From IMG/VR virus record IMGVR_UViG_3300031758_000005: a stretch of DNA of 64,000 nt, one strand, 5' to 3'. The DNA comes from a virus. Taxonomy: Duplodnaviria > Heunggongvirae > Uroviricota > Caudoviricetes. Numbering within the stretch: the stretch's first letter is position 1; every line of letters begins with the position of its first letter. Shown here in pieces: positions 1 through 64,000 of the stretch. The position numbers and the translations under genes are program-made. Under the pieces are notes generated by a model. The model searched no databases. It was not told the DNA's origin and saw nothing but the letters and a program-made list of their open reading frames with translations.

Positions 1-1
1 C

Positions 2-3000
2 CCAGCTACATCTCAATTTCCAACCAATGTAGGATCGACACAATATGCAACAAAATATATTGGATTGATTGGCGGATTAAATGATAAAAATGTAGACTAT
101 GGAGTACAAAAACTAAGTGATAGTTCACTTAAAGTGGTTAAAATGTCTCAAACAACCACACCATTTCCAAGTGGGTCATTGAGTAGCAGTGTAGATAGAG
201 TGTACGTAAATGTGCTTAATTACACAAACGTCAGTGTGACCAGCAGTTATGCTACAAATGCTTTGACCGCAAGTTATATATTGGGTGGAGGCGCAAATGG
301 TAGTAGTGGTACCAGTGGCGCAACAGGATCAAGTGGCACCAGTGGAAACAGTGGTACGAGTGGATCATCTGGTACTAGTGCCACTGCTGGTAGCAGCGGT
401 ACAAGTGGAGTTGGTTCACCTGGCACAAGTGGTACAGCAGGATCAAGTGGCACAAGCATCACTGCTAGTTTGCAAACAGGCAGTATTGCTAAACAAACTA
501 TATTATATAATGTTGTATCTGGTAGTCAGAATGTTATAACCGGTTTAAATTTGAGTGGTAACAAGTGGGGTGTAGATATCAAAGAAGAATGGGACGCTGT
601 AGTTGTACCAGGCGATCAATATTATAATAGTTGTAGCATATTATTACATTTAAATGGTTCAAATGGTAGTACTACATTCGTTGATAATGGTCCCAATAAC
701 TTAACTGTTACAGGAGCTGGTGCTTCTATTAGTACTGTGCAGAGTAAGTTCGGAGGAGCTAGTGCTGTATTTTCCGGGGGAAATGCAATAACTTGGCCAG
801 CTAGCAATTTATTTGCTTATGGATTGTTACCTTTTACCGTTGAATTCTGGGTATATCCAAATTCGGTATCTAGCGAATATATTTATGCGCAAACTAGACT
901 TGGTGATAATTATTTTTTAATAGGAATTGGAGGTGGTGTACTGTATTTAACATTTGGTGCTGGTGGAGGATCTTCAATATCAGGTGGATCTATATCTACT
1001 GGTACGTGGACCAATATCGCACTTGTAAGAGAAGGCACCGGAACAAATCAAACAAAGTTATATATAAACGGAACTCAGGTTGCAGCAGGTACGTGTAATT
1101 ATAATTTTTCCGATACTACTTTTGTACCAACTTTGGGTCGATACACACACACTTCGGCAAATGTATATAATGGATATGTAGATGAATTTCGTATAACCAA
1201 GGGAATTGCAAGATATACCAGTAACTTTACCCCACGAACATCCGAATTTCAAAATAATGTTGGTTTAACACAATATGCTACTAAATATGTAGGTTTGATT
1301 GGTGGTTTGAATGATAGAAGTGTAGATTACGGTGTGCAAAAATTAAGTGACAGTTCGCTTAAAGTGGTGAAGATGACACAAACCACATCGCCTTTTCCAA
1401 GTGGATCGCTTAGCTCATCAGTAGATAGGGTATATGTTAACGTGCTTAATTACACAAACGTCAGTGTAACTAGCAGTTATGCTACAAATGCTTTAACTGC
1501 AAGTTATATATTAGGTGGCGGGGCAAATGGCAGTAGTGGTACCAGTGGTGCAACTGGCGCAACTGGAACGTCAGGTACTTCAGGTAATAGTGGAAGTAGT
1601 GGAACAAGTGGTGGGGGTGCTTCATTAACAACTGGTAGTACGTATCCTATTACAAGCAGTTGGTCTCGTAGATCTTTAACAGCTAGTTATGCATTAAATG
1701 CTAGTGGTGGTGGGTCTTCACTTGCAGTTGGACAAACATTTGTAAGCAATGGTAGTCAAACTGTATATACTTTGAGTCAAACCGCAGCCAATAGAGATCA
1801 AATACTTGTTGTAACCAATGGTGTAGTTCAAAGCAGAAGTGGTAGCAATTATACTGTAAGCGGTACAACTTTAACTTTGAGTGACCCCGTTCAAAGTGGT
1901 GGATTGATTGATGTTCGATTTATAAATGCTGGTCAAGGTTCAAGTGGCACAAGCGGTGCAAATGGTACTGTTCAAACAGGTAGCATTGCTAAACAAACCA
2001 TATTATATAATGTAGTCTCAGGTAGTCAAAACGTAATTACCGGTTTGAATTTAAGCGGCAACAAGTGGGGTGTGGATATCAAAGAAGAATGGGATGCTGT
2101 AATTGTAGCCGGCGATCAATATTATAATAGCTGTAGTTTATTGATGCATTTTAATGGAAGTAATGGTAGTACTACATTTACTGATAATAGTAAAAATAAT
2201 TTTACAGTTACATCGGTTAATGGTACGGCTATAAGTACCGATCAAAGTAAATTTGGCGGTGCAAGTGTATATTTTGATGGTACAAATGACTATCTTTCTA
2301 TAACAAATAATTCAGCACTAAACTTATCGGGTGGGTCATATACAATAGAATGTTGGATTCGTCCAACAGGCAATTATTCTAATTATAGGCCTATAATTGC
2401 AAAAAGAATTCCAGGCACTGGTACCAGTGCCTGGCAAGTTTACTTAAGAGTTACCACAGGATATCTTAGTTATTTTAACGGAACTGAAATTGTATCATCT
2501 ACAACACCAACAGCAAATGTATGGAGTCACGTAGCTGCTGTTTATAATGGAACTACAATTAATTTATATTTAAATGGTGTAAGTGTTTTGTCAACTGCTG
2601 TAGGAAATTCAGACGTTGATGCGTCGATTAATATTGGAGCTTTTCCATCATTTGGCGAATATTTTATTGGTTATATAGATGAATTGAGAGTAACCAAAGG
2701 TATAGCTAGATATACTAGTAATTTTACACCGCCGACTTCTGAATTTCCAAATAATGCTAGTATAACGCAATATGCAACCAAATATGTTGGTTTGATTGGT
2801 GGTTTGAACGATAAAAGTGTAGATTACGGCGTACAGAAGTTGAGTGATAGTTCGCTTAAGGTGGTAAAGATGAGTCAAACCACATCGCCATTTCCAAGTG
2901 GATCATTGAGCAGCAGTGTGGATAGGGTGTATGTGAATGTGTTGGACTATAATAAAGTAAATGTGACCAGCAGTTATGCTACAAATGCTTTGACTGCTAG

Positions 3001-3775
3001 TTATTCTTTAAAAAGTGGTAATGCTCTAAGAACGGGTAGTTTGTATCCAATTACTGCTAGTAGAGCTGTTAGCAGCAGTTATTTACTTGGTGGAAGTCAA
3101 ATATTAACTGAGGATAAAACAGTATCATTTAGTAGTTCATTTACTACTGCACAAATTCAAGCATTGATTGATGTGCAACCAAGAAATTTAGGTAACAAAA
3201 CTTTAACATTTAAATTTGCTGATGGCAATTACAATTTATCCACAGGTTTGAGATTTTTTAATTTTTCTAATGGATCGATTTATATAAGTGGAAATTCTTC
3301 AAATAACACAGTAGCGTTTGCTAAAAATGTAACACTAAGTGGATCGGTTCCTATTTATATTTCTAATAATTCTACATATACAGAAGTAAATTATTTAAGA
3401 TTAGCAGTTAATACAAGTACGTATCAAACTGGATTGGTGATAGAAAATGGTAATGCAAATGTATATTATTGTTCGTTTACAAACCACCCAAGATCAGTTA
3501 CAGTCGGCTCTGGAAATGGTGTAATGACTCAAGCTGGAGGAACTGCTTGGGTAAGATACTGTTATTTTACTTCGATGGATAGATATATAGTTTCTTTATT
3601 CAACGGGATCATTACGGCTGATACAAATTCTCAAGGAACAAATTCAAATATTGCATATTTAGCATATGGGGGAATTATACAAGTACAAAATACAGGATTA
3701 ACAGCGGTAACAACTTATTCAACTAGTGTAGGTGGTTTAATTGTAAGACCTAGTGGAACAACAATAGGAACATAA
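2..3775 (+). CDS. Large tail-fiber/receptor-binding-like protein, 5'-truncated by the window edge. Layout: connector module, collagen-like GXY array, two LamG/concanavalin-like domains, connector modules, C-terminal beta-rich region.
   Basis: The frame stays open from nt 2 and the first residues (QYATKYIGLIGGLNDKNVDYG) match the internal connector module, so the true start lies upstream of the window. Ser/Thr-rich G-X-Y triplet arrays are present. Jelly-roll signatures are LLHxNGSNGSTTFxDNS...FDGxNDYL...YIDELRxTKGIARYTSNFTP. Confidence 0.7.
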   Translation, partial: PATSQFPTNVGSTQYATKYIGLIGGLNDKNVDYGVQKLSDSSLKVVKMSQTTTPFPSGSLSSSVDRVYVNVLNYTNVSVTSSYATNALTASYILGGGANGSSGTSGATGSSGTSGNSGTSGSSGTSATAGSSGTSGVGSPGTSGTAGSSGTSITASLQTGSIAKQTILYNVVSGSQNVITGLNLSGNKWGVDIKEEWDAVVVPGDQYYNSCSILLHLNGSNGSTTFVDNGPNNLTVTGAGASISTVQSKFGGASAVFSGGNAITWPASNLFAYGLLPFTVEFWVYPNSVSSEYIYAQTRLGDNYFLIGIGGGVLYLTFGAGGGSSISGGSISTGTWTNIALVREGTGTNQTKLYINGTQVAAGTCNYNFSDTTFVPTLGRYTHTSANVYNGYVDEFRITKGIARYTSNFTPRTSEFQNNVGLTQYATKYVGLIGGLNDRSVDYGVQKLSDSSLKVVKMTQTTSPFPSGSLSSSVDRVYVNVLNYTNVSVTSSYATNALTASYILGGGANGSSGTSGATGATGTSGTSGNSGSSGTSGGGASLTTGSTYPITSSWSRRSLTASYALNASGGGSSLAVGQTFVSNGSQTVYTLSQTAANRDQILVVTNGVVQSRSGSNYTVSGTTLTLSDPVQSGGLIDVRFINAGQGSSGTSGANGTVQTGSIAKQTILYNVVSGSQNVITGLNLSGNKWGVDIKEEWDAVIVAGDQYYNSCSLLMHFNGSNGSTTFTDNSKNNFTVTSVNGTAISTDQSKFGGASVYFDGTNDYLSITNNSALNLSGGSYTIECWIRPTGNYSNYRPIIAKRIPGTGTSAWQVYLRVTTGYLSYFNGTEIVSSTTPTANVWSHVAAVYNGTTINLYLNGVSVLSTAVGNSDVDASINIGAFPSFGEYFIGYIDELRVTKGIARYTSNFTPPTSEFPNNASITQYATKYVGLIGGLNDKSVDYGVQKLSDSSLKVVKMSQTTSPFPSGSLSSSVDRVYVNVLDYNKVNVTSSYATNALTASYSLKSGNALRTGSLYPITASRAVSSSYLLGGSQILTEDKTVSFSSSFTTAQIQALIDVQPRNLGNKTLTFKFADGNYNLSTGLRFFNFSNGSIYISGNSSNNTVAFAKNVTLSGSVPIYISNNSTYTEVNYLRLAVNTSTYQTGLVIENGNANVYYCSFTNHPRSVTVGSGNGVMTQAGGTAWVRYCYFTSMDRYIVSLFNGIITADTNSQGTNSNIAYLAYGGIIQVQNTGLTAVTTYSTSVGGLIVRPSGTTIGT
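2690..3000 (+). repeat. Connector module copy (~310 nt) ~90% identical to 5455-5770. Further copies at 29-300, 1262-1530 and a diverged copy at 8400-8650.
   Basis: Shared tataacgcaatatgcaaccaaatatgt(t/a)ggtttgattggtggtttgaa(c/t)gataaaagtgtagatta... encoding QYATKYVGLIGGLNDKSVDYGVQKLSDSSLKVVKMSQTTSPFPSGSLSSSVDRVYVNVLDY. Confidence 0.8.
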
Positions 3776-3779
3776 TTTT

Positions 3780-4073
3780 ATGATAGTACTATATAATGAT
3801 ATTACAGGTGATATTACACTCAAAGTGGTAGAAGGAACAGGTGATGCAGAACCAGGACCAGGACATTCTCGTATCATATTAAGTGATTGTGTGGGCAATG
3901 AAACAAATGTTAATCAAATTCCTAGTTTTGCATTAAGATTTTGTCAAGAAAATAGAAAAAAAGAATATCCTACTGTTAGTGAACAATTGGATTATATTTA
4001 TCATAATGGAATTGACGCGTGGAAAACTAACATAATTGACCCAATAAAACAAAAGTATCCAAAGCCAAGTTAA
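3780..4073 (+). CDS. Hypothetical protein (97 aa) between fiber genes
   Basis: ORF with an ATG start, tightly packed between two fiber genes on the same strand. Confidence 0.4.
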   Translation: MIVLYNDITGDITLKVVEGTGDAEPGPGHSRIILSDCVGNETNVNQIPSFALRFCQENRKKEYPTVSEQLDYIYHNGIDAWKTNIIDPIKQKYPKPS

Positions 4074-4076
4074 TTT

Positions 4077-6875
4077 ATGCCATTACTAAAAATATTACCA
4101 TCTTTAATATCTCAAGGATCTTTTACAGGATCTTTCAGTGGTACAGGCAGTTATGCTCGTAGAGCATTAACTGCGAGTTATGTATTAGGCGGAGCAGCTG
4201 GTTCATCAGGCACAAGTGGCGCAAATGGTACAAGTGGTAGTAGCGGAAGTAGTGGTGCAAATGGTACTAGTGGATCGTCTGGTACTAGTGCCACTGCTGG
4301 TAGTAGCGGCACAAGTGGTGTAGGTTCTCCAGGCACTAGTGGAACAGCAGGATCAAGTGGTACATCTGGTTCAAGTGGATCCAGTGGAAATAGTGGTACA
4401 AGCGGAAGCAGTGGTGCTACAGGCAGCAGTGGTACAAGTGGTGCTGGATCGCCAGGTAGTAGTGGTAGTAGTGGAACCAGTACCACTCCAGCTTTATCGT
4501 TGGGTCAAACTTATATAGGAAATGGTAGTACTACCACTTATGCTTTATCACAAAGTGTAGCTAATCGTGATCAAATATTGGTAAATGTAGATGGTGTGTT
4601 GCAAGGTAGAAGTGGTAATTATTATACTGTAAGTGGTACCACATTAACTTTAAGTTCCCCACCACAAAATGGTAGCATCATTGATATACGTTATATTAAC
4701 GGCGGAAGTGGTATTGTCACAACAGGTAGCTTAGCTAAGCAAACCATATTATACAATGTAGTCTCAGGCAGTCAAAACACTATAACCGGCTTAAATTTGA
4801 ACGGTAACAAGTGGGGTGTAGATATAAAAGAAGAGTGGGACGCTGTAATTATAGCTGGTGATCAATATTATAATAGTTGTAGTTTATTATTGCATTGTGA
4901 TGGTACAAATGGAAGCACCACATTCACTGATAATAGCAAAAATGTTTTAATTGTTACATCGGTTAATGGTACTGCAATTAGTACGGCGCAAAGTAAATTT
5001 GGTGGTGCTAGTGGATTATTTGATGGCACAAATGATTATCTTTCTATACCAGATAATGAATCCTTAGAACCAGGTACAAATAATTTGACTTGGGAGATGT
5101 GGATAAAAACTACAAGTAGTGTTCAATACGCTACTCTTTATTCTAGGACACCTTCTTCATTTGGCAGTGGTATGTGGTCGGTGATGATAAATCAGGCATC
5201 AAGCACTGCAGGTGATATTGCATTATATGTGGCTGATTATTCAGGTGTTGCACCTCTGTTATTAACAACGGGTGTAAGTATTAGAGACAATGCATGGCAT
5301 CATATTGCTATAGTAAGAAATGGTAGTGCGTGGGTGTGCTATGTTGATGGAACATCTCGTGCGACAGGCACTTTTAGTGGTAACATCGGTAATCTTAGTT
5401 CTGGTCCCAGAATAGGGGCGGACGAATTTTATGGTAGATATTTCAATGGTTATATAGATGAATTGAGAGTTACTAAAGGTATAGCTAGATATACTAGTAA
5501 TTTTACACCACAAACATCGGAATTTCCAAATAATGCTAGTATAACGCAATATGCAACCAAATATGTAGGTTTGATTGGTGGTTTGAATGATAAAAGTGTA
5601 GATTATGGTGTGCAGAAGTTGAGTGATAGTTCGCTTAAAGTGGTAAAGATGAGTCAAACTACATCGCCATTTCCAAGTGGATCATTGAGTTCATCTGTGG
5701 ACAGAGTGTATGTGAACGTATTGGATTATAGCAAAGTATATGTAACCAGCAGTTATTCGTTAAATTCAATTAATTCATTAGATATACCCAAAATAAAGTC
5801 AATTATATATACAAACAGTAGTTATACCCCAACCACAGCATCAGCTATAGATTTATTCAAACCCAATACCAGTTACATTACTATATCAGGTAGTAATTTT
5901 AAGCCCAGTGCATCTATATTTATAGATAATACGTCTGGATCAGTGGTTACATATGTGAATAGCAACAAACTTAATGTGAATGTAATTTCAAAAAATGAAG
6001 GTACTTATCCAATATATTTGATGAATACTGATGGTGCATCTGCATTTAAAATAAACGCTATAACATATATTACCAGCCAAGACCAATTTCAATATTTGGT
6101 TTTAGCAGGTGGAGGCGGCGGTGGACTTGCACACGCTGGTGGCGGAGGTGCGGGTGGTTTTCGTACTGGATCTTTAGGTTTGAATCGATCTGTACCATAC
6201 ACTGTTTCAGTTGGATCAGGAGGATCTAGCTCACCATCTAGATCCGTAAATGGAACCAATGGAGGCAACAGTGTATTTGCATCAATTACATCGATAGGTG
6301 GTGGCGGAGGAGGATCTGAATACAAACCGGCTAACCCAGGCGGTTCAGGTGGAGGTGGTGCAACCCAGGGTGCAGGTGGATCTGGAACTGTGTCACAAGG
6401 TAATAATGGTGGAGCTGGTAGTCCTACTAGTCCGCCATATGCTGGTGGTGGTGGTGGTGGTGCTGGTGCTATTGGCGGAAGTTATACTCCTGGTTCAGGA
6501 GGTAATGGTGGAAATGGACTTATATCTAATATTTCAAGCACTCCAATATATTATGCTGGCGGCGGAGGCGGCGGTGTATATGGTGGACAAGGTGGTGTCA
6601 CCAATCGCGGAACAGGTGGTCTAGGCGGAGGTGGAAATGGTAACTATGGAAATGGAAACGGATCTGCGGGCGAGGCGGCGCGTGGAGGAGGTGGCGGAGG
6701 TGGTGGATATCCAAATGAAAGTGCATATAATGGTGGATCAGGTATTGTAATTGTAAAATATTTATCTAGTAGAACTTTAACAATTGGGGTGGGTTTGACC
6801 TCATCGACTGTTATTACTGGGAGTTATAAAATTACTACGTTTACAGCTGGTTCAGACACAATAACAATTTCTTAA
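4077..6875 (+). CDS. Tail-fiber-like mosaic protein: collagen-like array, LamG-like domain, connector module, glycine-rich C-terminal domain
   Basis: The N-terminal half is ~85-90% nt-identical in blocks to the gene at 2..3775. The C-terminal 250 aa is Gly-rich (GGGGGG runs, ...GGSGIVIVKYLS) and resembles the C-terminal domains of the five paralogs at 23657..29509. Confidence 0.7.
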   Translation: MPLLKILPSLISQGSFTGSFSGTGSYARRALTASYVLGGAAGSSGTSGANGTSGSSGSSGANGTSGSSGTSATAGSSGTSGVGSPGTSGTAGSSGTSGSSGSSGNSGTSGSSGATGSSGTSGAGSPGSSGSSGTSTTPALSLGQTYIGNGSTTTYALSQSVANRDQILVNVDGVLQGRSGNYYTVSGTTLTLSSPPQNGSIIDIRYINGGSGIVTTGSLAKQTILYNVVSGSQNTITGLNLNGNKWGVDIKEEWDAVIIAGDQYYNSCSLLLHCDGTNGSTTFTDNSKNVLIVTSVNGTAISTAQSKFGGASGLFDGTNDYLSIPDNESLEPGTNNLTWEMWIKTTSSVQYATLYSRTPSSFGSGMWSVMINQASSTAGDIALYVADYSGVAPLLLTTGVSIRDNAWHHIAIVRNGSAWVCYVDGTSRATGTFSGNIGNLSSGPRIGADEFYGRYFNGYIDELRVTKGIARYTSNFTPQTSEFPNNASITQYATKYVGLIGGLNDKSVDYGVQKLSDSSLKVVKMSQTTSPFPSGSLSSSVDRVYVNVLDYSKVYVTSSYSLNSINSLDIPKIKSIIYTNSSYTPTTASAIDLFKPNTSYITISGSNFKPSASIFIDNTSGSVVTYVNSNKLNVNVISKNEGTYPIYLMNTDGASAFKINAITYITSQDQFQYLVLAGGGGGGLAHAGGGGAGGFRTGSLGLNRSVPYTVSVGSGGSSSPSRSVNGTNGGNSVFASITSIGGGGGGSEYKPANPGGSGGGGATQGAGGSGTVSQGNNGGAGSPTSPPYAGGGGGGAGAIGGSYTPGSGGNGGNGLISNISSTPIYYAGGGGGGVYGGQGGVTNRGTGGLGGGGNGNYGNGNGSAGEAARGGGGGGGGYPNESAYNGGSGIVIVKYLSSRTLTIGVGLTSSTVITGSYKITTFTAGSDTITIS
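5455..5770 (+). repeat. Connector module copy in the second fiber gene
   Basis: See 2690-3000. Confidence 0.8.
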
Positions 6876-6879
6876 AAAT

Positions 6880-7272
6880 ATGGCACATTACGCATTTTTA
6901 AATGAAGATTATGTAGTTACCGAAGTGATTGTCGGTAAAGACGAAAGACTTTTTGATTGGGAACATTATTATACAATTAAAAAGGGACAGATATGTAAAC
7001 GAACTAGTTATAATACTAAAGGGGGTATATATTATAATTCAATAACAAATTTACCAGATATCGATCAATCTAAATCATTTAGAAAAAATTTTGCTGGAAT
7101 TGGATTTAAATATGATATGAACTTAGATGCATTCATACCACCACAACCATATCCAAGTTGGATATTAAATGAACAAATCTGTAACTGGGAGTCACCAATA
7201 CCATATCCAACTGACGGACAATTTTATAATTGGGATGAAACAACACAATCTTGGATTTTAATTTCGGAATAA
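6880..7272 (+). CDS. Hypothetical protein (130 aa)
   Basis: ORF in the late block with a 4-nt gap to its neighbours. Confidence 0.5.
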   Translation: MAHYAFLNEDYVVTEVIVGKDERLFDWEHYYTIKKGQICKRTSYNTKGGIYYNSITNLPDIDQSKSFRKNFAGIGFKYDMNLDAFIPPQPYPSWILNEQICNWESPIPYPTDGQFYNWDETTQSWILISE

Positions 7273-7273
7273 T

Positions 7274-10200
7274 ATGTCATTACTTAAAATACGACCATAT
7301 CTAATTAATTCAGGTTCATTCACAGGATCTTTCAGTGGTACAGGCAGTTATGCTCGTAGAGCACTAACAGCTAGTTATGTATTGGGAGGCGCAGCTGGAT
7401 CCAGTGGCACAAGTGGCGCAAATGGTAGTAGCGGTACATCAGGCAATAGTGGCACAAGTGGAACAAGTGCTACTGCTGGTAGTAGTGGTACAAGCGGAGT
7501 TGGTTCGCCAGGCACAAGTGGCACGGCAGGATCCAGTGGTACAAGCAGTACCGCAACGGTGCAAACAGGCAGTATCGCGAAACAAACACTTTGGACCAAT
7601 GTAACCTCAGGTAGCACAAACACCATAACTGGACTAAGCTTAAGTAGCAACAAGTGGGATGTAAGTGTGGTGGAAGAATGGGATGCTGCGACATTGGATC
7701 AATATTATAACAGTTCTAGCTTATTGTGCCACTTTGATAGTTTGAATCCTGCGGGAAGATTTATTGATAGTAGCAGAAACAATTTTACGATTACTTCTAA
7801 CGGTGATTCTAGATTAAGCACTTCACAATATAAATTTGGAGGAGCAAGTGCATATTTTGATGGCACGGCTGATAATCTTTTAATTAACTATAATAACGCA
7901 TTTAATTTATCGGGTGATTTTACAATTGAAGTTTGGTTTTATCCGATTACTTTAAATGGTGGAATGATTTTAAATTTTGCAGGTGGATTGAATATAGCTT
8001 GGGCAAGTTACGAACTGGTTAATAACACAGATGGTATTAATTTCGCCGGTAGTTCTGCGAATAATGGATATGATATTGGTTCTGAAACAGGTGCTACTGG
8101 AAGAATAGGAACGGTTAGTGTAAATACTTGGAATCATATAGCAGTTACTAGACAAGGAAATGTATATAGAGGATATATTAACGGTGTTCAAGGTTACACA
8201 CAAACTTTGGCACTTACTCCATATAATCCAAACGCGAGAGGATTAGCAATAGGTAGTAATTATGCTACTACTTGGGGTGTTACACCAGCAACTGTTTTAA
8301 ATGGTTATTTAGACGAATTAAGAATTACCAAAGGTGTAGCTAGATATACTGCTAATTTTACCCCATCTAATGCACCATTTCCAAATTCAAGAAATCAAGT
8401 GCTTACAAAGTATGTAGGTTTGGTTGGTGGTATTGATGACAAGTATGTGGATTATGGAGTGCAAAAGTTGAGTGATAGTTCGCTTAAATTGACACGATTA
8501 ACTTATCCAAATCAACCTATAGTTGGTAGTGGGTCTTTAAGTGGTAGTGTGAATAGGGTATATGTAAATGTGCTTGATTATACAAAGGTTAGTGTAACGA
8601 GCAGTTATTCATTATTATCTAAGACTGCTAGTTATGCTTTAAATGCTTCTGGTGGGGGTGGTAGTACATTAAGAACAGGTAGTTTGTATCCTATAACTGC
8701 TAGTTGGTCACGTAGAGCTATTACGGCTAGTTATGCGTTGAATGGTGGTACTGCTCTTGTAAATCAAACATTGAATTATGTGAGTGGTAGTAATTTATAT
8801 ACTTTAAGCAGAAGCGTAGTTTCCCCCAGTGATGTGTTGTTGAGTGTAAATGGTATTATACAAACACCCATAACAGATTATACTGTAAGTGCTAGTAAAG
8901 TTACATTTACAGAAAGTTATCCTTCGGGTAGTAAAATTAATGCTAGATATTTGGTAACTGCTACAAATAGTAGTGATGTTAATTTAGCCAATATAGTATT
9001 GACAGGCACAACAACAGGTGATGCTTATTATCCACAAGTTGCTGCATTGTTACACTTTGATGGTGTAAATGGTAGTACCACTATAACAGACAATAGCAAA
9101 AATAACTTAACTGTTACTTCAGTTAATGGCACTGCCATAAGCACTGCGCAAAGTAAATTTGGTGGTGCAAGTGTATTGTTTGACGGTACGAACGATTATC
9201 TTTCTATAGCAAGCAATTCAGTATTTGACTTACTTGGAGATTATACGATTGAATTTTGGGCATATAGTTCAAATTTTGCAGCCGGTAATATGGGATATTT
9301 ACACAGAGGATTTTATACTACGGGTACAGCCACTTGGTCAGGACTATCATTTTCAATTAGAGGACTTAGCACATTAATAAGATTTTATTTTTATGCAACT
9401 ACATCTGCGAATGAACAAAAAATAGATGTATCTCTTCCATCTAATAATGCATGGCATCATTTTGCAATGGTAAAATCAGGTACAACTGGTACAGTTTATG
9501 TAGATGGAACATTAGCAGGAACAATTACTTCATTAAATACACCTGCGGCTAGTTCACAAACTTTGAGAATAGGAGTATGGGATTATAGTGCTGCATCAGA
9601 ATATTTTAACGGTTATATAGATGAATTGCGAATAACGAATGGGTATGCAAGATATACCGGTAATTTTACGCCATCTACCACTGCATTTTCTAATACTGGT
9701 GGTGATGTAGGTAAATCGTTGGTAGTAAATAGTACTGCTACAGGTGTTAGTATTGGTACCGCTGGTTTTAATTTAAATTCTAGCAATATTAATCGTATTA
9801 TTAATGGTGCTATGGCAGTTGACCAAAGAAATGCTGGTGCAGCACAAACAATTACTGCTGCGGCTGCATTAGCTTATACAGTGGATAGATGGTATGCATA
9901 TTGTACTGGGGCTAATGTTACTGGACAAAGAATCACTGGTTCGGCTAATAATCAATTTGCTTATAGATTTACAGGTGCGGCTAGTGTTACTGCTATTGGA
10001 TTTGGACAAAGAATAGAAGCGGCTAATAGTATTGATTTGGCAGGATCTACTGCAACACTTGGTGTAGATTTGGCTAATAGTGTATTGACTAGTGTAACTT
10101 GGACGGCTTATTATGCTAATACTTCGGATACATTTGGTACATTGGCAAGTCCAACTAGAACACAAATATCGACGGGTACATTTACTGTAACTAGTACATT

Positions 10201-10690
10201 GACTAGATATAGCGCACAAATATTTATTCCATCAGCGGCTATTACAGGTCTTGAAATTGTATTTAGTGTTGGTGCTCAAACATCTGGTACTTGGACTATA
10301 GACAATGTTCAATTAGAAGCAGGTCCATTAGCAACACCATTTGAAAGACGCATGATTGGACAAGAATTAATATTGTGTCAAAGATATTTTGCATCTATTA
10401 ATGGAGCTATAGGTGCAGGTAGCGAATTAAATACATCAGCTGCATATATAAAACTACCATTGTCTGTTACGATGCGAGCAGATAATCAAACCGTCACATT
10501 ATCAACAGGAAATTCTATATCAGTTGATTTATTTGGTACCGGTACATCAACTACTTCTACCAGCAATGTAACTATCACTGCGAATCGAGCCGGTATACTT
10601 TTTAATATTAACAGTTTATCACCATCACAAGGAGCAACTGGTGTACCCGCAACAATTTTAGGAACTGTTTCGGTTTCATCCGAATTATAA
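7274..10690 (+). CDS. Tail-fiber-like protein with a collagen-like array, two diverged LamG-like domains and a diverged connector module
   Basis: N-terminus MSLLKIRPYLINSGSFTGSFSGTGSYARRALTASYVLGG is paralogous to the N-terminus of the gene at 4077. It carries FDGTxDxL...YLDELRITKGVARYT jelly-roll motifs. Confidence 0.7.
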   Translation: MSLLKIRPYLINSGSFTGSFSGTGSYARRALTASYVLGGAAGSSGTSGANGSSGTSGNSGTSGTSATAGSSGTSGVGSPGTSGTAGSSGTSSTATVQTGSIAKQTLWTNVTSGSTNTITGLSLSSNKWDVSVVEEWDAATLDQYYNSSSLLCHFDSLNPAGRFIDSSRNNFTITSNGDSRLSTSQYKFGGASAYFDGTADNLLINYNNAFNLSGDFTIEVWFYPITLNGGMILNFAGGLNIAWASYELVNNTDGINFAGSSANNGYDIGSETGATGRIGTVSVNTWNHIAVTRQGNVYRGYINGVQGYTQTLALTPYNPNARGLAIGSNYATTWGVTPATVLNGYLDELRITKGVARYTANFTPSNAPFPNSRNQVLTKYVGLVGGIDDKYVDYGVQKLSDSSLKLTRLTYPNQPIVGSGSLSGSVNRVYVNVLDYTKVSVTSSYSLLSKTASYALNASGGGGSTLRTGSLYPITASWSRRAITASYALNGGTALVNQTLNYVSGSNLYTLSRSVVSPSDVLLSVNGIIQTPITDYTVSASKVTFTESYPSGSKINARYLVTATNSSDVNLANIVLTGTTTGDAYYPQVAALLHFDGVNGSTTITDNSKNNLTVTSVNGTAISTAQSKFGGASVLFDGTNDYLSIASNSVFDLLGDYTIEFWAYSSNFAAGNMGYLHRGFYTTGTATWSGLSFSIRGLSTLIRFYFYATTSANEQKIDVSLPSNNAWHHFAMVKSGTTGTVYVDGTLAGTITSLNTPAASSQTLRIGVWDYSAASEYFNGYIDELRITNGYARYTGNFTPSTTAFSNTGGDVGKSLVVNSTATGVSIGTAGFNLNSSNINRIINGAMAVDQRNAGAAQTITAAAALAYTVDRWYAYCTGANVTGQRITGSANNQFAYRFTGAASVTAIGFGQRIEAANSIDLAGSTATLGVDLANSVLTSVTWTAYYANTSDTFGTLASPTRTQISTGTFTVTSTLTRYSAQIFIPSAAITGLEIVFSVGAQTSGTWTIDNVQLEAGPLATPFERRMIGQELILCQRYFASINGAIGAGSELNTSAAYIKLPLSVTMRADNQTVTLSTGNSISVDLFGTGTSTTSTSNVTITANRAGILFNINSLSPSQGATGVPATILGTVSVSSEL

Positions 10691-10696
10691 AATTTT

Positions 10697-11794
10697 ATGG
10701 CAACCAAACCTTTTTTATCACAAATCGCAGTACCTGTTGGAACAACAACAGGTGATGTTTATTATCCACAAACCAGCTTATTGATGCATTTTAATGGTAC
10801 AAATGGTAGTACCACTATGACAGATAATAGCAAAAATAACTTAACTGTTACTTCAGTTAATGGCGCTGCCATAAGTACTGCACAAAGCAAATTCGGCGGC
10901 AGTAGCGTATTATTTGACGGTACAAATGATTATTTAACTACTAATACAAATGCTAATTTAGCACTAGAAAGTGCAAATTTTACAATTGAGGGTTGGTTTT
11001 ATTTTATTGACGGCACGGCTAATTCACTTCGTCCTGTTTTAGGTAATTATTCGTTATTTTCGTCTAATAGTATTTATTTTGGAAAACACACATCTTATGG
11101 TGGTAAAATGGCACTTTGGATTGGTAACTATTCTGCCAACAATGCATTGTTGGCAGATCCAACTGATCTTACAAATAATCAATGGATACATTTTGCTATA
11201 GTGAGAAATGGTTCAAATTGGACAATGTATAGAGATGGGGTAAGTGTTACAACTGTTACGTATAGTGGTGTAACAAGTACAACAAATTTCTTTTATATAG
11301 GAGCTAGTGGTGATGGATATTATTTTAATGGTTATATAGATGAATTAAGAATTACCAAAGGTATTGCAAGATATACCAGTAATTTTACGCCATCTACCAC
11401 GCAATTTTTAGATAGTGCGGGTGATGCAAATAGTAGTGTAGTGGTTAATAGTACTGCAACAGGATTTGCAATAGGAACAGGTGGTATAAATGGCGCACAA
11501 TTAGCAAAAGCTTGGGTCAACTTTAATGGAACAGGTACTGTAGCTATAAGAGATAGTTATAATGTAAGTAGCATAACAGATTTAGGGGTGGGTGAATATA
11601 CAGTTAATTTTAGTACCGCATTAAATAATACAAATTATTGTGCTGTGGGGTCTTCTAGAATTGTTGTTGGGTCTAGAACTAGTGTAATCGGATTTACAAA
11701 TTATACAACTACAAGTGTAAGAATCGGTGTAATTAATTTAACAAATAGTGTTCAAGATGAAGATACTAACTGTGTATCTATATTTAGCAATTGA
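10697..11794 (+). CDS. LamG-like domain protein (365 aa). Its N-terminal ~65 aa duplicate an internal module of the preceding gene.
   Basis: nt 10745-10945 are ~88% identical to nt 9010-9210. FDGTNDYL and YIDELRITKGIARYTSNFTP motifs are present. Confidence 0.65.
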   Translation: MATKPFLSQIAVPVGTTTGDVYYPQTSLLMHFNGTNGSTTMTDNSKNNLTVTSVNGAAISTAQSKFGGSSVLFDGTNDYLTTNTNANLALESANFTIEGWFYFIDGTANSLRPVLGNYSLFSSNSIYFGKHTSYGGKMALWIGNYSANNALLADPTDLTNNQWIHFAIVRNGSNWTMYRDGVSVTTVTYSGVTSTTNFFYIGASGDGYYFNGYIDELRITKGIARYTSNFTPSTTQFLDSAGDANSSVVVNSTATGFAIGTGGINGAQLAKAWVNFNGTGTVAIRDSYNVSSITDLGVGEYTVNFSTALNNTNYCAVGSSRIVVGSRTSVIGFTNYTTTSVRIGVINLTNSVQDEDTNCVSIFSN

Positions 11795-12039
11795 AATTAA
11801 CTATATATAAGAGTATGAGTGAAAAACGAATAATATACCCAACGGAAAATGGTGGAGTTGCTATAATAATTCCATCCATAAGTGCAAAAAATTCCAATGA
11901 AACTTATGATGAATTTATTGAACGAATTGCTGCAAAAGATGTACCCGCAGCAACATCATATAAAATTGTGCCGGTAGAAGATATACCAACAGATAGAACA
12001 TTCAGAAACGCCTGGGAATATCCAACAGATACACTATAA
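11791..12039 (+). CDS. Hypothetical protein (82 aa)
   Basis: ORF whose start overlaps the stop of the preceding gene by 4 nt. Confidence 0.45.
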   Translation: MKLTIYKSMSEKRIIYPTENGGVAIIIPSISAKNSNETYDEFIERIAAKDVPAATSYKIVPVEDIPTDRTFRNAWEYPTDTL

Positions 12040-12043
12040 TTTT

Positions 12044-12292
12044 ATGATAACCATAAACCTTGATAAAGCCAAAGAAATACAAAAAAATAGATGGAGAACC
12101 GCAAGAAAACCTATCTTAGAAAAATTAGATACACAATTTATGCGTGCTGTTGAAACCGGAGACACAGCCAAACAACAACAAATCGCAACACAAAAACAAG
12201 CACTAAGAGATGTTACAACCACCGATTTATCATCCGTAACTACCCCAGACCAATTAAAAACAATTTGGCCAAGTATATTAAACGAATCATAA
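12044..12292 (+). CDS. Hypothetical protein (82 aa)
   Basis: ORF, tightly packed. Confidence 0.45.
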   Translation: MITINLDKAKEIQKNRWRTARKPILEKLDTQFMRAVETGDTAKQQQIATQKQALRDVTTTDLSSVTTPDQLKTIWPSILNES

Positions 12293-12295
12293 TTT

Positions 12296-12979
12296 ATGTA
12301 CTATAGCCCACGAATAGTCACAAGCGGTTTGGTATTGGCACTAGATGCAGCTGAACGTCTTAGCTATCCTCGCACAGGCACAACGTGGCGTGATTTAAGC
12401 GGTAATAGTAACAATGGCACATTAACCAATGGTCCTACTTTTAGCGCGGGTAATATGGGTAGTATAGTTTTCGATGGTGTGGATGATTATGTTAATATGG
12501 GCACAAGCACTTATTGTAATCTTATTAATATAAGTGTTTCTGTTTGGGTAAGAGTCACTAGTGCAAGTGGATATTTTTTGGGTAGATATAATAACATTAC
12601 TGCTTTTAATGGGTTTATTATGTATTATGATGTAGCATCAACTAAATTTGGTGTTGGTGGTAGAGAATCGAGCGCCACATATTTAAATAGTGCAACGATA
12701 AATACATATCCGTTAAATAACTGGTATAATTTTACCTGGACAAAATCCGCAAATGTTTGGTCGCTTTATGTTAATGGTTCTTTAGATGTATCATCTGCAC
12801 TTGGAAATGGAACCACACCATATTCAAATAATACTATGTGGCTTGGCGCAAATAATGAAGGCGGTACCCAATATTATTCCGGTGGAAATTTATCTAATGT
12901 TTTTATATACAACAGAACAATAACTGCCGTTGAAGTATTGCAAAATTATAACGCAACTAAAAGTAGATTTGGTAGATAA
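12296..12979 (+). CDS. Small LamG/concanavalin-like protein, tandem paralog 1 of 3
   Basis: Shares N-terminus PRIVTSGLVLALDAAERLSYP...WRDLSGNSNNGTLTNGPTFSAGN...FDGVDDY and C-terminus IYNRTITAVEVLQNYNATKSRFG with the next two genes. Confidence 0.65.
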   Translation: MYYSPRIVTSGLVLALDAAERLSYPRTGTTWRDLSGNSNNGTLTNGPTFSAGNMGSIVFDGVDDYVNMGTSTYCNLINISVSVWVRVTSASGYFLGRYNNITAFNGFIMYYDVASTKFGVGGRESSATYLNSATINTYPLNNWYNFTWTKSANVWSLYVNGSLDVSSALGNGTTPYSNNTMWLGANNEGGTQYYSGGNLSNVFIYNRTITAVEVLQNYNATKSRFGR

Positions 12980-12990
12980 TTATAGTATAT

Positions 12991-13695
12991 ATGTCTGGTA
13001 TATCAGGACCCAAAATAATTACAAGTGGATGTGTTTTATCACTAGATGCAGCTGATAAAAACAGTTATCCTGGTAGCGGCACAGCTTGGCGAGATTTGAG
13101 TGGTAATGGAAAAAATCTCACATTAACAAACGGTCCTACATTTAGTGCTGGTAATCAAGGTAGTATAGTTTTTGATGGTACAAATGATTATGCGGTTTTG
13201 AATCCAGTATCTGCATTTAATATATACTGTATTAGTATGTGGTTTAAACCAACAACAATAATTAATTCTACATCGGCTTATAAACCTTTAATTCATTTCA
13301 AAAGTAGTACTGCTAAATATATAAGTTTTGGCGATACAACAAACCGTGTTGCGAATGAATATATTACTATTGTACAAGAACCAGGTGACAGAAGAACGGC
13401 TGTTAACGATGGAGGGTCTTTATCTGCTGGTGTCTGGTATAATGTTGTTTTTAACTACGAAAGTTCTAAATACAATATTTATATAAATAATACATTAAAA
13501 AGTACAACTATTGGTTCTTCTTTAGGTGATGTCCCATTAATAACAGATCCAGATTTTATATATTTAAATTCTTATGAAGGAGTTTCTGGATATTTAGATA
13601 GTTCATTATCTATATGTACGATTTATAACAGAACATTAACCGCATCTGAATTATTACAAAATTATAACGCAGTTAAAAATAGATTTGGATTATAA
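12991..13695 (+). CDS. Small LamG/concanavalin-like protein, tandem paralog 2 of 3
   Basis: Same N- and C-terminal signature. The conserved upstream junction is taattatagtatat. Confidence 0.65.
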   Translation: MSGISGPKIITSGCVLSLDAADKNSYPGSGTAWRDLSGNGKNLTLTNGPTFSAGNQGSIVFDGTNDYAVLNPVSAFNIYCISMWFKPTTIINSTSAYKPLIHFKSSTAKYISFGDTTNRVANEYITIVQEPGDRRTAVNDGGSLSAGVWYNVVFNYESSKYNIYINNTLKSTTIGSSLGDVPLITDPDFIYLNSYEGVSGYLDSSLSICTIYNRTLTASELLQNYNAVKNRFGL

Positions 13696-13704
13696 TTATA
13701 GTAT

Positions 13705-14415
13705 ATGGGAATAGCCAGAGGTCCAAAAATTGTAACAAGCGGTTTATTATTAGCACTAGATGCGGCCGATAAAAACAGTTACGCTGGTAGCGGCACAGCT
13801 TGGCGAGATTTGAGTGGTAATAGTAATAATGGCACATTGACAAATGGACCTACATTTAGTGCGGGTAATCAAGGAAGTATCGTTTTTGATGGCACAAATG
13901 ATTACGTTGATACAGTTAATACCGGAACAACTTTTCAATTTGCAAATGTCACATTTACTGTGAGTTTATGGATAAAAACAAGCGCTACAAGTGGTGTTAT
14001 TATTTCTAAAGGTGCAACTGCTTCTACGGCAGGTTGGCTGTTTCAATTTAACTCCGAAGGAACAGTTTCTGGTACTACAAAAGGTTCTGATGGTACTAAT
14101 ACTTATAACAGAGCAAGCACAGCAACAGTCAATAATAATACTTGGAGAAATATAGTATCAGTATATACAACTAATACAACAACTCTTGCGAGTAATACAA
14201 CATCAATATATATAGATGGTGTTTTAAGTAATGGTACAGGTACATTAGGCGGATTAGTATATGCGACAACTACAGATACTGTTCAAATAGGTAGAAGACC
14301 TTCCGGTGCTTATTGGTCCGGCTCTGTATCTAATTTATTGATATACAACAGAGCATTAACCGCAACAGAAATCTTACAAAACTATAACGCAACAAAAGGT
14401 AGATACGGACTATAA
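13705..14415 (+). CDS. Small LamG/concanavalin-like protein, tandem paralog 3 of 3
   Basis: Same signature, with a diverged middle region. Confidence 0.65.
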   Translation: MGIARGPKIVTSGLLLALDAADKNSYAGSGTAWRDLSGNSNNGTLTNGPTFSAGNQGSIVFDGTNDYVDTVNTGTTFQFANVTFTVSLWIKTSATSGVIISKGATASTAGWLFQFNSEGTVSGTTKGSDGTNTYNRASTATVNNNTWRNIVSVYTTNTTTLASNTTSIYIDGVLSNGTGTLGGLVYATTTDTVQIGRRPSGAYWSGSVSNLLIYNRALTATEILQNYNATKGRYGL

Positions 14416-14420
14416 AATTT

Positions 14421-14693
14421 ATGAGTGAAACAAACGTAACAATATACGAGGATAGAGAATTTATGATATTCAATGTAAGTGAATTGAATCTTGTAGATTT
14501 CACTAAAGTGGAAGAAACTTCAATCGATACTGTAAGAAAAAGTGTTGACCAAACCAAAACATTTTGTAAATGGGATGGCGCAACACCTGAATTCTTCAGT
14601 CAAATGACCACCAAAGAAGGTCCATACACTTACCCCGAAATATTAGATATACTAGCTACACCCGAATGGACAGATCCTAATCCTCCATTCTGA
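14421..14693 (+). CDS. Hypothetical protein (90 aa)
   Basis: ORF. Confidence 0.45.
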   Translation: MSETNVTIYEDREFMIFNVSELNLVDFTKVEETSIDTVRKSVDQTKTFCKWDGATPEFFSQMTTKEGPYTYPEILDILATPEWTDPNPPF

Positions 14694-14732
14694 TCTATTT
14701 ATAGTTTTGGTTTATAATATGTATATAAACCA

Positions 14733-17183
14733 ATGATATTTAGAGCTACAAATTCATCGTCGTTTCTATTTAATCCTATCTACCCAATCTTTCTTACCAG
14801 AAAGTATTTGGGTACGCCTCTTTCATTAAATAGACGCAATCTCATTTTCAGAGTAAAAGTAGTAGAAAGCGCAAGTTTAAATCTTACTCTTAATTCAGCG
14901 CTTACCGAATTAAACACAGAATCATCTACCAATAATATAACATTACGATCTGCTAATGTTATACCATTATATACCCCAGCTACATTATACAGTTCTCTTA
15001 ATAGTGTTTCTATACCATCGTCAATTGGAGATAAAATTGATTATGCACAATCACTAAACAGTGTAACTTATACAAACGCAAATGTAGAATCTGTAACAAT
15101 ATCACCAGGCTTAAATAACATAAGTTTAAAACTTGACGGTGATAAATCAGTAAATTCAATTAATCTTTCAAATGTTCAATTAATTGACCCAAGAATAAAT
15201 ATTGGTAATCAAAATATAGCACTAAATAGTACCATATATGATACTCCAATATTAAACTCAAGTGCTATATACAATACATTAAATAATGTTGATCATTATA
15301 AAAATATAACTGATCAAACAATAACTAATATAGCATTAAACGGTTCAAATTATTACACTGATATATTAGATAGTGGTAATACAAACATATCACTTAATAG
15401 TATTATCACTTATAAGCCTGATATAGATAATTCAATAAACAGTATCAACTTACATAGCACATTACATTTGCCTGTTCAAGTTGATATGGGAAGTAATGTT
15501 GTGCAGTTGTTGGGATCATCTTATTATACAAACATATATGATACATCTCAAACCGCAGTATCTGTATTGGGATCACAATATTATGTAAACTACACAGATA
15601 CGTCGCAAACCGCTGTATCTACATTGGGATCACAGTATTATGTGGATTTCTACGATACGTCACAAACTGCAGTATCCACACTTGGATCACAATATTATGT
15701 TGACTTTTATGATGTATCGCAAATTGCAGAAACAGTACTGGGTTCACAATATTATGTAGATTTTTATGACTCATCACAAACCGCAGTATCCACACTTGGA
15801 TCTCAATATTATGTAAATTTTTATGATGCGTCGCAAAATGCGGAAACTGTACTGGGTTCACAATATTATGTAAATTTTTACAATGCATCACAAACCGCTG
15901 TATCAACGGTGGGATCTCAATATTATGTAAACTATACTGACGCATCCGATACTTCATTAGCACTAAATTCTTCTGGGTATTATGTAAATTATACGGATAC
16001 ATCAATTAATACAAGTAATATAGTTGGTTTAAACAATTATGTAGATTTTTCTGATATATCCAATAATTCTATAGCTTTAAATAAATTAAGCAACTATGTT
16101 AATTTTGATGATGTATCTATTTCAAATAATGTTTTGGGTAGTCTAAATCATAATCCTGTACAACTTGAAATTGTAAATGAAAATCTAACTATTTCTAGTC
16201 TCAATTATAAATCAATTAATTTAGAAATTGTAAATGAAAATCTTACCATCAATAGTTTAAATTACAATTATTATGCTACTGATTTAATTGCTCAAAATAA
16301 TGGTTTAAATAGTTTAATATTAAAATCTGCTGATTATGATGACAGTGTTTCATTTGCAACATCTTTAAATTCTGTAACATTTGTACCAAACGAATACATA
16401 AAATCGGTTATCCAAAATAGTAGTGTATTGACCAATTTGAGTATGTTTCAAGGACCATATTCAAATAATATGACATACAATGTAGCATTAACTAATTTGA
16501 ATTATTCGTTGAGTGAATATAATAAATTGGTTAATACCACAGATAATTTGCGTAAATTGGTATATGAAGATGAATCCAACAATAAGTTGGTAAATCAATC
16601 ATCTAACTTAAGATCGTTAAGATATGATGATACTAGATTTGAAGTAAATGTTAGTGAAAACAATAGATTATCATCGTTAAGAAATTTACTTGACTCAAAT
16701 AATAGCACAAAAATATCTGGGTCATTTAAAAATATATCATATAATGCAGCATTAATTGATACTGTATTGGGTTCAAATACTACATTTAGACCATACAGTA
16801 CCGCTTCAGCTGTTACATTTAATAGTGATTCACCCACAAATTATGTAAAACAAATCAATATTATTTACTATATGAACGGGGGTAATTTAACTCAAAGTAT
16901 AGTAAATTTTGGTGAAGATTTAGCATTTCAAGTAATAGGTAATTCTAATCCTGGCACATATGTAACCAACTTTGATTATAATACACCCTACAGAGCCAGT
17001 TTTATTACAAAAAATTGGCCAGTATATCAATATGATACAGGTTCCAACGCAAACCTACCTGTTATACTCAATTGTTCCAATGTTGAACGTAAAATAAGCG
17101 CAACATCAGGTATATGGGTAGAAGCATCATTGGAAGACGGTGGAACATTGGTGGATGAATACGGATTTAGTATAGATATATAA
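14733..17183 (+). CDS. Repeat-rich structural protein (816 aa) with ~11 tandem 20-aa repeats (YYVNYTDTSQTAVSTLGSQ)
   Basis: 60-nt period repeats at 15519-16143. Asn/Ser/Thr-rich beta-strand-like composition. Confidence 0.6.
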   Translation: MIFRATNSSSFLFNPIYPIFLTRKYLGTPLSLNRRNLIFRVKVVESASLNLTLNSALTELNTESSTNNITLRSANVIPLYTPATLYSSLNSVSIPSSIGDKIDYAQSLNSVTYTNANVESVTISPGLNNISLKLDGDKSVNSINLSNVQLIDPRINIGNQNIALNSTIYDTPILNSSAIYNTLNNVDHYKNITDQTITNIALNGSNYYTDILDSGNTNISLNSIITYKPDIDNSINSINLHSTLHLPVQVDMGSNVVQLLGSSYYTNIYDTSQTAVSVLGSQYYVNYTDTSQTAVSTLGSQYYVDFYDTSQTAVSTLGSQYYVDFYDVSQIAETVLGSQYYVDFYDSSQTAVSTLGSQYYVNFYDASQNAETVLGSQYYVNFYNASQTAVSTVGSQYYVNYTDASDTSLALNSSGYYVNYTDTSINTSNIVGLNNYVDFSDISNNSIALNKLSNYVNFDDVSISNNVLGSLNHNPVQLEIVNENLTISSLNYKSINLEIVNENLTINSLNYNYYATDLIAQNNGLNSLILKSADYDDSVSFATSLNSVTFVPNEYIKSVIQNSSVLTNLSMFQGPYSNNMTYNVALTNLNYSLSEYNKLVNTTDNLRKLVYEDESNNKLVNQSSNLRSLRYDDTRFEVNVSENNRLSSLRNLLDSNNSTKISGSFKNISYNAALIDTVLGSNTTFRPYSTASAVTFNSDSPTNYVKQINIIYYMNGGNLTQSIVNFGEDLAFQVIGNSNPGTYVTNFDYNTPYRASFITKNWPVYQYDTGSNANLPVILNCSNVERKISATSGIWVEASLEDGGTLVDEYGFSIDI
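15519..16143 (+). repeat. Coding tandem repeat array, 60-nt (20-aa) period, ~11 units
   Basis: ...tcacaatattatgta(a/g)a(c/t)t...tc(g/a)caaaccgc(a/t)gtatc... repeated. Located inside gene 14733..17183. Confidence 0.8.
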
Positions 17184-17207
17184 CAGTGTTTTAATATTTA
17201 TTAAAGA

Positions 17208-20200
17208 ATGAGAATAACAGATCTACCACAATTATTTACAGCGTCTATCAATGATTTGCTGTACGTAATTGATGTAAACGATACAAGTAGCTTTTTTTCT
17301 GGGTCAAGCAAAAGAATAGACATTAGTACTCTTTTTTCTTCACCTAGCATAACCGCTAGTTTTGCTAAAAAAGCATTAAGTGCTAGTTATGCTAAAACAG
17401 CCAGTTACGCACTAGTATCAAGATCATCCAGTTACGCATTTAATGCTACAACCGCAAGTTATGCATTAAATGCTGGTACCAAAATATACACAGGCAGTGT
17501 ATATCCAATAACCGCAAGTTGGGCTATCAATGGTGGCACCAAATTGTATACCGGAAGTACATACCCAATAACTTCCAGTTGGGCACTCAATGGTGGCACA
17601 AAGTTATATACTTCCAGTACATATCCAATAACCGCAAGTTGGGCCATAACCGCGAGTTACGCTTTAAATCAAACCACCAGCGGTACATCAGGCACTTCTG
17701 GCACCGCAGGTAGTAGCGGAACAAGTGGTACCAGTGGCACAAGTGGTACCAGTGGCACCAGTGGAACAAATGGCACCAGTGGATCAAGTGGGTCAAGTGG
17801 ATCAAGTGGTACATCTGCAACCGCTGGTACTAGTGGTTTAACAGGATCAAGTGGTACGAGTGGTACAAGCGGCAGTGATGGTACCAGTGGGTCAAGCGGT
17901 AGCAGTGGCAGCAGTGGTACCAGCGGTATAGAAGGTGGTAGATTGTTTACCGTAACAAGTTCTGGATTTAATTATAATATCGCTGGTTACACTGGATCAT
18001 TTCCTACCATTACGGTGGTAAGGGGACAATTATATTACTTTGATGTAAGCGGTGTATCTGCGTCACATCCATTTGCCTTGAGATTGTCAAGTGGCAATAC
18101 TAGTGCTGTACCTGGCACCACAAATAATGATCCTGTAAATGGATTGGCAAATACAAACACTTTAATAATTTACAGAGTACCTGAAGACGCTCCTTCTAGT
18201 ATAGTTTACCAATGTGTTGTACATTCAGGTATGATTGGAACTATAAATATAGTAAACCAATATGGTACATCTGGTACATCTGGTACTGCGGGAACAGCCG
18301 GTAGTAGCGGAAGTAGTGGCACAAGTGGTAGTGATGGTACCAGTGGGTCTAGCGGTAGTAGTGGAGAATCTGGTACAAGTGGTAGCAGTGGAAGTAGTGG
18401 AAGTAGTGGTAGTAGCGGATCTAGCGGTAGTAGCGGTAGTAGTGGAAGTAGTGGTACAAGCGGCAGTGATGGTACCAGTGGATCCAGCGGTAGCAGTGGC
18501 AGTAGTGGAACAAGTGGTATAGAAGGTGGTGGTTTATTTACAGTAACTAGTTCTGGTTTTAATTATAACATTGCTGGTTATTCTGGTACTTTTCCTACTA
18601 TTACGGTAGTGAGAGGTCAGTTGTATTATTTTAATGTAAGCGGCGTATCTGCATCACATCCATTTGCATTGAGATTATCAAGTGGTAATACTGCAACAGT
18701 ACCAGGAACAACAAACAATGATCCTGTAAATGGATTGGCAAATACAAACACTTTAATAATTTACAGAGTACCCAATGATGCGCCTAATAGTATAGTTTAT
18801 CAGTGCGTTATACATTCAGGTATGATTGGAACTATAAACATAGTTGATCAATATGGTACATCCGGTACATCTGGTACTACGGGAACAGCTGGATCAAGTG
18901 GTAGCAGTGGTAGCAGTGGTAGCAGTGGTGAAAATGGTACAAGTGGTACTAGCGGTAGTACTGGTACAAGTGGTAGCAGTGGATCCAGTGGAAGTAGTGG
19001 AACAAGTGGTACGTCCGCAACTGCTGGTACAAGTGGTGAAACTTTTGGTACCAGTGGTACTAGCGGCAGTACAGGAACAAGTGGTACTAGTGGAGAATCT
19101 GGTACAAGTGGTAGCAGTGGATCCAGTGGAAGTAGTGGAACAAGCGGCACCAATGGTACATCTGCAACTGCTGGTACAAGCGGTGAAACTTTTGGTACCA
19201 GTGGTACCAGTGGATTGACGGGAACTAGCGGTACATCTGGTAGTACCGGAACAAGTGGTAGCAGTGGTAGCAGTGGAGAATCAGGTACCAGTGGAAGTAG
19301 TGGACAATCTGGTACTAGTGGCAGTAGTGGTAATACTGGTAGCAGCGGTAGTAGTGGTGTGAGTGGTACTACGTTGTATACTGGTAGCACATATCCTATA
19401 ACGGCTAGTAGAGCTGTTACTGCAAGTTATGCGTTGAATGCTACTGGTGGTGGAAGTTCTTTGTACACTGGTAGTACTTATCCGATAACTGCAAGTTGGG
19501 CACTGTATGTAGTGAATGGAACTAGTGGTACTGCTTCATTGAATTTAACTAACATTACACGTAGTGGCAATGGAAGTGGTTCTGTTTATAATTTAAATAA
19601 CAATACATTTACCGGCACAAATTCTTTGGTATTTCTGGGTGGTATTACTTTAAATAATAATATTGATTATACACTGAGTTCTGGAATATTAACATTTACT
19701 TCCCCACCACTATTAAATGAAGAAATACACGTTGTTAAATTTACAGGTGGTGGTGCAAATGGTACTAGTGGTACAAGTGGCATAGTTGGTATTGCCAATG
19801 CGCAAACATTCACAAGCAATGGTATTGCTACACAATACGCTCTTACACAAAGTGTAGTACGTAGTTATGACATTATAGTTGCTATTAATGGTGTGGTTCA
19901 AAATTACAGTTCCAGTTATACTGTAACTGGATCTACACTTACATTAGCTTCTGCACCACCATTAAATTCTAAAGTGGATGTCAGATTTTTAGGTAGCGCA
20001 GCTGGCGGTGGAGGAGGCGGTAGCGGCACAAACGGTACAAGTGGATCAAGTGGATCAAGTGGTACTAGCGGCACAAGTGGGTCAAGTGGAGAATCAGGTA
20101 CAAGTGGATCAAGTGGAGAATCAGGTACAAGTGGGTCAAGTGGGTCAAGTGGAGAATCAGGTACAAGTGGGTCAAGTGGTACTAGCGGCACAAGTGGATC

Positions 20201-20831
20201 AAGTGGAGAATCAGGTACAAGTGGGTCAAGTGGTACTAGCGGCACAAGTGGGTCAAGTGGAGAATCAGGTACAAGTGGATCAAGTGGGTCAAGTATATCT
20301 TTGCAAACTGGCAGTTTATATCCCATAACGGCAAGTAGAGCTATTACTGCAAGTTACGCATTGAACGCAACTGGTGGTGGAAGTTCTTTGTATACTGGTA
20401 GTACTTATCCCATAACAGCGAGTAGAGCTATTACTGCAAGTTACGCATTGAATGCTTCTGGTGGAGGTGGTAGTACATTACAAACTGGTAGCACTTATCC
20501 CATTACTAGTAGTTATGCTAATTTTGCAATAAATATTGCTGGTAGTGTTACTACATTGGTGGGTACTGATATAAATTGGAACAATCCAACTTATGAAAAG
20601 AATATTTCAGTTGCAGAGACATATACATTTTCAAATGTTACAACTGGCAGTTCAATTGTGGTTATATTGAATAATACAGGCAGCAACAGTATATTATCTA
20701 CATTTCCAAATAGTGTAAAATGGGCCAATTCATTGCCACCCACAAATATACTATCAAATGCAACTTCAATTTATACATTTGTAAGAACCAAATTATATGT
20801 TCTGGGTAGTTCTACTGAAAACTATCAATAA
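17208..20831 (+). CDS. Collagen-like repeat fiber protein (1207 aa) with a duplicated globular insert domain and repeated TGSxYPITASWA motifs
   Basis: Long G-[TS]-S triplet arrays. A ~590-nt module is present twice (17920-18290 and 18510-18890). The N-terminus MRITDLPQ...VIDVNDT resembles the N-termini of the 23657-27020 paralogs. Confidence 0.7.
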   Translation: MRITDLPQLFTASINDLLYVIDVNDTSSFFSGSSKRIDISTLFSSPSITASFAKKALSASYAKTASYALVSRSSSYAFNATTASYALNAGTKIYTGSVYPITASWAINGGTKLYTGSTYPITSSWALNGGTKLYTSSTYPITASWAITASYALNQTTSGTSGTSGTAGSSGTSGTSGTSGTSGTSGTNGTSGSSGSSGSSGTSATAGTSGLTGSSGTSGTSGSDGTSGSSGSSGSSGTSGIEGGRLFTVTSSGFNYNIAGYTGSFPTITVVRGQLYYFDVSGVSASHPFALRLSSGNTSAVPGTTNNDPVNGLANTNTLIIYRVPEDAPSSIVYQCVVHSGMIGTINIVNQYGTSGTSGTAGTAGSSGSSGTSGSDGTSGSSGSSGESGTSGSSGSSGSSGSSGSSGSSGSSGSSGTSGSDGTSGSSGSSGSSGTSGIEGGGLFTVTSSGFNYNIAGYSGTFPTITVVRGQLYYFNVSGVSASHPFALRLSSGNTATVPGTTNNDPVNGLANTNTLIIYRVPNDAPNSIVYQCVIHSGMIGTINIVDQYGTSGTSGTTGTAGSSGSSGSSGSSGENGTSGTSGSTGTSGSSGSSGSSGTSGTSATAGTSGETFGTSGTSGSTGTSGTSGESGTSGSSGSSGSSGTSGTNGTSATAGTSGETFGTSGTSGLTGTSGTSGSTGTSGSSGSSGESGTSGSSGQSGTSGSSGNTGSSGSSGVSGTTLYTGSTYPITASRAVTASYALNATGGGSSLYTGSTYPITASWALYVVNGTSGTASLNLTNITRSGNGSGSVYNLNNNTFTGTNSLVFLGGITLNNNIDYTLSSGILTFTSPPLLNEEIHVVKFTGGGANGTSGTSGIVGIANAQTFTSNGIATQYALTQSVVRSYDIIVAINGVVQNYSSSYTVTGSTLTLASAPPLNSKVDVRFLGSAAGGGGGGSGTNGTSGSSGSSGTSGTSGSSGESGTSGSSGESGTSGSSGSSGESGTSGSSGTSGTSGSSGESGTSGSSGTSGTSGSSGESGTSGSSGSSISLQTGSLYPITASRAITASYALNATGGGSSLYTGSTYPITASRAITASYALNASGGGGSTLQTGSTYPITSSYANFAINIAGSVTTLVGTDINWNNPTYEKNISVAETYTFSNVTTGSSIVVILNNTGSNSILSTFPNSVKWANSLPPTNILSNATSIYTFVRTKLYVLGSSTENYQ
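17470..17650 (+). repeat. Three tandem 60-nt coding repeats (GGTKLYTGSTYPITASWAxN)
   Basis: Direct inspection, inside gene 17208..20831. Confidence 0.8.
17920..18890 (+). repeat. Tandem duplication of a ~590-nt coding module (globular insert domain plus flanking collagen-like triplets)
   Basis: ggtatagaaggtggt...ataaa(t/c)atagt...caatatggtacatc(t/c)ggtacatctggtact(g/a)cg occurs twice. Confidence 0.8.
20040..20290 (+). repeat. Near-perfect 54-nt tandem repeats encoding SGESGTSGSSGTSGTSGS collagen-like triplets
   Basis: agtggagaatcaggtacaagtgggtcaagtggtactagcggcacaagtgg units. Confidence 0.75.
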
Positions 20832-20839
20832 TATGTTGT

Positions 20840-22207
20840 ATGCCTATATCAAGAATAACCAGAAATAGTCTAGTATACGCCAATAACAAAACTCAAAACA
20901 TTGAGTCTAGACTATTTGGCTTACCAACACAATCAGGCTCACTTTATTTGCAAAATAGTCAATCACTATATTTGCAAGATTTAAGCGGTACATACGTACT
21001 AGAATATCCTTCCGCAATCGCATTATCCTATAACAGTTACTACAATAAATTCATAGCCGATAGGTCCACCCAAAACTCATTACTAACAACACGTTATTAT
21101 ACCAGTGAAAGTAAAGCTACTGGCGATTTTGGCTATATACTGTACCAAAATAGTAGATCAATGTATACTCAAGCTACCCCAGACATTTATTTGCTTGAAT
21201 ATAGCGCTACAAGCAGTTTGTTAACTGATACAGGATCAAGTGCTTTATCGCTCAAAACACGTTACTTTGTTAGTGAAAGTAAAGCTACTGGCGATTTTGG
21301 CTATATATTGTATCAAAATAGCAGATCAATGTATACTCAAGCTACTCCAGACATTTATTTGCTTGAATATAACGCTACAAGCAGTTTGTTAACTGATACA
21401 GGATCAAGTGCTTTATCGCTCAAAACACGTTACTTTGTTAGTGAAAGTAAAGGAAGTGGTAACTTTGGTTATATACTGTATCAAAATAGCAGATCCGTAT
21501 ATCTACAAGATCCAAATAGTATACTTTTATTATATGATCCAGATATTATACCAGTTGGCACCAGTGCAAGTTTACAAGAAACTGGATCAAATGTTTTATC
21601 TTTTAGAACTCGTTATTATATCAGTGAAAGTAAAGCGTCAAGTATATATCTAGGTTATCAAAATGATAGAAGCATCTATTTAGAAAATACTGCAAATCCA
21701 TTTGTCATAGAATATAACGGTACAAGCAGTTTGTTAACTGATACCGGATCAAATGCTTTATCTTTTAGAACTCGTTATTATATCAGTGAAAGTAAAGCGT
21801 CAAGTATCTTCTTGGGTTATCAAAATGATAGAAGCATCTATTTAGAAAATACCGCAAATCCATTTGTCATAGAATATAGTGGTACAAGTAGTTTGTTAAC
21901 TGATACCGGATCAAGTGCTTTATCGTTCAGAACCAAATACTATATCAGTGAAAGTAAAGCGTCAAGTATCTTCTTGGGTTATCAAAATGATAGAGCTGTA
22001 TATTTGGAGAATACTGATAATCCATTTGTTATAGAATATAGTACTACGAGCAGTTTGTTAACTGATAGCGGGTCAATTAATCAGTTATTATTAACAAAGT
22101 ATTATCTCAGTGAAAGTATAGCGTCAGGTAGTTTATATATTGGATATCAAAATGATAGAAGTATCTATTTAGAGAATTTAACCGATGTATTTGTTTTGGA
22201 GCCATAA
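20840..22207 (+). CDS. Repeat protein (455 aa) made of ~7 tandem ~55-aa repeats
   Basis: Repeated unit TGSxALSxxTRYxxSESKAxxxxxGYxxxxRSxYxxxxxxxxxxEYxxTSSLLTD in two subfamilies, ~165-nt period. Confidence 0.6.
   Translation: MPISRITRNSLVYANNKTQNIESRLFGLPTQSGSLYLQNSQSLYLQDLSGTYVLEYPSAIALSYNSYYNKFIADRSTQNSLLTTRYYTSESKATGDFGYILYQNSRSMYTQATPDIYLLEYSATSSLLTDTGSSALSLKTRYFVSESKATGDFGYILYQNSRSMYTQATPDIYLLEYNATSSLLTDTGSSALSLKTRYFVSESKGSGNFGYILYQNSRSVYLQDPNSILLLYDPDIIPVGTSASLQETGSNVLSFRTRYYISESKASSIYLGYQNDRSIYLENTANPFVIEYNGTSSLLTDTGSNALSFRTRYYISESKASSIFLGYQNDRSIYLENTANPFVIEYSGTSSLLTDTGSSALSFRTKYYISESKASSIFLGYQNDRAVYLENTDNPFVIEYSTTSSLLTDSGSINQLLLTKYYLSESIASGSLYIGYQNDRSIYLENLTDVFVLEP
21090..22200 (+). 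repeat. ~165-nt coding tandem repeats (~7 units, two subfamilies)
   Basis: Repeated ...cgttactttgttagtgaaagtaaagctactggcgattttggctatata... and ...cgttattatatcagtgaaagtaaagcgtcaagtat... units. Confidence 0.75.
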
Positions 22208-22268
22208 AAAATAAAGTTTATATCATAACATTCTTTATATTTATAAACAGAAATCGTAATTTTATAAA

Positions 22269-23636
22269 ATGTCAACAGGAATAAACAACAATATTGATTG
22301 TAAATTGCAAGGCAAAGTTCGTGTTGTGGTTATGGAAAAAGACAAAATCATACACGACACTGGTGAAATAAAAAATATGATCACCAATCAAGGTATGGAT
22401 GAAGTTGCAAATAGACCATTTGCTGAATTATTCGCTTGTTGTGCAATTGGAACTGGAACTGCTGATACTAAAAAAACCAATGTTCCCATAACTGGTTCCA
22501 TAACATCAGGCAATGGTTTTGATATTAATTTAAGAGGCAGTGTTTCTCGTAGATCTGGATCATTGGTAACGTTTCCCAGAACAAGTGTAGCATTTCCTAT
22601 ATCAGGCAGTGTTATTAGAGCAAGTGATGTGGGTAATATCATTAAAATAAACAACGATAATACTTTTAGAATAAGAGCACAAACTGGTATTAATACAGCC
22701 AGAAGTTGTAGTGTATTAAATATGGATGGTACTGTACCAACAGGATCCTCAAGTGATAATAATTATACCATTTGGTTTACCAATCAAATTAGTATGTCAA
22801 ATGAAACACAAAGATGTGGTAGAACATCAGATGGCAATAACTTTCCTGCTGCATCAGGTAGTTATGGTACAAATTGTAATAGTCAAATTTATAGCAGCGG
22901 TATAATTCACAGTCGTCAATTTAATTTTGCAACCGCATTGGTTGATGATACAAATACAATCACTGAAGTTGGATTGAGTTGGTTACCATTTTATAGAAGT
23001 CCAGCATTGTTTAGTAGAATTCGTTTGACCCAAGGCAGTGCTGGTAATGCGATACCTGCTGTATTGGCTGGACAAAACGTGGTGGTATTTTATTCACTAA
23101 ACGTTGGTATGTCGCCTACCACAGCTACAACCGGTTCTGTTAATATAACTGGTAGCAATAAAGGTGGTAATTCACAAATGAATTTGTATGGATTAAGCAA
23201 AGTAAGTAGCAGTGGAGTAACAACTTATTTTGATGGTGGGTTACACGGCAATGAACCATATTATTTTAACCAAAGAAGTAAATACGGACTACCAGATACA
23301 GTTTTTAGACCACTGTATATATTTACATCCGCAACTGATACTGCAAGTCCTACGTGGGGTACAAATATAACTAGAAATAGTAGTTTTATTACCAAATCAA
23401 TTGATAAAACACCTGTATATAGTAGAGTATATCCCACCAGCAGTTATGGTTATACATTAACCAAAGTGGCTACATTCAATGATACTGAATCTATCAATGC
23501 AACTTGGAACAGTTTTGGTGTGGGTGTACATACAGCCAGTAACTTGATGTCATTTGTATTTGGTGCTACTCAAAATAAACAAAATGGATATTTGTTAGCA
23601 ATATCTCAATCGTTTACTTGGAATAGAATATTTTAA
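22269..23636 (+). CDS. Hypothetical structural protein (455 aa)
   Basis: ORF preceded by the largest intergenic gap in the late block (61 nt). Confidence 0.55.
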   Translation: MSTGINNNIDCKLQGKVRVVVMEKDKIIHDTGEIKNMITNQGMDEVANRPFAELFACCAIGTGTADTKKTNVPITGSITSGNGFDINLRGSVSRRSGSLVTFPRTSVAFPISGSVIRASDVGNIIKINNDNTFRIRAQTGINTARSCSVLNMDGTVPTGSSSDNNYTIWFTNQISMSNETQRCGRTSDGNNFPAASGSYGTNCNSQIYSSGIIHSRQFNFATALVDDTNTITEVGLSWLPFYRSPALFSRIRLTQGSAGNAIPAVLAGQNVVVFYSLNVGMSPTTATTGSVNITGSNKGGNSQMNLYGLSKVSSSGVTTYFDGGLHGNEPYYFNQRSKYGLPDTVFRPLYIFTSATDTASPTWGTNITRNSSFITKSIDKTPVYSRVYPTSSYGYTLTKVATFNDTESINATWNSFGVGVHTASNLMSFVFGATQNKQNGYLLAISQSFTWNRIF

Positions 23637-23656
23637 TATTAATAGTTATAAGTTAT

Positions 23657-24835
23657 ATGCCACAACCAATATCACAATTAGCAGACTATACAACAATAAC
23701 AGGATCCGCATTTGTTCCTATTGTTGATGTTAATGAAACAGTATCATCAAAAAACAAAAAGATCAGTGTAGATGATTTGAGAAAAACTTTCTTTAAAAGT
23801 GGAGTTCTTCTTTCATCTTCTTTCACAGAACATACGCCGGGTTTTTATTACTTTGGTGACAATCGTGATGGTCGTCTCAATTTAACAGGTTCAATTGCCA
23901 CTGTTAGAACTTTTGTAAGCAGATCGTTCGCAAGTACACAAGATGGCGCACCTGTCGTTAAAAACTTTAGTTCGTTGTTCATTTCCAGAAGTGTGGTGGT
24001 GAGTCCAACCAATAGATGTAGAGGATTGTTGATATTTGTGGATGGTGATGCAACCATCAGTGGTAGCATAAGTATGACTGCTAGAGGAGCGAGGTTTACA
24101 GGAAGCGACGCTTCCTTCACAACAATAAATCCGCCATATTTGGGTGATTACTGGAGCACGCAGTTGTTTCCGTCTGCGAGTTATTTGAGCAGAGTATTTG
24201 CGGTTGGAGCGGCTGGTGGTACGGCTGGCCCCGCTCCATCTAGCGTTGGTGGCGTTGGTGTCACTGGTATACTGGGAAGAAGTGGAGGTGGAGGAGGCGG
24301 CGGTGGACAAGCAGCCGCGGGTGGAGCGGGATCAACAGGCACATCTTTTAGTGGTGGATCTGGTGGTGGAGGAGGTGGGCCATCTCCAGGAGCAAATGGC
24401 TTTGCATTTGGTGGTCAAGGTGGTCCAACGCTTGGTAGCGGCGGCGCCGGATCAGGCAATCCAGGTGGAATAACGCCAGCTCAGCCGCCCAGTAGTCCAC
24501 TCCCAGTCTCAGCACCAAGTGGTACTGGTGGATTGTTAATATTAATAGTGAAAGGTAATTTAAGAATTGGACCAAATGGATCAATTACGGCTAATGGAAT
24601 CAGTGGTGGTAATGGACTTGCTGGTTTTGGAACTGCTGGTGGCGGTGGAAGTGGAGGTGGAGTGTTATATATTTATTATGGTGGGTCTTTAACAAATAAT
24701 GGCACTGTAACTGCTAATGGTGGGTCAGGTGGTTTAACTGGTACACCCTCGCCAGCTCTTAATCAAGGCGGAGCAGGAGGAGCTGGAACTGCGATAATAT
24801 CAAAATTAAACGTTGCATTTCCAGTAGCAAACTAA
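23657..24835 (+). CDS. Glycine-rich beta-helix-like fiber paralog 1
   Basis: N-terminus ISQLADYTTITGSAFVPIVDVNE. Middle NRCRGLLIFVDGDATISGS. C-terminal Gly runs and LLILIVKGNLRIGPNGSITANG. Confidence 0.65.
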   Translation: MPQPISQLADYTTITGSAFVPIVDVNETVSSKNKKISVDDLRKTFFKSGVLLSSSFTEHTPGFYYFGDNRDGRLNLTGSIATVRTFVSRSFASTQDGAPVVKNFSSLFISRSVVVSPTNRCRGLLIFVDGDATISGSISMTARGARFTGSDASFTTINPPYLGDYWSTQLFPSASYLSRVFAVGAAGGTAGPAPSSVGGVGVTGILGRSGGGGGGGGQAAAGGAGSTGTSFSGGSGGGGGGPSPGANGFAFGGQGGPTLGSGGAGSGNPGGITPAQPPSSPLPVSAPSGTGGLLILIVKGNLRIGPNGSITANGISGGNGLAGFGTAGGGGSGGGVLYIYYGGSLTNNGTVTANGGSGGLTGTPSPALNQGGAGGAGTAIISKLNVAFPVAN

Positions 24836-24847
24836 ATAATTATTTAT

Positions 24848-25972
24848 ATGCCTACAAGAATATCAGATTTACCCGAATATACAACAATAACATCATCAGC
24901 ATTTGTGCCTATTGTTGATGTTAATGAATTGGTAGCTTCAAAAAATAAAAAAATAAGAATTGACGATTTAAGAAAATATTTTTTCACAGGCACAACCACC
25001 AGCAGTTCTTTCACAGAACATACCCCAGGCCTTTATTACTTTGGCGATAACAGCGACGGACCTCTTAACTTAACAGGCTCTATCGCCACCGTTAGAACTT
25101 TTGTAAGCAGATCCTTCGCAAGCACTCAAGATGGCGCGCCTGTCGTTAAGAACTTCAGTTCATTGTTCATTTCCAGAAGCGTAGTAGTGAGTCCAACAAA
25201 TAGATGTAGAGGAATGTTGATATTTGTGGATGGTGATGCAACTATTAGTGGTAGTCTACGAATGAACGGCAGAGGTGCTTCCGCGGTTGGAGCTGATGCG
25301 TCTTTTACAACAATAAATCCGCCATATTTGGGTGATTACTGGAGCACGCAATTGTTTCCTTCGTCGAGTTATTTGAGCAGAGTATTTGCTGTAGGCGCAG
25401 CAGGTTCAGGCTATGGAACTGATGGGGTAACTGGTGTAAATGGAAGATCTGGTGGCGGAGGAGGTGGGTCTAGTTATGGTGCACCGACAGCAGGTTCAGG
25501 CGCAACCGGCACATCGTTTAGTGGTGGTTCTGGTGGAGGTGGATCCCAGGTTAACGTCATCGCCGGAGGAAGTGCGAGTGGAAATGGTGGCGCAGGGGGA
25601 AATGGCGCAACCGGCCCCGGCGGTACCGGCGGCGGTGGAGCTGGAAATCCAGGCGGCACTCCAAATGGAGGTGTAGGAACAGGTGGATTATTAATATTAA
25701 TTGTACGAGGTAATTTAAGAATTGGGCCAAATGGCAGTATAACATCAAATGGTAGCAATGGCGGAAATGCAAGTAGTCCAACGCAGGGCGGAGGAGGAGG
25801 TGGAAGTGGCGGTGGGGTGTTATATGTATATTATGGCGGTACACTAACAAACAATGGCACTGTAACCGCATCTGGAGGCACCCGTGGCACGGGTGGAAAC
25901 GTTGCTGGAAACGGTGGAGCTGGAACTGCTATATTATCAAAATTAAACGTTGCATTTCCAGCAGCAAACTAA
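24848..25972 (+). CDS. Glycine-rich fiber paralog 2
   Basis: Close paralog of 23657..24835: the N-terminal ~200 aa are nearly identical. Confidence 0.65.
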   Translation: MPTRISDLPEYTTITSSAFVPIVDVNELVASKNKKIRIDDLRKYFFTGTTTSSSFTEHTPGLYYFGDNSDGPLNLTGSIATVRTFVSRSFASTQDGAPVVKNFSSLFISRSVVVSPTNRCRGMLIFVDGDATISGSLRMNGRGASAVGADASFTTINPPYLGDYWSTQLFPSSSYLSRVFAVGAAGSGYGTDGVTGVNGRSGGGGGGSSYGAPTAGSGATGTSFSGGSGGGGSQVNVIAGGSASGNGGAGGNGATGPGGTGGGGAGNPGGTPNGGVGTGGLLILIVRGNLRIGPNGSITSNGSNGGNASSPTQGGGGGGSGGGVLYVYYGGTLTNNGTVTASGGTRGTGGNVAGNGGAGTAILSKLNVAFPAAN

Positions 25973-25985
25973 TATTTAATAATAT

Positions 25986-27020
25986 ATGGCAAATAAACGT
26001 ATAACAGATTTAACCGAAGCAACTTTTGTAAGTGCGAGTAATTTTTATGTTGTGTATGATCCTACAGCTACACAAGATCAAAATGCTGATGGTTATACTG
26101 ATTTTAATAAAAAAGTAAAACTAAAAAATATTTGTACCCAAGTAAGTCAATCAGCCATCACTTGGTTTGGTACAGGCGCAAATGGTGCTTTAAATACAAC
26201 AGGTAGTGTTACTTTTACCACTACAAATGATCAAGAAGTATTTGTGAGAAATTATACATCTCTCACAGTAAATGCTGGTCATACAATGACTGTAAGCAAC
26301 AGATGTAGAGGATTGTTGATATATGTTGGGGGAGATTGTACTATAAATGGTACAGTAACAATGTCAGGCAAAGGAGCCAACTCGGTTGGAACAGCTGCTC
26401 ATTATGTATATCAATCTAAAAATTACTATGGCAACTTTATTCCCCAATATCAATTTAACAGCGTAAAATTATATGGATCTGGTAGTGCCGGTGGACCCGC
26501 AAATACTGCTGGTAGATCCGCAGGCGAAGGTTATACAGGTGGTGGAGGCGGTGGAGGTGGAACTGGTGGTGCTGGTGCAGCAGGCACCAGTTGGAGTGGT
26601 GGATCAGGTGGAGGTGGTGGACCATCTGCAACTGCAGGCACTATAAATGGTGGTGCTGGTGGTAATGGTACAGCTGCGAATACTGGTGGTGGTGCTGGTA
26701 ATGGTGGTGGCAGTGCTGGTCCAGGTGGTATAGCTGGTGGTACTGGTACAGGTGGTTTGATTATTTTTGTGGTAAAAGGTACATTTACATTGGGAAATAC
26801 AGGTGCAATAACTGCAAATGGTGTTGCGGGTGGAAATGGTAGTGCAGGAGGAGGAGGAGGTAGTGGAGGTGGAAGAATAGTTGTATTATACAATCAAAAT
26901 TATATAAATAATGGTGGTACTATTACTGCAAATGGTGGAGCTGGTGGAGGAACTGCTCCAACTGCTGGTGGCAGTGGGGGAGCCGGTAGCATAACAATAA
27001 GAGAAATAGGAATTTGGTAA
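25986..27020 (+). CDS. Glycine-rich fiber paralog 3
   Basis: N-terminus RITDLTEATF. Middle NRCRGLLIYVGGDCTINGTVTMSGKGA. Gly-rich C-terminus. Confidence 0.65.
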   Translation: MANKRITDLTEATFVSASNFYVVYDPTATQDQNADGYTDFNKKVKLKNICTQVSQSAITWFGTGANGALNTTGSVTFTTTNDQEVFVRNYTSLTVNAGHTMTVSNRCRGLLIYVGGDCTINGTVTMSGKGANSVGTAAHYVYQSKNYYGNFIPQYQFNSVKLYGSGSAGGPANTAGRSAGEGYTGGGGGGGGTGGAGAAGTSWSGGSGGGGGPSATAGTINGGAGGNGTAANTGGGAGNGGGSAGPGGIAGGTGTGGLIIFVVKGTFTLGNTGAITANGVAGGNGSAGGGGGSGGGRIVVLYNQNYINNGGTITANGGAGGGTAPTAGGSGGAGSITIREIGIW

Positions 27021-27037
27021 AATATTTATAAAGTTAT

Positions 27038-28279
27038 ATGGCAATACCATCACAAGCAATATCTCAAATGACTACCTTGGTAGGTAGTAATCGTAACGAC
27101 AATTGTTTATTTACATTGTATAATGCATTAATATCGTCCAGTGTCAATCAAAATTTAAAAGCAAGAATAAGTACCCACGAACAATTTTATAGCAACAACA
27201 ATACCGTCATAAATCAAGGTACTTATAATAATTACTTTGGAACAGGCAAAGATGGTAGTGTAACCATAAGTAGCAGTGCGCAAATAAGTTCATCCACATC
27301 TCCAGCTGGATTAAATAATATTAGTCGTGAATTTGGCGACCCAGTTATAAAAAACTTTCAAAATTTAACCATCAACAGTGGTGTATTGTTCAGCCCATTA
27401 AGAGCTTGTAGAGGAATGATAATATATTGTACTGGCAATTTAACAGTAAACGGCACTTTGAGTATGACTGGTAAAGGTGGAGGCGTTGGTTCTAAAGTCG
27501 CGTCTCCTATTGGATTTGCTACAAGCACCGATTCAAGATATGATTTGGTGGATGCTACATTATATTTTAACAATTTTTCATCAAGCACTGCAGGTGGAAG
27601 AGGAATACCTACACATTGGAATTGGGCGCCTAGTGGTAGTATTTGGTTTAATAATTATAAGATTAGAGTGCCATTGAGTGGGAGTGCTGCTGGAGGAGGA
27701 CCAAATAATGGTGGTAGTGCGGGAATATTTTGTTGTGGAGGTGGAGGTGGGGGTGGTCAATCAAACCCTGGCGCGGTAAGGGCAGGAGGATCCGGTGGTA
27801 GCGGAACTATATTTCTAGGAGGAGGGGGAGGAGGAGGAGGATCATACGGCGGCGGCGCCGGCACCAACGGCATATTTGAAGCTGGTGGAATTGGCGGATT
27901 TGGGCCTAATCCAGGATTAGGCCCAAATGGTTCTGGCGGAGGTGGAGCTGGAACACCTGCTGGACCTGGCTCCGGAGGCGCTGGTAATACAGGCGTTGGT
28001 GGATTAATTATATTAATAGTACGTGGTAATATTACAATAAACGGCACAGTTTCTAGTGGTGGCGCAAATGGAGGTAATGGAACTACTGGAGGTGCTGGAG
28101 CTGCTGGCGGTGGCGGTGGAAGTGGCGGTGGTAGGATAATAATTATTTACGGCGGTACATATAGTAATGTTGGTACCATTGTGGTTAATGGTGGCTCCGG
28201 CGGCGCCGGTGGCCCCGGCGCACTCACTGGTGGTGCTGGTGGTGCGGGTTCTATAACTATAAGAAGGGTAAATGTTTAA
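27038..28279 (+). CDS. Glycine-rich fiber paralog 4
   Basis: ACRGMIIYCTGNLTVNGTLSMTGKGGGVGSKVASPIGFATSTDSRYDLVD. Gly-rich C-terminus. Confidence 0.65.
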   Translation: MAIPSQAISQMTTLVGSNRNDNCLFTLYNALISSSVNQNLKARISTHEQFYSNNNTVINQGTYNNYFGTGKDGSVTISSSAQISSSTSPAGLNNISREFGDPVIKNFQNLTINSGVLFSPLRACRGMIIYCTGNLTVNGTLSMTGKGGGVGSKVASPIGFATSTDSRYDLVDATLYFNNFSSSTAGGRGIPTHWNWAPSGSIWFNNYKIRVPLSGSAAGGGPNNGGSAGIFCCGGGGGGGQSNPGAVRAGGSGGSGTIFLGGGGGGGGSYGGGAGTNGIFEAGGIGGFGPNPGLGPNGSGGGGAGTPAGPGSGGAGNTGVGGLIILIVRGNITINGTVSSGGANGGNGTTGGAGAAGGGGGSGGGRIIIIYGGTYSNVGTIVVNGGSGGAGGPGALTGGAGGAGSITIRRVNV

Positions 28280-28285
28280 AATTTT

Positions 28286-29509
28286 ATGGCTACACAAATA
28301 TCAAGTTTAACAACACTAGTTAATGGCGTAAACAGTTATGATTGTTTTTTGCCATTGGTTGATCCAACATTAGCATTAGATTCTCGTAATGTTAAAATTA
28401 GAATAAGTACCCACAATGAAATGTTCAGCAACAACTTTGCTGTAGCTAGTTTGAGCAGTTATGCAAACTATTTTGGAACAGGCAAAGATGGTAGCTTAAC
28501 CATAAGCAGCAGTGCTCAAGTAAGCGCTTCATTGAATAATATTAGTCGTGAATTTGGCGACCCAGTTATAAAAAACTTTCAAAATTTAACCATCGGCAGT
28601 GGTATATTATTTAGTCCACTAAGAGCTTGTAGAGGTATGATAATATATTGCACAGGCGATTTAACGGTGAATGGTACCATAAGTATGACTGGTAAAGGTG
28701 GAGGCGTTGGTTCTAAAGTCGCGTCTCCTATTGGATTTGCTACAAGCACCGATTCAAGATATGATTTGGTGGATGGCACATTATATTTCAATAATTTTTC
28801 ATCAAGTACAGCGGGTGGTTATGGAATACCTACGCATTGGAATTGGGCGCCTAGTGGAAGTGTTTGGTTTAGGAATTATAAGATACGAGTGCCATTGAGC
28901 GGAAGTGTTGACGGTGGCAATGGTGCATCGACCGCTGCGGCTTCGGGTAATGCGGGATCAGCTGGTATATTTAGTTGTGGTGGCGGCGGTGGTGGTGGTT
29001 CCGGAGAATCGCAGTATGGTACTTTTGGATCAGGAGCTTCTGGAGGCAGAGGAACTATATTTTCTGGTGGTGGCGGTGGAGGAGGCGGCGGCGGTGGATG
29101 TTGTGGTGGCAATGTACCTGGTACATCTGGTATTCTTGAAAGAGGAGGAGCAGGGGGAGCTTCTCCTAACGGCCCAGCGGGTGGAGGAGCGGGAACTACA
29201 ACTACTGGTGGAAACGGTACATTAGGTGTTGGGGGATTATTAATATTAATTGTACGTGGAAATATAATAATTAATGGAACTATTAGTTCAAATGGAGCTA
29301 GTGGTGGAAACGGAGTACGTATTAGTAAAGGATCTGGTGGAGGAGGTGGAAGTGGCGGTGGTCGAATAATTATAACTTATGGCGGTACATACACTAATGC
29401 GGGTTCCGTTGTTGCAAATGGTGGATCAGGTGGTTCTGCCAGCTCTGGCGGTGGTCCAGGTGCGTCTGGTGGTGCTGGATCTATAACTACAAGAAAGATA
29501 CATATATGA
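28286..29509 (+). CDS. Glycine-rich fiber paralog 5
   Basis: Close paralog of 27038..28279. Confidence 0.65.
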   Translation: MATQISSLTTLVNGVNSYDCFLPLVDPTLALDSRNVKIRISTHNEMFSNNFAVASLSSYANYFGTGKDGSLTISSSAQVSASLNNISREFGDPVIKNFQNLTIGSGILFSPLRACRGMIIYCTGDLTVNGTISMTGKGGGVGSKVASPIGFATSTDSRYDLVDGTLYFNNFSSSTAGGYGIPTHWNWAPSGSVWFRNYKIRVPLSGSVDGGNGASTAAASGNAGSAGIFSCGGGGGGGSGESQYGTFGSGASGGRGTIFSGGGGGGGGGGGCCGGNVPGTSGILERGGAGGASPNGPAGGGAGTTTTGGNGTLGVGGLLILIVRGNIIINGTISSNGASGGNGVRISKGSGGGGGSGGGRIIITYGGTYTNAGSVVANGGSGGSASSGGGPGASGGAGSITTRKIHI

Positions 29510-29874
29510 GAGATAAAATTATAATATATAGCGTTCATGACAAAACGAGCAGAGAATTTGTTGCTGCATATGGTAACAGAAACGACGTTACTGTGTTGGA
29601 AGATGACGGATATAGTGTTCGAATAAAATATCCATACATTAGTGCTTTTCCAACTGTAATAATAAATACACCTTCATATACGGAGTCTTTTATTGTAGAT
29701 GAAGGTGGAGGCGGTGCATTTGTAAATTTAGATTCTATTGGAAATGAAACAATAGTGCCAGAAGATGTAGAATATATTAGATCTCCTAAAGATTGGAATG
29801 AAGTACAACAACGTATTGATTATTGGGAAAACAAAGTGCCCAATTGGAAACAAACTGATACTAGATATTTATGA
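29506..29874 (+). CDS. Hypothetical protein, copy A of a duplicated gene flanking the modification cassette
   Basis: N-terminus MRDKIIIYSVHDKTSREFVAAYGNRNDVTVLEDDG and C-terminus IDYWENKVPNWKQTDTRY are shared with 31140..31469. Confidence 0.5.
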   Translation: MRDKIIIYSVHDKTSREFVAAYGNRNDVTVLEDDGYSVRIKYPYISAFPTVIINTPSYTESFIVDEGGGGAFVNLDSIGNETIVPEDVEYIRSPKDWNEVQQRIDYWENKVPNWKQTDTRYL

Positions 29875-30545
29875 CAAGATATACCATTTTAGGCGAACGT
29901 AGATCAGGTACTAATTTTTTGCAACATTGTATAACTGACAACTTCAATTTACAATTAGATTGGTTAAAAGGATGGAAACATTTTTTTGGATGTAATGGTT
30001 ATGAAGATAAATTGAAGAATAACCAAGACGTAATATACTTGTGTATTGTTAGAAATCCAATTGATTATTTTGTATCATTTTATAATTCTAAATTGATGCA
30101 AAGTGAAGAACGTACAAAAGATATTGAAACGTTTTTATTATCAGAATTTTATTCAGTTTATAACTATAAAAACGGATTAATTGACGTATCAGACGACTAT
30201 AATTTTAAAAATAACAATAAGCGTTACAAAAACATATTTGAAATGCGATCCGTTAAATGTAAATATTTGTTAGATGATATGCCTAATTTAGTGAGTAAAT
30301 ATCATTTTATAAGATATGAAGATTTAAAACATAATACTAATACTGTATTGAATACAATTAGTGATAAATTTAATCTTATAAAAAAGAATGACAATTATTT
30401 AATAAATACAAATTATGTCGGTGTAAAAATTAATGGAGGTGTTATAACAGAAAATTATCAAGTTGAAGATAAAATAAAACAGATAATATATAACAATATA
30501 GATTTATCGACAGAACATAGAATGGGTTATTTGACCGATATATGA
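29871..30545 (+). CDS. Sulfotransferase-family protein (PAPS-dependent)
   Basis: The 5'-phosphosulfate-binding P-loop-like motif RRSGTNF resembles PKSGTTW. The 3'-phosphate-binding motif IVRNPIDYFVSFY resembles RNxKDxxVSxY of cytosolic sulfotransferases. Confidence 0.55.
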   Translation: MTRYTILGERRSGTNFLQHCITDNFNLQLDWLKGWKHFFGCNGYEDKLKNNQDVIYLCIVRNPIDYFVSFYNSKLMQSEERTKDIETFLLSEFYSVYNYKNGLIDVSDDYNFKNNNKRYKNIFEMRSVKCKYLLDDMPNLVSKYHFIRYEDLKHNTNTVLNTISDKFNLIKKNDNYLINTNYVGVKINGGVITENYQVEDKIKQIIYNNIDLSTEHRMGYLTDI

Positions 30546-31105
30546 AATTATACTCATATGATATAACTGAATTTAATTTTAAAGAGCAATTACAAACTGT
30601 TTTGAACGTGTCTAATTTAGATGATTTGGGGGAAAACAAAGATAAAGAGAAACTGTATTCTGAGTATATTTTGGGTAAACAGTTTTTAGATATGTATGTA
30701 CAGTTTATAAAAAAATATGTTAGAAATTTGTACGATGACGTTATAGCATATCAAACTAAACCAGTATGTAGATTGGTATATAAAAATAAATTAAATATGC
30801 ATAAACTTCATAAAGACAAGTGGTATAGAAGAAATACTATTTATAGTGATATGCAGATAGATAATATTTTTTTACCATTTACAAATGCTTTTGATACAAA
30901 CACAATTTGGACTGAATCAGTTGAAGACAGTCACGATTTTTTTCCGATAAATTGTGATTACGGACAATTTGTACACTGGGATGGTTGCAATTTACTTCAC
31001 GGTAATAAATTTAATAATACTAACAAAACAAGACTGAGTATAGATTTTAGAGTTTATAAATACAAAAATTTATTACACCCAGAGTATTCTTTATTGAATT
31101 TTTAG
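30542..31105 (+). CDS. 2OG-Fe(II) oxygenase-like protein (PhyH-like)
   Basis: HKD (HxD) around aa 89, distal His in LLHGN about 64 aa later, followed by TRLSIDFR (R-x-S 2OG-binding motif). Confidence 0.45.
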   Translation: MKLYSYDITEFNFKEQLQTVLNVSNLDDLGENKDKEKLYSEYILGKQFLDMYVQFIKKYVRNLYDDVIAYQTKPVCRLVYKNKLNMHKLHKDKWYRRNTIYSDMQIDNIFLPFTNAFDTNTIWTESVEDSHDFFPINCDYGQFVHWDGCNLLHGNKFNNTNKTRLSIDFRVYKYKNLLHPEYSLLNF

Positions 31106-31139
31106 AAGAAAAACTATTTATTAGTTACACAAAGAGATT

Positions 31140-31469
31140 ATGAGAGATACAATTATAATACATAATATTCATGACAAAGCGAGTAGAGAATTTGTTGCTG
31201 CATATGGTAACAGAAATGATGTTACTGTATTGGAAGACGACGGACTAAATGTACGTTTAGCGTTTCCTTATATCAGCGCTTTTCCTACTGTTGTAATACC
31301 CACACCATCTTATGAAAATACAGATGAAAATGGAACAGTAACCCAAATCGAAGGATCTATAGAATATCTAAGAGCACCTGAAGATTGGAATACAGTACAA
31401 ACACGAATTGATTATTGGGAAAACAAAGTACCCAATTGGAAACAAACTGATAGTAGATACAAACAATAA
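31140..31469 (+). CDS. Hypothetical protein, copy B of the duplicated flanking gene
   Basis: Paralog of 29506..29874 with high nt identity over the first ~180 nt and the last ~60 nt. Confidence 0.5.
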   Translation: MRDTIIIHNIHDKASREFVAAYGNRNDVTVLEDDGLNVRLAFPYISAFPTVVIPTPSYENTDENGTVTQIEGSIEYLRAPEDWNTVQTRIDYWENKVPNWKQTDSRYKQ

Positions 31470-31474
31470 TTAAA

Positions 31475-31849
31475 ATGAATAATCAACCAACCGTAACTTG
31501 GAAAGTAACAAATTTAGATTGTTATCCTACATATCAACAAAACACCGATGTTGTATTTACAGTACATTGGGATTGTTTGGGGCAAATTGTTGTATCCACT
31601 GGCAGTTTGAGTGGATCTACATACAACAGTAGATTATATGGTACCACTGGTGTACAATACCACAGTGGATCTTCATTTATACCATACAATCAATTAACTC
31701 AAGATGATGTGCTTGGATGGACATTTGATAGTATGGGAACTGGCAGCAAGTATAATATTGAAAAAGGAGCTGTATCAAGTTTATACACTCAGATAAATCC
31801 ACCTGTAGTACAACCACCTTTGCCTTGGGTAACAACTGGTTCTATTTGA
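31475..31849 (+). CDS. Hypothetical protein (124 aa)
   Basis: ORF. Confidence 0.45.
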   Translation: MNNQPTVTWKVTNLDCYPTYQQNTDVVFTVHWDCLGQIVVSTGSLSGSTYNSRLYGTTGVQYHSGSSFIPYNQLTQDDVLGWTFDSMGTGSKYNIEKGAVSSLYTQINPPVVQPPLPWVTTGSI

Positions 31850-31897
31850 TTTATAATAAGTACTGTTGTGTAAATAAAAACTATATATTAAAAAGTT

Positions 31898-32077
31898 ATG
31901 GAAGAAAACAAACAAATAAATTTAGCTGATTTGACGCTCGTAGAATTAAAAGCAATATCTTATGATGAAATTGTCAAATTGAATTTGGCACAAAACAACT
32001 TAAGAGTTTTAAATCAAGAATTATATAACCGTCAACAAAAAGGCGTAGAAGGTGCTTCGCCAGTAAATCAAAATTAA
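31898..32077 (+). CDS. Small hypothetical protein (59 aa) absent from the ORF track because it is under 60 aa. Tandem paralog of 32087..32281.
   Basis: MEENKQINLADLTLVELKAISYDEIVKLNLAQNNLRVLNQELYNRQQ aligns with MEKKISDLTVIELKSLAYDELAKIELCQNNLRALNQEITNRLQ. Confidence 0.35.
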   Translation: MEENKQINLADLTLVELKAISYDEIVKLNLAQNNLRVLNQELYNRQQKGVEGASPVNQN

Positions 32078-32086
32078 AATAGTTTT

Positions 32087-32281
32087 ATGGAAAAAAAGAT
32101 ATCTGACTTAACCGTGATTGAATTAAAAAGTTTAGCATATGATGAATTGGCTAAAATTGAATTGTGCCAAAATAATCTTCGTGCATTGAATCAAGAAATT
32201 ACAAATAGATTGCAACCACAGTCAAATCAATTGAGTGGGAATTTTGATAGCCCCCCCACCGCTACAACCGAAACCGTTTAA
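32087..32281 (+). CDS. Small hypothetical protein (64 aa), last gene of the + block
   Basis: ORF. Its stop lies inside the palindrome CCGTTTAAACGG shared with the convergent gene. Confidence 0.4.
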   Translation: MEKKISDLTVIELKSLAYDELAKIELCQNNLRALNQEITNRLQPQSNQLSGNFDSPPTATTETV

Positions 32282-32541
32282 ACGGGATCACCATAGATAT
32301 TGAAGCCTTTGGGTGGTTGTGGTACCACTTCTTCTTCAATTGTCTTAATAGCATACAATTTGCTATCTAGTGGGGCTAGTCTATATTCACACTTGATCTT
32401 GGTTTCTTTGAAATAAGATTCAAGCGCTTCAGTGATACTTGGATGAATGATTTTACGGTTATCATTCACAAGAGTCCATCTATCGCCAGGTGGTACTCTA
32501 GTAGCAATCAATTCATTGTGTTCTGTAATTTTTGTAGCCAT
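32278..32541 (-). CDS. Hypothetical protein (87 aa), last gene of the − block
   Basis: ORF. Confidence 0.45.
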   Translation of the reverse strand: MATKITEHNELIATRVPPGDRWTLVNDNRKIIHPSITEALESYFKETKIKCEYRLAPLDSKLYAIKTIEEEVVPQPPKGFNIYGDPV

Positions 32542-32547
32542 AATATA

Positions 32548-32841
32548 TTATCGGGGTTTGACAAAGAATATTTTGTGCATTCCTGTCATATAAAAAGTAT
32601 TCAAATCCATATTCAACGCTTTACATTCCAATTCTCCCGGCCAAAATCCTTTCCAAGAAGCAAATTGTTTATCGTGGTTAGTACATTCACAACTTATTTT
32701 TTGACCACCACATTCACTACATCTTTCAATGTCACACTTTTTCTTGTGTATTTTACCCGCAACAACTTTGCAACTAAAACAATTGTCTAGTTCCACTTTC
32801 TGACACACTGGAGTTTGTTTCTTTTTCATAATTAACAACAA
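32548..32841 (-). CDS. Cys-rich small protein (putative zinc-binding)
   Basis: CQKVELDNCFSCK...CDIERCSECGGQKISCEC Cys cluster. Confidence 0.45.
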   Translation of the reverse strand: MLLIMKKKQTPVCQKVELDNCFSCKVVAGKIHKKKCDIERCSECGGQKISCECTNHDKQFASWKGFWPGELECKALNMDLNTFYMTGMHKIFFVKPR

Positions 32842-33044
32842 TGTCCTTTCTTGTCATCTGCAGTAAAATTATTTAGATTATAGTTACTTGAACGTATATC
32901 CCGCAATCCATACAATTCTCTGTACATATCATATACGATATGATCCAAATCTTTTACTGTCATTGGAATGCTTTTGGTTTTATCTACTTCTTGCATTTTC
33001 AAACAATGTTTTTTGATGATAGAATCAATTTGTTCTTTCATCAA
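32832..33044 (-). CDS. Hypothetical protein (70 aa)
   Basis: ORF with overlapping start/stop to its neighbours. Confidence 0.4.
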   Translation of the reverse strand: MMKEQIDSIIKKHCLKMQEVDKTKSIPMTVKDLDHIVYDMYRELYGLRDIRSSNYNLNNFTADDKKGHCC

Positions 33045-33286
33045 TTTTTAGTAGTGTTAATAATTTTACCGTCACAATTATAATAGGCTCTATAATAATT
33101 GGTATGCACAGTATATACACTGTTTGTTGAATTTTCAATCATACTATAAGTAATATAGTCGTTGTTAATTGCATGTACTCTACTACAGGGTGGTAGATTT
33201 TCTAATGCTCTATTATAACTATATCTTAGATACATTCCACTAGTACAACCAGTAGACAACAATGCAATAATCAATAAATTCTTCAT
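33041..33286 (-). CDS. Small putative lipoprotein
   Basis: N-terminus MKNLLIIALLSTGC carries a lipobox (LSTG-C). Confidence 0.5.
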   Translation of the reverse strand: MKNLLIIALLSTGCTSGMYLRYSYNRALENLPPCSRVHAINNDYITYSMIENSTNSVYTVHTNYYRAYYNCDGKIINTTKN

Positions 33287-33507
33287 TCTGTTAGCTCACG
33301 TTCTTCTACTGAATAATTATGACTTTCTTTGTACATATCACAATATTTCTGAGCATTTTCTTTTTTGAGATATACCTTCTCAATTGCCAGATCGTTTCCT
33401 CTATATGACATAATGAGGTATACCTTAAGTTTTGGTGGTTCTACTGTCATAGCAGTCAATAGAATTGCTGTTAGCCCCCCCACTATAATTTTATTAAAAC
33501 GATTCAT
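33283..33507 (-). CDS. Small protein with an N-terminal signal/anchor segment
   Basis: MNRFNKIIVGGLTAILLTAMT hydrophobic N-terminus. Confidence 0.45.
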   Translation of the reverse strand: MNRFNKIIVGGLTAILLTAMTVEPPKLKVYLIMSYRGNDLAIEKVYLKKENAQKYCDMYKESHNYSVEERELTE

Positions 33508-33712
33508 ACTTACTTAGTTTGTTTTTATAACGTTGAATTGTAATGTGATCTTCATCCATATGATTGTTAGCTTTAACGATTTCTTTACTGAATCGTTCCA
33601 CTTCATCACACAGATAACGAATGTCTTCACACAGTTTTGCATCAAGCAAATTATTGCAGTTGTAACTTGTGAACTGTCGTAGTCTACTAATTACTTCTTG
33701 GTTAGTCTTCAT
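33494..33712 (-). CDS. Hypothetical protein (72 aa)
   Basis: ORF. Confidence 0.4.
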   Translation of the reverse strand: MKTNQEVISRLRQFTSYNCNNLLDAKLCEDIRYLCDEVERFSKEIVKANNHMDEDHITIQRYKNKLSKYESF

Positions 33713-33893
33713 TGGTTCTGTAAATTACTTTATCAATGGTAATACCCTTCTTGGAAGATTTGGGTCCATATAAAGCACCCCATTGATTTCTGCTATTGAT
33801 ATAAGTCATTAAATCTTTTTTAATAACTTCCGCATCCAAATCATTGAAATTTGGTGGTAGATTAATTTTTAAATAATATTTTGGATCACTCAT
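33702..33893 (-). CDS. Hypothetical protein (63 aa)
   Basis: ORF. Confidence 0.4.
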   Translation of the reverse strand: MSDPKYYLKINLPPNFNDLDAEVIKKDLMTYINSRNQWGALYGPKSSKKGITIDKVIYRTNED

Positions 33894-33897
33894 AATT

Positions 33898-34095
33898 TTA
33901 CCAGTGATGAATAATGTTTGCGATAATGAAAGCGCATGTAATAAAGTTTACCAGAACAATGATAAATCTCAAGAAAAAACTAGCAAGAGCATAACTTACA
34001 GGCAATACAGGCACATCAGGCTTGCATTCATCTGTATGACCTACACGATGGTCAATAGTACGTGCTAGAGTTAAAAAAAACTTATTGGTTGTCAT
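33898..34095 (-). CDS. Small membrane protein
   Basis: Hydrophobic C-terminal segment FFLRFIIVLVNFITCAFIIANII. Confidence 0.4.
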   Translation of the reverse strand: MTTNKFFLTLARTIDHRVGHTDECKPDVPVLPVSYALASFFLRFIIVLVNFITCAFIIANIIHHW

Positions 34096-34173
34096 CTTTT
34101 GTTAAAATAAAAAATCCACTGATTATTAAAATTAATCCAATAAAACACAATACATAATATAGTGTATCAACAT

Positions 34174-34383
34174 TCATATAATGAGAAACCTTACAATTTG
34201 CAGATCACCATCAGCGTTCTTGGTTTCAAGAATTACATCAGGATTTGGACGATCACAGCTAAGATAAACCTTAGCATTAGGTATATTTAGTTCCTTAATC
34301 ATCTTCTTTTCCACTGCGTTTTTAACCCATTCAATAATTTCTGATGTTTTTACAATAGTCATATAATTTAATTTCCCATCCAA
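34174..34383 (-). CDS. Hypothetical protein (69 aa)
   Basis: ORF. Confidence 0.4.
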   Translation of the reverse strand: MDGKLNYMTIVKTSEIIEWVKNAVEKKMIKELNIPNAKVYLSCDRPNPDVILETKNADGDLQIVRFLII

Positions 34384-34571
34384 TTACTTACATTCTCTGG
34401 TCCATTTGATGTATGAATACCCAAATACTTTACCTTGGTCAAATCCATAGGCATCTTGATGCGTTTCCAATCCCATAGGGCTGGTAGATCACTATCATCA
34501 ACAGCTTCCCATTCAATTTCCAATACAATTTTAGCAGATTTAGTTTTATTATTCATAACTTTCACGGTCAA
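34368..34571 (-). CDS. Hypothetical protein (67 aa)
   Basis: ORF. Confidence 0.4.
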   Translation of the reverse strand: MTVKVMNNKTKSAKIVLEIEWEAVDDSDLPALWDWKRIKMPMDLTKVKYLGIHTSNGPENVSNWMGN

Positions 34572-35646
34572 TGTTTGTCACATACGGAAATCTGGGCAGT
34601 TCATCACCAGGTGTAAGATTAAAATATTTCACCGTAGCACTCTTTCCAATAAGTTTATTTTTATTCTTCAAGAGTTCTTTTAGATATTCCCGAGTGCCTT
34701 TGATATTACTATGGAACTCAATTCCCTTATGATTCTTGAATACCATATATCCAGCCATACCACTCTTGTTGCCTATTCCTTCAACAATATCAAGAATTTT
34801 GAATTCACTATCTTGAAATTCTTTACGCTTGAGTAGGTATTTACTGCGCTTGTTTTCATATGGCCCATCGGTACGAACCATCTGACCTTCGTAACCTTCG
34901 TCAATGTACTTTTCATACAACTCATTCAAATGTGTAATCGTGTCCACAAGGTGAGTCGGAACACGACGAACCACATTGTTATTAACAAGATAAGTAGTAA
35001 TGTCAGCATTACGATCACTAAAAGTCTTCTGTACAATCCAGTCATATACCCAATATTGAATATTCTTTGCACTCTCAGTCAAATCTTCTGGTGTAGGTTT
35101 GGTCTTCTTTACCAAACTACAAATAGCATTAAAATCATTGGCAAACTTATCCGCATACAACTCACCATCAAGAATTGCATTTGGGAATTTAACAAAGAAA
35201 TCCTTCAATGCTACCAATACGTGAGGAGCTGAAACAATAGGTTTACCATTACGACTCCACATACCATCTTTCTTTACAACACAACGAATGCCATCCAACT
35301 TGGGTTGACTATAAACAGGATACTTCAAATCATCCTTATAATCGTCATAGTTCTTTGCCAACATTGGCTCAGTAAAACTAACTCCATCAATATCCGTGAT
35401 TTTTTCAAAGTAACCACTTTCTTTCTTTTTCTTCCAAGTGGCTTTGGCTTCTTTTACAGCTTGATCTTCATTGGAAGTAGCATTCTTTTTGCCGGTATTT
35501 TTACCAACACAAAGAGTCCATTCTGTAATTTGAATAGCCCCATCAAGCTGACCATAATGGGTACGATACTTGTTGCCATCAACTTCGATGGTCCAAGTTT
35601 GAATAGCACCCGTATTTGTACGGGCGAATAACATAGGTAGTTTCAT
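34549..35646 (-). CDS. ATP-dependent DNA ligase
   Basis: Motif I KLDGIRC (lysine adenylation site with the Arg typical of DNA ligases), motif III LDGELY, motif IV EGQMVR, motif V KYLLKRK. Confidence 0.8.
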   Translation of the reverse strand: MKLPMLFARTNTGAIQTWTIEVDGNKYRTHYGQLDGAIQITEWTLCVGKNTGKKNATSNEDQAVKEAKATWKKKKESGYFEKITDIDGVSFTEPMLAKNYDDYKDDLKYPVYSQPKLDGIRCVVKKDGMWSRNGKPIVSAPHVLVALKDFFVKFPNAILDGELYADKFANDFNAICSLVKKTKPTPEDLTESAKNIQYWVYDWIVQKTFSDRNADITTYLVNNNVVRRVPTHLVDTITHLNELYEKYIDEGYEGQMVRTDGPYENKRSKYLLKRKEFQDSEFKILDIVEGIGNKSGMAGYMVFKNHKGIEFHSNIKGTREYLKELLKNKNKLIGKSATVKYFNLTPGDELPRFPYVTNIDRESYE

Positions 35647-35690
35647 ATCTTATATAATATTACCACGGTGCAATAAAAAAGTCAAGGAGA
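35647..35690 (-). promoter_or_regulatory. Conserved sigma70-like promoter, leaderless type, upstream of DNA ligase
   Basis: − strand reads CTTGACTT-N17-TAATAT-N10-ATG. Confidence 0.45.
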
Positions 35691-35708
35691 TTTTCATCGT
35701 CCTTGACT
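35672..35708 (-). terminator. Rho-independent terminator downstream of the DUF262 gene
   Basis: Stem AGTCAAGGA / TCCTTGACT, followed on the − strand by TTTTTTATT. Its arm overlaps the −35 of the ligase promoter. Confidence 0.55.
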
Positions 35709-35718
35709 TTGGTGTGGT

Positions 35719-36900
35719 TTAAGCAGAAACCGTGTTGATTTTTGTTTTATACTTATAAACTGCGGTTACGTTTTCGTCTGTCATTACCTTTGACTTGACC
35801 AAACCATTGGAAAGCAATTCATATCGCTTTTGACACTTTGGTGTTTCTCGTCCACGAAGCAATGCTGCATATGTCATTTTTTTGTCACCAACCTTATGAT
35901 CAGCTTCTGGATTCTTCTTTAGAAGAGCGTTGATTTCCACAAACTTATACATAAACGTCTTTACATCCTTGATCTGATTGCGATGACGGTGATAAAACAC
36001 GAACAAATCAAATACAGTTTGCTTACTTAGCTTCATACCGTCCTTGAATACATCTTCATTTGGAGCGACCCACGTATTGAAGAAGTTGTCTACATCATTT
36101 TTAAAAAGAGATGACTTGCTGTTTAGCTCAGATCCATCTTCGTATTCACTGCGAAGAATGCCATCACTAATATTCTTCTTGAATCCAAAACTATGAAAGA
36201 ATGCCATACCAGCAAATTGCGAGTCAATCTTACGACGGTTATAATCTTGTTCTGAAAAGATCGAAAGAATCCAACTACGTGTAGTGAAATCCCGATAATA
36301 TCTTTCGCCAAATTCACGACAAATCTTTGAAATTGGACTAATAATAGCATTACGCTTTTCAGCCGCGTTCAATTCACATCCACTATTTACAGCGATGAAA
36401 ATATCACTCAATTGTGAACGAGTTGCATTGGTATATACTTGAACTGTGATGGTACGAGTTAGAATGAAATCTTTAACTGATTCACTCAGATCCGCCCATC
36501 GTTGGTCACGCTTGATGGTAAACTTATTGTCCAGTTCATCTGAATATGTTCCAGCACGCAATTCAAGTTGATTTGTAAACAACAAACGCAACGTAGTAAA
36601 ACGGTTGTTACTATCCAAATTGAGATAGTTAGCTCCCTTGGAAAGCCAACCAGAGTAATAGTTGATATCTTCTGCCAACATTGCACTCTTTCTACATTCA
36701 GGAACGTCAGCAAAAATAAACTTGCTTGGAGCAATTCCCTTAAGCAAATTGTGGAGATAACTGCGTGACTTTGTTGCATCCCAACGAGCGGGACTCTGAA
36801 AACTATCGTCGATAAACACACTATCGAGAAACTTCTTTGCATTAGAAAGTTCCCAGTTTTCGGTTGTGGACTTAACCATCTTTTGATTGTTATTAATCAT
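35719..36900 (-). CDS. DUF262 / ParB-like nuclease-superfamily protein with a degenerate catalytic motif
   Basis: N-terminal SFQSPARWD...LHNLLKGIAPSKFIFA matches the DUF262 IPxFQR..W...LxxSLxxGxP pattern. LDSNNRFTTLRLL aligns with the DGQQRLTTL motif, here as DSNNR. Confidence 0.5.
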   Translation of the reverse strand: MINNNQKMVKSTTENWELSNAKKFLDSVFIDDSFQSPARWDATKSRSYLHNLLKGIAPSKFIFADVPECRKSAMLAEDINYYSGWLSKGANYLNLDSNNRFTTLRLLFTNQLELRAGTYSDELDNKFTIKRDQRWADLSESVKDFILTRTITVQVYTNATRSQLSDIFIAVNSGCELNAAEKRNAIISPISKICREFGERYYRDFTTRSWILSIFSEQDYNRRKIDSQFAGMAFFHSFGFKKNISDGILRSEYEDGSELNSKSSLFKNDVDNFFNTWVAPNEDVFKDGMKLSKQTVFDLFVFYHRHRNQIKDVKTFMYKFVEINALLKKNPEADHKVGDKKMTYAALLRGRETPKCQKRYELLSNGLVKSKVMTDENVTAVYKYKTKINTVSA

Positions 36901-37024
36901 ATTACTTTTTATTTTTTATACTGGAATTTTTGGTTATGACATAATTGTCTAATTAATAATTTTTATCTCAGACAGCGTAATTGCTTTTTGGATTCAAATT
37001 ATCAGTCGTGAACCAGTTACTCAC

Positions 37025-37060
37025 AACAAAATCATCTTATCAGTTGTTTCTTTAAAAGTC
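37025..37060 (-). promoter_or_regulatory. Sigma70-like promoter ~120 nt upstream of the DUF262 gene
   Basis: − strand reads CTTGACTTTTAAAGAAACAACTGATAAGAT. Confidence 0.35.
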
Positions 37061-37573
37061 AAGCGGAACATTGAGCGTTTTCCAAAACTTTTCGTTGAGA
37101 ATTTTTATAGGTACTTCGTTTTTTAGCTCAAAATTAGGATGTTCATACACATAATCGAGCAAAGTTTTTGCTGAAATGTAAAACAACACAATTTTATCAC
37201 TACACAATTTGGTGCAAAAATACCCACCATTGTTAAGAACTTCAGCTTTATCTTCCCAAATCAATTTTTTCAAATTGCCCGATGTATGTCCCAGATAAAT
37301 TGTGTTTGTTGGAGATACACGACGAATGTCTACACGAACAGTGGGGTCATTTGTCAATTCAAAATCCCACTTACTATTTGCTGGACTCTTTTTGATATTG
37401 GTATATTCGCTTTTGGTGGTCAAATAATCCAATATCATTCGTTCAATTAGTTCACCACATCCGCCTATTTTAACTTGATTGTAAACATAATCGTTGATCA
37501 TCTTATAGCGTTTTAATTCTTTAAGATAAATTTCACCCATATTATATACTTCAGATTTGAATTCAATATTCAT
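37052..37573 (-). CDS. Hypothetical protein (173 aa)
   Basis: ORF. Confidence 0.45.
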   Translation of the reverse strand: MNIEFKSEVYNMGEIYLKELKRYKMINDYVYNQVKIGGCGELIERMILDYLTTKSEYTNIKKSPANSKWDFELTNDPTVRVDIRRVSPTNTIYLGHTSGNLKKLIWEDKAEVLNNGGYFCTKLCSDKIVLFYISAKTLLDYVYEHPNFELKNEVPIKILNEKFWKTLNVPLDF

Positions 37574-37575
37574 TT

Positions 37576-38001
37576 TTAATTTTTTACAATTTCACCCTTA
37601 GCATCACTATACCACACTTCACCCACATTAAATTGCTTGACCACACTTTGACAACCACAACACGGCTTGCTGTTGTTCAACTTACCCGTTCGATCCACTC
37701 TAAGTACAACCATTTTAAAATCACTCAGATTCTCACGACCACTCTTCATACACACACTCAACTCAGCGTGAAGTCCAACAAGCTGATGGTTTTTATAATC
37801 ATATTCCAAAGTCTTGGGATGACTCTTACAGCTGTTTGTACCAATATGTACAATTTTACCACATCGAATCAAAAAAGCTATATGACTACACCTATGCTCA
37901 ATGTTGAGCGGACACATAGCCTTAGCAATGTCAATGGTACGCTTCAGAATCTTGCTGTTCATTACTAAACTCATACTACCATCGACTTTATAAAAAATCA
38001 A
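37576..38001 (-). CDS. Small CDA-fold (cytidine/deoxycytidylate-type) zinc deaminase
   Basis: HAELS zinc-ligand/catalytic Glu motif and PCCGC second zinc motif. 141 aa. Confidence 0.5.
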   Translation of the reverse strand: MIFYKVDGSMSLVMNSKILKRTIDIAKAMCPLNIEHRCSHIAFLIRCGKIVHIGTNSCKSHPKTLEYDYKNHQLVGLHAELSVCMKSGRENLSDFKMVVLRVDRTGKLNNSKPCCGCQSVVKQFNVGEVWYSDAKGEIVKN

Positions 38002-38014
38002 CTACATTTTTTAT

Positions 38015-38052
38015 ATTTTGAAATTTTGAGGTAGTTGTGATATGATATATTT
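38015..38052 (+). promoter_or_regulatory. Sigma70-like promoter abutting the start of the + strand gene at 38053
   Basis: TTGAAA-N17-TATGAT-N6-ATG. Confidence 0.4.
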
Positions 38053-38760
38053 ATGGAAAACCTTTATGTTGAAAAAATACACAATTCGATTGCCAAAGAA
38101 TTGATTGTTAAACATCATTATACACACAAGTGGACCATAGCCGAGTTGTGTATCGGAATTTACGACAAAAGCAAACGTAGTGTATTTTTTGACGTTCCTA
38201 CGCTGGTTGGCGCAGTTGTATTTGGACCCACTGCTGGCGCAAATGTGGCTAGAAGTGTGTCTCCACTATTAAATCATTCCAATTTATGGGAATTGAAACG
38301 ATTGTGGGTAGCAGATGAATTGGGTAAAAATACTGAAAGTTGGGTTATTGGTCAATGTTTGAAATATATCAAACAACATCACAGTGAAATAAAGTGTTTG
38401 ATCAGTTATGCTGATCCTGATGCTGGACACATTGGTACCATATATCAAGCTACCAATTGGCTGTATCAAGATATTGAAAGACGCAAAGGCACTAGTGGTT
38501 ATATTGTTAGTTTTGACGGTGGTATTAAATGGCAACACTCACGTACATTATTCAACAAATATGGAACATTCAACTATAATAAATTGGTGGAAGTGTTACC
38601 CAGACCATTTAAGATCAAAGAATTATCAGTTAAAGAACGATATATTTATCCTTTGGGAAGCAAAGTGGAAAAGAAAAATCTGATTAAAAGTTTGAATTAT
38701 CCCATTATAGAATATCCCAAACTCAAATCAGATAAAGAAACTGTAGTGGAATTTAATTAA
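38053..38760 (+). CDS. Hypothetical protein, possibly an acyltransferase-fold enzyme
   Basis: Lone + strand gene within the − block, with its own promoter-like element. The acyltransferase assignment is an impression from motif spacing only. Confidence 0.35.
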   Translation: MENLYVEKIHNSIAKELIVKHHYTHKWTIAELCIGIYDKSKRSVFFDVPTLVGAVVFGPTAGANVARSVSPLLNHSNLWELKRLWVADELGKNTESWVIGQCLKYIKQHHSEIKCLISYADPDAGHIGTIYQATNWLYQDIERRKGTSGYIVSFDGGIKWQHSRTLFNKYGTFNYNKLVEVLPRPFKIKELSVKERYIYPLGSKVEKKNLIKSLNYPIIEYPKLKSDKETVVEFN

Positions 38761-39601
38761 TAATCTTCAACTGAATGTTGCCAAGTGTAAGATTTTGCAC
38801 AATAACATTGTTTGCACTCAAAAACTCATACTTGCTTTCAACTCGCTTTACTTTACGATTACCCTTTTTGCTCTTACGATACACAATAACACCACCACTA
38901 TAACTGTTGATAATCATCTGCGCAACAGTCTTACGCCATTCATAAGCTGAAAAATTACCAACAGTATCAATCAAAATATTACCAGCCACATTGTTCTTAA
39001 AATTGTCGTTGGTTTTGATCATAGTCAACAAGGTATCAAACAATTCAAAATCAGAGCTTGAAAATTCAGTGACCTTTTTACGAAAATATTGATTAAAATA
39101 TTTGGTAATATCACTATCAACAAAATAGGTATTCAAAATTTTATCACAAAAAGATCGAATTGTAACAAGCTCATTGTACTTGTCAGTAACATTGCCACGG
39201 GTTTTGATAGCAAAATCAATGATGCCACTTTCTTTCTTCAATTCATAAGACTTATCACCCAACGTAACATCTCCAGTCTCACCACGCTTGATGATGCTCT
39301 TTCTTGAATTGGCAATCATCAAAAATACAGACAACTCACCACGACCAGTCTGATGCTTGATGTTTTCAGGTGACGCAAGCACATTGTCAATTTTATGTGC
39401 ATCACTATTAACATCATTCACCTCTTTGAGAAATGTGTCTACGTTGTCAAATTGCGGAATGCTGTTGATACCAATATTGGTCAAAGACGCAACCAAAGTG
39501 TCAATTTTGGATTGATGTGATTGAGTCTTGAGCTTGTCAAGACCATTTTTGATTTGATCGCTAAAAAAAGTGGTAGAATTGGTGCTCATTACAAGAACCA
39601 A
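38753..39601 (-). CDS. Hypothetical protein (282 aa)
   Basis: ORF. Confidence 0.45.
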   Translation of the reverse strand: MVLVMSTNSTTFFSDQIKNGLDKLKTQSHQSKIDTLVASLTNIGINSIPQFDNVDTFLKEVNDVNSDAHKIDNVLASPENIKHQTGRGELSVFLMIANSRKSIIKRGETGDVTLGDKSYELKKESGIIDFAIKTRGNVTDKYNELVTIRSFCDKILNTYFVDSDITKYFNQYFRKKVTEFSSSDFELFDTLLTMIKTNDNFKNNVAGNILIDTVGNFSAYEWRKTVAQMIINSYSGGVIVYRKSKKGNRKVKRVESKYEFLSANNVIVQNLTLGNIQLKIIN

Positions 39602-39631
39602 TCTACCACACTTTTTTCAAATGTCAACAGC

Positions 39632-40012
39632 TTATTTTAAGACTTTATGGGTAATCATACTAATAATAAGCGTATCGGAGAGTGAACCAGTTTGTGTATT
39701 TTTCATATGATCGTTAAACTGATTATAAACAGTTCTAAACACAGATATGTTATTTAAATCTTTAACAGTTGCCTTTTTTCCATTTTCTAAATAACCAGTA
39801 ATCAACGTAGAATATCGTTTTTTAACAGCTTCCTTTGTGGAAAATTCATCTACAAAAACTGTTTTTTTACGTCTAACCTTCAACATCTCTTTATCATTAC
39901 GGTTAACAATCTCAAATGTAAGACCTTTACATTTATCAATTGGAACAGGCGGAAAAGTTTTTAACATTTCCCACCAAATTTCAAATTTTTGATTTAACTG
40001 ATGTTTATTCAT
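39632..40012 (-). CDS. Hypothetical protein (126 aa)
   Basis: ORF. Confidence 0.45.
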   Translation of the reverse strand: MNKHQLNQKFEIWWEMLKTFPPVPIDKCKGLTFEIVNRNDKEMLKVRRKKTVFVDEFSTKEAVKKRYSTLITGYLENGKKATVKDLNNISVFRTVYNQFNDHMKNTQTGSLSDTLIISMITHKVLK

Positions 40013-40019
40013 AATAATA

Positions 40020-40751
40020 TTATTTTAAAGCCTTATAATTGTTGATGGGTGTATGCTTTTTTGTAAGTAAATCCTGATCAAGTACATCAATAGCTTTCTT
40101 TTTAGACTTATAAAAAGCATTGGTCAATACACGAAGTTCATAGTCTTCAATATTATATCCCATCTTGATATACTTAACCAATCGTTTCAACGTAACACTT
40201 GGATAATTAATGCTCTTTGGATTGAACTTCAAATTGTTATTTTGAATCTGGTTCAATACATTTTCTTCAATAACTACATTGTTACCATCATAAGCAATAC
40301 AACATAAATTGATATCAAATGACCTAAATAAATCTTCAATGGTATCAAAATACTTGAAACTCACACACTGAATCTTCCACTCTGTATCCATATAGGATAT
40401 TACCATTGTATGATGCCACTCAGATACAATATAACTGTTGACACTATACTTACCAGTTGATAAAGCATTGCTATTTAATTCAAGCAAATACTTATCCAAT
40501 TGTTCTTTGTTCTTAAAAAAGACATCCACATCACTATCACTCAGTGGTAGTTTACGATAGGTTCTATGTAAAGCACCCCCAGCAATCCAAGGTCCATCTT
40601 CATTACACTTGGGTAGAATCTCAATCAAATGTTCAAGTACACTACCAGTTGTCAAATGCTTTAGAAAAACATTCAACGACAGTTTATTTGTTTTAATTGG
40701 TACCACACATTCAGCTTGTGGCAGTTCTACGAATTTAACATCAGTTGACAT
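40020..40751 (-). CDS. Putative pol-beta-superfamily nucleotidyltransferase
   Basis: GGALHRTYRKLPLSDSDVDV fits hG[GS]x(9-14)DxD. Weak call. Confidence 0.35.
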   Translation of the reverse strand: MSTDVKFVELPQAECVVPIKTNKLSLNVFLKHLTTGSVLEHLIEILPKCNEDGPWIAGGALHRTYRKLPLSDSDVDVFFKNKEQLDKYLLELNSNALSTGKYSVNSYIVSEWHHTMVISYMDTEWKIQCVSFKYFDTIEDLFRSFDINLCCIAYDGNNVVIEENVLNQIQNNNLKFNPKSINYPSVTLKRLVKYIKMGYNIEDYELRVLTNAFYKSKKKAIDVLDQDLLTKKHTPINNYKALK

Positions 40752-40971
40752 AAATCTTCTTTAATAAATTTGGATAACAATTATCCTGATAAGTTTTGGT
40801 ATTCTTTCCACTACTATAACTCAAACATACACTTTCGTCAAGTACAGGTTCAAACTTGTGTTTAGTCTTATAAAACATATTTACACTATTATTGGTACAA
40901 GTCTGATAAAAATCACAACGTACACTCATACACATACCCAGATCATTGGTCTTAATACTATACTTTTTCAT
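40741..40971 (-). CDS. Cys-rich small protein
   Basis: Eight Cys in 76 aa. Confidence 0.4.
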   Translation of the reverse strand: MKKYSIKTNDLGMCMSVRCDFYQTCTNNSVNMFYKTKHKFEPVLDESVCLSYSSGKNTKTYQDNCYPNLLKKIYVN

Positions 40972-40973
40972 AA

Positions 40974-41011
40974 AAAAATAAGGGAGGTACTGTTATATAC
41001 CTCCCTTTTGA
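40974..41011. terminator. Bidirectional rho-independent terminator
   Basis: Stem GGGAGGTA / TACCTCCC flanked by AAAAAAATAA on one side and TTTTG on the other. Confidence 0.6.
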
Positions 41012-42064
41012 TTATTCCTTACTTCCAAGTAGGTAAGTATTGCTAATAGCCTTGAAACTAAACTCCCGTTCAAGACCACGAACAACTACACCTTCACGGT
41101 CAACACCCATATTCAATACACTCTTACCTTCAGCATACTTCAACATATTATCAACCAAGTTTTCATTGGGTAATACATATCCATACTTTTCAAGTACAGG
41201 TACCATTGGCACTTCCAACCTAAACAACAACCACTCCAGTTCATCAAAGAACATACGACGACCCTTATCAATGTCATAACCAGTAAAGAAAAACAACTTG
41301 TGGTCGCTCAATCCATACAAATTACCATTGATATTTGAACCAATCAATTCTCCCTGAAGCGCAATGTTCTTGCCATACTTAGTCAACTTATCCTTCAACT
41401 CAAGCATATTAGCCATACGCCATAGACTATTGTCATTGGTTTCAGTCAACTCCCAATTACGTCCACAAACACCAAATACACCATTATTGAAGTAACAAGT
41501 GAAACTAGTACCATCCAACTTCTCAGTGATATACACTCGTTCTCCAACAGGCACAAAACCAATGTCACTTTCAAAGTTCTGAATACGAGTTTCATCCGTC
41601 TTTGGAATAAAACTAGGAAATGTACCCTTGATCTTTCCAGCCAATTGAGCAGGAATAGGAGGTTCATACTTGACAATATCAAGAGCCTCTGTCAAATCAT
41701 CACCTTCCTTTGGATCAATTATACCATCTGGAATTGGAGTCAATAGACCTTGACTCAATTGTCCACGCAACTTGATGGTCTTAAGACGAAATCCTTCAGC
41801 GGTTCCCATACGCTTGAAACTACTCTTACGCAAGAATTCAAACTGAGGTCGGATAGGTAAGAAGCTGTCAATTTCATAATAAACAGCCAAGTCACCTACC
41901 TTATATTCTCCAACTTTCACGACTACATTCCACCCCTTTACCTTAGCCACAACAATGGCATCAGCACCAACAATAGGTTGAATGTCAACAATCTTTACAA
42001 CACTAGCTAACTTACGTTCCATATTTATCCTTTCTAAATTAATAAGAGTCAAACTCAACCTCAA
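41012..42064 (-). CDS. RNA ligase-like nucleotidyltransferase
   Basis: KxDG adenylation motif ITEKLDGTSF without the DNA-ligase Arg. N-terminal OB-like region. Terminator hairpin immediately downstream. Confidence 0.55.
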   Translation of the reverse strand: MRLSLTLINLERINMERKLASVVKIVDIQPIVGADAIVVAKVKGWNVVVKVGEYKVGDLAVYYEIDSFLPIRPQFEFLRKSSFKRMGTAEGFRLKTIKLRGQLSQGLLTPIPDGIIDPKEGDDLTEALDIVKYEPPIPAQLAGKIKGTFPSFIPKTDETRIQNFESDIGFVPVGERVYITEKLDGTSFTCYFNNGVFGVCGRNWELTETNDNSLWRMANMLELKDKLTKYGKNIALQGELIGSNINGNLYGLSDHKLFFFTGYDIDKGRRMFFDELEWLLFRLEVPMVPVLEKYGYVLPNENLVDNMLKYAEGKSVLNMGVDREGVVVRGLEREFSFKAISNTYLLGSKE

Positions 42065-42356
42065 GTGAATTGAAATTGATAGTAGACGGATCTACATTCA
42101 AATCAATACCACCATCAACAACAAAAACCTTCAAATCCTTCTTAATCTCGGTAGAAGGTCCACCACTACAGCTACAACCAGAGCTATAACACCAAGTGAC
42201 GTTACCATCCTTGTCTACACCAACACCCTCATAAGAGTGATGACCATAACCCCAATTCTCATTCTCAATCTCCTTGAAAATGACAACGATATCATCATCA
42301 AACTTGCTCTTAGGAAGAGCGTCCCAATTCTGTACAATGTAATCTACGATATTCAT
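42039..42356 (-). CDS. Hypothetical protein (105 aa)
   Basis: ORF with the consensus promoter directly upstream. Confidence 0.45.
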   Translation of the reverse strand: MNIVDYIVQNWDALPKSKFDDDIVVIFKEIENENWGYGHHSYEGVGVDKDGNVTWCYSSGCSCSGGPSTEIKKDLKVFVVDGGIDLNVDPSTINFNSLEVEFDSY

Positions 42357-42398
42357 TACTCATCTAAGTTACCACGGAGTTTATACAAAGTCAACAAA
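42357..42398 (-). promoter_or_regulatory. Conserved promoter upstream of 42039..42356
   Basis: − strand reads TTGACTTTGTATAAACTCCGTGGTAACTT-N9-ATG. Confidence 0.45.
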
Positions 42399-42425
42399 AA
42401 ACCCGCAGAATTTCTTCAACGGGTC
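42399..42425 (-). terminator. Weak terminator-like hairpin after the SPFH gene
   Basis: ACCCG / CGGGT 5-bp stem with a T6 run on the − strand. Confidence 0.3.
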
Positions 42426-42446
42426 ACCAATGTTACTTGTTATTTT

Positions 42447-43352
42447 TTACTTGTTGGTACTTCCAATATTAATGAATGGAACAACACCTCCACCATTATA
42501 CACCGGCAACTTACCATCCCACCTCTGAAGTGCTTCATACTGAACCAGTGACGGAGTTAGTGACTGTGCCAACACAAGGTTAGCTTTTGCTTGAGCCTCT
42601 GCCTTTAGAGCAATACTCCTTGCTTCACCTTCCGCCTTAGCAATATTACTTTCCTTCTCACCACGAGCCTTTTCAATCACTTGATCTGCCTCTGCCTTTG
42701 ACTGCTTGACCTTAGTCTCAGCCTCAATAGCACGTTGTGATGCTTCAAGTACTGCATTGATACGTGCCTGAACACTTTGATCTACACGAAGACCACCGTG
42801 GAAGCTAATCAACTCAAACTTGAATCCCTTGGGGCCAAGATGGGCATTGAGATTGCTCTTTACATTGTCAAGAAGGTACTGCTTACGTTCACCAAAGATA
42901 TCACTAGCTTTCATTGTACTAGCAACTCGGTTGAATGCATTATTGATTTCATTCCGCATAAATCCGTGGGTAATAACGTCTGGATCTTGTCGGAACTCAA
43001 CAAAGATTTGTGGAACCTTATCTGCCACAAATGTATAAGCAAGTGCAATATCTGCATTAACTACTGCACCCTCAATACTATTGAATGTAACACTATCATC
43101 ACCGGGACTTTCCTTTGAACCAGCTGCCCTATCCCACACAGCATTTTGCATAAATGTGGGGAACTTATAGATATCTTCTGTAAGAGGATTATAGAAGACA
43201 CCACCAGTCACAAGAGGAAAGTCATTGACTCCCTTCTGACTACCCCACTGATTTACCTTGATGCCAACATAACCAGGTTCAACCCTGTCACAACCAGTAA
43301 AGGTTGAAATGGCGACGATACCAGCAATAATACTAACAATGTTCTTATTCAT
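42447..43352 (-). CDS. SPFH/band-7 (stomatin/prohibitin/HflC-like) lipoprotein
   Basis: Lipobox ISTFTGC at the N-terminus. SPFH core with a C-terminal Ala/Glu/Lys-rich coiled-coil (EAETKVKQSKAEADQVIEKARGEKESNIAKAEGEARSIALKAEAQAKAN). Confidence 0.75.
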   Translation of the reverse strand: MNKNIVSIIAGIVAISTFTGCDRVEPGYVGIKVNQWGSQKGVNDFPLVTGGVFYNPLTEDIYKFPTFMQNAVWDRAAGSKESPGDDSVTFNSIEGAVVNADIALAYTFVADKVPQIFVEFRQDPDVITHGFMRNEINNAFNRVASTMKASDIFGERKQYLLDNVKSNLNAHLGPKGFKFELISFHGGLRVDQSVQARINAVLEASQRAIEAETKVKQSKAEADQVIEKARGEKESNIAKAEGEARSIALKAEAQAKANLVLAQSLTPSLVQYEALQRWDGKLPVYNGGGVVPFINIGSTNK

Positions 43353-43593
43353 TTTCTTTATTTTCTGACTTGATGTTCTTGACCAACTTGGTCACATCAC
43401 TTTTTAAGATTATCAGCGACCCGATAAAAAGTCCAGCGAAAAGTGCGGTTCCAACAAGATTTGCAACGTCACTCTTTTGATTAATTAAATTAGTGGATTG
43501 ATTAAACAAACAAGCGCCCACTGTAAGTACAACAAAATACTTTGCACAATACTTTACAATATTTTTATTACTAAACATAAATTTTTCATTCAT
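43345..43593 (-). CDS. Small membrane protein overlapping the SPFH gene (possible partner protein)
   Basis: Two hydrophobic helices. Its stop overlaps the SPFH start. Confidence 0.45.
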   Translation of the reverse strand: MNEKFMFSNKNIVKYCAKYFVVLTVGACLFNQSTNLINQKSDVANLVGTALFAGLFIGSLIILKSDVTKLVKNIKSENKENE

Positions 43594-43648
43594 ATCAAAT
43601 AGACTATACTACAAAAAAGAGGAACTGTCAAGTCCCTCTTAAATGTTT

Positions 43649-44293
43649 TTAATGATGTTTATCTTGCTTAACGTGATTCTTGTTCATCATAATCTTCTGA
43701 ATCTCTGGAAAAGACAACGGCTTGCCGTGACCATCCCAACCCACATCCAGAATTTTATTGTCTGGGTTATCAAGTTGAGTAGTTGGATTGGTATAGTGGC
43801 TGTGACCACTCAACTGCCAAGCACCCTTTTGCATCTGATTAAAAATCTGATGTGGGTAATGATGAATAACAATCATATGACCATTTACAATTAGTTCCTT
43901 GTAATAACCCAGATAAGTTATCTTACCAACTGCATATGGATACACTTCAATATCTTTACCATATTCAGTTGCAATAGCTTCTTCATACAATCTACGAATA
44001 CAACTGTTATGATTACCCCAAATATAAGCAATATTTTGACAATTGATTCGTGCTAGAATTTCATTGAACTCTGGAGGGGTAATGTTTAGACAAAAATCAC
44101 CCAGATGAATTAGTGTATCTTCTGGACGCACTACTTCATTAATCTTTGCAATCAAAGCATCATCGTGTTCATAACGATCTTTATAACCTCTAGCTTCAAA
44201 TATGAAACTTTGGTTATGCCGGAAATGAGTATCACTGGTAAAGAATACCTTGTGACTATCATTATGTGTTAGTTTTAGAGGTCTTTCAAACAT
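43649..44293 (-). CDS. Calcineurin-like metallophosphoesterase (putative polynucleotide 3'-phosphatase partner of PNK)
   Basis: Motifs DTHF ... GDFCLN ... GNHN. Overlaps the kinase gene by 8 nt. Confidence 0.7.
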   Translation of the reverse strand: MFERPLKLTHNDSHKVFFTSDTHFRHNQSFIFEARGYKDRYEHDDALIAKINEVVRPEDTLIHLGDFCLNITPPEFNEILARINCQNIAYIWGNHNSCIRRLYEEAIATEYGKDIEVYPYAVGKITYLGYYKELIVNGHMIVIHHYPHQIFNQMQKGAWQLSGHSHYTNPTTQLDNPDNKILDVGWDGHGKPLSFPEIQKIMMNKNHVKQDKHH

Positions 44294-44744
44294 AAATCAT
44301 TACATCAATTCCTTCATTAAAGGATGGATCTTCATATTTTGATAGCATCCTATCAATAATATTTGTAGGCACAACTCTACCACCTTGTTCTCCTCGTTTC
44401 TTGTTTCTTTCAATTAATCCTTGACGATCCATCTTGAAAACAATAGCAACTACTTTTGCACCATATTTCTTTGCAGTCTTAATATAGTCACTACGTTCCT
44501 TACGGTTTACACTGGTTGCGTCAACCAATACATTTTTACCATCTTTTAGAAATTCGTCAACCTTTCTTTTGATGTGACCGAAAACAAGTGGGGTAACAGT
44601 TTGATCTTCTTCACTTTTACCATATACAGCACGTAGTGAATCACTACTTAGATATTCAATATCTTTGTCTTTAATAAAGTTTTTTGCATATGTGGATTTA
44701 CCACTTCCAGGCAATCCAACCGCAATATAAAGTGTATTATTCAT
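44286..44744 (-). CDS. Polynucleotide 5'-kinase (P-loop kinase domain, T4 PseT kinase-like)
   Basis: N-terminal LYIAVGLPGSGKSTYA aligns with the T4 Pnk N-terminus (...GCPGSGKSTWA). 152 aa, kinase domain only. Confidence 0.65.
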   Translation of the reverse strand: MNNTLYIAVGLPGSGKSTYAKNFIKDKDIEYLSSDSLRAVYGKSEEDQTVTPLVFGHIKRKVDEFLKDGKNVLVDATSVNRKERSDYIKTAKKYGAKVVAIVFKMDRQGLIERNKKRGEQGGRVVPTNIIDRMLSKYEDPSFNEGIDVMIYV

Positions 44745-44782
44745 ATGTACATCTTAACTCAACTTGTTATAAAGTCAAGAAA
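44745..44782 (-). promoter_or_regulatory. Conserved promoter upstream of the PNK-phosphatase operon
   Basis: − strand reads CTTGACTT-N16-TAAGAT-N6-ATG. Confidence 0.4.
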
Positions 44783-44881
44783 ATTGTTAAGGGTAGGTAA
44801 AAGATGTTTATTTGGGGTACAATCTATGGTATATATGTAGTGTAATCAATGGTTGGTTACAGAGTAACAAAAGGTAAATAT

Positions 44882-45220
44882 ATGTTAAAGTATCTATTAG
44901 TATTGACCGCAGCATTGTCTTTAAATGCTCAACAAGGTCCAAAACAACCAAAAACAGGTGGACCAGATCCAGTACCACCACATTTGCGTCCTGAACGTCC
45001 CAAGTTGACTGAAGAACAAAAGAAGCAACGTAGTGAACTTGTTGCTAAATATGATGCAAATAAAGATGGTAAGTTGGACAAAGAAGAACGTATCAAGGTT
45101 AGTGACGCTGATCGTAAGTTAATGAGAAGTTTTGGTCCACCTCCAAGAGGTCCAAAACACGATGGTCCTCCTCCAACAAAAGATGGTGAAAGACCAGGTA
45201 AACCACACAAGAAGAACTAA
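44882..45220 (+). CDS. Secreted Pro/Lys-rich small protein with an EF-hand-like Ca-binding loop
   Basis: Signal peptide MLKYLLVLTAALSLNAQQ. DANKDGKLDKEE matches the EF-hand loop pattern DxNxDGxLDxxE. The track start at 44849 is probably too far upstream because the signal peptide begins at the second Met. Confidence 0.5.
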   Translation: MLKYLLVLTAALSLNAQQGPKQPKTGGPDPVPPHLRPERPKLTEEQKKQRSELVAKYDANKDGKLDKEERIKVSDADRKLMRSFGPPPRGPKHDGPPPTKDGERPGKPHKKN

Positions 45221-45229
45221 AACAAATAA

Positions 45230-45257
45230 CCCCACTAAATTAGTAGTGGGGTTTTTG
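45230..45257. terminator. Bidirectional rho-independent terminator
   Basis: Stem CCCCACTA / TAGTGGGG (8 bp) followed by TTTTTG. Closes the + strand EF-hand gene and the − strand gene at 45273. Confidence 0.65.
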
Positions 45258-45272
45258 ATTTATACTTAAAAA

Positions 45273-46346
45273 TTACGGTGTTTGTATAGCATTGAGTAAT
45301 GCTCTTGCTACAACACGATCTTTTTCTTTTTCTTCTTCAGGAAGTGAAGAATAATTTACATTTGACAATTTTCTTCTTTGTTCAATTTTAGCGTCCAATT
45401 TACCATTATCTCTCAACTTTTGAGTATCACTGAATTGGTCTGGGTTTGCCACAAACTTTTTAGCAGTTTCATTCCAACCACTATGAATTGCATCCGAAAT
45501 CTTTTCTATGTCAGTTACACCCGCGTCAATTACTCTTTTGGCAAATTCCGCTGATTTTAAATTGGCTTGCCATCCAAATGTATTACCCGGAGTGCTTCTA
45601 CCATAATGATAAGCATTATCCAATGCTTCATCACTAACGGTTGCCAAATCTTCTATTGACATATTTTCATTCAACTTCTTGTGTAGAAGTTTAAGATGCT
45701 TTTGAAATGTTTCGTTTAAAATATTCTGGTTCATATGATTATAAGTATCTTCGGTTATATGTAATTGTTTTAAAAAAAAGTCAACAATTTCTTTTATTAT
45801 AGGTGCTAATCCTTTCGTGGAAAACATAATATCAGATTCTTTTTCAACGTCATCAAAATCTAAATCATAACTTCCAAGCTTTAAACCATTAGTAATGATA
45901 TCACGTATACTTTTAAGTGCAGCTCCATCACCACTCAATCCTTTTTTATACAATATCAACTTTGCAACTTTCATTAATAAACCAATTGTAATTGTATAAT
46001 ATATCGTAATAGCAATATGTTTTAATTCAGATTCATCTTTTGTTTTTAGTTTTGGTATTTTTTTCAATACAAACACCAATCCATTAATATATGATGTAGC
46101 CCATTTATCAATATTATCTATTGCAATTTGAATTTTTGGTAACATAGTTTTTGTTACAAAATTTGCAGTCTTCGATTTGTTAGAATCAGCAAACAAATTT
46201 TTAGGCATAATTAATGCAATTAAATTTTTTACTATATTAAGAAATGCAGCAGATATTACTGGTAAGGTAAGCAGCAATGTCACAATTGATACTACATCTC
46301 CAATTCCTTCTACATATAGTTTTTTCTTATTTACATTTTTAGCCAT
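45273..46346 (-). CDS. Hypothetical protein (357 aa)
   Basis: ORF sharing an NETFQKHLKLLHKKLNEN motif with the next gene. Confidence 0.5.
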   Translation of the reverse strand: MAKNVNKKKLYVEGIGDVVSIVTLLLTLPVISAAFLNIVKNLIALIMPKNLFADSNKSKTANFVTKTMLPKIQIAIDNIDKWATSYINGLVFVLKKIPKLKTKDESELKHIAITIYYTITIGLLMKVAKLILYKKGLSGDGAALKSIRDIITNGLKLGSYDLDFDDVEKESDIMFSTKGLAPIIKEIVDFFLKQLHITEDTYNHMNQNILNETFQKHLKLLHKKLNENMSIEDLATVSDEALDNAYHYGRSTPGNTFGWQANLKSAEFAKRVIDAGVTDIEKISDAIHSGWNETAKKFVANPDQFSDTQKLRDNGKLDAKIEQRRKLSNVNYSSLPEEEKEKDRVVARALLNAIQTP

Positions 46347-46377
46347 ATTGATATAAATATATCTACAAAAAAATAAA

Positions 46378-46405
46378 CCCCACTAAATTAATAGTGGGGT
46401 TTTTG
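46378..46405. terminator. Bidirectional rho-independent terminator with the same stem sequence as 45230
   Basis: CCCCACTA aattaa TAGTGGGG, flanked by AAAAAAATAAA and TTTTTG. Confidence 0.65.
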
Positions 46406-46425
46406 CTTATTAAATTGATATAGTT

Positions 46426-47088
46426 TTAAACTAATACAGCGTCATATAACTGGTTTGAATTGGCTGCTTTTATTCGAAGATGAACTTTGCCATCACTTGA
46501 TGTGATTACATGAATTACCTCAGCACCTCTTAAACCAGCTGGTTCACTACCTTCATTAGTTACTTCATCAACTGGTCTTTTTACTCCGCCGGCTGTATAG
46601 AGTATATCCAATAATTGTTTAAAGTTTTCGTCACTCCAATTTGGAAAGTTGCTTCTAACATCAGGATCTCCTCCTCCTTGACTCATACTTACAAAATCTC
46701 TAGCGGACATTTGCAAAGATGATGAACCTTTGCCAAAATGTTTTATATATTGATTAGCAGTATCTTTTACTTCTTCATCGGAAACACCACTGCCTTTTTT
46801 AACAATTTTTACAAACTCATTTCCTTTCAATTCAAAACCTCTTTCTTTGAATGCATCCACCAATTCATTAAACTCAGGCGTGCCTTTTTTAATATCTAAA
46901 TCATTCAAAATAGTATCAACTTCAAATGAAGAGGTATAACCACTACTATTTTGATCTAACCAAAAGGCTAGTTTAGCATCTATAGTGTCGTCGTCAGGCT
47001 CAAATAATCCTTCATTCAACTGAAGTTTTTTATTTAGAAGACCCAAATGTTTTTTAAATGTTTCGTTAAGTAAATTGCTCATATACAA
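46426..47088 (-). CDS. Hypothetical protein (220 aa)
   Basis: N-terminal LLNETFKKHLGLLNKKL is paralogous to an internal segment of 45273..46346. Confidence 0.5.
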   Translation of the reverse strand: MYMSNLLNETFKKHLGLLNKKLQLNEGLFEPDDDTIDAKLAFWLDQNSSGYTSSFEVDTILNDLDIKKGTPEFNELVDAFKERGFELKGNEFVKIVKKGSGVSDEEVKDTANQYIKHFGKGSSSLQMSARDFVSMSQGGGDPDVRSNFPNWSDENFKQLLDILYTAGGVKRPVDEVTNEGSEPAGLRGAEVIHVITSSDGKVHLRIKAANSNQLYDAVLV

Positions 47089-47104
47089 TAAATATATACA
47101 AAAA

Positions 47105-47133
47105 AATAAAACCCATCAAATTAATGATGGGTT
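47105..47133 (-). terminator. Rho-independent terminator after the RNA ligase gene
   Basis: AACCCATCA / TGATGGGTT stem, with the − strand reading TTTTATTTTTTTG after it. Confidence 0.6.
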
Positions 47134-47139
47134 CTACTA

Positions 47140-48231
47140 TTAGTTCTTTAAGACTTGGAACATCAACTTCTTATATTCTTCCTTACCTAATGGACGATTA
47201 TCCAAGAGTTTAAATACAAAAGCAGCTCTGTTTGTTTCACCATAAGATGAAATAACCAGTTGTGCTTGTTCTTTTCTGGTAGGCAATGAACGAAGTCTGT
47301 TATTCACAAAACTATTCATACCATCCACAATCTTGTTTACTTCCTTCTTACCATCCGCAATACGGCTAATAGTACCTTTAATTTGTTCTGCTAACTCGAA
47401 ATCAAAGGTGGTAAAGATATAGTTATAAAAAGTGTTGTAGTCAGGCATACCCTGTTCCAACCACACATCCATAATTTTTTCCAGTGAACTAAGTTCAGAC
47501 TTTAGATGATGTAACAGGAGATATTTAGATGCTTTAATCTTATGAATAGTCTGATCATTCTTACTATATAAGCATACGCCTTCTTTATCTTGCCACTTAT
47601 CTACAATCTGTAACATATCAGTTATATCAGTAAAAGTATAGATTTCCGGACGAAGTAAATCATACTTCTTAGCCATAGCATCCAACATATCTTGTTGTGC
47701 AAGTGAATAGTTGATATGATTAATAAAACCAATCAACTTCCACATAGGTTCATCGCCATACGATAACACAATTTTATTGATTGGAGACAGCCATTCCCAA
47801 ATGATAGAATAACCCCAAGTATCATTGTTATCCTGTAACTTACTTAGAATAGTTGACTTGAACAATTCTAACTCAAAACCATTAGCCATAGTAGAAGCAT
47901 CAACAGTTCCACGGGTTCGTAGAATATATTGACCCTTATACTTGCTAACAATCAAAGTGCTACCGTCCAACTTTTCAACAACAGTGCAATGCTTCAATGA
48001 AGCAGGAACAGGAAAGTGTTCAGGATTCTCCCCATAGTTAGTAAACTTCGGAAATGATGCACTAATAACTTCACCCTCATAATTCACAACCACACTACGC
48101 ATGTGCTTGTTGTCTTGCGTCCACTTAGTGCCAATATTTTGGGGTTGAATCAAATGGACAATTTCACCGAAAGCGTGGAAATGGTGCACCATAAATTGAG
48201 TGCGGTCAACCTTATCTATGTCAATTTTCAT
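47140..48231 (-). CDS. RNA ligase-like nucleotidyltransferase (second copy, distinct family)
   Basis: VVEKLDGSTLIVSKY KxDG motif. Size of 363 aa is similar to T4 Rnl1. Leaderless-type promoter upstream. Confidence 0.55.
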   Translation of the reverse strand: MKIDIDKVDRTQFMVHHFHAFGEIVHLIQPQNIGTKWTQDNKHMRSVVVNYEGEVISASFPKFTNYGENPEHFPVPASLKHCTVVEKLDGSTLIVSKYKGQYILRTRGTVDASTMANGFELELFKSTILSKLQDNNDTWGYSIIWEWLSPINKIVLSYGDEPMWKLIGFINHINYSLAQQDMLDAMAKKYDLLRPEIYTFTDITDMLQIVDKWQDKEGVCLYSKNDQTIHKIKASKYLLLHHLKSELSSLEKIMDVWLEQGMPDYNTFYNYIFTTFDFELAEQIKGTISRIADGKKEVNKIVDGMNSFVNNRLRSLPTRKEQAQLVISSYGETNRAAFVFKLLDNRPLGKEEYKKLMFQVLKN

Positions 48232-48268
48232 AGATTTATCTTACAACAGATTTTAAAGAAAGTCAAGG
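48232..48268 (-). promoter_or_regulatory. Conserved promoter upstream of RNA ligase 47140..48231
   Basis: − strand reads CTTGACTTTCTTTAAAATCTGTTGTAAGAT-N6-ATG. The −35 overlaps the stop of the upstream gene. Confidence 0.45.
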
Positions 48269-48595
48269 TTCATCTTCAACATTTTCACCACATTCTTTGC
48301 AACTATCAAATAGTAGAAACAAAGACAGTTTTTCTTCCATTTTTTCTTTGCTTCCAAAGTGTTCTGTAAGTATTTCGTCTGCTTTGATATCATCTTTCCA
48401 ACCAGCCCAATTTCCGTCACCGGGAGTTCCACCCAATTCCAGATAATTACACCAAGGAAATTCCACACCATTGACATTTTTTACATCATAGTATGGACAC
48501 CGATTTACTGTGCCACGATAGTTGTTACTTTCACTAGGAACCTCTTTCCAAGTGTAACAATAATCTCCTTTGGGTATGACACTAGTGTCTTTCAT
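48263..48595 (-). CDS. Hypothetical protein (110 aa)
   Basis: ORF with the consensus promoter upstream. Confidence 0.45.
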   Translation of the reverse strand: MKDTSVIPKGDYCYTWKEVPSESNNYRGTVNRCPYYDVKNVNGVEFPWCNYLELGGTPGDGNWAGWKDDIKADEILTEHFGSKEKMEEKLSLFLLFDSCKECGENVEDEP

Positions 48596-48634
48596 ACAAC
48601 TACATTACTACACAGTTTAGAATAAGTCAAGCCA
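48596..48634 (-). promoter_or_regulatory. Conserved promoter upstream of 48263..48595
   Basis: − strand reads CTTGACTTATTCTAAACTGTGTAGTAATGT-N6-ATG. Confidence 0.5.
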
Positions 48635-49034
48635 AATATTTCAAAATGAAATAATTGCAAATTAGATGATAGGTATTATCACTTATAATGTATAGCCAAG
48701 TGCTAATAAACTTGGGTCTAGCATCTGGATCAGTATTTTTCCAATCGTCATAATAACCAGTAACGTTGCATTTATCATATGATGGATATGACCAATCTGG
48801 TCCAATTCGATTTTTATACCAAACAAAGTATTTGATAATACACCATCTATCTTGAATAAAGTGAGTGGCAAATATTAGAAATAGTGCTAGTATATTTTGA
48901 GTAAGCAACAAAAATGGTACAGTATATAACAAACAGTGAACCAAACAAGGAATAGATCGCTTGTTTTTATTCAAAGCCATCCAATCGCTTTGGAAATAAT
49001 AATCTGCTACTAAATGTACCAATAGTTGTTCCAT
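48627..49034 (-). CDS. Integral membrane protein (135 aa)
   Basis: Several hydrophobic segments. Confidence 0.45.
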   Translation of the reverse strand: MEQLLVHLVADYYFQSDWMALNKNKRSIPCLVHCLLYTVPFLLLTQNILALFLIFATHFIQDRWCIIKYFVWYKNRIGPDWSYPSYDKCNVTGYYDDWKNTDPDARPKFISTWLYIISDNTYHLICNYFILKYLA

Positions 49035-49035
49035 A

Positions 49036-49557
49036 TCAAAGTAGAGTTATATCTTCGTATCTGATTACCCAACCACCCTTTTTATTAATATCATCATTCA
49101 CAGTTACTTCATAAGTTTCTGGTTTAATGCCGGTAATATAGTGATTTTCATACTTCTTATAACCTTGTTTGGCATTTACCTTTTTGCCAATTACATCACT
49201 AGGAATCTCTAGAAAATTCTCTTTGGTCCATTGTCCAATAATTTCTTTGGTCAAACTATCCTTGATAGTACTAACACCATCCAGAATATATACCAATTCA
49301 CTATCTGGTTCAATATACTTATATTCACTCAAATATTGAGCAAGTGTAAATCCATCAGTATCAGATTCAAACAAACAATCAATAATGTCTTGTTCATAGG
49401 TTTCCTGTGTTTCTTCATAACCGCCACCAGAGGTACACCAATTTATATATTGATCAACAACACGATTAAAGTGTTTGTTTTCACGGTTAATATTTTCCCT
49501 TGAAAATTTAGGACGCTTAACCTTGTCTTGTAGCTTCATATAGGTTTGTTCACTCAT
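49036..49557 (-). CDS. Hypothetical protein (173 aa)
   Basis: ORF with the consensus promoter upstream. Confidence 0.45.
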   Translation of the reverse strand: MSEQTYMKLQDKVKRPKFSRENINRENKHFNRVVDQYINWCTSGGGYEETQETYEQDIIDCLFESDTDGFTLAQYLSEYKYIEPDSELVYILDGVSTIKDSLTKEIIGQWTKENFLEIPSDVIGKKVNAKQGYKKYENHYITGIKPETYEVTVNDDINKKGGWVIRYEDITLL

Positions 49558-49598
49558 AACTTTATAAGATTACCACACAGTTTATAACAAGTCAAGAA
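49558..49598 (-). promoter_or_regulatory. Conserved promoter upstream of 49036..49557
   Basis: − strand reads CTTGACTTGTTATAAACTGTGTGGTAATCT-N9-ATG, near-identical to the 48596 copy. Confidence 0.5.
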
Positions 49599-49942
49599 AT
49601 TTCTGGACACAAAGTTGCATCATACGCTCTTGGTAAAGAATCATCTCTACCATCTTTAAATGGAAATTTATGACAAACTGATGGGTAAAATTTATGAGAA
49701 TGTATTTTACATCCATTATTCCAAAATATACATCTTCCATTCCAAGTTTGGGTTCTATATTCTTTTTTATCATTATCAAAGAAAATAAAATTATCCCCAA
49801 ACTCATTTAACAGACCCTCACCTTCTTCTTTTGATAAGAAAGTTCCCCACTTACAACATACAGAGTTGTGAGGACACGGATTACATGGTAATATATTCAT
49901 ATTTTTGGCAGTTTGTAGTCTGGAATTTGACTTGGAAACCAA
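49592..49942 (-). CDS. Cys-rich hypothetical protein
   Basis: CNPCPHNSVCC ... CIFWNNGC ... C clusters. Confidence 0.4.
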   Translation of the reverse strand: MVSKSNSRLQTAKNMNILPCNPCPHNSVCCKWGTFLSKEEGEGLLNEFGDNFIFFDNDKKEYRTQTWNGRCIFWNNGCKIHSHKFYPSVCHKFPFKDGRDDSLPRAYDATLCPEIS

Positions 49943-50106
49943 AAGAAGTCTTCTTCAAAACTATAAAAAAAGTTTTGATTAGTAGCATGATTATACGCTT
50001 CCATTACAGTTCTGTCATTTAATGTACGTTGTTTACCCCTAAATTCCATGTGGGGATATTTTTTCTTAATTTCTTCTGGAACGTGAATATTCATTTGGCA
50101 ATCCAA
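49897..50106 (-). CDS. Hypothetical protein (69 aa)
   Basis: ORF overlapping the start of the previous gene. Confidence 0.35.
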   Translation of the reverse strand: MDCQMNIHVPEEIKKKYPHMEFRGKQRTLNDRTVMEAYNHATNQNFFYSFEEDFFWFPSQIPDYKLPKI

Positions 50107-50417
50107 TCGTGAAATCGTTGCGGTAAAAACATATAAATTGTTATTGTTGCAAGTGAAATTGTAACGGGTGATACATCTACCTTAAATAGATGATACAACA
50201 ATATACTTGTACCCAATGACAATATCAAATTAACAATAAACGCTAAAAATAATTTCATAGAAATATTGATTGAATGCTCTTTAACTTACGATTAAGTTCT
50301 TTATTTTCTTCTTTCAGTTGTTCAACTTCTTGCATTAATCTAGAGTTTTCTTCGTGTAAATTTCTAATGTTATCCATTAAATCTCGTAAGATATCTTCAT
50401 TACTTTCAAAGTCCATA

Positions 50418-50630
50418 TTATTCTACCTTTCCATATACAGTTTCAACATCAATATAATAATTAGGCAATCCAAATGGACGAATAGTGAACTTCCAAGTCT
50501 TTTCCCTATCCTTGAAGTTATAACCACTAATAAATCCAATACCACGGTTAGTGTTTACCTTGTCACCAAAATGATAAGGAAGAGGATTTTCAGCAAGAAC
50601 TTTGGCGAACAACTCATTATTATTGATCAT
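50418..50630 (-). CDS. Hypothetical protein (70 aa)
   Basis: ORF. Confidence 0.4.
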   Translation of the reverse strand: MINNNELFAKVLAENPLPYHFGDKVNTNRGIGFISGYNFKDREKTWKFTIRPFGLPNYYIDVETVYGKVE

Positions 50631-50654
50631 ATAACAACTTTACCCCAACTTTTT

Positions 50655-51182
50655 TTAAATGTCAAACACTTTTCCGTCAAAATATGCTTTACATCCCAAA
50701 ACTCGGTCAATCGCAAAGATTTTCACATCAGCTTCACTAAACATAGTAAATGTAGCATTATCGTGTCCCTTCCATTGTTCACGTTGTGCCTCATTACACA
50801 AATCATTAAATTGCCGGTGTATATAAACATCTTTGATGCCACTTTGGATGATTCCCCTAGCACAGTCTGCACAAGGCAAAGCATTGGTATAAAGAATTGC
50901 GCCATCGGTGTTTATACCGTACCTAGCAGCTGCGTAAATCGCATTGCGTTCACCGTGTTCGTACCATTTGTACTTTTCTGGTCGTTCGTTACGAATTTCA
51001 TTTTTGTCTGCTACCCCAATAGGAATGCCATTGAAGCCAGTAGATATGATTCGTTTGTCTTTTACAATGAGAGCACCAATCTTTGTCTTGGGATCTTTGG
51101 ATTTACTTGCAACCCAATAGACTCCTTGTAAAAACCATTCGTTCCAATCTGGTGGTGTATAATTTAATCCCATAAGTGACAA
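50655..51182 (-). CDS. dCMP deaminase
   Basis: HGERNAI zinc/catalytic motif and PCADCA motif. Overall T4 Cd-like layout, 175 aa. Confidence 0.8.
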   Translation of the reverse strand: MSLMGLNYTPPDWNEWFLQGVYWVASKSKDPKTKIGALIVKDKRIISTGFNGIPIGVADKNEIRNERPEKYKWYEHGERNAIYAAARYGINTDGAILYTNALPCADCARGIIQSGIKDVYIHRQFNDLCNEAQREQWKGHDNATFTMFSEADVKIFAIDRVLGCKAYFDGKVFDI

Positions 51183-51709
51183 TAGTATTTTGCAAATAGT
51201 TCTAGACCTTTTTGTTTGCGTTCTTGTAATTCATTGTGTTTTTTCATCCACTCATCAAAAGATTGTTTTTGTTCTGGAGTTTTTCCTTTATTTAGAAGCC
51301 ATTCTGTATCTCCAAGATAATGTGGAAATGGATTGAATCGTTCGTCATCATTTAGATATTCAAATGTCCAAATAAGTTCATCAAGTACATTTTCCCATTC
51401 TTCTGGTGTGAAATCTGGATGATAACCATACCGTTTCATTTTCTTGAAGTGTTTTAGTCTGGGTAGAATAAACTTACTGAATGTACCATCCAAACTCCAA
51501 CATTCTTCATTACTTACACCATAACGCATACGTTGATATGTACTAATAAACCATCGTTTAATGTCATGACATTTGTAATATACACGCCAACCATATGGTA
51601 CTGTATCAAACAACCAGTCACCAAATTTATTGGTTCTATACCATTTTTCTTCTGAAAGAGGTGTGTTTTCAGAATCTTCTAATCGTTCGTTGATTTTTTT
51701 GAGATCCAT
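51164..51709 (-). CDS. Hypothetical protein (181 aa)
   Basis: ORF with a promoter-like TTGACA-N16-TATAGT immediately upstream. Confidence 0.45.
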   Translation of the reverse strand: MDLKKINERLEDSENTPLSEEKWYRTNKFGDWLFDTVPYGWRVYYKCHDIKRWFISTYQRMRYGVSNEECWSLDGTFSKFILPRLKHFKKMKRYGYHPDFTPEEWENVLDELIWTFEYLNDDERFNPFPHYLGDTEWLLNKGKTPEQKQSFDEWMKKHNELQERKQKGLELFAKYYCHLWD

Positions 51710-51748
51710 ATTACAACTATATCACAGAGTGTATATGTGTCAAACAAA
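51710..51748 (-). promoter_or_regulatory. Sigma70-like promoter upstream of 51164..51709
   Basis: − strand reads TTGACA-N16-TATAGT-N6-ATG. Confidence 0.4.
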
Positions 51749-51771
51749 AAACCCCACATTTTACTGTGGGG
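51745..51771 (-). terminator. Rho-independent terminator
   Basis: CCCCACA / TGTGGGG stem, with the − strand followed by TTTTTTGTTTG. Confidence 0.6.
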
Positions 51772-51797
51772 TATGATGAATAAACAAACAAATGAAA

Positions 51798-52019
51798 TTA
51801 TTTAACGTTTTTCAAACCAGGATGTGCTTTGTGCCAAGGCATTTCGTGTACAACTGTTGGTGCTTGGTTAGACCATCTAGCTTGTTGTGGTTGTTGGGCT
51901 TGTTGTTGAGCTTGATCCATTTGTTGAGCAGCTAACATAGCATTTGCGGTACCTGGATTGTTGCTGGTAAGACCTACAACTGGATTTTGTGTTTTGATTC
52001 CTAAATAAAGACCTGACAT
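51798..52019 (-). CDS. Gln-rich small protein
   Basis: ORF followed by a terminator hairpin. Confidence 0.4.
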   Translation of the reverse strand: MSGLYLGIKTQNPVVGLTSNNPGTANAMLAAQQMDQAQQQAQQPQQARWSNQAPTVVHEMPWHKAHPGLKNVK

Positions 52020-52048
52020 AGTGTTATACCTTTTGTTAAATATAACTA

Positions 52049-52246
52049 TTAAGCTTTATCATCATTATACACAAAATTATCACTAAACATAGAATATAAA
52101 TAATCGTGATGTTTATCTTCTAAAAGATATTCACGTATATCAATAATGCGACGGTCATCACAACAATGACACTGCATATAAATCTTATCCCGCTTTAATT
52201 TAGCTGGCATATCACAATAATTGCAAGTAATTTGAAGGTTGTCCAT
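52049..52246 (-). CDS. Small zinc-ribbon-like protein
   Basis: CNYC ... CHCC Cys pairs. Confidence 0.4.
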   Translation of the reverse strand: MDNLQITCNYCDMPAKLKRDKIYMQCHCCDDRRIIDIREYLLEDKHHDYLYSMFSDNFVYNDDKA

Positions 52247-52271
52247 ATACTATAAAAATATCATACATTTT

Positions 52272-52308
52272 AAATAAAACAAGGGATGTCACTGTTACGT
52301 AACATCCC
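52272..52308 (-). terminator. Rho-independent terminator after the metallophosphoesterase gene
   Basis: GGGATGT / ACATCCC stem, with the − strand followed by TTGTTTTATTT. Confidence 0.5.
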
Positions 52309-52329
52309 CCATTATATTGTAACATTAGG

Positions 52330-53109
52330 TTACAGATCGCTATAGTTCTTCAGTTCAATCTTACCATTTAGTATGGTAATATACTGACTAAGATTACAAT
52401 CAATACAAATGTTGTTTGCATCAACGATATTAGCAAATCCTTCTCTATGATATTGTGCGGCTTTACCAGTTCGCCATTGATTTGTATGACCCACAATTTG
52501 TCTCAACTCTTCAATGGGTTGAAACTCTTCGTTAAAATCACACCAAACAATACCACCACATTTGTTTCTACCACCCCTTGCATATCCAGCGCCATAAAAC
52601 CAATGTGGTTCATTGATCTTTAGTTTGGTTCTAGCATCATTATCACTTTGATCCAGATACTTGAAGATAACTTCATTTGTGGCACAAATTGGAGGTAACA
52701 AACGTTTATCCAATCCAGCGTGGGTTAATAGAATATCATCTACAACAATCGACCAGTGAAACTTATCTTGTATATCACCTCTGACCTTGCCAATAACGTT
52801 ATCAATTGCATCATACTTCCATTGTTCATAACCACTACACCAAGATGTAGAAGCATTAAACAGATAGTGTATATCGTGATTACCAAATAGAGTATAGTTC
52901 TTTGGGTTAGGAAGAAATACATCTCTTAGATATTTGGCTGTAGCAACATAGTCAGTAACATCATCCAAATTGAAACTATCAAACCAATCACCCAAACAAA
53001 TGTTGATATCGCCATCTTCTTTGGTAAAGATGGTATCCAACTTTGTGTAATGATTATGTGGATCAGCAGCAATTACAATCTTTTGTTTATTGGAACTAAA
53101 CTTTAGCAT
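52330..53109 (-). CDS. Calcineurin-like metallophosphoesterase (Ser/Thr phosphatase or diadenosine-tetraphosphatase type)
   Basis: DPHNHY ... GDWFDS ... GNHDIHY motifs. Confidence 0.7.
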   Translation of the reverse strand: MLKFSSNKQKIVIAADPHNHYTKLDTIFTKEDGDINICLGDWFDSFNLDDVTDYVATAKYLRDVFLPNPKNYTLFGNHDIHYLFNASTSWCSGYEQWKYDAIDNVIGKVRGDIQDKFHWSIVVDDILLTHAGLDKRLLPPICATNEVIFKYLDQSDNDARTKLKINEPHWFYGAGYARGGRNKCGGIVWCDFNEEFQPIEELRQIVGHTNQWRTGKAAQYHREGFANIVDANNICIDCNLSQYITILNGKIELKNYSDL

Positions 53110-53147
53110 ACTGAGAGTATAACACGATTATTTTTAAAAGTCAAGTG
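53110..53147 (-). promoter_or_regulatory. Conserved promoter upstream of metallophosphoesterase 52330..53109
   Basis: − strand reads CTTGACTTTTAAAAATAATCGTGTTATACT-N6-ATG. Confidence 0.45.
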
Positions 53148-53379
53148 ATTTGGTCTTAACTTTTGTTAGTAGCCATTTGACCATTTGATATTTGGTAGAT
53201 GGATCACCATACTTTTTTATATTAAAGTGATCCAGTTCCAATTCATAGAGTCTACGAGTAGTGTCCATTTTTTCAAACCATTTTGAATCTACTGGAGAGT
53301 CATCTGTGTGTTTCTCTAGTTTTTCTAAACATTCGATTAGAAATTCGTATTCAATTTTGGTAAGAATTACTTTTTTCAC
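53134..53379 (-). CDS. Hypothetical protein (81 aa)
   Basis: ORF. Confidence 0.4.
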   Translation of the reverse strand: MKKVILTKIEYEFLIECLEKLEKHTDDSPVDSKWFEKMDTTRRLYELELDHFNIKKYGDPSTKYQMVKWLLTKVKTKSLDF

Positions 53380-53436
53380 TTCTCGGTAGATTTAGACTTC
53401 TTTTTATCTCCCCAGTTAATTTTATCGTAATTAGAA

Positions 53437-53868
53437 TTATAGGTTTTCTTGTTCACTGGTCTGGGAGACGATCCCTTCCCGTTCTGATGTGATTGATTGC
53501 TCATAAAAATGTTGATATCCTTTCTCTATTGTACTAAAAAATGAATTGTTCGCATACATATCTGAAGCAATTGCTTTATCACTTTTGATATATTGTGCAT
53601 TTACGTTTTTCAAAGTAAATTTTCCGTTTGTGTCGTCGGTTTTTTCGTATCCTACAAATAAAACACTGAAATATTTTTCATGAAGCACATCATCAAATGC
53701 TCCATCGTAATCTTGGATGTAAACAATGTCTGCTTCGCTCCACTTATTATTAATACGTGGACACACACATAGTTTGTATTCGTTATCAATGAATGCTTTG
53801 AATACAAAAGCATTGGGTTTGGTTAATTCACTCATATTTTTCAGCACATTTACTGCAAAGTTGACCAA
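53437..53868 (-). CDS. Hypothetical protein (143 aa)
   Basis: ORF. Confidence 0.45.
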   Translation of the reverse strand: MVNFAVNVLKNMSELTKPNAFVFKAFIDNEYKLCVCPRINNKWSEADIVYIQDYDGAFDDVLHEKYFSVLFVGYEKTDDTNGKFTLKNVNAQYIKSDKAIASDMYANNSFFSTIEKGYQHFYEQSITSEREGIVSQTSEQENL

Positions 53869-54007
53869 CTCCTTCTACATAGTTGTAACGATAGTCGATA
53901 TGTTTGTCTTTGGGTTCATTTGTTTCGACTCCACAAACAATACATTCTTCCATTTCAGACATTACTTTAAAGTCACCATTGGGTAATTTTTCAATTTTAT
54001 TATTCAT
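53828..54007 (-). CDS. Possible small Cys4 zinc-ribbon protein (59 aa), absent from the ORF track because it is under 60 aa
   Basis: MNNKIEKLPNGDFKVMSEMEECIVCGVE...GQLCSKCAEKYE. Fills the otherwise empty 53869-54010 gap on the gene-dense strand and overlaps the next gene's start. Confidence 0.3.
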   Translation of the reverse strand: MNNKIEKLPNGDFKVMSEMEECIVCGVETNEPKDKHIDYRYNYVEGVGQLCSKCAEKYE

Positions 54008-54010
54008 AAT

Positions 54011-54352
54011 TTATTTCCACAAAACTTGTAATATAACTATTAATGCACTCAATGCAATTAGTGTTAATGTTTTAACACTTATCTTTTCATTGAAATAAAT
54101 ATGTGTCAATATTGTAAACATAACTATACCAATGCTAAATGTAAAAATTCTATTTGGCCACATTTTTCCATTAAAATATTCTGCTAGTAATTTCGTAGCA
54201 TATATTGATAACAACGTACTAGGTACACTTAACCATATCAACCACATTTCATATTTTTTATAAAATACATTAATAAATTGTCCATAAATTTGATGCCAAC
54301 CAATAATATAAACAAATACTAGTATTGACAATGCAAATAATAACTTAATCAT
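54011..54352 (-). CDS. Integral membrane protein (113 aa)
   Basis: Three or four hydrophobic helices. Confidence 0.45.
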   Translation of the reverse strand: MIKLLFALSILVFVYIIGWHQIYGQFINVFYKKYEMWLIWLSVPSTLLSIYATKLLAEYFNGKMWPNRIFTFSIGIVMFTILTHIYFNEKISVKTLTLIALSALIVILQVLWK

Positions 54353-54543
54353 TTTTTTCTCAATATCGTACTATGTTTATTAACAACTTCTTTGCAAACA
54401 ATACTACCTTTACTTAGTTTAGCATAAAAGTTATCATATATATGAACTAAATCAGCAACTTCAATCTTGATACCCTCTTTTAACTTGGTATACTTTTTGA
54501 TATCTGATTCAGTTAATTCAACTACATTATCAGCGCTCTTCAT
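54349..54543 (-). CDS. Hypothetical protein (64 aa)
   Basis: ORF. Confidence 0.4.
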   Translation of the reverse strand: MKSADNVVELTESDIKKYTKLKEGIKIEVADLVHIYDNFYAKLSKGSIVCKEVVNKHSTILRKK

Positions 54544-54920
54544 ACAGATTTATTATAGGACTCTATATAAGATTCTATGTTGAGTTTTCCTACGGGATTC
54601 ATAGAGTGTACCATATAAGGCGGATGTTTAACACCCTTGTTCATACAATATTCCACAAGCCATTTTGCACAATCATATCCAGTCTTTTCATTGTATGAAT
54701 CATATGGAATATCATCACCACTCAACCCATGACCATAGTGGCAGTCTGATAAATCGTGATCATAAGTTACAAACTTAGGAAGACCACGCAGTGTAATTAT
54801 ATTAACAAACTCTTGATAATTTCTTACCACAGAGTAATGTTGATCTTTTGGAATATTAACCCAAGTGACATTCGTTGGAATGCGGTTGTCATCGAGAAAT
54901 AAATTATAGTTGGTTATCAT
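54540..54920 (-). CDS. Hypothetical protein (126 aa)
   Basis: ORF. Confidence 0.45.
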   Translation of the reverse strand: MITNYNLFLDDNRIPTNVTWVNIPKDQHYSVVRNYQEFVNIITLRGLPKFVTYDHDLSDCHYGHGLSGDDIPYDSYNEKTGYDCAKWLVEYCMNKGVKHPPYMVHSMNPVGKLNIESYIESYNKSV

Positions 54921-55110
54921 ATTTTTTAAGTGATTCTTTTAGTGTTTTTAATGCACTTTCTGTACAAGTCCAAATTACATCTGCTTTATGTTTCTTACGA
55001 TACTTATTTGCTTCAGCTAATGATGCGTCTTCACTGAGACATTCGCCTAATGAATCAACACATAGATTGTTGTTTTGATCTAAAATAATAACGTAGTAAT
55101 TTGTTTTCAT
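54904..55110 (-). CDS. Hypothetical protein (68 aa)
   Basis: ORF. Confidence 0.4.
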   Translation of the reverse strand: MKTNYYVIILDQNNNLCVDSLGECLSEDASLAEANKYRKKHKADVIWTCTESALKTLKESLKKYDNQL

Positions 55111-55292
55111 TTATTAATCTTCTTTTCCAAGTATACCACGAACTTTTTCATCGGTCTACCACTTTCAAACAAATCACCAATAAATTCTGCTTTGACTACA
55201 CGATATCCGTTTGAACCATAATCATTCATTACATTCTCAAGTTCTGAATAATCAATTACATTATGTATTTTTATTGAATATTTGTATTTCAT
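55107..55292 (-). CDS. Hypothetical protein (61 aa)
   Basis: ORF. Confidence 0.4.
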   Translation of the reverse strand: MKYKYSIKIHNVIDYSELENVMNDYGSNGYRVVKAEFIGDLFESGRPMKKFVVYLEKKINK

Positions 55293-55432
55293 TGTTTGTG
55301 CATCATCAAACCACTTAAGTTTGGCATTGTATAACCTTGTTTAATTAGCTCACGGGTATCTTTGACAATTTTATCAAAGTAAGCCAACTTCATCTTGATT
55401 TCTTCACGTTCTTTTTTTGTAAGCTTCTTCAT
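55289..55432 (-). CDS. Possible small protein (47 aa), not in the ORF track
   Basis: MKKLTKKEREEIKMKLAYFDKIVKDTRELIKQGYTMPNLSGLMMHKQ. ATGA stop/start overlap with the downstream gene. Confidence 0.3.
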   Translation of the reverse strand: MKKLTKKEREEIKMKLAYFDKIVKDTRELIKQGYTMPNLSGLMMHKQ

Positions 55433-55532
55433 ATAGTAATAATACTATCGTTAGTGATAAAACACAAGATTTATTTTTCACACCGTGTCACATTTTATTT
55501 CATTTTTTAAAAATGATTAATATTTATTATAT

Positions 55533-56213
55533 ATGAAAATAATATCTGGAATTTATAAACTCACATCACCGTCCGGAAAATGTTATATTGGTCAAAGTAA
55601 AAATATATATCAAAGATTTCGTGATCACAAAAGAGCTAATAAACATAAACATTGCAAGTTATATGTTGCAATTAAAAAATACGGATACGAAAATTTTAAA
55701 AAAGAAATAATAGAAGAATGTAACAAAGAAATTTTAGATAAAAAAGAACAATATTGGATTAAATATCACAACTCCGTTGATAACGGATATAATTGTGATT
55801 ATGGTGGACAAATTCATAAAGAATTTGGAAAAGAACATAGAGAAAAATTACGTGCAGCATTTTTAGGAAAGTATAATGGCAACCAAAATATTGAATTTTA
55901 CATAGATAACATTTTGTATAAATCAATTGGTGATGCTAGTAAAAAATTAAATATACCCCCTAAAACGATATATAATAGGTTAAATTCTAAAAACATAGAA
56001 TTTGATAATTATAAATATAAAGATGTAAATTTAATACCAACCAGAAGTATTAGAAAATACGCATCACAACCTTTTATTATTGATGGTATAAAATATACCA
56101 CTATAAAAGAAGCGTCTGAAGTATTAAATATACCATCATCAATATTGAGAAGAAAATTAAAATCTGGTAAATTGTCAAATTCATCATATATTACACCGCA
56201 ACATCCGCTTTAA
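55533..56213 (+). CDS. Free-standing GIY-YIG homing endonuclease with C-terminal HTH (NUMOD-like) DNA-binding repeats
   Basis: GIYKLTSPSGKCYIGQS...R...H...YWIKYHNSVDNGYNCDYGG GIY-YIG core. Two C-terminal repeats (YKSIGDASKKLNIPPKTIYNRL and YTTIKEASEVLNIPSSILRRKL). Convergent 23-nt overlap with thyA. Confidence 0.8.
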   Translation: MKIISGIYKLTSPSGKCYIGQSKNIYQRFRDHKRANKHKHCKLYVAIKKYGYENFKKEIIEECNKEILDKKEQYWIKYHNSVDNGYNCDYGGQIHKEFGKEHREKLRAAFLGKYNGNQNIEFYIDNILYKSIGDASKKLNIPPKTIYNRLNSKNIEFDNYKYKDVNLIPTRSIRKYASQPFIIDGIKYTTIKEASEVLNIPSSILRRKLKSGKLSNSSYITPQHPL

Positions 56214-57342
56214 TTGTTGGGTGTGATTGATAATCTATTAACTTAATATCATCATATTTAAAATCAAATAATGATTTTATTTCAGGATTCAACCACAATT
56301 TTGGTAACTTCATTGGTTCTCTTGACATTTGTAGTTTAATTTGATCCAAATGGTTCGTATACAAATGTGCGTCACCGATTGAGTATGTCAATGTACCAGT
56401 AGCCATATTGCTTACATGCGACATCATTGCTACCATCAGTGCATATGATGCTATATTAAATGGCTTCCCAAGAAAAATATCATTTGATCTGATTGTCATC
56501 ATTAAATTCAAACGACGGGTTGGAATATTAGCGTCATTTAATACTTTTTCATTCATTTCAGGCACAGATACCCATCCTTTATTTCCTCCTGATTTTCTGT
56601 ATAAATCAAATCGTTCTTCCAGTGTCAATTCTTCTGTATTAAAAATTAGAAAACAATGACAGGGCGGTAAGGCGCAATGATCTACCCAATGTGGATGCCA
56701 TGCTGATACGATCATACGACGATCATCTGGATTGGTTTTTAGCTTGTCAATTACTTTTTGTAGTTGATCTATTCTACCAAAAAACCACGATTCGGCATAA
56801 TCACCTTTTGTTCCACTCACAGTACCTTTGGGACAAGTGCTTGCATCATTATCATTCACGGTGGTATAAAACGGAAAATTTCTCCACATTCCGCCATACG
56901 TTCCTTCACCTAATTCACCCCATAAAAGTGCAAAATTTGGGTCATCTTTAATTTCTTGAATGAAACGCTCTTGAGTCCAAGAAGACCGCCACCGATTCCC
57001 ACCCAAATCGCCATACGGATTTGCTTCATAGGTTTCTTCAGGATGAGATTTGCAAAAATCAATATAGCGTTTATATGCCCACTCATTCCAGATTCTAACG
57101 TTATTGTCAACCAGATACTTGATATTTGTATCACCACTAATGAACCACAGCAATTCGTGAACAATAGCTGGCCAATGAACTTTCTTTGTGGTTAATAGAG
57201 GAAATGCATTTAGATCCACATTGTATTTGGCTTGAGCACCAAAAATGCCAATGGTATCTACCCCAGTTCTGTTCTTTTTAAGTTTTCCGTTTGTCAAAAT
57301 ATCATTGACAATTCTGAAATATTCTGTGTCTACTTTGTTCAT
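56191..57342 (-). CDS. thyA: Thymidylate synthase (ThyA) carrying unusual insertions
   Basis: DRTG...FPLLTTKKV...IVHELLWFISGDTNIKYL, NDPDDRRMIVSAWHP, ALPPCH (catalytic Cys), FLGKPFNIASYAL (Asn conserved, pointing to dUMP specificity), GDAHLYTNH, REP..LP, HP.IKA.VAV. 383 aa versus ~265-320 aa typical. Confidence 0.9.
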   Translation of the reverse strand: MNKVDTEYFRIVNDILTNGKLKKNRTGVDTIGIFGAQAKYNVDLNAFPLLTTKKVHWPAIVHELLWFISGDTNIKYLVDNNVRIWNEWAYKRYIDFCKSHPEETYEANPYGDLGGNRWRSSWTQERFIQEIKDDPNFALLWGELGEGTYGGMWRNFPFYTTVNDNDASTCPKGTVSGTKGDYAESWFFGRIDQLQKVIDKLKTNPDDRRMIVSAWHPHWVDHCALPPCHCFLIFNTEELTLEERFDLYRKSGGNKGWVSVPEMNEKVLNDANIPTRRLNLMMTIRSNDIFLGKPFNIASYALMVAMMSHVSNMATGTLTYSIGDAHLYTNHLDQIKLQMSREPMKLPKLWLNPEIKSLFDFKYDDIKLIDYQSHPTIKADVAV

Positions 57343-57343
57343 A

Positions 57344-57835
57344 TTATTTAGTATACATTATAACTTTGTGTAGGTCAAATTCTTTTACAACTTCTTTATG
57401 TGTAAACGTATGTTCAAACTCAGGCATAAATGTATCACCATCATAATTACCATTTATATGCGTAACATAGAACTCCTTAATGTATGGTAACAACTTAATA
57501 TAAGTTTTAGCACCACCAGCAACAATCAAATAGTCTTTTCTAAATTGACTATATGATTCAAAATCTGTCATTGTAATCAGTTGACCAGTCATAGAGTTAT
57601 TGTTTACCAGATATTGATTTGGATTTGCAGCCATTATTTTGTCTTCTTTGACTAGTACAAGACATTCTCTATTTTTTAGAAGTGGTAGTGTATCAAATGT
57701 ATTTTTACCTACCACAATAGTATTACCAACGGTAAATTCTTTAAAGTGCTTAAAATCCTCTTTTATAGATGGCCAGGGTAATCCACCATTTTTGCCTATA
57801 ACCCTATTTTGTGCCATTGCAAGTATTGCTTTCAT
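57344..57835 (-). CDS. Dihydrofolate reductase
   Basis: MKAILAMAQNRVIGKNGGLPW, VVGKNTF, LIVAGGAKTY, THINGNYDGDTFMP DHFR signature. Its stop abuts the thyA start. Confidence 0.85.
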   Translation of the reverse strand: MKAILAMAQNRVIGKNGGLPWPSIKEDFKHFKEFTVGNTIVVGKNTFDTLPLLKNRECLVLVKEDKIMAANPNQYLVNNNSMTGQLITMTDFESYSQFRKDYLIVAGGAKTYIKLLPYIKEFYVTHINGNYDGDTFMPEFEHTFTHKEVVKEFDLHKVIMYTK

Positions 57836-58269
57836 TGTATATAATTTAAAATTAGTTTGATTGATTGTTCAATAGAATTTTTATCGGTGTCAATATCAAG
57901 ATAGTTATTTAATGGCGGTTCATAATAATCCACCATCTTACCCTCCCTTAATCTGTTACTATGTAGATATACTTCTTTTACAATATGTGTAGAATCATTT
58001 TTTAATGAGTCTCTTAAATTTCTGAACGGAGATACTAACGACATTATTGTGTAATTATATAATTTGTTGCTAGTTTTTGCCATTTCTATAGCTAATCTCA
58101 CATTACTTTTTCTGCCACTAATACTATAGTCTTTATTGTTACTAATACTACGTAACGTATCCCCATCAATAGTTACAGCTGTACGATTTGTTTTTGTTAA
58201 AAGTGTTTCTAATGTTAACGCCAATGTGGTTTTACCACTATTTGGTTGACCTGTTAATATAATAATCAT
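57832..58269 (-). CDS. Adenylylsulfate (APS) kinase-like P-loop kinase
   Basis: P-loop ILTGQPNSGKTTLA. IDGDTLRS resembles LDGDNVR. GRKSNVRLAIEMAK resembles DRxENIRRxAEVAK. LVSPFRNLRD resembles ISPYRxDRD. C-terminal YYEPPLNNYLDIDTD resembles YExPxxPELxLDT. Confidence 0.6.
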   Translation of the reverse strand: MIIILTGQPNSGKTTLALTLETLLTKTNRTAVTIDGDTLRSISNNKDYSISGRKSNVRLAIEMAKTSNKLYNYTIMSLVSPFRNLRDSLKNDSTHIVKEVYLHSNRLREGKMVDYYEPPLNNYLDIDTDKNSIEQSIKLILNYIQ

Positions 58270-58913
58270 AACAATATTTTCTTTTCGTGTTTTACCACAA
58301 CTTCAGGATGTACCCAAACATCAATACCACATTCTTTTACCAAATGACAAAAGCTTACGTCTTCCATTGTAAACTCCGTAACATTGCCAAATTGTTTCCA
58401 AATTGGTCTAAACCATGGATATTTCAATTTTTCAAATACACCCCGTTTTATAAGTATAAAGCCAAATCCAGTGTAGTCTACTGTAAATGGATCTTTGAAT
58501 TGTTTTAATTTATCGAAAGTTAAAAATTCAAAACTACCATACTTCTTAAAATGATCTTCGTTCCAATCTTTTACAGTAGCATAGTGCGTACCATCTTGCA
58601 TTAGATATAAACCAGATGCAATATCTTTCTTTATATTGAATAGCTTAATGAAGTCATCCACTTTGAACATATTGTCACTATCAATCCAAAGTATATAATC
58701 ATATTCGATTCTACCTTGCCATGGCTTTTGATTTTCTCCAGCATTAGAATCACCACCCAAACACATATTACGTACATAATAGATGTTACACGATTCTCTA
58801 CGAGAAAGTATAGGAGTTATTTTGTTATGAATACACCAATTATAAAATGGTATAAAACTATCTAACCACTGACCAGAGAAATTATTGCCGGGTAAACAAA
58901 TTATTAATCTCAT
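58266..58913 (-). CDS. GT-A fold glycosyltransferase (DxD-type)
   Basis: ILWIDSDNMF DxD-like motif. Paralogous pattern with the next gene (SGLY...GFxLxKxxVF). Confidence 0.55.
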   Translation of the reverse strand: MRLIICLPGNNFSGQWLDSFIPFYNWCIHNKITPILSRRESCNIYYVRNMCLGGDSNAGENQKPWQGRIEYDYILWIDSDNMFKVDDFIKLFNIKKDIASGLYLMQDGTHYATVKDWNEDHFKKYGSFEFLTFDKLKQFKDPFTVDYTGFGFILIKRGVFEKLKYPWFRPIWKQFGNVTEFTMEDVSFCHLVKECGIDVWVHPEVVVKHEKKILL

Positions 58914-59659
58914 GATTTAAAAAACAAATTGTTTTGTACAAACAAGTTACCTTTATAACCTTTCCAACCATAGTGAGTCAAGTTACAAGTGGTATCTACA
59001 TATATCTTACCACCGATACTTCTATAAAGATTACAAAAGCCATAATCTTCACTTTCATATTTCTTTGTCTTTTCATTTATTTTACATGGAAAGAAATCAT
59101 AGAACTTATCCCCATATCCCATATACCCATCAATGTCATTCTTATATGCTATATTAGGCATTTCTCTAGAAATTTGATTGAAGACACGTTTCTTGAATAA
59201 CATGAATCCAGTAGCAGCATAATTTACTTCTTCAATGTTTTTCATTTCGGGATTGAGTTTAATTTCTGTAGCAAAGTCGGTACATAGTTCTTCGTAATTA
59301 TCACCGATCATTTCTGGTCCTTGTTTTGCTAACAACTTTACTTTAGACGAATTAATATACTTCTTGGGATATAAACCTGAAATAACATCTTTATCAGCCT
59401 TTAACAATGAAAAGAAACTCTCGGGTTCAAATGATATATCACTATCAATGAACATCATATAATCACAATCCGGTTGATTTAGAAAATTAGCAGCTGCAGC
59501 ATTTCTAGCTCTAGCAATCAAACTTTCAAAGTATATACAATCCAAACTAAATGATATACCCCTACGTTGTCCCTCAAATATCAACTTCATCACACTAAAC
59601 ATAAAGTGTGATAGTACAGTATGATTATAACAAATCACAGGCAAATAAACTTTGGTCAT
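58910..59659 (-). CDS. GT-A fold glycosyltransferase (family-2-like)
   Basis: YMMFIDSDISFEPESF DxD motif. ATGFMLFKKRVF C-terminal motif. Confidence 0.55.
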   Translation of the reverse strand: MTKVYLPVICYNHTVLSHFMFSVMKLIFEGQRRGISFSLDCIYFESLIARARNAAAANFLNQPDCDYMMFIDSDISFEPESFFSLLKADKDVISGLYPKKYINSSKVKLLAKQGPEMIGDNYEELCTDFATEIKLNPEMKNIEEVNYAATGFMLFKKRVFNQISREMPNIAYKNDIDGYMGYGDKFYDFFPCKINEKTKKYESEDYGFCNLYRSIGGKIYVDTTCNLTHYGWKGYKGNLFVQNNLFFKS

Positions 59660-59892
59660 AGTATGATCTTTTCCTTCTCAAAATATTCAGTAACTTCATC
59701 ATTCCAAGGCTTGTTGATGTCATCTAACTTATTAGCAATAGAACGCATTATATGTGACGGCCAGCAACCATCATTACTTGGCCAGAAATAATAATAACCA
59801 TCAACATCCATAATAAGTTCACCAACTAAATGATTATTCGGAGTCAGTACGTGGAACTTCTGGTTGTTGATCTGTTTGTAAATTAGATTCAT
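59656..59892 (-). CDS. Hypothetical protein (78 aa)
   Basis: ORF. Confidence 0.4.
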   Translation of the reverse strand: MNLIYKQINNQKFHVLTPNNHLVGELIMDVDGYYYFWPSNDGCWPSHIMRSIANKLDDINKPWNDEVTEYFEKEKIIL

Positions 59893-60334
59893 TTTTTTCT
59901 AAAACAATATTTGTAGTACCCTCGTAATTTACCCCACCAATAACATTAATAATAAATTTGTTGGTGATGGTTCCCTCCAAGTTACTAGTAACAATATAAC
60001 TCTCTTGTACGCTTCCGTCAAGAAAAAACACAATTTTGGTAGAACTTGATTCAAGTATCTTCAAGTCATTTGTAACAGCATCCATCAAATAAACATCATC
60101 AAATGAACTATACATATTATAGTTTTCATCAAACGTAAGTTCAAACTCACGTTGTTGAAATGCTGCTTGATGTTTGAGATTAATCAATAGTGTCTTTAAG
60201 TTTTCTCTAGCTTCAAAATATCTATTGTTACCAACTAGACTATCATAGTTGATAACAATTGCACCAATAATACCAAGCAATATGGTTATGGCTAATACTA
60301 ACTCTATTAGTGTAAATGCTTTATTGTTTTTCAC
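59834..60334 (-). CDS. Type IV pilin / pseudopilin-like protein with a prepilin N-terminal cleavage-methylation motif
   Basis: MKNNKAFTLIELVLAITILLGIIGAIV: class-III signal (K-A|FTLIEL with Glu at +5) followed by a hydrophobic helix. Confidence 0.5.
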   Translation of the reverse strand: MKNNKAFTLIELVLAITILLGIIGAIVINYDSLVGNNRYFEARENLKTLLINLKHQAAFQQREFELTFDENYNMYSSFDDVYLMDAVTNDLKILESSSTKIVFFLDGSVQESYIVTSNLEGTITNKFIINVIGGVNYEGTTNIVLEKNESNLQTDQQPEVPRTDSE

Positions 60335-60578
60335 GAATTAGTTTTAATTTTTGTTGACGGGTCAATTGTTTGATTTGATACTCCCTCTTCATTGCTTCAC
60401 TTTTACTATTAAAACATTCGGTATATACTAATCTAACTGGTAATCGTGTCTTAGTATATTTAGCACCACACCCTCTAGAATGATCACTAACTCGTTTTTC
60501 AACATTATTAGAGTAACCACAATAGAGGGTGTTGTCCCCACAAATAACTATATAGCAACAATGATTCTTAACTATCAC
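60321..60578 (-). CDS. Small GIY-YIG (URI-domain, COG2827-type) nuclease
   Basis: CYIVICGDNTLYCGYSNNVEKRVSDHSRGCGAKYTKTRLPVRLVYTECFNSKSEAMKREYQIKQL matches the GIY-YIG, R, H, E, N arrangement of UPF0213-type proteins. Confidence 0.8.
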   Translation of the reverse strand: MIVKNHCCYIVICGDNTLYCGYSNNVEKRVSDHSRGCGAKYTKTRLPVRLVYTECFNSKSEAMKREYQIKQLTRQQKLKLIREKQ

Positions 60579-60957
60579 ATCGTATATCTAATTTCGCTGT
60601 AGGAGTATAAGTGCCCAATCCAATATTGCCATTTGAAGCAATGGTCAATCGTGATTCTACACCATAATATCCAAATGAATTTGTTTCTGCTTTAACTACA
60701 GCTGGTTTATTTAGTGGCGAACAAATATTGATTGAAATATTCTCACTATTATTAACTAGGATTTCAAAGTTATCACTATCTCTGAATTGCATTACACAAG
60801 TAGCACCATCACTACGAGTAAATACAAGTTTTTCACAAGTTAATACTTTTTCAGACGAAGAAGCTGGTTCTGATGCTTTAACAGTTGAACCAGCAACAAC
60901 ACCTGCGATTCCTCCAAATAGGGTGGAGAAAAACCCTTTACGATTTAGTTTTTCCAT
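60568..60957 (-). CDS. Secreted hypothetical protein
   Basis: N-terminal signal-like MEKLNRKGFFSTLFGGIAGVVAGSTVKA. Confidence 0.45.
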   Translation of the reverse strand: MEKLNRKGFFSTLFGGIAGVVAGSTVKASEPASSSEKVLTCEKLVFTRSDGATCVMQFRDSDNFEILVNNSENISINICSPLNKPAVVKAETNSFGYYGVESRLTIASNGNIGLGTYTPTAKLDIRCDS

Positions 60958-60997
60958 ATAATATACTATATCATAGTATGGATACTAAATCAATATT

Positions 60998-61315
60998 TTA
61001 TTTCTTAAATAGTTCTTTGATACTAACTCCGTGTTTGTTGTCTTTGAAAGACCAAATGGATGGTTTCTTTTTTAGATATAGATCTTGATTAGCATACAAC
61101 TCTTTTACACAATTATCTGTTTTAACGATGACCACTTTGTGTTTACCATCTGCGTCTAGTTGGTTTTTGAATTGAACTAAATGACCGTCTGACCAAGCCA
61201 TTTGTTGTTTACATACAATACAAGTTCTACCAGACTTTTTCTTGGCAAAGATACTTGCATTTGCATTTGTTGCGGTTAATACTAATAGTCCAACAATTAA
61301 TAATACTTTATTCAT
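60998..61315 (-). CDS. Secreted hypothetical protein
   Basis: Signal peptide MNKVLLIVGLLVLTATNANA. Confidence 0.45.
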   Translation of the reverse strand: MNKVLLIVGLLVLTATNANASIFAKKKSGRTCIVCKQQMAWSDGHLVQFKNQLDADGKHKVVIVKTDNCVKELYANQDLYLKKKPSIWSFKDNKHGVSIKELFKK

Positions 61316-61349
61316 AATAACTCAAAGATAACATATATCGAATACAATG

Positions 61350-62375
61350 TCAACGTATATAATAAAGAACACGTTGCAAAACATATTGATAGGTATCAAA
61401 CCATTTTTTATTACCCAACTGATATTTTGGTATCTTACTCAAGTCAATTGATTCACTATAAATTGCATATGAACTTAAATAAGCATCATTACAATTGGCG
61501 TGTTGTTCATAATGATTAGGCATTGGTATCATCAACAATGGTTTGTTTTGATATATAGCTTCAGCACTTGTTTCAAATCCACCACTACATACTACTGCCT
61601 TACATACCTTCATCTTTTCTTGAAATAGTTTACCATCAAGATTAAATAATTTTAAATTTGGTAGTTCATCATATTGTTTGGTTAATTTGGTAAAACAATG
61701 AATATTGATATCTGGATATTTTTTTGCTTGATTAATCAATTGCGGTAACATATCTTCATTCATTAGATATACCAACACAAAGTCTTCTTGTTTGTGTGAT
61801 ACACTATAACTTTCACTTCTTAATATTGGAGGACTTGCAATCATAACATCATCATTAAATTCATAATAACTTAATGCTACGATTTTGGATCTGATACTAG
61901 TGATTTTGTTTATGATATTTAAAAATAACTTTTGTACAGGATATCCATTGATTCGTGGATATATAATAGAATCCATTGCGTATTGATGTCCAAAGCTTAC
62001 ATACTTTATGTTTTTAAAGAATAATGCGGTTAGACCTACCAGTGGTTCATAATAGTTGAATATAGCATCTGGTTTTTCTTTTTGGATGATGCTACAGATT
62101 TTAATGAATGATACAATTAAGCGTGGTAATTCAAATGTGTTGTTCAATATGGTTTTCCAGATAACAACTCTACCTACACTATCAAATACAAAATCAAATC
62201 CATCATAGTCTACTACGTTAAATTCGTCTGTAAAATATTTAGATAACCCCCGTTTCTTTTTAGCTGCAAAAGCAGTTGTTACCTCAATGCCTTGCGATTG
62301 TAGATATTGTTTGGTTGCTATAGCTTGTGTAATGTGTCCATTACCTTCAGTTTGAACTCCGAATAATATCTTCAT
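61350..62375 (-). CDS. GT-B fold glycosyltransferase (MurG / family-28-like)
   Basis: N-terminal GVQTEGNGH resembles GGTGGH. C-terminal CSGGFETSAEAIYQNKPLLMIPMPNHYEQHANCN resembles the MurG C-terminal donor-binding region. Confidence 0.6.
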   Translation of the reverse strand: MKILFGVQTEGNGHITQAIATKQYLQSQGIEVTTAFAAKKKRGLSKYFTDEFNVVDYDGFDFVFDSVGRVVIWKTILNNTFELPRLIVSFIKICSIIQKEKPDAIFNYYEPLVGLTALFFKNIKYVSFGHQYAMDSIIYPRINGYPVQKLFLNIINKITSIRSKIVALSYYEFNDDVMIASPPILRSESYSVSHKQEDFVLVYLMNEDMLPQLINQAKKYPDINIHCFTKLTKQYDELPNLKLFNLDGKLFQEKMKVCKAVVCSGGFETSAEAIYQNKPLLMIPMPNHYEQHANCNDAYLSSYAIYSESIDLSKIPKYQLGNKKWFDTYQYVLQRVLYYIR

Positions 62376-63082
62376 AATTTGATTAGTTTTATGTCACCTT
62401 CTAATGTCTCAATTATATACGATGTATTTTCTCCAACAATAAAACTACCACAATTGTAATAGTTTATACCATCAATAATGGTACATTCTGGTTTGTGTAT
62501 ATGACCGCATAAAATACTATCGTGTCCACTATTTTTACAATAGTGTACAACGGTAGCTTCATAATTGCCTATGTACTTAACTGCTTCTTTTGCTTTTTGT
62601 TTGAGAAAGTTACTGAAGCTAAATTTGAATATTCTAAATAGTTTATTTACCGACAAACTATAATCGTATATTACTGAACCAATATGTTGTATCCACTTAT
62701 TTTTGGTTACTAATCCATCAAATTGATCTCCGTGAATAATTAATATTCTTTCGTTTTTTAATGTGGTATGAGTGATTTCTCTTACAACTTGTATATTATC
62801 GCCAAAGTATATGTCATTGAATGGTTCGATAAAGTCATCGTGGTTACCCCAAATATAATATACTTTGGTTCCTTTACGACTCATACGCAATATTTTTTGC
62901 AATATTGTGTTATAATTGCTATGCCACTTAAACTTTCTACTCAATAACCAACCATCAATAAAATCACCTACAATATACAAATATTCACATTCAACTTCAC
63001 TTAATAGTTTCAATAATTTTTCGTGGTTACAAAAATCACTACCTATATGACAATCACTTATAAATAATGTGCGTACTTTCAT
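62372..63082 (-). CDS. LpxH-like calcineurin-family phosphoesterase (UDP-sugar pyrophosphatase type)
   Basis: LFISDCHIGSD ... LYIVGDFIDGW ... GNHD resembles the LpxH motifs LFISDLHLG ... LYLLGDLFDxW. Confidence 0.6.
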   Translation of the reverse strand: MKVRTLFISDCHIGSDFCNHEKLLKLLSEVECEYLYIVGDFIDGWLLSRKFKWHSNYNTILQKILRMSRKGTKVYYIWGNHDDFIEPFNDIYFGDNIQVVREITHTTLKNERILIIHGDQFDGLVTKNKWIQHIGSVIYDYSLSVNKLFRIFKFSFSNFLKQKAKEAVKYIGNYEATVVHYCKNSGHDSILCGHIHKPECTIIDGINYYNCGSFIVGENTSYIIETLEGDIKLIKL

Positions 63083-63113
63083 TATTTATAAATATTCATA
63101 CACTTGTTACAGA

Positions 63114-63515
63114 CTAGTTACGATTTTTTCGGAACTGGCAATCGGTCATCCAGCAATCGCAATGGATACATTCTCCATTGTGGTCTGGTTTGCATGGCAA
63201 TTGAAAGATATTACCAATCACTTCTAAATTTTCTGAAAGTAAATTACAAAATGGAATGCTTTCTTTACCATTTTCAGTAATAGCCCATCCAAAGTCTTTT
63301 GATACAACTTCAGCAGCATATCTTACATCATACTTATCGTAAGTTGCTTTATTATAAATAATATCCCCTTGGTAAATTTCTTTACCATTTTTATCTTTTA
63401 AGCCGGTAAACCATTGAATAGTTCTACCTTGTTTCTTAAATTCTTCATATGGATAACAAGTAATTGGAGATTCATCCCAACAATTGTATTTTTCGTCCCA
63501 AGCTCTGTATTTCAT
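63114..63515 (-). CDS. YopX-family phage protein
   Basis: TGLKDKNGKEIYQGDIIY hallmark motif. Confidence 0.6.
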   Translation of the reverse strand: MKYRAWDEKYNCWDESPITCYPYEEFKKQGRTIQWFTGLKDKNGKEIYQGDIIYNKATYDKYDVRYAAEVVSKDFGWAITENGKESIPFCNLLSENLEVIGNIFQLPCKPDHNGECIHCDCWMTDCQFRKNRN

Positions 63516-63516
63516 A

Positions 63517-63852
63517 TTATTTCTTTGTTTTCTTTAATGTTTGATGAATATTACCCACAACAAGTAGATCTTCATCAAACATTGCTAGAGGAAATTCATC
63601 TAAATACCACCCATAACTATCCCAGATTACATTACTATAATGGTTTTTACGCCCAAACTTTTGTCTGACGATATCACCTTCGAAGATTCTAGTGCCTTTG
63701 ATATCATTTAGTCCAGTATATTCTTCAATGATGGTTTCATTGCGATTAAAGCATTGTGCTAGATGTGCAGTACCTTCACAACCATAAAGAGAACCAGTCA
63801 TAGTGTACTTGTTTTCTTTGATGTTAAAGATTCTGTAAATGAATTGTCTCAT
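63517..63852 (-). CDS. YopX-family phage protein, tandem paralog
   Basis: TGLNDIKGTRIFEGDIV motif. Confidence 0.6.
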   Translation of the reverse strand: MRQFIYRIFNIKENKYTMTGSLYGCEGTAHLAQCFNRNETIIEEYTGLNDIKGTRIFEGDIVRQKFGRKNHYSNVIWDSYGWYLDEFPLAMFDEDLLVVGNIHQTLKKTKK

Positions 63853-64000
63853 AGTAGTTTTAGATGTTTAGTGACTGGATCTATAATGGAACTATAATTA
63901 GGTCCAATAGATATACAAGTGATAGTAGGTTCATCAAACAAGTCATTTTCTTGAATATAATAAACTTTTAGTCCAATAGCAACAGCTTGATGTCCAATAT

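What the first reader, a model, noticed from the sequence alone, without database searches (positions are those of the whole stretch)
1..14415. Mosaic locus of giant fiber genes assembled from exchangeable modules with near-identical nucleotide junctions
Four consecutive genes (2..3775, 4077..6875, 7274..10690, 10697..11794) and three small tandem paralogs (12296..14415) are built from the same parts. These are collagen-like GXY arrays, LamG/concanavalin-type jelly rolls and a ~270-nt connector encoding QYATKYVGLIGGLNDKSVDYGVQKLSDSSLKVVKM...VDRVYVNVLDY. The connector occurs five times at ~90% nt identity (29-300, 1262-1530, 2690-3000, 5455-5770 and a diverged copy at 8400-8650). Within the LamG units the N-terminal half and the C-terminal YIDELRVTKGIARYTSNFTP segment are conserved at nt level. 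The central ~300 nt, which likely form the ligand-facing loops, are hypervariable (compare 2330-2640 with 5050-5400). Gene 10697..11794 begins with a copy of an internal segment of the previous gene (9010-9210 versus 10745-10945). The pattern is that of constant recombination handles flanking variable specificity cores, so the locus looks like a cassette-exchange system for host range that works without a reverse transcriptase.
Basis: seen in the sequence. Interest (0 to 1): 0.62.

Follow-up and report, generated by a model that had tools for sequence, protein, structure and literature searches.

The report
Mosaic lectin-domain phage tail fibres
This is a cluster of long tail-fibre genes from an uncultivated environmental phage, built from repeated lectin-like (LamG) units whose variable middles have been swapped between positions and between related phages by ordinary recombination; it is a clear example of a well-known way for phages to vary their host-binding proteins.

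Summary
The repeats are real. g1 to g3 are strings of one super-unit: GXY collagen-like run, a 49-aa beta module, a LamG jelly roll and a ~85-aa connector. g4 and p1-p3 hold a LamG domain only. Each large gene ends in a different tip domain followed by small genes.

Only one connector pair is 90.6% identical. The others are 77-82%, and the diverged copy is 69-72%. Synonymous sites of the paralogous connectors are near saturation (dS 0.5-1.8, dN/dS 0.04-0.27), so conservation inside this genome is at the protein level.

The exchange idea holds across the population. In 91 related environmental contigs, 161 distinct LamG units fall into 48 core types, and 13 types occur in more than one framework. 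Some unit pairs have both flanks at least 95% identical but unrelated cores. Units that share a core have lower core dS (0.26) than flank dS (0.48-0.54).

The window differs from its closest relative in a patchwork of 97-100% blocks and unalignable blocks. There is no reverse transcriptase, A-biased mismatch, invertase, inverted repeat or silent cassette. The genotype is 99.99-100% identical in five samples.

Verdict: an ordinary recombinational tail-fibre mosaic of the T-even gp37/gp38 kind, built from a new module family.

The parts
2..3775 (+). g1, fibre gene cut at its 5' end by the window edge. The part in the window reads CONN-GXY-P-LamG-CONN-GXY-DUF4183-like-P-LamG-CONN-tip CT1. The full gene is 1761 aa with the N-terminal anchor and three LamG units.
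32..277 (+). Connector copy 0 (QYATKYIGLIGG...VYVNVLNY...SSYATNALTASY)
1262..1507 (+). Connector copy of unit U1a
2759..3004 (+). Connector copy of unit U1b. It is 90.65% identical to the g2 copy over 2659-2977 versus 5438-5756.
5538..5765 (+). Connector copy of unit U2 (g2). It is closer to the U1b connector (88%) than to its positional orthologue in L001 (72%).
8384..8632 (+). Diverged connector copy of unit U3a (g3), 69-72% nt identity to the others
614..1249 (+). LamG domain U1a; variable core 863-1165 (core type 20)
2114..2746 (+). LamG domain U1b; variable core 2369-2662 (core type 4). The core is replaced in L001 and L002.
4860..5525 (+). LamG domain U2; variable core 5115-5441 (core type 6). 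The same core type occurs in g4-like and CT3-tipped proteins elsewhere.
7697..8380 (+). LamG domain U3a; variable core 7949-8296 (core type 23, 97% aa identical in L001)
9020..9688 (+). LamG domain U3b (no P module or connector); variable core 9272-9604 (core type 7). The core is replaced in L001 although the flanks are 98-100% identical.
10754..11407 (+). LamG domain of g4; variable core 11009-11323 (core type 14). The core differs in all 10 other g4 alleles.
467..613 (+). Pre-LamG beta module P (TGSIAKQT...KEEWD). Further copies lie at 1967-2113, 4713-4859 and 7556-7696.
290..457 (+). Proline-free GXY (collagen-like) runs of g1. Others lie at 1520-1618, 4191-4448 and 7388-7546. Run length differs among orthologues.
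4077..6875 (+). g2, fibre gene: NT anchor-GXY-GXY-DUF4183-like-P-LamG-CONN-Ig-like-Gly_rich_2 tip (CT2, 5793-6872)
7274..10690 (+). g3, fibre gene: NT anchor-GXY-P-LamG-CONN-LamG-tip CT3 (9674-10687; PHROG 4492 tail fiber protein, E 3.7e-37)
10697..11794 (+). g4, short fibre protein: conserved 5' island (10697-10837), LamG, stalk, hypervariable tip CT4 (about 11580-11791; PHROG 11355 tail fiber protein, E 1.2e-17)
3032..3772 (+). Tip domain CT1 of g1 (no Pfam or PHROG match). Wherever it is found it is followed by a g1b homologue.
3780..4073 (+). g1b, a 97-aa gene that accompanies tip CT1 in L029, L040 and L082. Putative tip-specific assembly factor (inferred).
6880..7272 (+). g2b, a 130-aa gene that follows the CT2 tip in L001 and L002 (PHROG 7759, function unknown)
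11791..12292 (+). s1 and s2, two 82-aa genes that follow CT4-tipped genes. s2 has weak matches to tail-fibre assembly or chaperone families, below the cut-offs.
12296..14415 (+). p1-p3, three tandem 227-236-aa LamG-only proteins (38-43% aa identity to each other). Like 63 non-identical relatives, they have conserved ends and a variable core.

Best explanation
The locus encodes several fibres of a large uncultivated environmental phage, most likely trimeric tail fibres. g1, g2 and g3 share a ~38-aa N-terminal anchor. Each is a string of nodes: a GXY run, a 49-aa beta module, a lectin-like LamG jelly roll and an ~85-aa connector. The connector ends in an SSYAxxALTASY motif that resembles the sequence just before the first GXY run. 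Each fibre ends in a different tip domain, followed by one or two small genes that travel with that tip.

Diversity arises by general homologous recombination during co-infection, and occasionally by ectopic recombination between paralogous positions. Crossovers fall in the protein-conserved LamG N-terminal part, in the LamG C-terminal motif with the connector, and in the 5' island of g4. These events replace LamG cores, whole LamG domains, connectors, tips or whole units, so the phage population shares a pool of at least 48 LamG core types.

Shown: the module anatomy, the LamG fold, the mosaic pattern and the discordant synonymous divergence. Inferred: trimer formation, glycan or receptor binding by LamG, a chaperone role for the small genes, and an effect on host range.
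For: Anatomy:
- The repeated modules and their order are seen.
- Laminin_G_3 matches every gene.
- The AF2 model of the LamG part has pLDDT 83-95. Foldseek matches ConA-like lectin domains (BoNT/TeNT Hc-N, AbnA domain 4, PAPP-A, perlecan LG3) at probability 1.0.
- PHROG tail-fibre families match CT3 and CT4, and the neighbouring g6 is a collagen tail-fibre protein.

Exchange:
- Window versus L001: of 84 windows of 100 nt, 27 are at least 97% identical and 10 are below 60%. Dispersion is 22 times binomial.
- The cores of U1b, U3b and g4 and the g4 tip are replaced between flanks that are 98-100% identical. Identity falls in steps inside the LamG N-terminal part.
- 161 non-identical units give 48 core clusters. 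Core identity is bimodal: below 40% or at least 60%.
- 25 unit pairs have cores at least 80% aa identical but handles at most 70%.
- 13 of 48 core types occur in more than one framework.
- 51 pairs have P at least 95% nt identical but different cores, and 12 pairs have CONN at least 95% identical but different cores. Several pairs have both.
- Within core types, core dS is 0.26 against 0.48 and 0.54 in the flanks, and core dN/dS is 0.34.
- The 11 g4 alleles share a 98-100% identical 5' end and an 89-94% stalk, but have unrelated cores and tips.
- Proteins from the large protein database carry the window's g4 frame with the g2-type core.
- Unit number differs among orthologues, and the L002 gene looks like a g1/g2 fusion across a connector.
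- The window's g2 connector is closest to the U1b connector, not to its own orthologue.
- Tips and their small downstream genes travel together.
Against: - No experiment or virion data exist. The tail-fibre assignment rests on family annotations that are themselves mostly predicted.
- The GXY runs have no proline and miss the Pfam Collagen cut-off.
- The P module, the connector and tip CT4 were modelled with low confidence as monomers.
- Paralogous handles inside the window share exact matches of only 8-47 nt and have dS 0.5-1.8. Recent exchange within this genome is therefore at most rare.
- Most relatives are short metagenome contigs, so linkage between distant positions could be affected by strain mixing during assembly.
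- The host is unknown.
Confidence: 0.8

Rival explanations
1. The repeats are only structural. The connectors and LamG ends are conserved because the fibre needs them, the genes diverge by point mutation, and no cassette exchange takes place.
For: Paralogous connectors have near-saturated synonymous sites (dS 0.5-1.8) and low dN/dS of 0.04-0.27. Internal handles show no peak of synonymous conservation across the population.
Against: - Blocks 98-100% identical lie next to unalignable cores between close relatives.
- The same core type occurs in different frameworks.
- Core dS is half the flank dS within core types.
- Unit number varies among orthologues.
Confidence: 0.03
2. A programmed switching system within one genome moves cassettes during infection, by gene conversion from donor copies or by site-specific inversion. 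Models are pilE/pilS, vlsE, Mu Gin, P1 Cin and shufflons.
For: Many paralogous units lie in tandem. The LamG C-terminal segment plus connector of U1b and U2 are more alike (dS 0.50-0.54) than the rest of those units (0.86-0.99). The g2 connector looks converted from a U1b-type copy.
Against: - All genes are full-length ORFs on one strand.
- There are no inverted repeats longer than 28 nt.
- No recombinase lies in or beside the locus.
- p1-p3 have no nucleotide similarity to g1-g4.
- The locus is 99.99-100% identical in contigs from five samples, which argues against frequent switching.
Confidence: 0.04
3. Targeted hypermutation, by a diversity-generating retroelement or similar, creates the variable cores in place.
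For: The variation is sharply local inside a ligand-binding fold, and the flanks are conserved.
Against: - Cores differ by indels and sit at 15-35% aa identity, in strands as much as in loops.
- Within a core type dN/dS is 0.34.
- The closest repeat pair has 23 of 31 mismatches at third codon positions and no A bias.
- No template-repeat/variable-repeat pair was found.
- No RT was found among the scanned window ORFs of 280 aa or more; g10, g11 and g13 were covered only through scanned paralogs. Only 64 kb of the genome is visible.
Confidence: 0.02
4. The mosaic pattern is an artefact of metagenome assembly, which joins co-occurring strains at conserved segments.
For: Alleles share identical flanks of 100 nt or more, which is where assemblers can switch strains. 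Most related contigs are short.
Against: - The window's arrangement is reproduced at 99.99-100% over 2.8-20 kb in independent assemblies from five samples. L001 and L007 gave the same hit table although they come from different samples.
- An assembler can re-link real alleles but cannot invent 48 core types, nor place a core between flanks it never had.
- Exact matches between paralogous units in the window are 47 nt or less.
Confidence: 0.05
5. The proteins are virion-surface fibres but not receptor-binding tail fibres. They could be head or collar fibres, or general adhesins that hold the phage on particles or mucus-like glycans.
For: No baseplate or tail genes are identified in the window. 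Proteins with several LamG domains along a fibre are not a classic tail-fibre design. CT1 and the connector have no annotated relatives.
Against: - CT3 and CT4 match PHROG tail-fibre families, at E 3.7e-37 and 1.2e-17.
- g2 has a weak match to the phage T7 tail-fibre N-terminal domain.
- s2 has weak matches to tail-fibre assembly families.
- The strong allelic turnover is typical of host-recognition proteins.
Confidence: 0.12

Closest known systems
T-even phage distal tail-fibre locus (gp37/gp38 adhesins). [quoted passage not shown] 1996 and 1998).
   Same: Variable specificity segments lie between conserved segments that also form the structural core. Exchanges occur within or near the conserved motifs. 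Each variable position draws on a restricted palette of variants that are re-used in different combinations.
   Different: There is no sequence relationship. Here the variable element is about 100 aa of a LamG jelly roll, or the whole domain, rather than short omega loops. Several such domains sit along each of several fibres, and cores move between internal and terminal positions. Nothing here is shown experimentally.
[quoted passage not shown]
   Same: Domains of the host-recognition protein are separated by collagen-like repeats. The variable region clusters by host rather than by phage lineage.
   Different: Those phages are siphoviruses with a single antireceptor gene and a different fold. 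In the present locus the crossovers were located in the LamG ends and connectors. GXY run length also varies, but GXY runs were not shown to be the crossover sites.
[quoted passage not shown]
   Same: Conserved anchor and stalk parts carry swapped distal binding modules, and recombination at the population level maintains the diversity.
   Different: Those cases involve terminal depolymerase or tip domains. Here the exchange also affects internal lectin domains and half-domains.
Diversity-generating retroelements (survey: PMC5758913)
   Same: Variation is focused on a ligand-binding domain of a phage fibre inside a constant scaffold.
   Different: There is no RT, no template repeat and no adenine-specific substitution. 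The variants are discrete, old, indel-bearing alleles under purifying selection.

Membership tests
Laminin_G_3 / concanavalin A-like lectin jelly roll | Significant match to Pfam PF13385 above its gathering score | tested here: met
   All seven proteins score 58-125 bits against a 27.6-bit cut-off.
Laminin_G_3 / concanavalin A-like lectin jelly roll | Beta-sandwich fold similar to solved ConA-like/LamG domains | tested here: met
   The AF2 model has pLDDT 83-95 over the LamG part. Foldseek finds BoNT/TeNT Hc-N, AbnA domain 4, PAPP-A and perlecan LG3 at probability 1.0 and E from 3e-8 to 4e-6.
Laminin_G_3 / concanavalin A-like lectin jelly roll | Binds carbohydrate or another ligand | not testable with these tools
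   Needs recombinant protein and binding assays.
Collagen-like triple-helix proteins (PF01391) | Uninterrupted Gly-X-Y runs | tested here: met
   Runs of 5-14 triplets occur in g1, g2 and g3.
Collagen-like triple-helix proteins (PF01391) | Match to Pfam Collagen above its gathering score | tested here: not met
   g1 scores 20.7 bits and g3 24.6 bits against a 27.2-bit cut-off. The runs are Ser/Thr/Ala-rich and lack proline. The neighbouring g6 does pass, at E 7.5e-50.
Collagen-like triple-helix proteins (PF01391) | Forms a trimeric triple helix | not testable with these tools
   Only monomer prediction was available.
Recombinational tail-fibre mosaics of the T-even gp37/gp38 kind (a mode of evolution, not a protein family) | The proteins are tail fibres or adhesins | tested here: inconclusive
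   PHROG tail-fibre families match CT3, CT4 and g6. There are no virion data.
Recombinational tail-fibre mosaics of the T-even gp37/gp38 kind (a mode of evolution, not a protein family) | Hypervariable segments lie between conserved segments | tested here: met
Recombinational tail-fibre mosaics of the T-even gp37/gp38 kind (a mode of evolution, not a protein family) | The same variable segment occurs in different backgrounds, different segments occur in the same background, and breakpoints fall in the conserved parts | tested here: met
Recombinational tail-fibre mosaics of the T-even gp37/gp38 kind (a mode of evolution, not a protein family) | Exchange changes receptor or host specificity | not testable with these tools
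   Needs isolates and adsorption assays.
gp37/gp38 protein families themselves | Sequence homology to T-even gp37 or gp38 | tested here: not met
   No such family appeared in the Pfam or PHROG scans of the locus. No nucleotide match exists in 50,697 phage records.
Diversity-generating retroelement | A reverse transcriptase gene near the target | tested here: not met
   No RT was found among the window ORFs of 280 aa or more that were scanned with Pfam; g10, g11 and g13 were covered only through scanned paralogs. The rest of the genome was not seen.
Diversity-generating retroelement | A template/variable repeat pair that differs at adenines | tested here: not met
   The best repeat pair is 90.65% identical, with 23 of 31 mismatches at third codon positions and every substitution type present.
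Invertible host-range segments (Mu Gin, P1 Cin, shufflons) | Inverted repeats flank cassettes on opposite strands, with an adjacent invertase | tested here: not met
   All ORFs are on the + strand. Only three short inverted repeats were found (22-28 nt, two of them 75-79% complementary). The 22-nt pair is not kept in relatives.
Silent-cassette gene conversion (pilE/pilS, vlsE type) | Promoterless partial cassettes share nucleotide-identical flanks with an expression site | tested here: not met
   p1-p3 are complete ORFs with ATG starts and have no nucleotide match to g1-g4. The genotype is stable across samples.

The most novel reading that the evidence does not exclude
The conserved handles are kept partly because they act as crossover sites. 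The clearest case is the 141-nt island at the 5' end of g4, which is identical or one base different in 10 of 11 alleles, while the sequences on either side are unrelated. On this reading the locus has been shaped by selection for evolvability. The population would hold a combinatorial library of at least 48 lectin cores and several tips that co-infecting phages reassort at high frequency. That would be a counterpart of a diversity-generating system that needs neither a reverse transcriptase nor a dedicated recombinase.
Probability: 0.12. Interest if true: 0.65.

Novelty: new member of a known kind. Interest (0 to 1): 0.4.

Why it matters
The locus gives a large natural data set on how host-recognition modules are reassorted in wild phage populations: 161 units, 48 core types and several frameworks. 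It shows that crossovers can fall inside a single lectin fold, so that half of a jelly roll is exchanged. It also defines a connector module that has no Pfam or PDB match and only 79 representatives among 1.84 billion proteins. If a host is found, the conserved frames could serve as scaffolds for swapping binding cores. The principle itself is textbook phage biology.

Tried and rejected
- Nucleotide searches of the locus and of the replication region against 50,697 phage records found nothing. One query was over the length limit.
- The best cultured relatives of the RNA ligase are at most 45% identical, so neither a phage group nor a host could be named.
- A scan of 185,579 species genomes for the connector found no relative. 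There are no tRNA genes in the window.
- A profile of the LamG C-terminal motif plus the connector has no match in PDB sequences.
- The AF2 model of g4 was too poor over the stalk and tip (pLDDT 31-63) to use for fold search. The P module and connector were also poorly modelled.
- One script timed out and one failed on a motif; both were rerun.
- A 22-nt inverted repeat that brackets g3 was checked and is not conserved in relatives.
- A DGR, an invertible segment and silent-cassette conversion were each considered and rejected (see the membership tests).
- Literature searches found no description of this module family.
Full report
OBSERVATION. The window carries, all on the + strand and tightly packed, the following genes:
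- g1 (2..3775, open at the window edge) and a 97-aa gene
- g2 (4077..6875) and a 130-aa gene
- g3 (7274..10690)
- g4 (10697..11794) and two 82-aa genes
- three 227-236-aa paralogs, p1-p3 (12296..14415)

Pfam Laminin_G_3 matches all seven larger proteins, with E from 4.6e-36 to 1.4e-15. g2 also has a Gly_rich_2 tip. The GXY runs score just below the Pfam Collagen cut-off. Self-comparison confirms the five connector copies, the shared LamG ends and the match of 9005-9199 to 10739-10933 at 84.7%.

One connector pair is 90.65% identical, the others are 77-82%, and the g3 copy is 69-72%. p1-p3 share only the fold with g1-g4, at 21-29% aa identity and with no nucleotide match.

ANATOMY. Alignment of the units gives a super-unit:
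- a GXY run
- a 49-aa module P (TGSIAKQT...KEEWD)
- a LamG domain of about 210 aa
- a connector of about 85 aa (QYATKYVGLIGG...VYVNVLDY...SSYAxxALTASY)

g2 and g3 share a 38-aa N-terminal anchor, and the full g1 on L106 carries it too. Part of the anchor sequence recurs at the end of each connector, just before the next GXY run. The tips differ:
- CT1 has no annotated relatives.
- CT2 is an Ig-like part plus a glycine-rich domain.
- CT3 matches PHROG 4492, tail fiber protein.
- CT4 matches PHROG 11355, tail fiber protein.

g1b follows CT1 wherever CT1 occurs. g2b follows CT2. s1 and s2 follow CT4-tipped genes. s2 has weak, sub-threshold matches to tail-fibre assembly families.

STRUCTURE. An AF2 model of unit U2 is confident for the LamG part (pLDDT 83-95) but not for P or the connector. 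Foldseek places the LamG part among ConA-like lectin domains. The variable core covers 109 residues of the unit, of which 57 are in strands. Variability is the same in strands and non-strands. The variable part is therefore the central half of the sandwich and not a set of loops.

WITHIN THE GENOME. Nei-Gojobori estimates for the paralogous connectors give dS 0.50-1.76 and dN/dS 0.04-0.27. The P module and the LamG ends behave alike, and the cores are 15-34% aa identical. The longest exact matches between paralogous units are 8-47 nt. Inside this genome the conservation is therefore protein-level purifying selection on old duplicates.

There is one partial exception. The LamG C-terminal segment plus connector of U1b and U2 have dS 0.50-0.54, against 0.86-0.99 in the rest of those units. 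In line with this, the g2 connector is 88% identical to the U1b connector but only 72% identical to its positional orthologue in L001. That points to an ectopic exchange.

RELATIVES. No cultured phage is close. IMG/VR holds 11 related contigs, and the metagenome collection returned 80 of 144 relatives, one of them on a 295,831-bp contig.

Exact look-ups place the window on, or next to, JGI contig Ga0315903_10000336 (69,694 bp). They also find the same locus at 99.99-100% identity in contigs from five samples. The full g1 is 1761 aa with three LamG units. Another trio of small LamG genes and another large LamG gene lie upstream of the window.

EXCHANGE BETWEEN RELATIVES. Against the closest distinct relative, L001, the colinear 8.4 kb is a patchwork. 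Of 84 windows of 100 nt, 27 are at least 97% identical, 10 are below 60%, and dispersion is 22 times binomial. The cores of U1b, U3b and g4 and the g4 tip are unalignable between flanks that are 98-100% identical. On the left side identity falls in steps inside the LamG N-terminal part, and on the right it returns at the LamG C-terminal motif.

The L001 g3 orthologue has one extra unit. The L002 gene joins a g1-like N-terminal part to the g2 tip across a connector.

POPULATION EVIDENCE. Across all contigs:
- 245 complete units reduce to 161 non-identical ones and 48 core clusters, with bimodal core identity.
- 25 unit pairs share a core (at least 80% aa) but have background-level handles (at most 70%).
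- 13 of 48 core types occur in more than one framework. The window's own core types 4, 6, 7 and 14 all appear elsewhere in other positions.
- When the contexts differ, the similar block is the whole LamG domain of about 650 nt.
- 51 unit pairs have P at least 95% identical but different cores, and 12 pairs have the connector at least 95% identical but different cores. Several pairs have both. Left change points scatter through the LamG N-terminal part, and right ones lie 3-33 nt into the C-terminal motif.
- For 179 pairs that share a core type, dS is 0.26 in the core but 0.48 and 0.54 in the flanks. This synonymous-site signal shows separate histories. Core dN/dS is 0.34, so the cores are stable functional alleles and not products of hypermutation.
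- Eleven g4 alleles share a 98-100% identical first 120 nt and an 89-94% identical stalk, but have unrelated cores and tips.
- Database proteins carry the window's g4 frame with the g2-type core.
- The small LamG proteins show the same pattern of conserved ends and a variable core.

HANDLES AT THE NUCLEOTIDE LEVEL. Across 753-4579 unit pairs with different cores, identical-codon use at conserved residues is flat along P, the LamG ends and the connector, at about 50-79% per bin. The internal handles are therefore not specially conserved as DNA.

The first 141 nt of g4 are the exception. They are identical or one base different in 10 of 11 alleles, with dS 0.028 against 0.19 in the stalk. Allele L081 carries nine synonymous changes there, so such changes are tolerated. 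Homogenisation by recombination or a nucleotide-level constraint could each explain this. It remains unresolved.

ALTERNATIVES.
- DGR: rejected. The changes are not A-biased and include indels, and no RT or template repeat was seen.
- Inversion or silent-cassette systems: rejected. All genes are on one strand, there are no useful inverted repeats and no recombinase, p1-p3 are unrelated at the DNA level, and the genotype is stable across samples.
- Assembly chimerism cannot create the core diversity, and the window's arrangement is reproduced independently. It could still blur long-range linkage in short contigs.

COMPARISON AND VERDICT. The behaviour matches the known evolution of tail-fibre adhesins by recombination within or near conserved motifs. 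The T-even gp37/gp38 locus is the model (PMC3157838). The S. thermophilus antireceptor, with collagen-like repeats and the variable region VR2, is a second parallel (PMC5601072). There is no sequence homology to those proteins.

The module family is new. The connector has no Pfam or PDB match and only 79 representatives among 1.84 billion proteins. No description was found in the searchable literature.

The finding is real and the exchange reading is largely right at the population level. It is not a dedicated system. I rate it a new member of a known kind, of moderate interest.

Noticed in passing
window 10697-10837: The first ~141 nt of g4 are identical or one base different in 10 of 11 non-identical alleles (dS 0.028 against 0.19 in the stalk). 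The sequence just upstream is unrelated in most of them, and the LamG core further downstream is unrelated in all. Allele L081 has nine synonymous changes there. The cause, recombinational homogenisation or a nucleotide-level constraint, is open.
   Followed up: partly
window 17208-20831: g6 is a 1207-aa genuine collagen-repeat protein (Pfam Collagen E 7.5e-50, nine stretches) that matches many PHROG tail-fibre families. The fibre region therefore extends well beyond 14415.
   Followed up: partly
window 23657-29509: Five tandem paralogs (g9-g13, 344-413 aa, 32-70% aa identity to each other) match the GXY-rich regions of g2 and g6. They have no Pfam family.
   Followed up: no
window 15454-15966: Six head-to-tail copies of a 57-nt (19-aa) repeat lie inside g5 (14733..17183, 816 aa), which has no Pfam or PHROG match.
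   Followed up: no
window 38053-38760: A Mom-family protein (Pfam PF25680, E 5.8e-44), which suggests a DNA base modification.
   Followed up: no
window 55533-57342: A GIY-YIG, I-TevI-like endonuclease gene on the + strand overlaps the 3' end of thyA on the - strand. ThyA is 383 aa against a 266-position profile, so it carries insertions. This looks like a free-standing homing endonuclease beside thyA.
   Followed up: no
window 34549-48231: A nucleic-acid repair set: an ATP-dependent DNA ligase (34549..35646), an Rnl2-like RNA ligase with a PHA02142 OB domain (41012..42064), a T4 Rnl1-like RNA ligase (47140..48231) and an SPFH/Band 7 protein (42447..43352).
   Followed up: no
window 7220-7241 and 10673-10694: A 22-nt inverted repeat, 95% complementary, brackets g3. 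The complementarity is not kept in relatives, so it is probably chance.
   Followed up: yes
L106 1-4665 (upstream of the window start on a 100%-identical contig): A second trio of small LamG genes (243, 219 and 217 aa) and another large LamG/connector protein lie upstream of g1. In one search the window's p3 best matches a gene of L001's upstream trio, at 80% nt, which hints at exchange between the two arrays.
   Followed up: partly
window 29871-30545: A sulfotransferase-like protein (Pfam Sulfotransfer_1, E 3.3e-6) sits at the end of the structural block.
   Followed up: no

Follow-up and report, generated by a model that had tools for sequence, protein, structure and literature searches.

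A 64,000-nucleotide stretch of phage DNA, hereafter called the window, carries at 29506–31105 an accessory cassette of three genes, which encode a small protein (smallA), a PAPS-type sulfotransferase (ST) and an Fe(II)/2-oxoglutarate oxygenase (Ox). The cassette may well tailor a carbohydrate, probably a glycan on or destined for the Ser/Thr-rich collagen-like or Gly-rich fibres, as an optional and strain-variable anionic decoration; this reading is placed slightly short of an even chance. The source phage is an uncultured, low-GC, T4-like phage of freshwater. Megablast of 27000–33000 against 50,697 phage records returned no cultured relative, and the DNA ligase of the window is less than 50% identical to those of Caulobacter phage Cr30 and others.

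All four open reading frames that the sequence-only reading had placed in 29506–31469 are present on the plus strand, namely smallA (29506–29874; 122 aa, as called), ST (29871–30545; 224 aa, of a virus-specific clade), Ox (30542–31105; 187 aa, of a PhyH-like clade) and smallB (31140–31469; 109 aa), the core copy of the small protein. Overlaps of 4 nt (ATGA) join the Gly-rich gene at 28286–29509 (Gly407), smallA, ST and Ox, the stop codon of the Gly-rich gene overlapping the start of smallA. The conserved downstream flank of the cassette site is a DUF7936 protein (31475–31849, plus strand; Pfam 74.3 bits), which is syntenic in relatives. SmallA and smallB are a homologous duplicate pair (BLASTP E 5e-56). 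They make up a genuine direct repeat spaced at 1,634 bp, one period of which (29505–31138) constitutes the accessory unit of smallA, ST, Ox and a 34-nt spacer. The two copies had been called near-identical, which overstated their likeness, as they share 64% identity in protein and 78–81% in DNA. The cassette lies at the distal end of the fibre-gene array. Through its overlapping stop and start codons it would be read through from the preceding Gly-rich, fibre-like gene, so its expression most likely falls late, alongside that of the fibres. No terminator-like site was seen near the cassette, scans for sigma-70 promoters and terminators were uninformative, the T4-type late promoter TATAAATA was not enriched (19 observed versus 13.8 expected), and neither Rfam families nor tRNAs were found in the 64-kb window.

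Judged from its sequence, the product of 29871–30545 is a genuine PAPS-type sulfotransferase. It exceeds the curated Pfam thresholds for Sulfotransfer_1 (27.1 bits, cutoff 22) and Sulfotransfer_2 (22.9 bits, cutoff 22), and its fold is that of a sulfotransferase, not of a generic P-loop NTPase or kinase. The RRSGTNF and RNPIDYFVSFY motifs noted earlier proved real and conserved, with a 5'-phosphosulfate-binding loop at G8-E-R10-R-S-G13-T14-N and a 3'-phosphate-binding motif at R61-N-P-I-D-Y-F-V-S69. Across an alignment of 51 family sequences, G8, R10 and R61 are invariant, and G13, T14, P63 and S69 are at least 90% conserved; in the family profile, the motifs align to KSGTHW and RNPKDTAVS of mouse SULT7A1. 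Invariant K36-H37 and conserved E9 of the same alignment are candidate catalytic-base residues. The family extends to giant viruses, with many GVMAG loci at 32–44% identity and a Satyrvirus fragment at 39%, and tblastn with ST against 50,697 deposited phage genomes gave no match.

The oxygenase adopts the double-stranded beta-helix fold, and its HxD...H...RxS motif is real, with H90, D92, H153, R164 and S166 invariant in 49 sequences. These residues would supply the HxD...H iron triad and the RxS arginine for the 2-oxoglutarate C5 carboxylate. The earlier PhyH-like label holds by fold and motifs, but a search with the PhyH and 2OG-FeII_Oxy profiles gave no Pfam match at E up to 1. Membership in the PhyH-like clade is thus assigned by fold and motifs rather than by a curated profile score. 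The NCBIfam model TIGR04324, named 'sporadic carbohydrate cluster 2OG-Fe(II) oxygenase', matched only the C-terminal part and below threshold (32.2 bits, cutoff 150). Among the fold matches are the sugar-acting AviO1, EvdO, HygX and KanJ, and Ox resembles the PhyH enzymes of small molecules and sugars more than it does protein hydroxylases; prolyl and lysyl hydroxylases (P4H/LH) are weaker fold matches, and nucleic-acid oxygenases are clearly poorer ones. No match to Ox was found by tblastn in the 50,697 phage records. An apparent ST-Ox fusion in locus L103 was set aside as Rosetta-stone evidence, being probably an assembly error or a decaying allele; L103 lacks 23 bp of an AT-rich run that its otherwise identical sister contig has, and the loss takes away the conserved ST C-terminus.

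Outside this lineage, both enzyme families are embedded in clusters of glycosyltransferase and sugar-nucleotide genes, which makes carbohydrate tailoring the most likely chemistry. Homologues of ST at 45–49% identity are clustered with GT1, GT6, GT11, Gly_transf_sug, UDP-galactopyranose mutase, radical SAM and methyltransferase genes, and the neighbours of the family in 61 distant viral loci include epimerases, glycosyltransferases and further sulfotransferases. Remote cellular relatives of ST are surrounded by GT2, GT4, GT92, Wzy, Wzz and sulfatase genes. Around the Ox family, 34 of the 99 immediately flanking proteins in 53 non-redundant distant viral loci are Pfam GT2, and the other flanking proteins include DegT, epimerase, RmlD, RgpF, GDP-mannose dehydratase, TylF and GT11. 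Additionally, the conserved 231-aa upstream partner is also GT2-like. Triads of GT2, 2OG oxygenase and GT2 in other aquatic phages, likewise uncultured, contain the same oxygenase family at 36–48% identity with an identical HxD...H...RxS motif. Unlike them, the window's Ox is 24 residues shorter (187 aa versus the common 211-aa form, an internal 11-aa segment and the C-terminal tail being missing), has lost its glycosyltransferase partners and has gained a sulfotransferase partner. No homologues of those GT2 partners occur within the 64-kb window.

By inspection, neither enzyme has a signal peptide or a membrane segment, so both should act in the cytoplasm of the infected cell, which would supply PAPS, Fe(II) and 2-oxoglutarate. 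There, Ox would oxidise or hydroxylate a sugar and ST would O-sulfate it, the target being a glycan of the Ser/Thr-rich collagen-like fibre or of the Gly-rich fibre proteins. The analysis shows the folds and cofactor motifs of the enzymes, the polymorphic presence of the cassette, purifying selection and the sugar-gene clusters around relatives elsewhere; from these we infer that the substrate here is a carbohydrate, that the modified target belongs to the virion, and which of the two reactions comes first.

The nature of the fibres bears directly on this proposal. Contrary to the earlier placement of the cassette directly after collagen-like G-X-Y genes, its neighbours at 23657–29509 are five Gly-rich paralogues, related to one another by the repeat families D4–D17, with 22–26% Gly, poly-G runs and at most 8 consecutive G-X-Y triplets. 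They comprise the fibre-like Gly407 (plus strand; 25% Gly, with poly-G) and four further proteins at 23657–28279 (plus strand; 392, 374, 344 and 413 aa; poly-G up to 8) that are likewise not collagen-like; three of the five match PHROG phrog_13336, in each case weakly. The only true collagen-like gene found is a tail-fibre gene at 17208–20831 (plus strand), whose (G-T/S-S)n product has 146 G-X-Y triplets, X being mainly T, S or E and Y mainly S, and PHROG matches to tail-fibre and collagen-like minor tail proteins. The triplets contain no Pro and no Lys, and hence neither X-Pro-Gly nor X-Lys-Gly sites. From its composition, the protein is a candidate substrate for O-linked modification and not for Pro/Lys hydroxylation.

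Collagen hydroxylation by Ox, as had been suggested, is accordingly ruled out by repeats free of Pro and Lys, by adjacent genes that are not G-X-Y and by the better match to PhyH-type folds. The proposed sulfation or hydroxylation system acting on fibres or a glycan is partly supported, its two enzymes being confirmed and its collagen part lost. Viral oxygenases that do modify collagen are exemplified by the prolyl-4-hydroxylase of PBCV-1 and the lysyl hydroxylase/glycosyltransferase L230 of mimivirus; unlike these cases, the phage has collagen-like repeats without Pro or Lys, and its Ox matches such enzymes clearly more weakly than it does the PhyH clade. A direct modification of protein could take other forms, with ST O-sulfating Ser, Thr or Tyr and Ox hydroxylating residues such as Asn, Asp or Pro, on the upstream Gly-rich paralogue or the (G-T/S-S)n fibre and with smallA possibly as adaptor. 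This is considered unlikely in view of the composition of the repeats, the affinities of Ox and the glycan clusters just described, and of relatives with up to 97% identical fibres that manage without the cassette. A bolder version, distinctly improbable, is that the cassette makes a sulfated virion, with sulfate carried by a glycan or by the Ser/Thr side chains themselves in the (G-T/S-S)n or Gly-rich fibres. The fibres would then be polyanionic and mucin- or heparan-like. Phages would turn this decoration on by gaining the 1.6-kb unit and off by losing it, and smallA would steer ST and Ox to a single fibre paralogue. If true, no bacteriophage particle would have been known to be sulfated before, and a phage sulfotransferase would have its function assigned for the first time.

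A comparison of related genomes, as had been proposed, found the cassette in 13 loci including the window, but not in five others (L013, L193, L195, L197 and L199). The fibre proteins of L195 and L197 are those up to 97% identical to the window's. The single small gene of L195 and L013 aligns both to 29506–29868 and to 31132 onward in the window, so these two relatives differ from it by exactly the 1,634-bp unit. With dN/dS of about 0.1–0.35, the cassette is functional, optional and under purifying selection.

Such polymorphism at the hypervariable end of a late operon would also suit a host-directed, 'moron'-like role. The enzymes could alter an envelope polysaccharide precursor, an LPS or capsule sugar or another metabolite of the host, for instance by masking a receptor against adsorption of progeny or competitors. 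The faster divergence of the cassette genes (66–75%) than of the flanks (94–95%) fits this role, as do the remote cellular ST relatives in their Wzy/Wzz/GT polysaccharide loci. Moreover, the sulfotransferases of phages are often counted among auxiliary metabolic genes with no clear function (PMC10580990, PMC8290583). However, the tight translational coupling to structural genes and the co-inheritance with a fibre-partner paralogue suggest a virion role, and late expression in a lytic phage would leave little time for remodelling the cell surface. A host-directed role, under which the end of the fibre module would be just a permissive insertion site, seems rather unlikely. If the enzymes did act on the host, the locus would represent a new kind of receptor or metabolite remodelling.

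SmallA, the paralogue of smallB, is the first cassette gene and lies directly 5' of ST in all 13 cassette-bearing loci; its dN/dS is 0.13–0.38, and it travels with the two enzymes. SmallB is present in relatives both with and without the cassette, conserved at 94–95% in most close relatives, 71% in L017/L018 and 58% in L199, and DUF7936 or its replacement always follows it in the relatives compared. Remote family members in unrelated phages lie directly 3' of Gly-rich genes, and smallA and smallB are probably partners of proteins of the Gly-rich, fibre-like kind. Searches of Pfam, PHROG and PDB, profile searches included, revealed no homologue. A glutaredoxin/NrdH-like fold lacking CxxC was considered and dropped, as hhalign gave probabilities below 1% (narrow profile against NrdH and Grx3, broad profile against NrdH).

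Sulfate supply and sugar chemistry elsewhere in the window were also examined. The APS-kinase homologue noted earlier at 57832–58269 (minus strand; 145 aa) is confirmed in its family (Pfam APS_kinase 59.8 bits), with the motifs GQPNSGKTT, IDGDTLR, GRKSNVR and LVSPFR and APS kinases as 18 of its 18 PDB matches (best E 7.5e-13). Its lid is shortened, about 30 residues being missing relative to 8a8h, and its NCBIfam apsK score of 68.3 bits is below the cutoff of 138.7. The suggested coupling to the cassette is not supported. The kinase lies 27 kb from ST on the opposite strand and adjoins DHFR in most related loci, and the two genes are neither clustered nor strictly co-inherited, as a Megavirinae-type PAPS supply would have them. 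Kinase and ST co-occur in the window and in contig 3300042908_000899, whereas contigs 3300028569_000044 and 3300032330_001647 matched the kinase at 94% and 88% identity and, in the collection scans, none of ST, Ox and smallB; this comparison covers only the direction of kinase without cassette, as the cassette-less contigs end before the kinase region. The kinase is a possible PAPS supplier. Among the roughly 40 larger ORFs of the window that were scanned, no ATP sulfurylase, PAPS reductase or other sulfur-assimilation gene was detected.

Overlapping the kinase gene, two ORFs at 58266–59659 (minus strand; 215 and 249 aa) have glycosyltransferase-like matches below threshold (Glycos_transf_2, E 0.0099; Anp1, E 7.8e-5); neither matched NCBIfam, and the 249-aa ORF matched nothing meaningful in PDB. 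The sole confident glycosyltransferase of the window is a GT-B enzyme of the MJ1255/VC2487 family at 61350–62375 (minus strand; Pfam Glyco_trans_1_3 96.1 bits; NCBIfam TIGR00661 104.7 bits, below its cutoff of 195.9). Modification of a nucleotide, a DNA base or another small molecule that is neither glycan nor fibre, for example in a DNA hypermodification pathway shared with the Mom, glycosyltransferase and kinase-like genes that lie outside this region, is highly improbable. The cassette sits in the structural module, on the opposite strand and 7–30 kb from those genes, nucleic-acid oxygenases are poor matches to Ox, and we know of no sulfated DNA modification.

Phage-encoded glycosyltransferases beside structural genes reportedly glycosylate mycobacteriophage virions (Freeman et al. 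2023, cited in PMC11256854). The cassette resembles them as a phage-encoded, strain-variable set of enzymes beside structural genes, there decorating virion proteins with a demonstrated effect; unlike them, it has no adjacent glycosyltransferase, and its chemistry would be sulfation or oxidation. If the virion is the target, phage surface decoration would extend from glycosylation to sulfation and oxidation, affecting adsorption, host range and particle behaviour in water. With both enzymes coming from familiar superfamilies, and with a phage that has not been cultured, the finding is interesting rather than surprising.

The fibril glycosylation clusters of Moumouvirus australiensis and Cotonvirus japonicus (Megavirinae) contain a sulfotransferase (Ma461) and a bifunctional SAT/APS kinase (Ma457) (PMC10117803; noted in PMC11625862), and provide a precedent for glycan tailoring by the phage cassette. 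Sulfation of the surface-fibre sugars of giant viruses is predicted and unvalidated (PMC10117803). In both cases a virus with genes related to glycans or fibres encodes a sulfotransferase and a member of the APS-kinase family. However, the Megavirinae are nucleocytoplasmic viruses with sulfotransferase, kinase, sugar-nucleotide enzymes and glycosyltransferases in one cluster, whereas the tailed phage pairs ST with an oxygenase and a small protein in a fibre operon, without an adjacent glycosyltransferase and 27 kb from a kinase that has a truncated lid and is also found where ST is missing.

Sulfotransferases have been annotated in cyanophages and an OM43 phage (P-SSM7, S-SCSM1 and S-SRM01), and their role in phages has explicitly been called unclear (PMC10580990). 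The present locus offers a clean handle on that role, being compact, under purifying selection, fused to a fibre operon and naturally variable in presence between phages whose fibres are nearly identical, and it pairs ST with an oxygenase whose relatives sit between glycosyltransferases. Like those of P-SSM7, S-SCSM1 and S-SRM01, the window's ST is a phage-encoded PAPS-type sulfotransferase, but none of theirs is of its subfamily (Foldseek E 4e-3 or weaker, 14% identity).

The sulfotransferase and oxygenase genes of the window belong to a three-gene cassette on the + strand, comprising smallA (29506-29874), a putative sulfotransferase, ST (29871-30545), and a putative oxygenase, Ox (30542-31105). 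It is followed by smallB (31140-31469), a core paralogue of smallA. Re-inspection gave exactly the four-ORF coordinates of the sequence-only reading. The phage is uncultured and myovirus-like with a GC content of ~33%, and no close relative was found among 50,697 deposited phage genomes. Its structural block (+ strand, 65 to ~32,300) encodes a collagen-like fibre and a run of Gly-rich paralogues alongside large baseplate-wedge/tail-fibre-like proteins, and is followed by a − strand block with DNA ligase, RNA ligases, Mom, ThyA, DHFR, and related genes. smallA starts in an overlap with the stop codon of the Gly-rich gene 28286-29509, the same type of overlap recurs at smallA/ST and ST/Ox, and Ox and smallB are separated by 34 nt. 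A sequence scan detected no terminator-like site near the cassette junctions.

Comparison with close relatives from lake metagenomes revealed three gene-order states. The order Gly-Gly-smallA-ST-Ox-smallB is found in the window, L011, L017, L018, and L020, and Gly-smallA-ST-Ox-Gly-smallB in L001-L005, L014, L021, and L022. The cassette is absent (Gly-Gly-smallB) from L013, L193, L195, L197, and L199, even though the fibre proteins of L195 and L197 are up to 97% identical to those of the window. In DNA alignments, cassette-less genomes differ from the window by exactly one 1,634-bp repeat period, and their single small gene matches both smallA and smallB. Moreover, each of the 13 cassette-bearing loci, window counted, has smallA, ST, and Ox side by side, and the proposal that these genes form a unit is borne out. 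Purifying selection acts on all four genes (dN/dS 0.1-0.35). Among L001-L022, smallB and DUF7936 (31140-31849) are 94-95% conserved in most genomes, whereas smallA and ST (29506-30545) are each conserved at only 66-75%, so that the cassette diverges more than these flanks. Ox identity ranges from 66 to 99% and varies independently of that of ST, a sign of recombination inside the cassette, whose history is mosaic and different from that of its flanks. In L103 (IMGVR_UViG_3300042908_000899, 9356-10564; also in L022), a 23-bp deletion at an AT-rich run joins ST and Ox into one 402-aa ORF. The deletion removes the conserved ST C-terminus including the invariant E215, and apart from it the ~200-bp junction aligned with the sister contig L101 shows no difference. 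Rather than a meaningful fusion, this ORF probably reflects faulty assembly or a decaying allele.

The bracketing genes had been described as near-identical, a description that fails at 64% protein and 78-81% DNA identity. An exhaustive profile search placed both in a wider family of ~95-150 aa proteins. Six unrelated viral contigs (L253-L258; GC 31-53%) carry a homologue downstream of a Gly-rich protein (17-25% Gly) that is homologous to the window paralogues 23657/25986, at around position 6000 (1186-2574 in L258). The small gene follows directly in five of the six, and L255 has an intervening 589-aa fibre-like gene. The same order in six unrelated contigs marks "Gly-rich protein then small protein" as a conserved two-gene module. 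On this gene order, the bracketing small gene is a partner of the fibre-like gene, and smallA is a copy of it that accompanies the enzymes.

ST scores above the Pfam thresholds for both Sulfotransfer_1 and Sulfotransfer_2. In a family alignment of 51 sequences, G8, R10, and R61 are invariant and G13, T14, P63, and S69 are at least 90% conserved; in the family profile, the conserved residues align to KSGTHW (5'-phosphosulfate) and RNPKDTAVS (3'-phosphate) of mouse SULT7A1. The sulfotransferase call therefore stands, and a generic P-loop NTPase is excluded. The fold gives no discrimination among acceptor classes. Essentially viral, the family is spread over large phages and numerous giant-virus MAGs, and includes a Satyrvirus fragment 39% identical to ST. 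Homologues at 45-49% identity sit among GT1, GT6, GT11, Gly_transf_sug, UDP-galactopyranose mutase, radical-SAM, and methyltransferase genes, and 61 distant loci have mixed neighbours with some epimerases, glycosyltransferases, and additional sulfotransferases. Cellular relatives are only 20-28% identical and are surrounded by GT2/GT4/GT92, Wzy, Wzz, and sulfatase genes. This family context offers moderate support for a carbohydrate as the candidate substrate.

Ox has no Pfam match. However, its assignment as a 2OG-Fe(II) oxygenase is supported by the family-wide invariance of H90-x-D92, H153, and R164-x-S166, and by a predicted structure (pLDDT 87.9) whose matches are Fe(II)/2OG oxygenases throughout. 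A partial, below-threshold match was obtained to the NCBIfam "sporadic carbohydrate cluster 2OG-Fe(II) oxygenase". Outside this lineage, to which the ST-Ox pairing is limited, family members are usually 211 aa long. The 99 proteins scanned as direct neighbours at 53 non-redundant viral loci comprise 34 Pfam GT2 members, the others including DegT aminotransferases, epimerases, RmlD, RgpF, GDP-mannose dehydratase, TylF, and GT11. A GT2-like protein is likewise the conserved partner on the upstream side, so that the typical order is GT2-like / Ox / GT2. Homologues of these GT2-type partners are absent from the window. The context elsewhere argues strongly for a carbohydrate as the likely Ox substrate.

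Since the contexts of both families point there, carbohydrate substrates are proposed for both enzymes. The optional cassette is tentatively read as a module expressed late and acting in the cytoplasm, in which Ox would oxidise or hydroxylate a sugar and ST would O-sulfate it. Such sugar tailoring, the most likely activity, plausibly concerns a putative glycan carried by the Ser/Thr-rich fibre or the Gly-rich ones. No glycosyltransferase adjoins the cassette, which is counted as a weakness of this reading, as is a fold that does not separate acceptor classes. A less probable alternative is that the enzymes act on an envelope glycan or a metabolite of the host. An unrelated role on a small molecule or DNA appears very improbable.

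Collagen hydroxylation, the original rationale, was rejected. The five Gly-rich paralogues directly upstream (23657-29509, +), taken earlier for collagen-like genes, contain 22-26% Gly and poly-G runs, and G-X-Y periodicity is absent. The sole collagen-like gene is 17208-20831, whose 146 triplets are almost only G-T-S/G-S-S with no Pro and no Lys, leaving a collagen-type hydroxylase without substrate there. Its repeats present ~250 Ser/Thr hydroxyls, and O-linked modification is the better fit. A rival reading, in which ST and Ox sulfate or hydroxylate residues of the fibre proteins directly, is less probable than sugar tailoring, given the carbohydrate contexts of both families. The collagen-like repeat of the tail-fibre protein 17208-20831 is proline-free and unusually rich in hydroxyls. 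The Gly-rich paralogues (also 20840-23636) are tandem genes of 344-413 aa with poly-G runs of up to 11 residues and DNA blocks 65-93% identical; their number and order differ among close relatives, which marks a recombination hotspot.

The sequence-only observation was confirmed for the most part, but while the enzymes and their unit character were upheld, the link to the APS-kinase homolog (57832-58269, −) had been overstated. The homolog has P-loop, DGDxxR, RxxN, and (I/V)SP motifs, a Pfam APS_kinase pass, and APS kinases as 18 of 18 PDB matches. The 145-aa protein lacks ~30 lid residues and reaches 68 bits against the NCBIfam apsK cutoff of 139. DHFR adjoins the gene in most related loci, and ST shares its contig in one relative. 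Copies 94% and 88% identical lie on contigs 3300028569_000044 and 3300032330_001647 (54 and 51 kb), for which the collection scans returned neither ST nor Ox nor smallB; in one of them the canonical site is seen without these genes. The product may supply PAPS, but the gene is not a dedicated cassette component. Two ORFs upstream of and overlapping it gave only below-threshold glycosyltransferase matches. Within 57344-59659 (−), the kinase-like gene and an adjoining 215-aa ORF vary among relatives: DHFR leads straight to a 249-aa ORF in L207 and L215, and L206 has both GT-like ORFs without the kinase.

In mycobacteriophages, virions are glycosylated by phage glycosyltransferases encoded beside structural genes. 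The present locus differs from known systems in its ST-oxygenase pair, the lack of adjoining glycosyltransferases, its position inside a fibre operon, and its 1.6-kb indel behaviour. Sulfotransferases annotated in cyanophages and OM43-phage-related metagenomic genomes, whose function is "unclear" (PMC10580990), belong to subfamilies other than that of ST. In concept, the closest precedent is the fibril-glycosylation cluster of the Megavirinae with a sulfotransferase and SAT/APS kinase, for which sugar sulfation is suggested but unvalidated (PMC10117803; PMC11625862). Familiar enzyme superfamilies and an uncultured phage limit the surprise; the cassette nevertheless offers a clean, testable way into the unexplained role of phage sulfotransferases.

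Additional features were observed in the window. The thymidylate synthase (56191-57342, −; 383 aa) carries a ~117-residue insertion relative to the Pfam model, is abutted on the opposite strand by a GIY-YIG/I-TevI-like homing-endonuclease ORF (55533-56213, +), and is swapped in several relatives for a version 27-29% identical. A Mom-family protein (38053-38760; Pfam 150.6 bits), encoded on the + strand inside the − strand block and kept in most close relatives, suggests DNA base modification in this lineage. Furthermore, the 166-aa product of 59834-60334 (−), 82-97% conserved in relatives, bears a type IV pilin N-terminal methylation motif (Pfam N_methyl, 24 bits) and looks like a phage-encoded pilin-like protein.

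Follow-up and report, generated by a model that had tools for sequence, protein, structure and literature searches.

How are the early genes of a phage translated if the promoter-like element in front of them ends only about six nucleotides before the start codon and Shine-Dalgarno (SD) sequences are absent? The question is raised by a 64,000-nt stretch of DNA (hereafter the window) from an abundant, large freshwater phage that is uncultured, myovirus-like and T4-like in its affinities. The elements are probably early promoters of the sigma-70 type, whose first-cistron mRNAs would be leaderless or nearly so and SD-less, and which would double as cassettes for gene shuffling.

All ten elements listed in the original prediction were found at the coordinates given there, nine of them 6-10 nt before an ATG and the more distal one, as described there, at 37034-37062, 133 nt upstream of the next gene. 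The pattern TTGACN{17,19}TANNNTN{6,10}ATG has 14 matches in the window, all on the − strand and 13 of them at gene starts, compared with 1.74 ± 1.56 (maximum 7) in 100 dinucleotide-preserving shuffles, none of which reaches 14; the original observation had been understated. With relaxed matching, the Mom gene on the + strand and three weaker sites are included as well (about 17 copies). Without the ATG, the promoter pattern has 22 matches on the − strand (8.4 ± 2.8 in shuffles) and 2 on the + strand (6.5 in shuffles). As a generic sigma-70 consensus scan of the window is not enriched (99 vs 90.9), the signal resides in the stricter pattern and its position. Each element combines a −35 of TTGAC(T/A) with a −10 of TAnnnT, which is frequently extended by TGn, across a spacer of 16-17 nt; the proposed extended form CTTGACTT fits about half of the window copies, but is not general in the family, and the two copies described as almost identical (48630 and 49595) show 4 differences in 30 positions when read by eye. 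The predicted promoters are as follows (−35, spacer in nt, −10, gap to the ATG):

35644..35685, − strand: ATP-dependent DNA ligase gene (34549-35646); TTGACT-17-TAATAT-10 nt-ATG; a 10-bp hairpin (−18 kcal/mol, z −5.3) reaches into the −35 with its 3' arm and T-tract
37034..37062, − strand: 393-aa gene, 133 nt downstream; TTGACT-17-TAAGAT; the only copy with a long, structured leader
37960..38001, − strand: dCMP-deaminase-like gene, weaker promoter, divergent from the Mom promoter; TTGATT-17-TAGTAT-10 nt-ATG at 37962
38018..38055, + strand: Mom-family gene (38053-38760), the sole + strand copy; TTGAAA-17-TATGAT-6 nt-ATG, TG before the −10; 6-nt gap in 4/4 orthologous variants
39587..39627, − strand: 278-aa gene; TTGACA-16-TAGATT-10 nt-ATG; 10-nt gap kept in 5/5 orthologous variants
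42354..42394, − strand: 105-aa gene heading the RNA-ligase (PHA02142-type) operon; TTGACT-17-TAACTT-9 nt-ATG; terminator-like hairpin and T-tract directly upstream
43591..43631, − strand: 82-aa gene heading the Band-7 operon; TTGACA-17-TATAGT-9 nt-ATG; −35 in the loop of the terminator hairpin 43617-43640, whose T-tract forms the spacer
44742..44778, − strand: AAA_33/PNK-like kinase gene; TTGACT-16-TAAGAT-6 nt-ATG; 6 nt in 8/8 orthologous variants with 7 different linkers
48229..48266, − strand: RNA ligase (T4 Rnl1-like) gene; TTGACT-17-TAAGAT-6 nt-ATG; upstream TGA stop within TTGAC
48593..48630, − strand: 110-aa gene; TTGACT-17-TAATGT-6 nt-ATG; upstream TGA stop within TTGAC
49555..49595, − strand: 173-aa gene; TTGACT-17-TAATCT-9 nt-ATG (6 nt in most orthologous promoters); upstream TGA stop within TTGAC
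50628..50665, − strand: 70-aa ORF (50418-50630); TTGACA-17-TAAAGT-6 nt-ATG; −35 inside the 3' end of the dCMP deaminase gene; 6 nt in 9/9 orthologous variants
51707..51743, − strand: 181-aa gene; TTGACA-16-TATAGT-6 nt-ATG, TG before the −10; terminator 51751-51772 immediately upstream
53107..53144, − strand: metallophosphatase gene; TTGACT-17-TATACT-6 nt-ATG
55430..55467, − strand: weaker promoter ahead of six or more small overlapping genes that form an operon; TTGTGT-17-TATTAT-6 nt-ATG
57340..57378, − strand: thymidylate synthase ATG, promoter inside the 3' end of the DHFR gene; TTGACC-17-TATACT-7 nt-ATG
60955..60993, − strand: 129-aa gene; TTGATT-17-TATAGT-7 nt-ATG
61313..61353, − strand: 105-aa gene; TTGACA-17-TATCTT-9 nt-ATG

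The −35 hexamer often contains the stop codon of the upstream gene, and hairpins are found at only 4 of the 18 copies. Because of its 133-nt leader, the distal copy indicates that the start-abutting design is not universal. The promoter of the dCMP-deaminase-like gene, for which gene callers give both 132 aa and 128 aa, implies a start at 37962 rather than 37974. The elements occur only on the strand and in the region with ligases, a kinase, phosphatases, td/frd and Mom, with none before structural genes in the 64-kb window; they look like promoters serving the early gene block. Other ATGs are preceded at 5-6 nt by a second start-adjacent motif, ATATTTAT, which may represent a second promoter class, putatively a late promoter:

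46344..46360, − strand: ATATTTAT-6 nt-ATG, after the terminator 46375-46402
17194-17210, + strand: copy of ATATTTAT
25972-25988, + strand: copy of the same class, with the sequence ATATTTAA
27022-27040, + strand: copy of ATATTTAT
47080-47095, − strand: copy of ATATTTAT
55520-55535, + strand: copy of ATATTTAT
63080-63095, − strand: copy of ATATTTAT

The claim that SD sequences are missing was borne out, as AGGA, GGAG or GAGG occurs at −20..−4 in 4 of 88 window genes (4.5 expected), and anti-SD pairing in the window is weaker than in random sequence; the relatives are SD-poor, not SD-free (53 of 396 genes vs 23.3 expected). Internal genes overlap (ATGA-type) or sit at most 7 nt after their predecessor, and the remaining junctions are gaps of 31-90 nt, about half of which contain one of these promoters.

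In the window and 52 loci of the same or related metagenomic phages (L001-L052), the gap between −10 and ATG, counted at 254 unique sites, is 6 nt at 69, 7 nt at 10, 8 nt at 8, 9 nt at 17 and 10 nt at 11 sites, while every other distance from 0 to 40 occurs at 4 sites at most. Orthologous promoters keep the length of the gap and vary the sequence of the linker, with 6 nt in 8/8, 11/12 and 9/9 variants and 6-7 different linkers per set. RNA polymerase usually initiates near the seventh base past the −10, so that with a 6-nt gap the start would fall on the A of the ATG, the geometry of a leaderless mRNA. The usual start-site dinucleotide is a pyrimidine at −1 and an A at +1; in the 6-nt class, all 10 cluster representatives have a pyrimidine at −1, and the A of the ATG is at +1. 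At genes without TTGAC, TANNNT at 6 nt is not enriched (2 of 72 vs 2.3 expected), which argues that it is not a general translation signal. The leaderless or very short-leader mRNAs of the original prediction therefore agree with the geometry of the gap (mode 6 nt, length conserved), whereas the start site itself is one that we infer; about a third of the window copies have gaps of 9-10 nt, predicting leaders of 2-4 nt that are not strictly leaderless.

In the proposed mechanism, each promoter would head a short operon in the early-gene arm, with its −10 hexamer ending 6 nt (mode) or 7-10 nt ahead of the first ATG, and the 5' end of the transcript would consequently coincide with the A of the AUG or precede it by 1-4 nt. 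On the first cistron, the ribosome would bind the 5'-terminal AUG directly, without an SD sequence, and downstream cistrons would be translated by coupling or re-initiation at AU-rich, unstructured junctions. A complete expression signal could be as short as 31-35 nt because no leader would be needed, and it would often share the stop codon or terminator of the upstream gene.

The same promoters could also fire without producing functionally leaderless mRNAs, if transcription started a few bases away, translation were SD-independent in another manner and the spacing reflected genome compaction only; candidate routes are S1-dependent loading on AU-rich sequence or a downstream start. The whole genome, internal genes included, initiates without SD, so that the host must possess an SD-independent, non-leaderless route; the 9-10 nt class exists, and the 5' ends of promoter-adjacent genes show no reduction in structure relative to other genes (−3.8 vs −2.8 kcal/mol, p = 0.34), hence they bear no independent translational signature. 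Compaction, however, predicts the shortest gaps or a broad spread instead of a sharp maximum at 6 nt, and the conserved length of a variable linker, the match of −1 and +1 to a start at the A, and homologues that align from residue 1 with a conserved ATG make this explanation unlikely. Quite unlikely, too, is a middle-type class read by a phage-modified RNA polymerase or with a phage-encoded sigma factor or co-activator bound at the spacer, although the spacer is well conserved from one orthologous copy to the next (TTTCTTTAAAATC...), two of the window copies are nearly identical, and the transcription and replication module of the phage lies outside the recovered sequence, so that it could encode such factors. 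When orthologous copies are collapsed into 25 clusters before information content is computed, the spacer is nearly information-free except for the TGn extended −10, and only TTGAC, TGn T/G and TAnnnT are informative. The suggested "phage-specific extended promoter" is thus a canonical housekeeping-sigma promoter, and the spacer TAAACTGTGT, put forward as a possible activator site, dissolves into TGTG, which is the extended −10, and TAAA, which carries about 0.1 bit across non-orthologous promoters. The housekeeping consensus is matched by the −35, the spacer length and the −10, very similar promoters occur in the cultured phage HTVC008M (TTGACTTTT...TGTGATATAAT), and the early class of Melnitz, a T4-like phage of a streamlined marine host, was derived from BPROM-predicted sigma-70 promoters (PMC9004378). 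By their sequence, the elements are sigma-70-type promoters with a TGn extended −10, whose consensus is that of bacterial housekeeping promoters and may not be the host's.

The predicted promoters also bound gene cassettes that are, judging from the relatives, shuffled in the manner of promoter-early stem-loop (PeSL) cassettes in T4-type phages. Position 48266, the first base of a −35, is the left boundary of a conserved module in at least seven relatives, and L016 and L019 lack exactly the 110-aa gene that is flanked by two promoter copies. The promoter in front of the RNA ligase gene is kept in relatives with 52-91% protein identity even where the genes upstream of it differ, which speaks for the promoter reading. 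That homology breaks exactly at this base in seven loci, together with the exact loss in L016 and L019, could be taken to mean that the repeat is first of all a linker for recombination or a cassette boundary (PeSL- or integron-like) with a secondary likeness to promoters. Yet a recombination site needs neither two hexamers with a TGn extension nor strict co-orientation with genes, post-terminator placement and a fixed distance to the ATG, and we regard this as very improbable; moreover, PeSL elements are promoters and recombination substrates at once (PMC2839356), so that the two roles are compatible.

Classical leaderless phage mRNA is known from lambda cI, which when transcribed from PRM starts at the A of its AUG and is translated independently of SD, and leaderless transcripts are widespread in Thermus phage P23-45. 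Phage transcripts have been described as often leaderless in the paper on AR9 (PMC5312081, citing Brock et al., 2008). Cases of the lambda cI type are, however, isolated genes in SD-using genomes, whereas the window phage, whose genome is SD-poor, follows this layout at virtually all of its promoter-proximal early genes. Leaderless transcription has as its signature a −10 box placed 6-8 nt ahead of the start codon (PMC6028130), and this was validated experimentally, spacing requirement included, in Deinococcus radiodurans (PMC12340547). Actinobacteria and Deinococcus-Thermus (GeneMarkS-2 'group C'; '−10 region adjacent to ORFs') likewise have TAnnnT 6-8 nt before operon-first starts that lack SD (PMC6028130, PMC12340547, PMC3160421), and the window phage resembles them in its gap mode of 6 nt. 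In contrast to this phage regulon, these are cellular genomes, in which internal and leadered genes use SD, as no gene class does in the window phage, and in which the −35 is usually weak instead of a strong TTGAC with a TGn extension.

Closer to the window in arrangement are the PeSL cassettes of the T4-type phages RB49 and phi1 (Arbiol et al., 2010, PMC2839356), as in both systems repeated sigma-70-like early promoters in a variable early region flank small genes of unknown function, stem-loop terminators overlap some copies or are joined to them, and breakpoints of insertion, deletion or replacement between relatives fall in promoter copies. PeSLs differ in having an SD between −10 and ATG, whereas the window copies have none and the ATG follows 6 nt after the −10; they are also about 100 bp long, AT-rich in their upstream part and G/C-rich in their stems, compared with a unit of about 35 nt and a hairpin in just 4 of 18 copies. 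HTVC008M, a cultured T4-like Pelagibacter phage (Kyanoviridae), shares no protein similarity with the early or tail-fibre regions of the window, but has a very similar −35 and extended −10 (TTGACTTTT...TGTGATATAAT or TGATAGGAT) with the ATG just 7-13 nt past the −10 and no SD between, and its late motif TATAAATA lies exactly 5 nt before the ATG in five genes, the same geometry as ATATTTAT. It differs in that about half of its genes have an SD (88 of 189 vs 8.9 expected) and its early gaps centre on 11-12 nt, compared with 6 in the window phages. What would be new here, and is undescribed for such phages, is the combination of predicted start-abutting bacterial-type promoters with a near-absence of ribosome-binding sites.

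All ten elements that the original prediction had interpreted as a recurrent promoter close to start codons are present where it had placed them, and comparison with shuffled sequence, a check named beforehand, supported their enrichment. The pattern TTGACN{17,19}TANNNTN{6,10}ATG has 14 matches in the window, every one of them on the − strand, where shuffles give 1.74 ± 1.56 (maximum 7), and 13 of these strict matches terminate on the ATG of a gene. The two-hexamer pattern without the ATG is overrepresented on the − strand (22 vs. 8.4 ± 2.8) and rarer than expected on the + strand (2 vs. 6.5). Relaxed matching of the −35 adds the promoter of the Mom gene (+ strand) and three weaker − strand sites, so that strict and relaxed searches together yield about 17 start-adjacent promoters and one distal copy. 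A generic sigma-70 consensus scan of the window showed no enrichment (99 vs. 90.9), which is uninformative because the DNA is AT-rich; the signal is confined to the stricter TTGAC...TAnnnT pattern and its position.

The 14 strict copies have spacers of 16–17 nt, as in sigma-70-type promoters with a TTGACA-like −35, a TAnnnT −10 and 17 ± 1 nt between them. When orthologous copies were collapsed to 25 clusters, with TTGAC and TA...T preset by the search pattern, appreciable information beyond these bases was found only at a TGn extended −10 (T 0.64 and G 0.52 at the positions ahead of the base preceding the −10), TG also being flagged at several window copies, and the flank upstream of the promoter is mildly T-rich. 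A longer extended form had been proposed, yet neither the C ahead of TTGAC nor the TT behind it is general in this profile, and the 'TAAA' spacer, suggested earlier as the binding site of a phage activator, carries about 0.1 bit, which does not support such a role. Because only TGn is informative beyond the preset hexamers, the element is regarded as a putative canonical housekeeping-type (sigma-70-type) promoter.

The distance between promoter and start codon is strongly restricted. From the last T of the −10 to the ATG, the gap in the window is 6 nt in six of the 14 strict sites, 7 nt in one, 9 nt in four and 10 nt in two, and in the family, i.e., the window together with 52 loci of the same or related phages, 69 of 254 unique sites lie at 6 nt, 10 at 7 nt, 8 at 8 nt, 17 at 9 nt and 11 at 10 nt, with four sites or fewer at every other distance up to 40 nt. 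Within orthologous promoter families the length of the linker is constant and its sequence varies: the 6-nt gap is found in 8/8 variants of the kinase gene promoter, with seven different linkers, in 11/12 variants of the RNA ligase promoter and in 9/9 variants of the promoter of a 70-aa ORF, and a 10-nt gap is retained in 5/5 variants ahead of a 278-aa gene. In the 6-nt class, −1 is always a pyrimidine and +1 corresponds to the A of the ATG. Before genes without an upstream TTGAC, TANNNT at 6 nt is not enriched (2/72 vs. 2.3 expected), which rules it out as a general translation signal, and the hexamer therefore belongs to the promoter. A −10 box located 6–8 nt ahead of the start codon is an accepted signature of leaderless transcription (PMC6028130), which in Deinococcus has been confirmed experimentally, including the spacing requirement (PMC12340547), and the 6-nt mode in both the window and the family falls within this range.

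The claim that the window lacks Shine-Dalgarno (SD) sequences was borne out, as AGGA, GGAG or GAGG at −20 to −4 occurs in 4/88 genes (4.5 expected); anti-SD pairing is predicted to be weaker than in random sequence, and a 6-nt gap leaves no space for an SD. The relatives are SD-poor rather than SD-free, with an SD in 53/396 genes compared to 23.3 expected (2.3-fold). Upstream regions in the window are rich in A/T and depleted of G/C, and −1 is a T in 74% of window genes and in 73% of the 396 genes in relatives (L012–L045), as opposed to 16–52% in related T4-like contigs that use SD, while G and C are nearly absent from this position; the T(−1) bias could represent a host-specific initiation context. 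In GeneMarkS-2 group C, internal and leadered genes use SD, whereas in the window SD is at chance level in all genes. Same-strand junctions fall into two classes, namely overlaps or gaps of ≤7 nt, and gaps of 31–90 nt, about half of which contain a promoter of the TTGAC class, those of 31–34 nt having the length of exactly one promoter. Most of the 31–90 nt gaps without such a promoter contain a terminator and/or a second start-adjacent motif, ATATTTAT. At 40972–41007 (−), the ATG of a 76-aa gene (40741–40971) directly follows the T-tract of a terminator hairpin (40980–41007), and no promoter-like element was found before this ATG; read-through of the terminator is one possibility for its expression.

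Many promoters are interlocked with the end of the preceding gene. At 48263–48266, 48627–48630 and 49592–49595, TTGAC supplies the TGA stop codon of the gene before it, and an upstream TAA stop lies within TTGACTTTTAA at 37052–37062 and 53134–53144; in the family, 37/131 start-adjacent promoters use the TGA of TTGAC to terminate a preceding open frame of 50 codons or more. Terminator hairpins are fused to four promoters, abutting or overlapping the −35 at 35685, 42394, 43631 and 51743, and the other 14 copies are without one. In two of the four (35685 and 43631) the hairpin contains the −35 and the T-tract serves as the spacer, and in the other two (42394 and 51743) the promoter follows the terminator directly. 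When window positions 47932–49600, upstream of the RNA ligase gene, were compared with seven related loci (L008, L016, L018, L019, L020, L035, and L037), the homology stopped in all seven right at 48266/48267, where the −35 starts, with differing upstream neighbors, and a 110-aa gene located between two promoter copies is precisely missing in L016 and L019. This shuffling mirrors the behavior of the promoter-early stem-loop (PeSL) cassettes, which mediate modular shuffling in the T4-type phages RB49 and phi1 (PMC2839356). As with PeSL cassettes, the promoters of the window mark the limits of insertions, deletions and replacements among relatives; unlike PeSL cassettes, where an SD is placed between −10 and ATG, the cassettes of the window have no SD or other ribosome-binding site (RBS).

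The joint reading of promoter type, spacing and gene junctions, to which we assign a good probability, is that a host-type holoenzyme would start transcription on the A of the AUG or 1–4 nt upstream, the first cistron would be translated as a leaderless mRNA, and later cistrons would be translated through coupling. Its weak points are the subclass with 9–10 nt gaps and the 5' ends of promoter-adjacent genes, which bear no distinctive structural signature, as they did not differ from other genes when tested for weaker structure. Three rivals remain, which are not all mutually exclusive. One retains the promoters and has them read by a phage-modified polymerase, to be set beside the canonical hexamers, spacer length and TGn described above. 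Another assumes very short leaders that are translated via a different SD-independent route, and here the 9–10 nt subclass and the 6-nt mode, with +1 at the A of the ATG, have to be weighed together. According to the third, the elements are primarily recombination linkers; the homology boundary at the first base of the −35 bears on this, as does the fixed distance to the ATG. Leaderless initiation from a housekeeping-type promoter, followed by coupling, is nevertheless the preferred reading.

Gene callers and promoter predictors that assume leaders and an RBS would misplace starts in such DNA. Judging by the position of its promoter, the deaminase-like gene at 37576–37974 (−) probably starts at the ATG at 37962 (128 aa) and not at 37974 (132 aa), public gene calls being split between the two. 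The longest ORF at 50274–51131 (+), with 285 aa, is spurious, as the − strand instead carries a dCMP deaminase (50655–51182; Pfam E = 1.8e-19) followed by the promoter-headed 70-aa ORF (50418–50630). At 36901–37062 (−), the distal promoter copy precedes a conserved 133-nt leader of a 393-aa gene. The predicted fold of this leader is more stable than that of shuffled sequence (−22 kcal/mol, z −2.9), and a putative ORF of 18 codons with a GTG start begins in it 9 nt past the −10; a role as regulatory leader or small RNA is conceivable.

The second motif, ATATTTAT, followed by 4–7 nt and ATG, occurs in seven copies in the window (1.19 ± 1.12 expected). Written as ATATTTAT(A/T), it is found 5–8 nt ahead of ATGs.

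Copies of ATATTTAT(A/T) in the window
17194–17210, + strand, copy of the second motif
25972–25988, + strand, copy of the second motif
27022–27040, + strand, copy of the second motif
55520–55535, + strand, copy of the second motif
46344–46360, − strand, copy of the second motif
47080–47095, − strand, copy of the second motif
63080–63095, − strand, copy of the second motif

The genes that follow include + strand tail-fiber genes, a GIY-YIG gene, a metallophosphatase gene and two terminator-flanked genes of the early arm. In the family, 71/275 unique sites lie in a peak 4–8 nt before ATGs, which is absent for the A/T 8-mers used as controls, the T4 late consensus TATAAATA among them. The motif differs from the T4-type late promoter, in which TATAAATA lies at about −10 and is read by a gp55-type sigma factor, and no homolog of such a factor was recovered for the window's phage. 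In the cultured Pelagibacter phage HTVC008M (NC_020484), TATAAATA precedes the ATG by exactly 5 nt in five genes, or in nine if ATAAATA is included (e.g., record positions 6267, 7549, 31119, and 49747 on the + strand and 18929 on the − strand), a distance like that of ATATTTAT in the window (5–6 nt). It may be hypothesized that ATATTTAT is the late or middle promoter of the lineage, with the same leaderless geometry.

The window has a G+C content of ~34% and comprises two arms within its 64 kb. The 1–32.8 kb arm (+) encodes large tail-fiber and baseplate-wedge-like proteins with collagen-like and lectin-type domains, and the 32.8–64 kb arm (mostly −) encodes many small genes as well as an ATP-dependent DNA ligase, two RNA ligases, a PNK-like kinase, metallophosphatases, a dCMP deaminase, DHFR, thymidylate synthase, a GIY-YIG endonuclease and a Mom homolog. 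A segment at 2029 and 4775 is nearly identical in the 1210-aa and 932-aa tail-fiber-like genes, and three tandem repeat units of 162 nt lie at 21641–21965 within a 455-aa gene (20840–22207), which would point to paralogous tail-fiber genes and repeated domains. At 55533–56213 (+), a GIY-YIG/I-TevI-like homing endonuclease gene overlaps, on the opposite strand, the 3' end of the thymidylate synthase gene (56191–57342), an arrangement that recalls T4 td/I-TevI, and a second, split GIY-YIG ORF lies near 60321–60578. Searches of the window for Rfam families and tRNAs returned none.

A nucleotide search of deposited phages gave no match, and proteins identical to those of the window are found on many freshwater lake metagenome contigs, with dozens to hundreds of related contigs in IMG/VR. 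We infer a T4-like affiliation from PHROG hits, the frd-td-homing-endonuclease arrangement and a shared 202-aa protein. The latter is 76–83% identical to proteins on contigs carrying terminase, sheath, tube, neck and capsid genes, and these structural genes are 33–55% identical to those of HTVC008M (TerL and sheath 53–55%). A walk of ~35 kb leftward on related contigs in search of T4 core genes recovered further tail-fiber and accessory genes only.

HTVC008M, which infects SAR11, uses SD in 88/189 genes (8.9 expected), and has similar TTGACTTTT-type early promoters with the ATG 7–13 nt after the −10 and no SD. Together with its TATAAATA sites 5 nt before ATGs, this makes first cistrons with no or almost no leader likely in a cultured phage too. 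Identity with the freshwater SAR11 'fonsimyophage' (PMC7029224), suggested by GC content, the Lake Erie samples and the resemblance of the promoters, looks unlikely, since HTVC008M relies heavily on SD and has no proteins in common with the window regions compared. The cyanomyovirus S-CRM01 is SD-poor, but its promoters do not adjoin ATGs, and Flavobacterium phage immuto is SD-free with A-rich upstream regions, but has none of the TTGAC promoters. Caulobacter phage Cr30 and the huge phage LR756511, which provide the best ligase matches, both use SD and lack the design, and more distant T4-like contigs with the 202-aa protein use SD and show no T(−1) bias. As these comparators do not have the full set, SD avoidance, T(−1) and start-adjacent promoters are specific to this lineage when taken together.

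The host should combine a canonical housekeeping sigma factor with SD-independent initiation, a profile that cyanobacteria and some Burkholderiales in GeneMarkS-2 'group X' would fit (PMC6028130). A Bacteroidota host or sigma-A promoter type (TTTG/TAnnTTTG) was rejected, as TAnnTTTG has no positional signal in the window, and TANNTTTG shows no positional peak before window ATGs. A first genome scan for the host gave no match, and a search of genome bins gave three uninformative matches of 63–67% identity to discordant taxa (a cyanobacterium, Rhodoferax, and Bacteroidales).

A broader view, which we put forward tentatively and hold to be rather improbable as a whole, is that a widespread freshwater T4-related lineage has almost abandoned SD, that the TTGAC and ATATTTAT classes both place +1 at the A of the AUG, and that every operon is leaderless first and then coupled. 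If so, promoter plus ORF, with an overhead of ~35 nt, would form a self-contained RBS-free cassette shuffled between genomes, and the phage may win preferential translation where host mRNAs are leadered.

If the preferred reading given above is confirmed, the regulon would consist nearly entirely of leaderless first cistrons and coupling, in a genome that ignores the SD mechanism. A complete expression signal would be compacted to ~35 nt by making use of the stop codon or terminator of the preceding gene. Dozens of orthologous families would then provide natural, sequence-diverse leaderless promoter/start-codon junctions with a fixed 6-nt spacing, from which the requirements of leaderless initiation could be learned.

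A literature search turned up no paper reporting a leaderless early regulon for T4-like, SAR11 or cyanobacterial phages, or a T4-related phage with a systematically start-codon-abutting early regulon in an SD-poor genome. The separate components are already known, namely leaderless genes, PeSL cassettes and, in T4-type phages, early promoters resembling sigma-70 promoters; what appears to be new here, pending transcript mapping, is an early regulon, and possibly a second class as well, that systematically abuts the start codon in an SD-poor T4-related phage, which would widen the T4-type 'mobile regulatory cassette' idea to cassettes free of an RBS.
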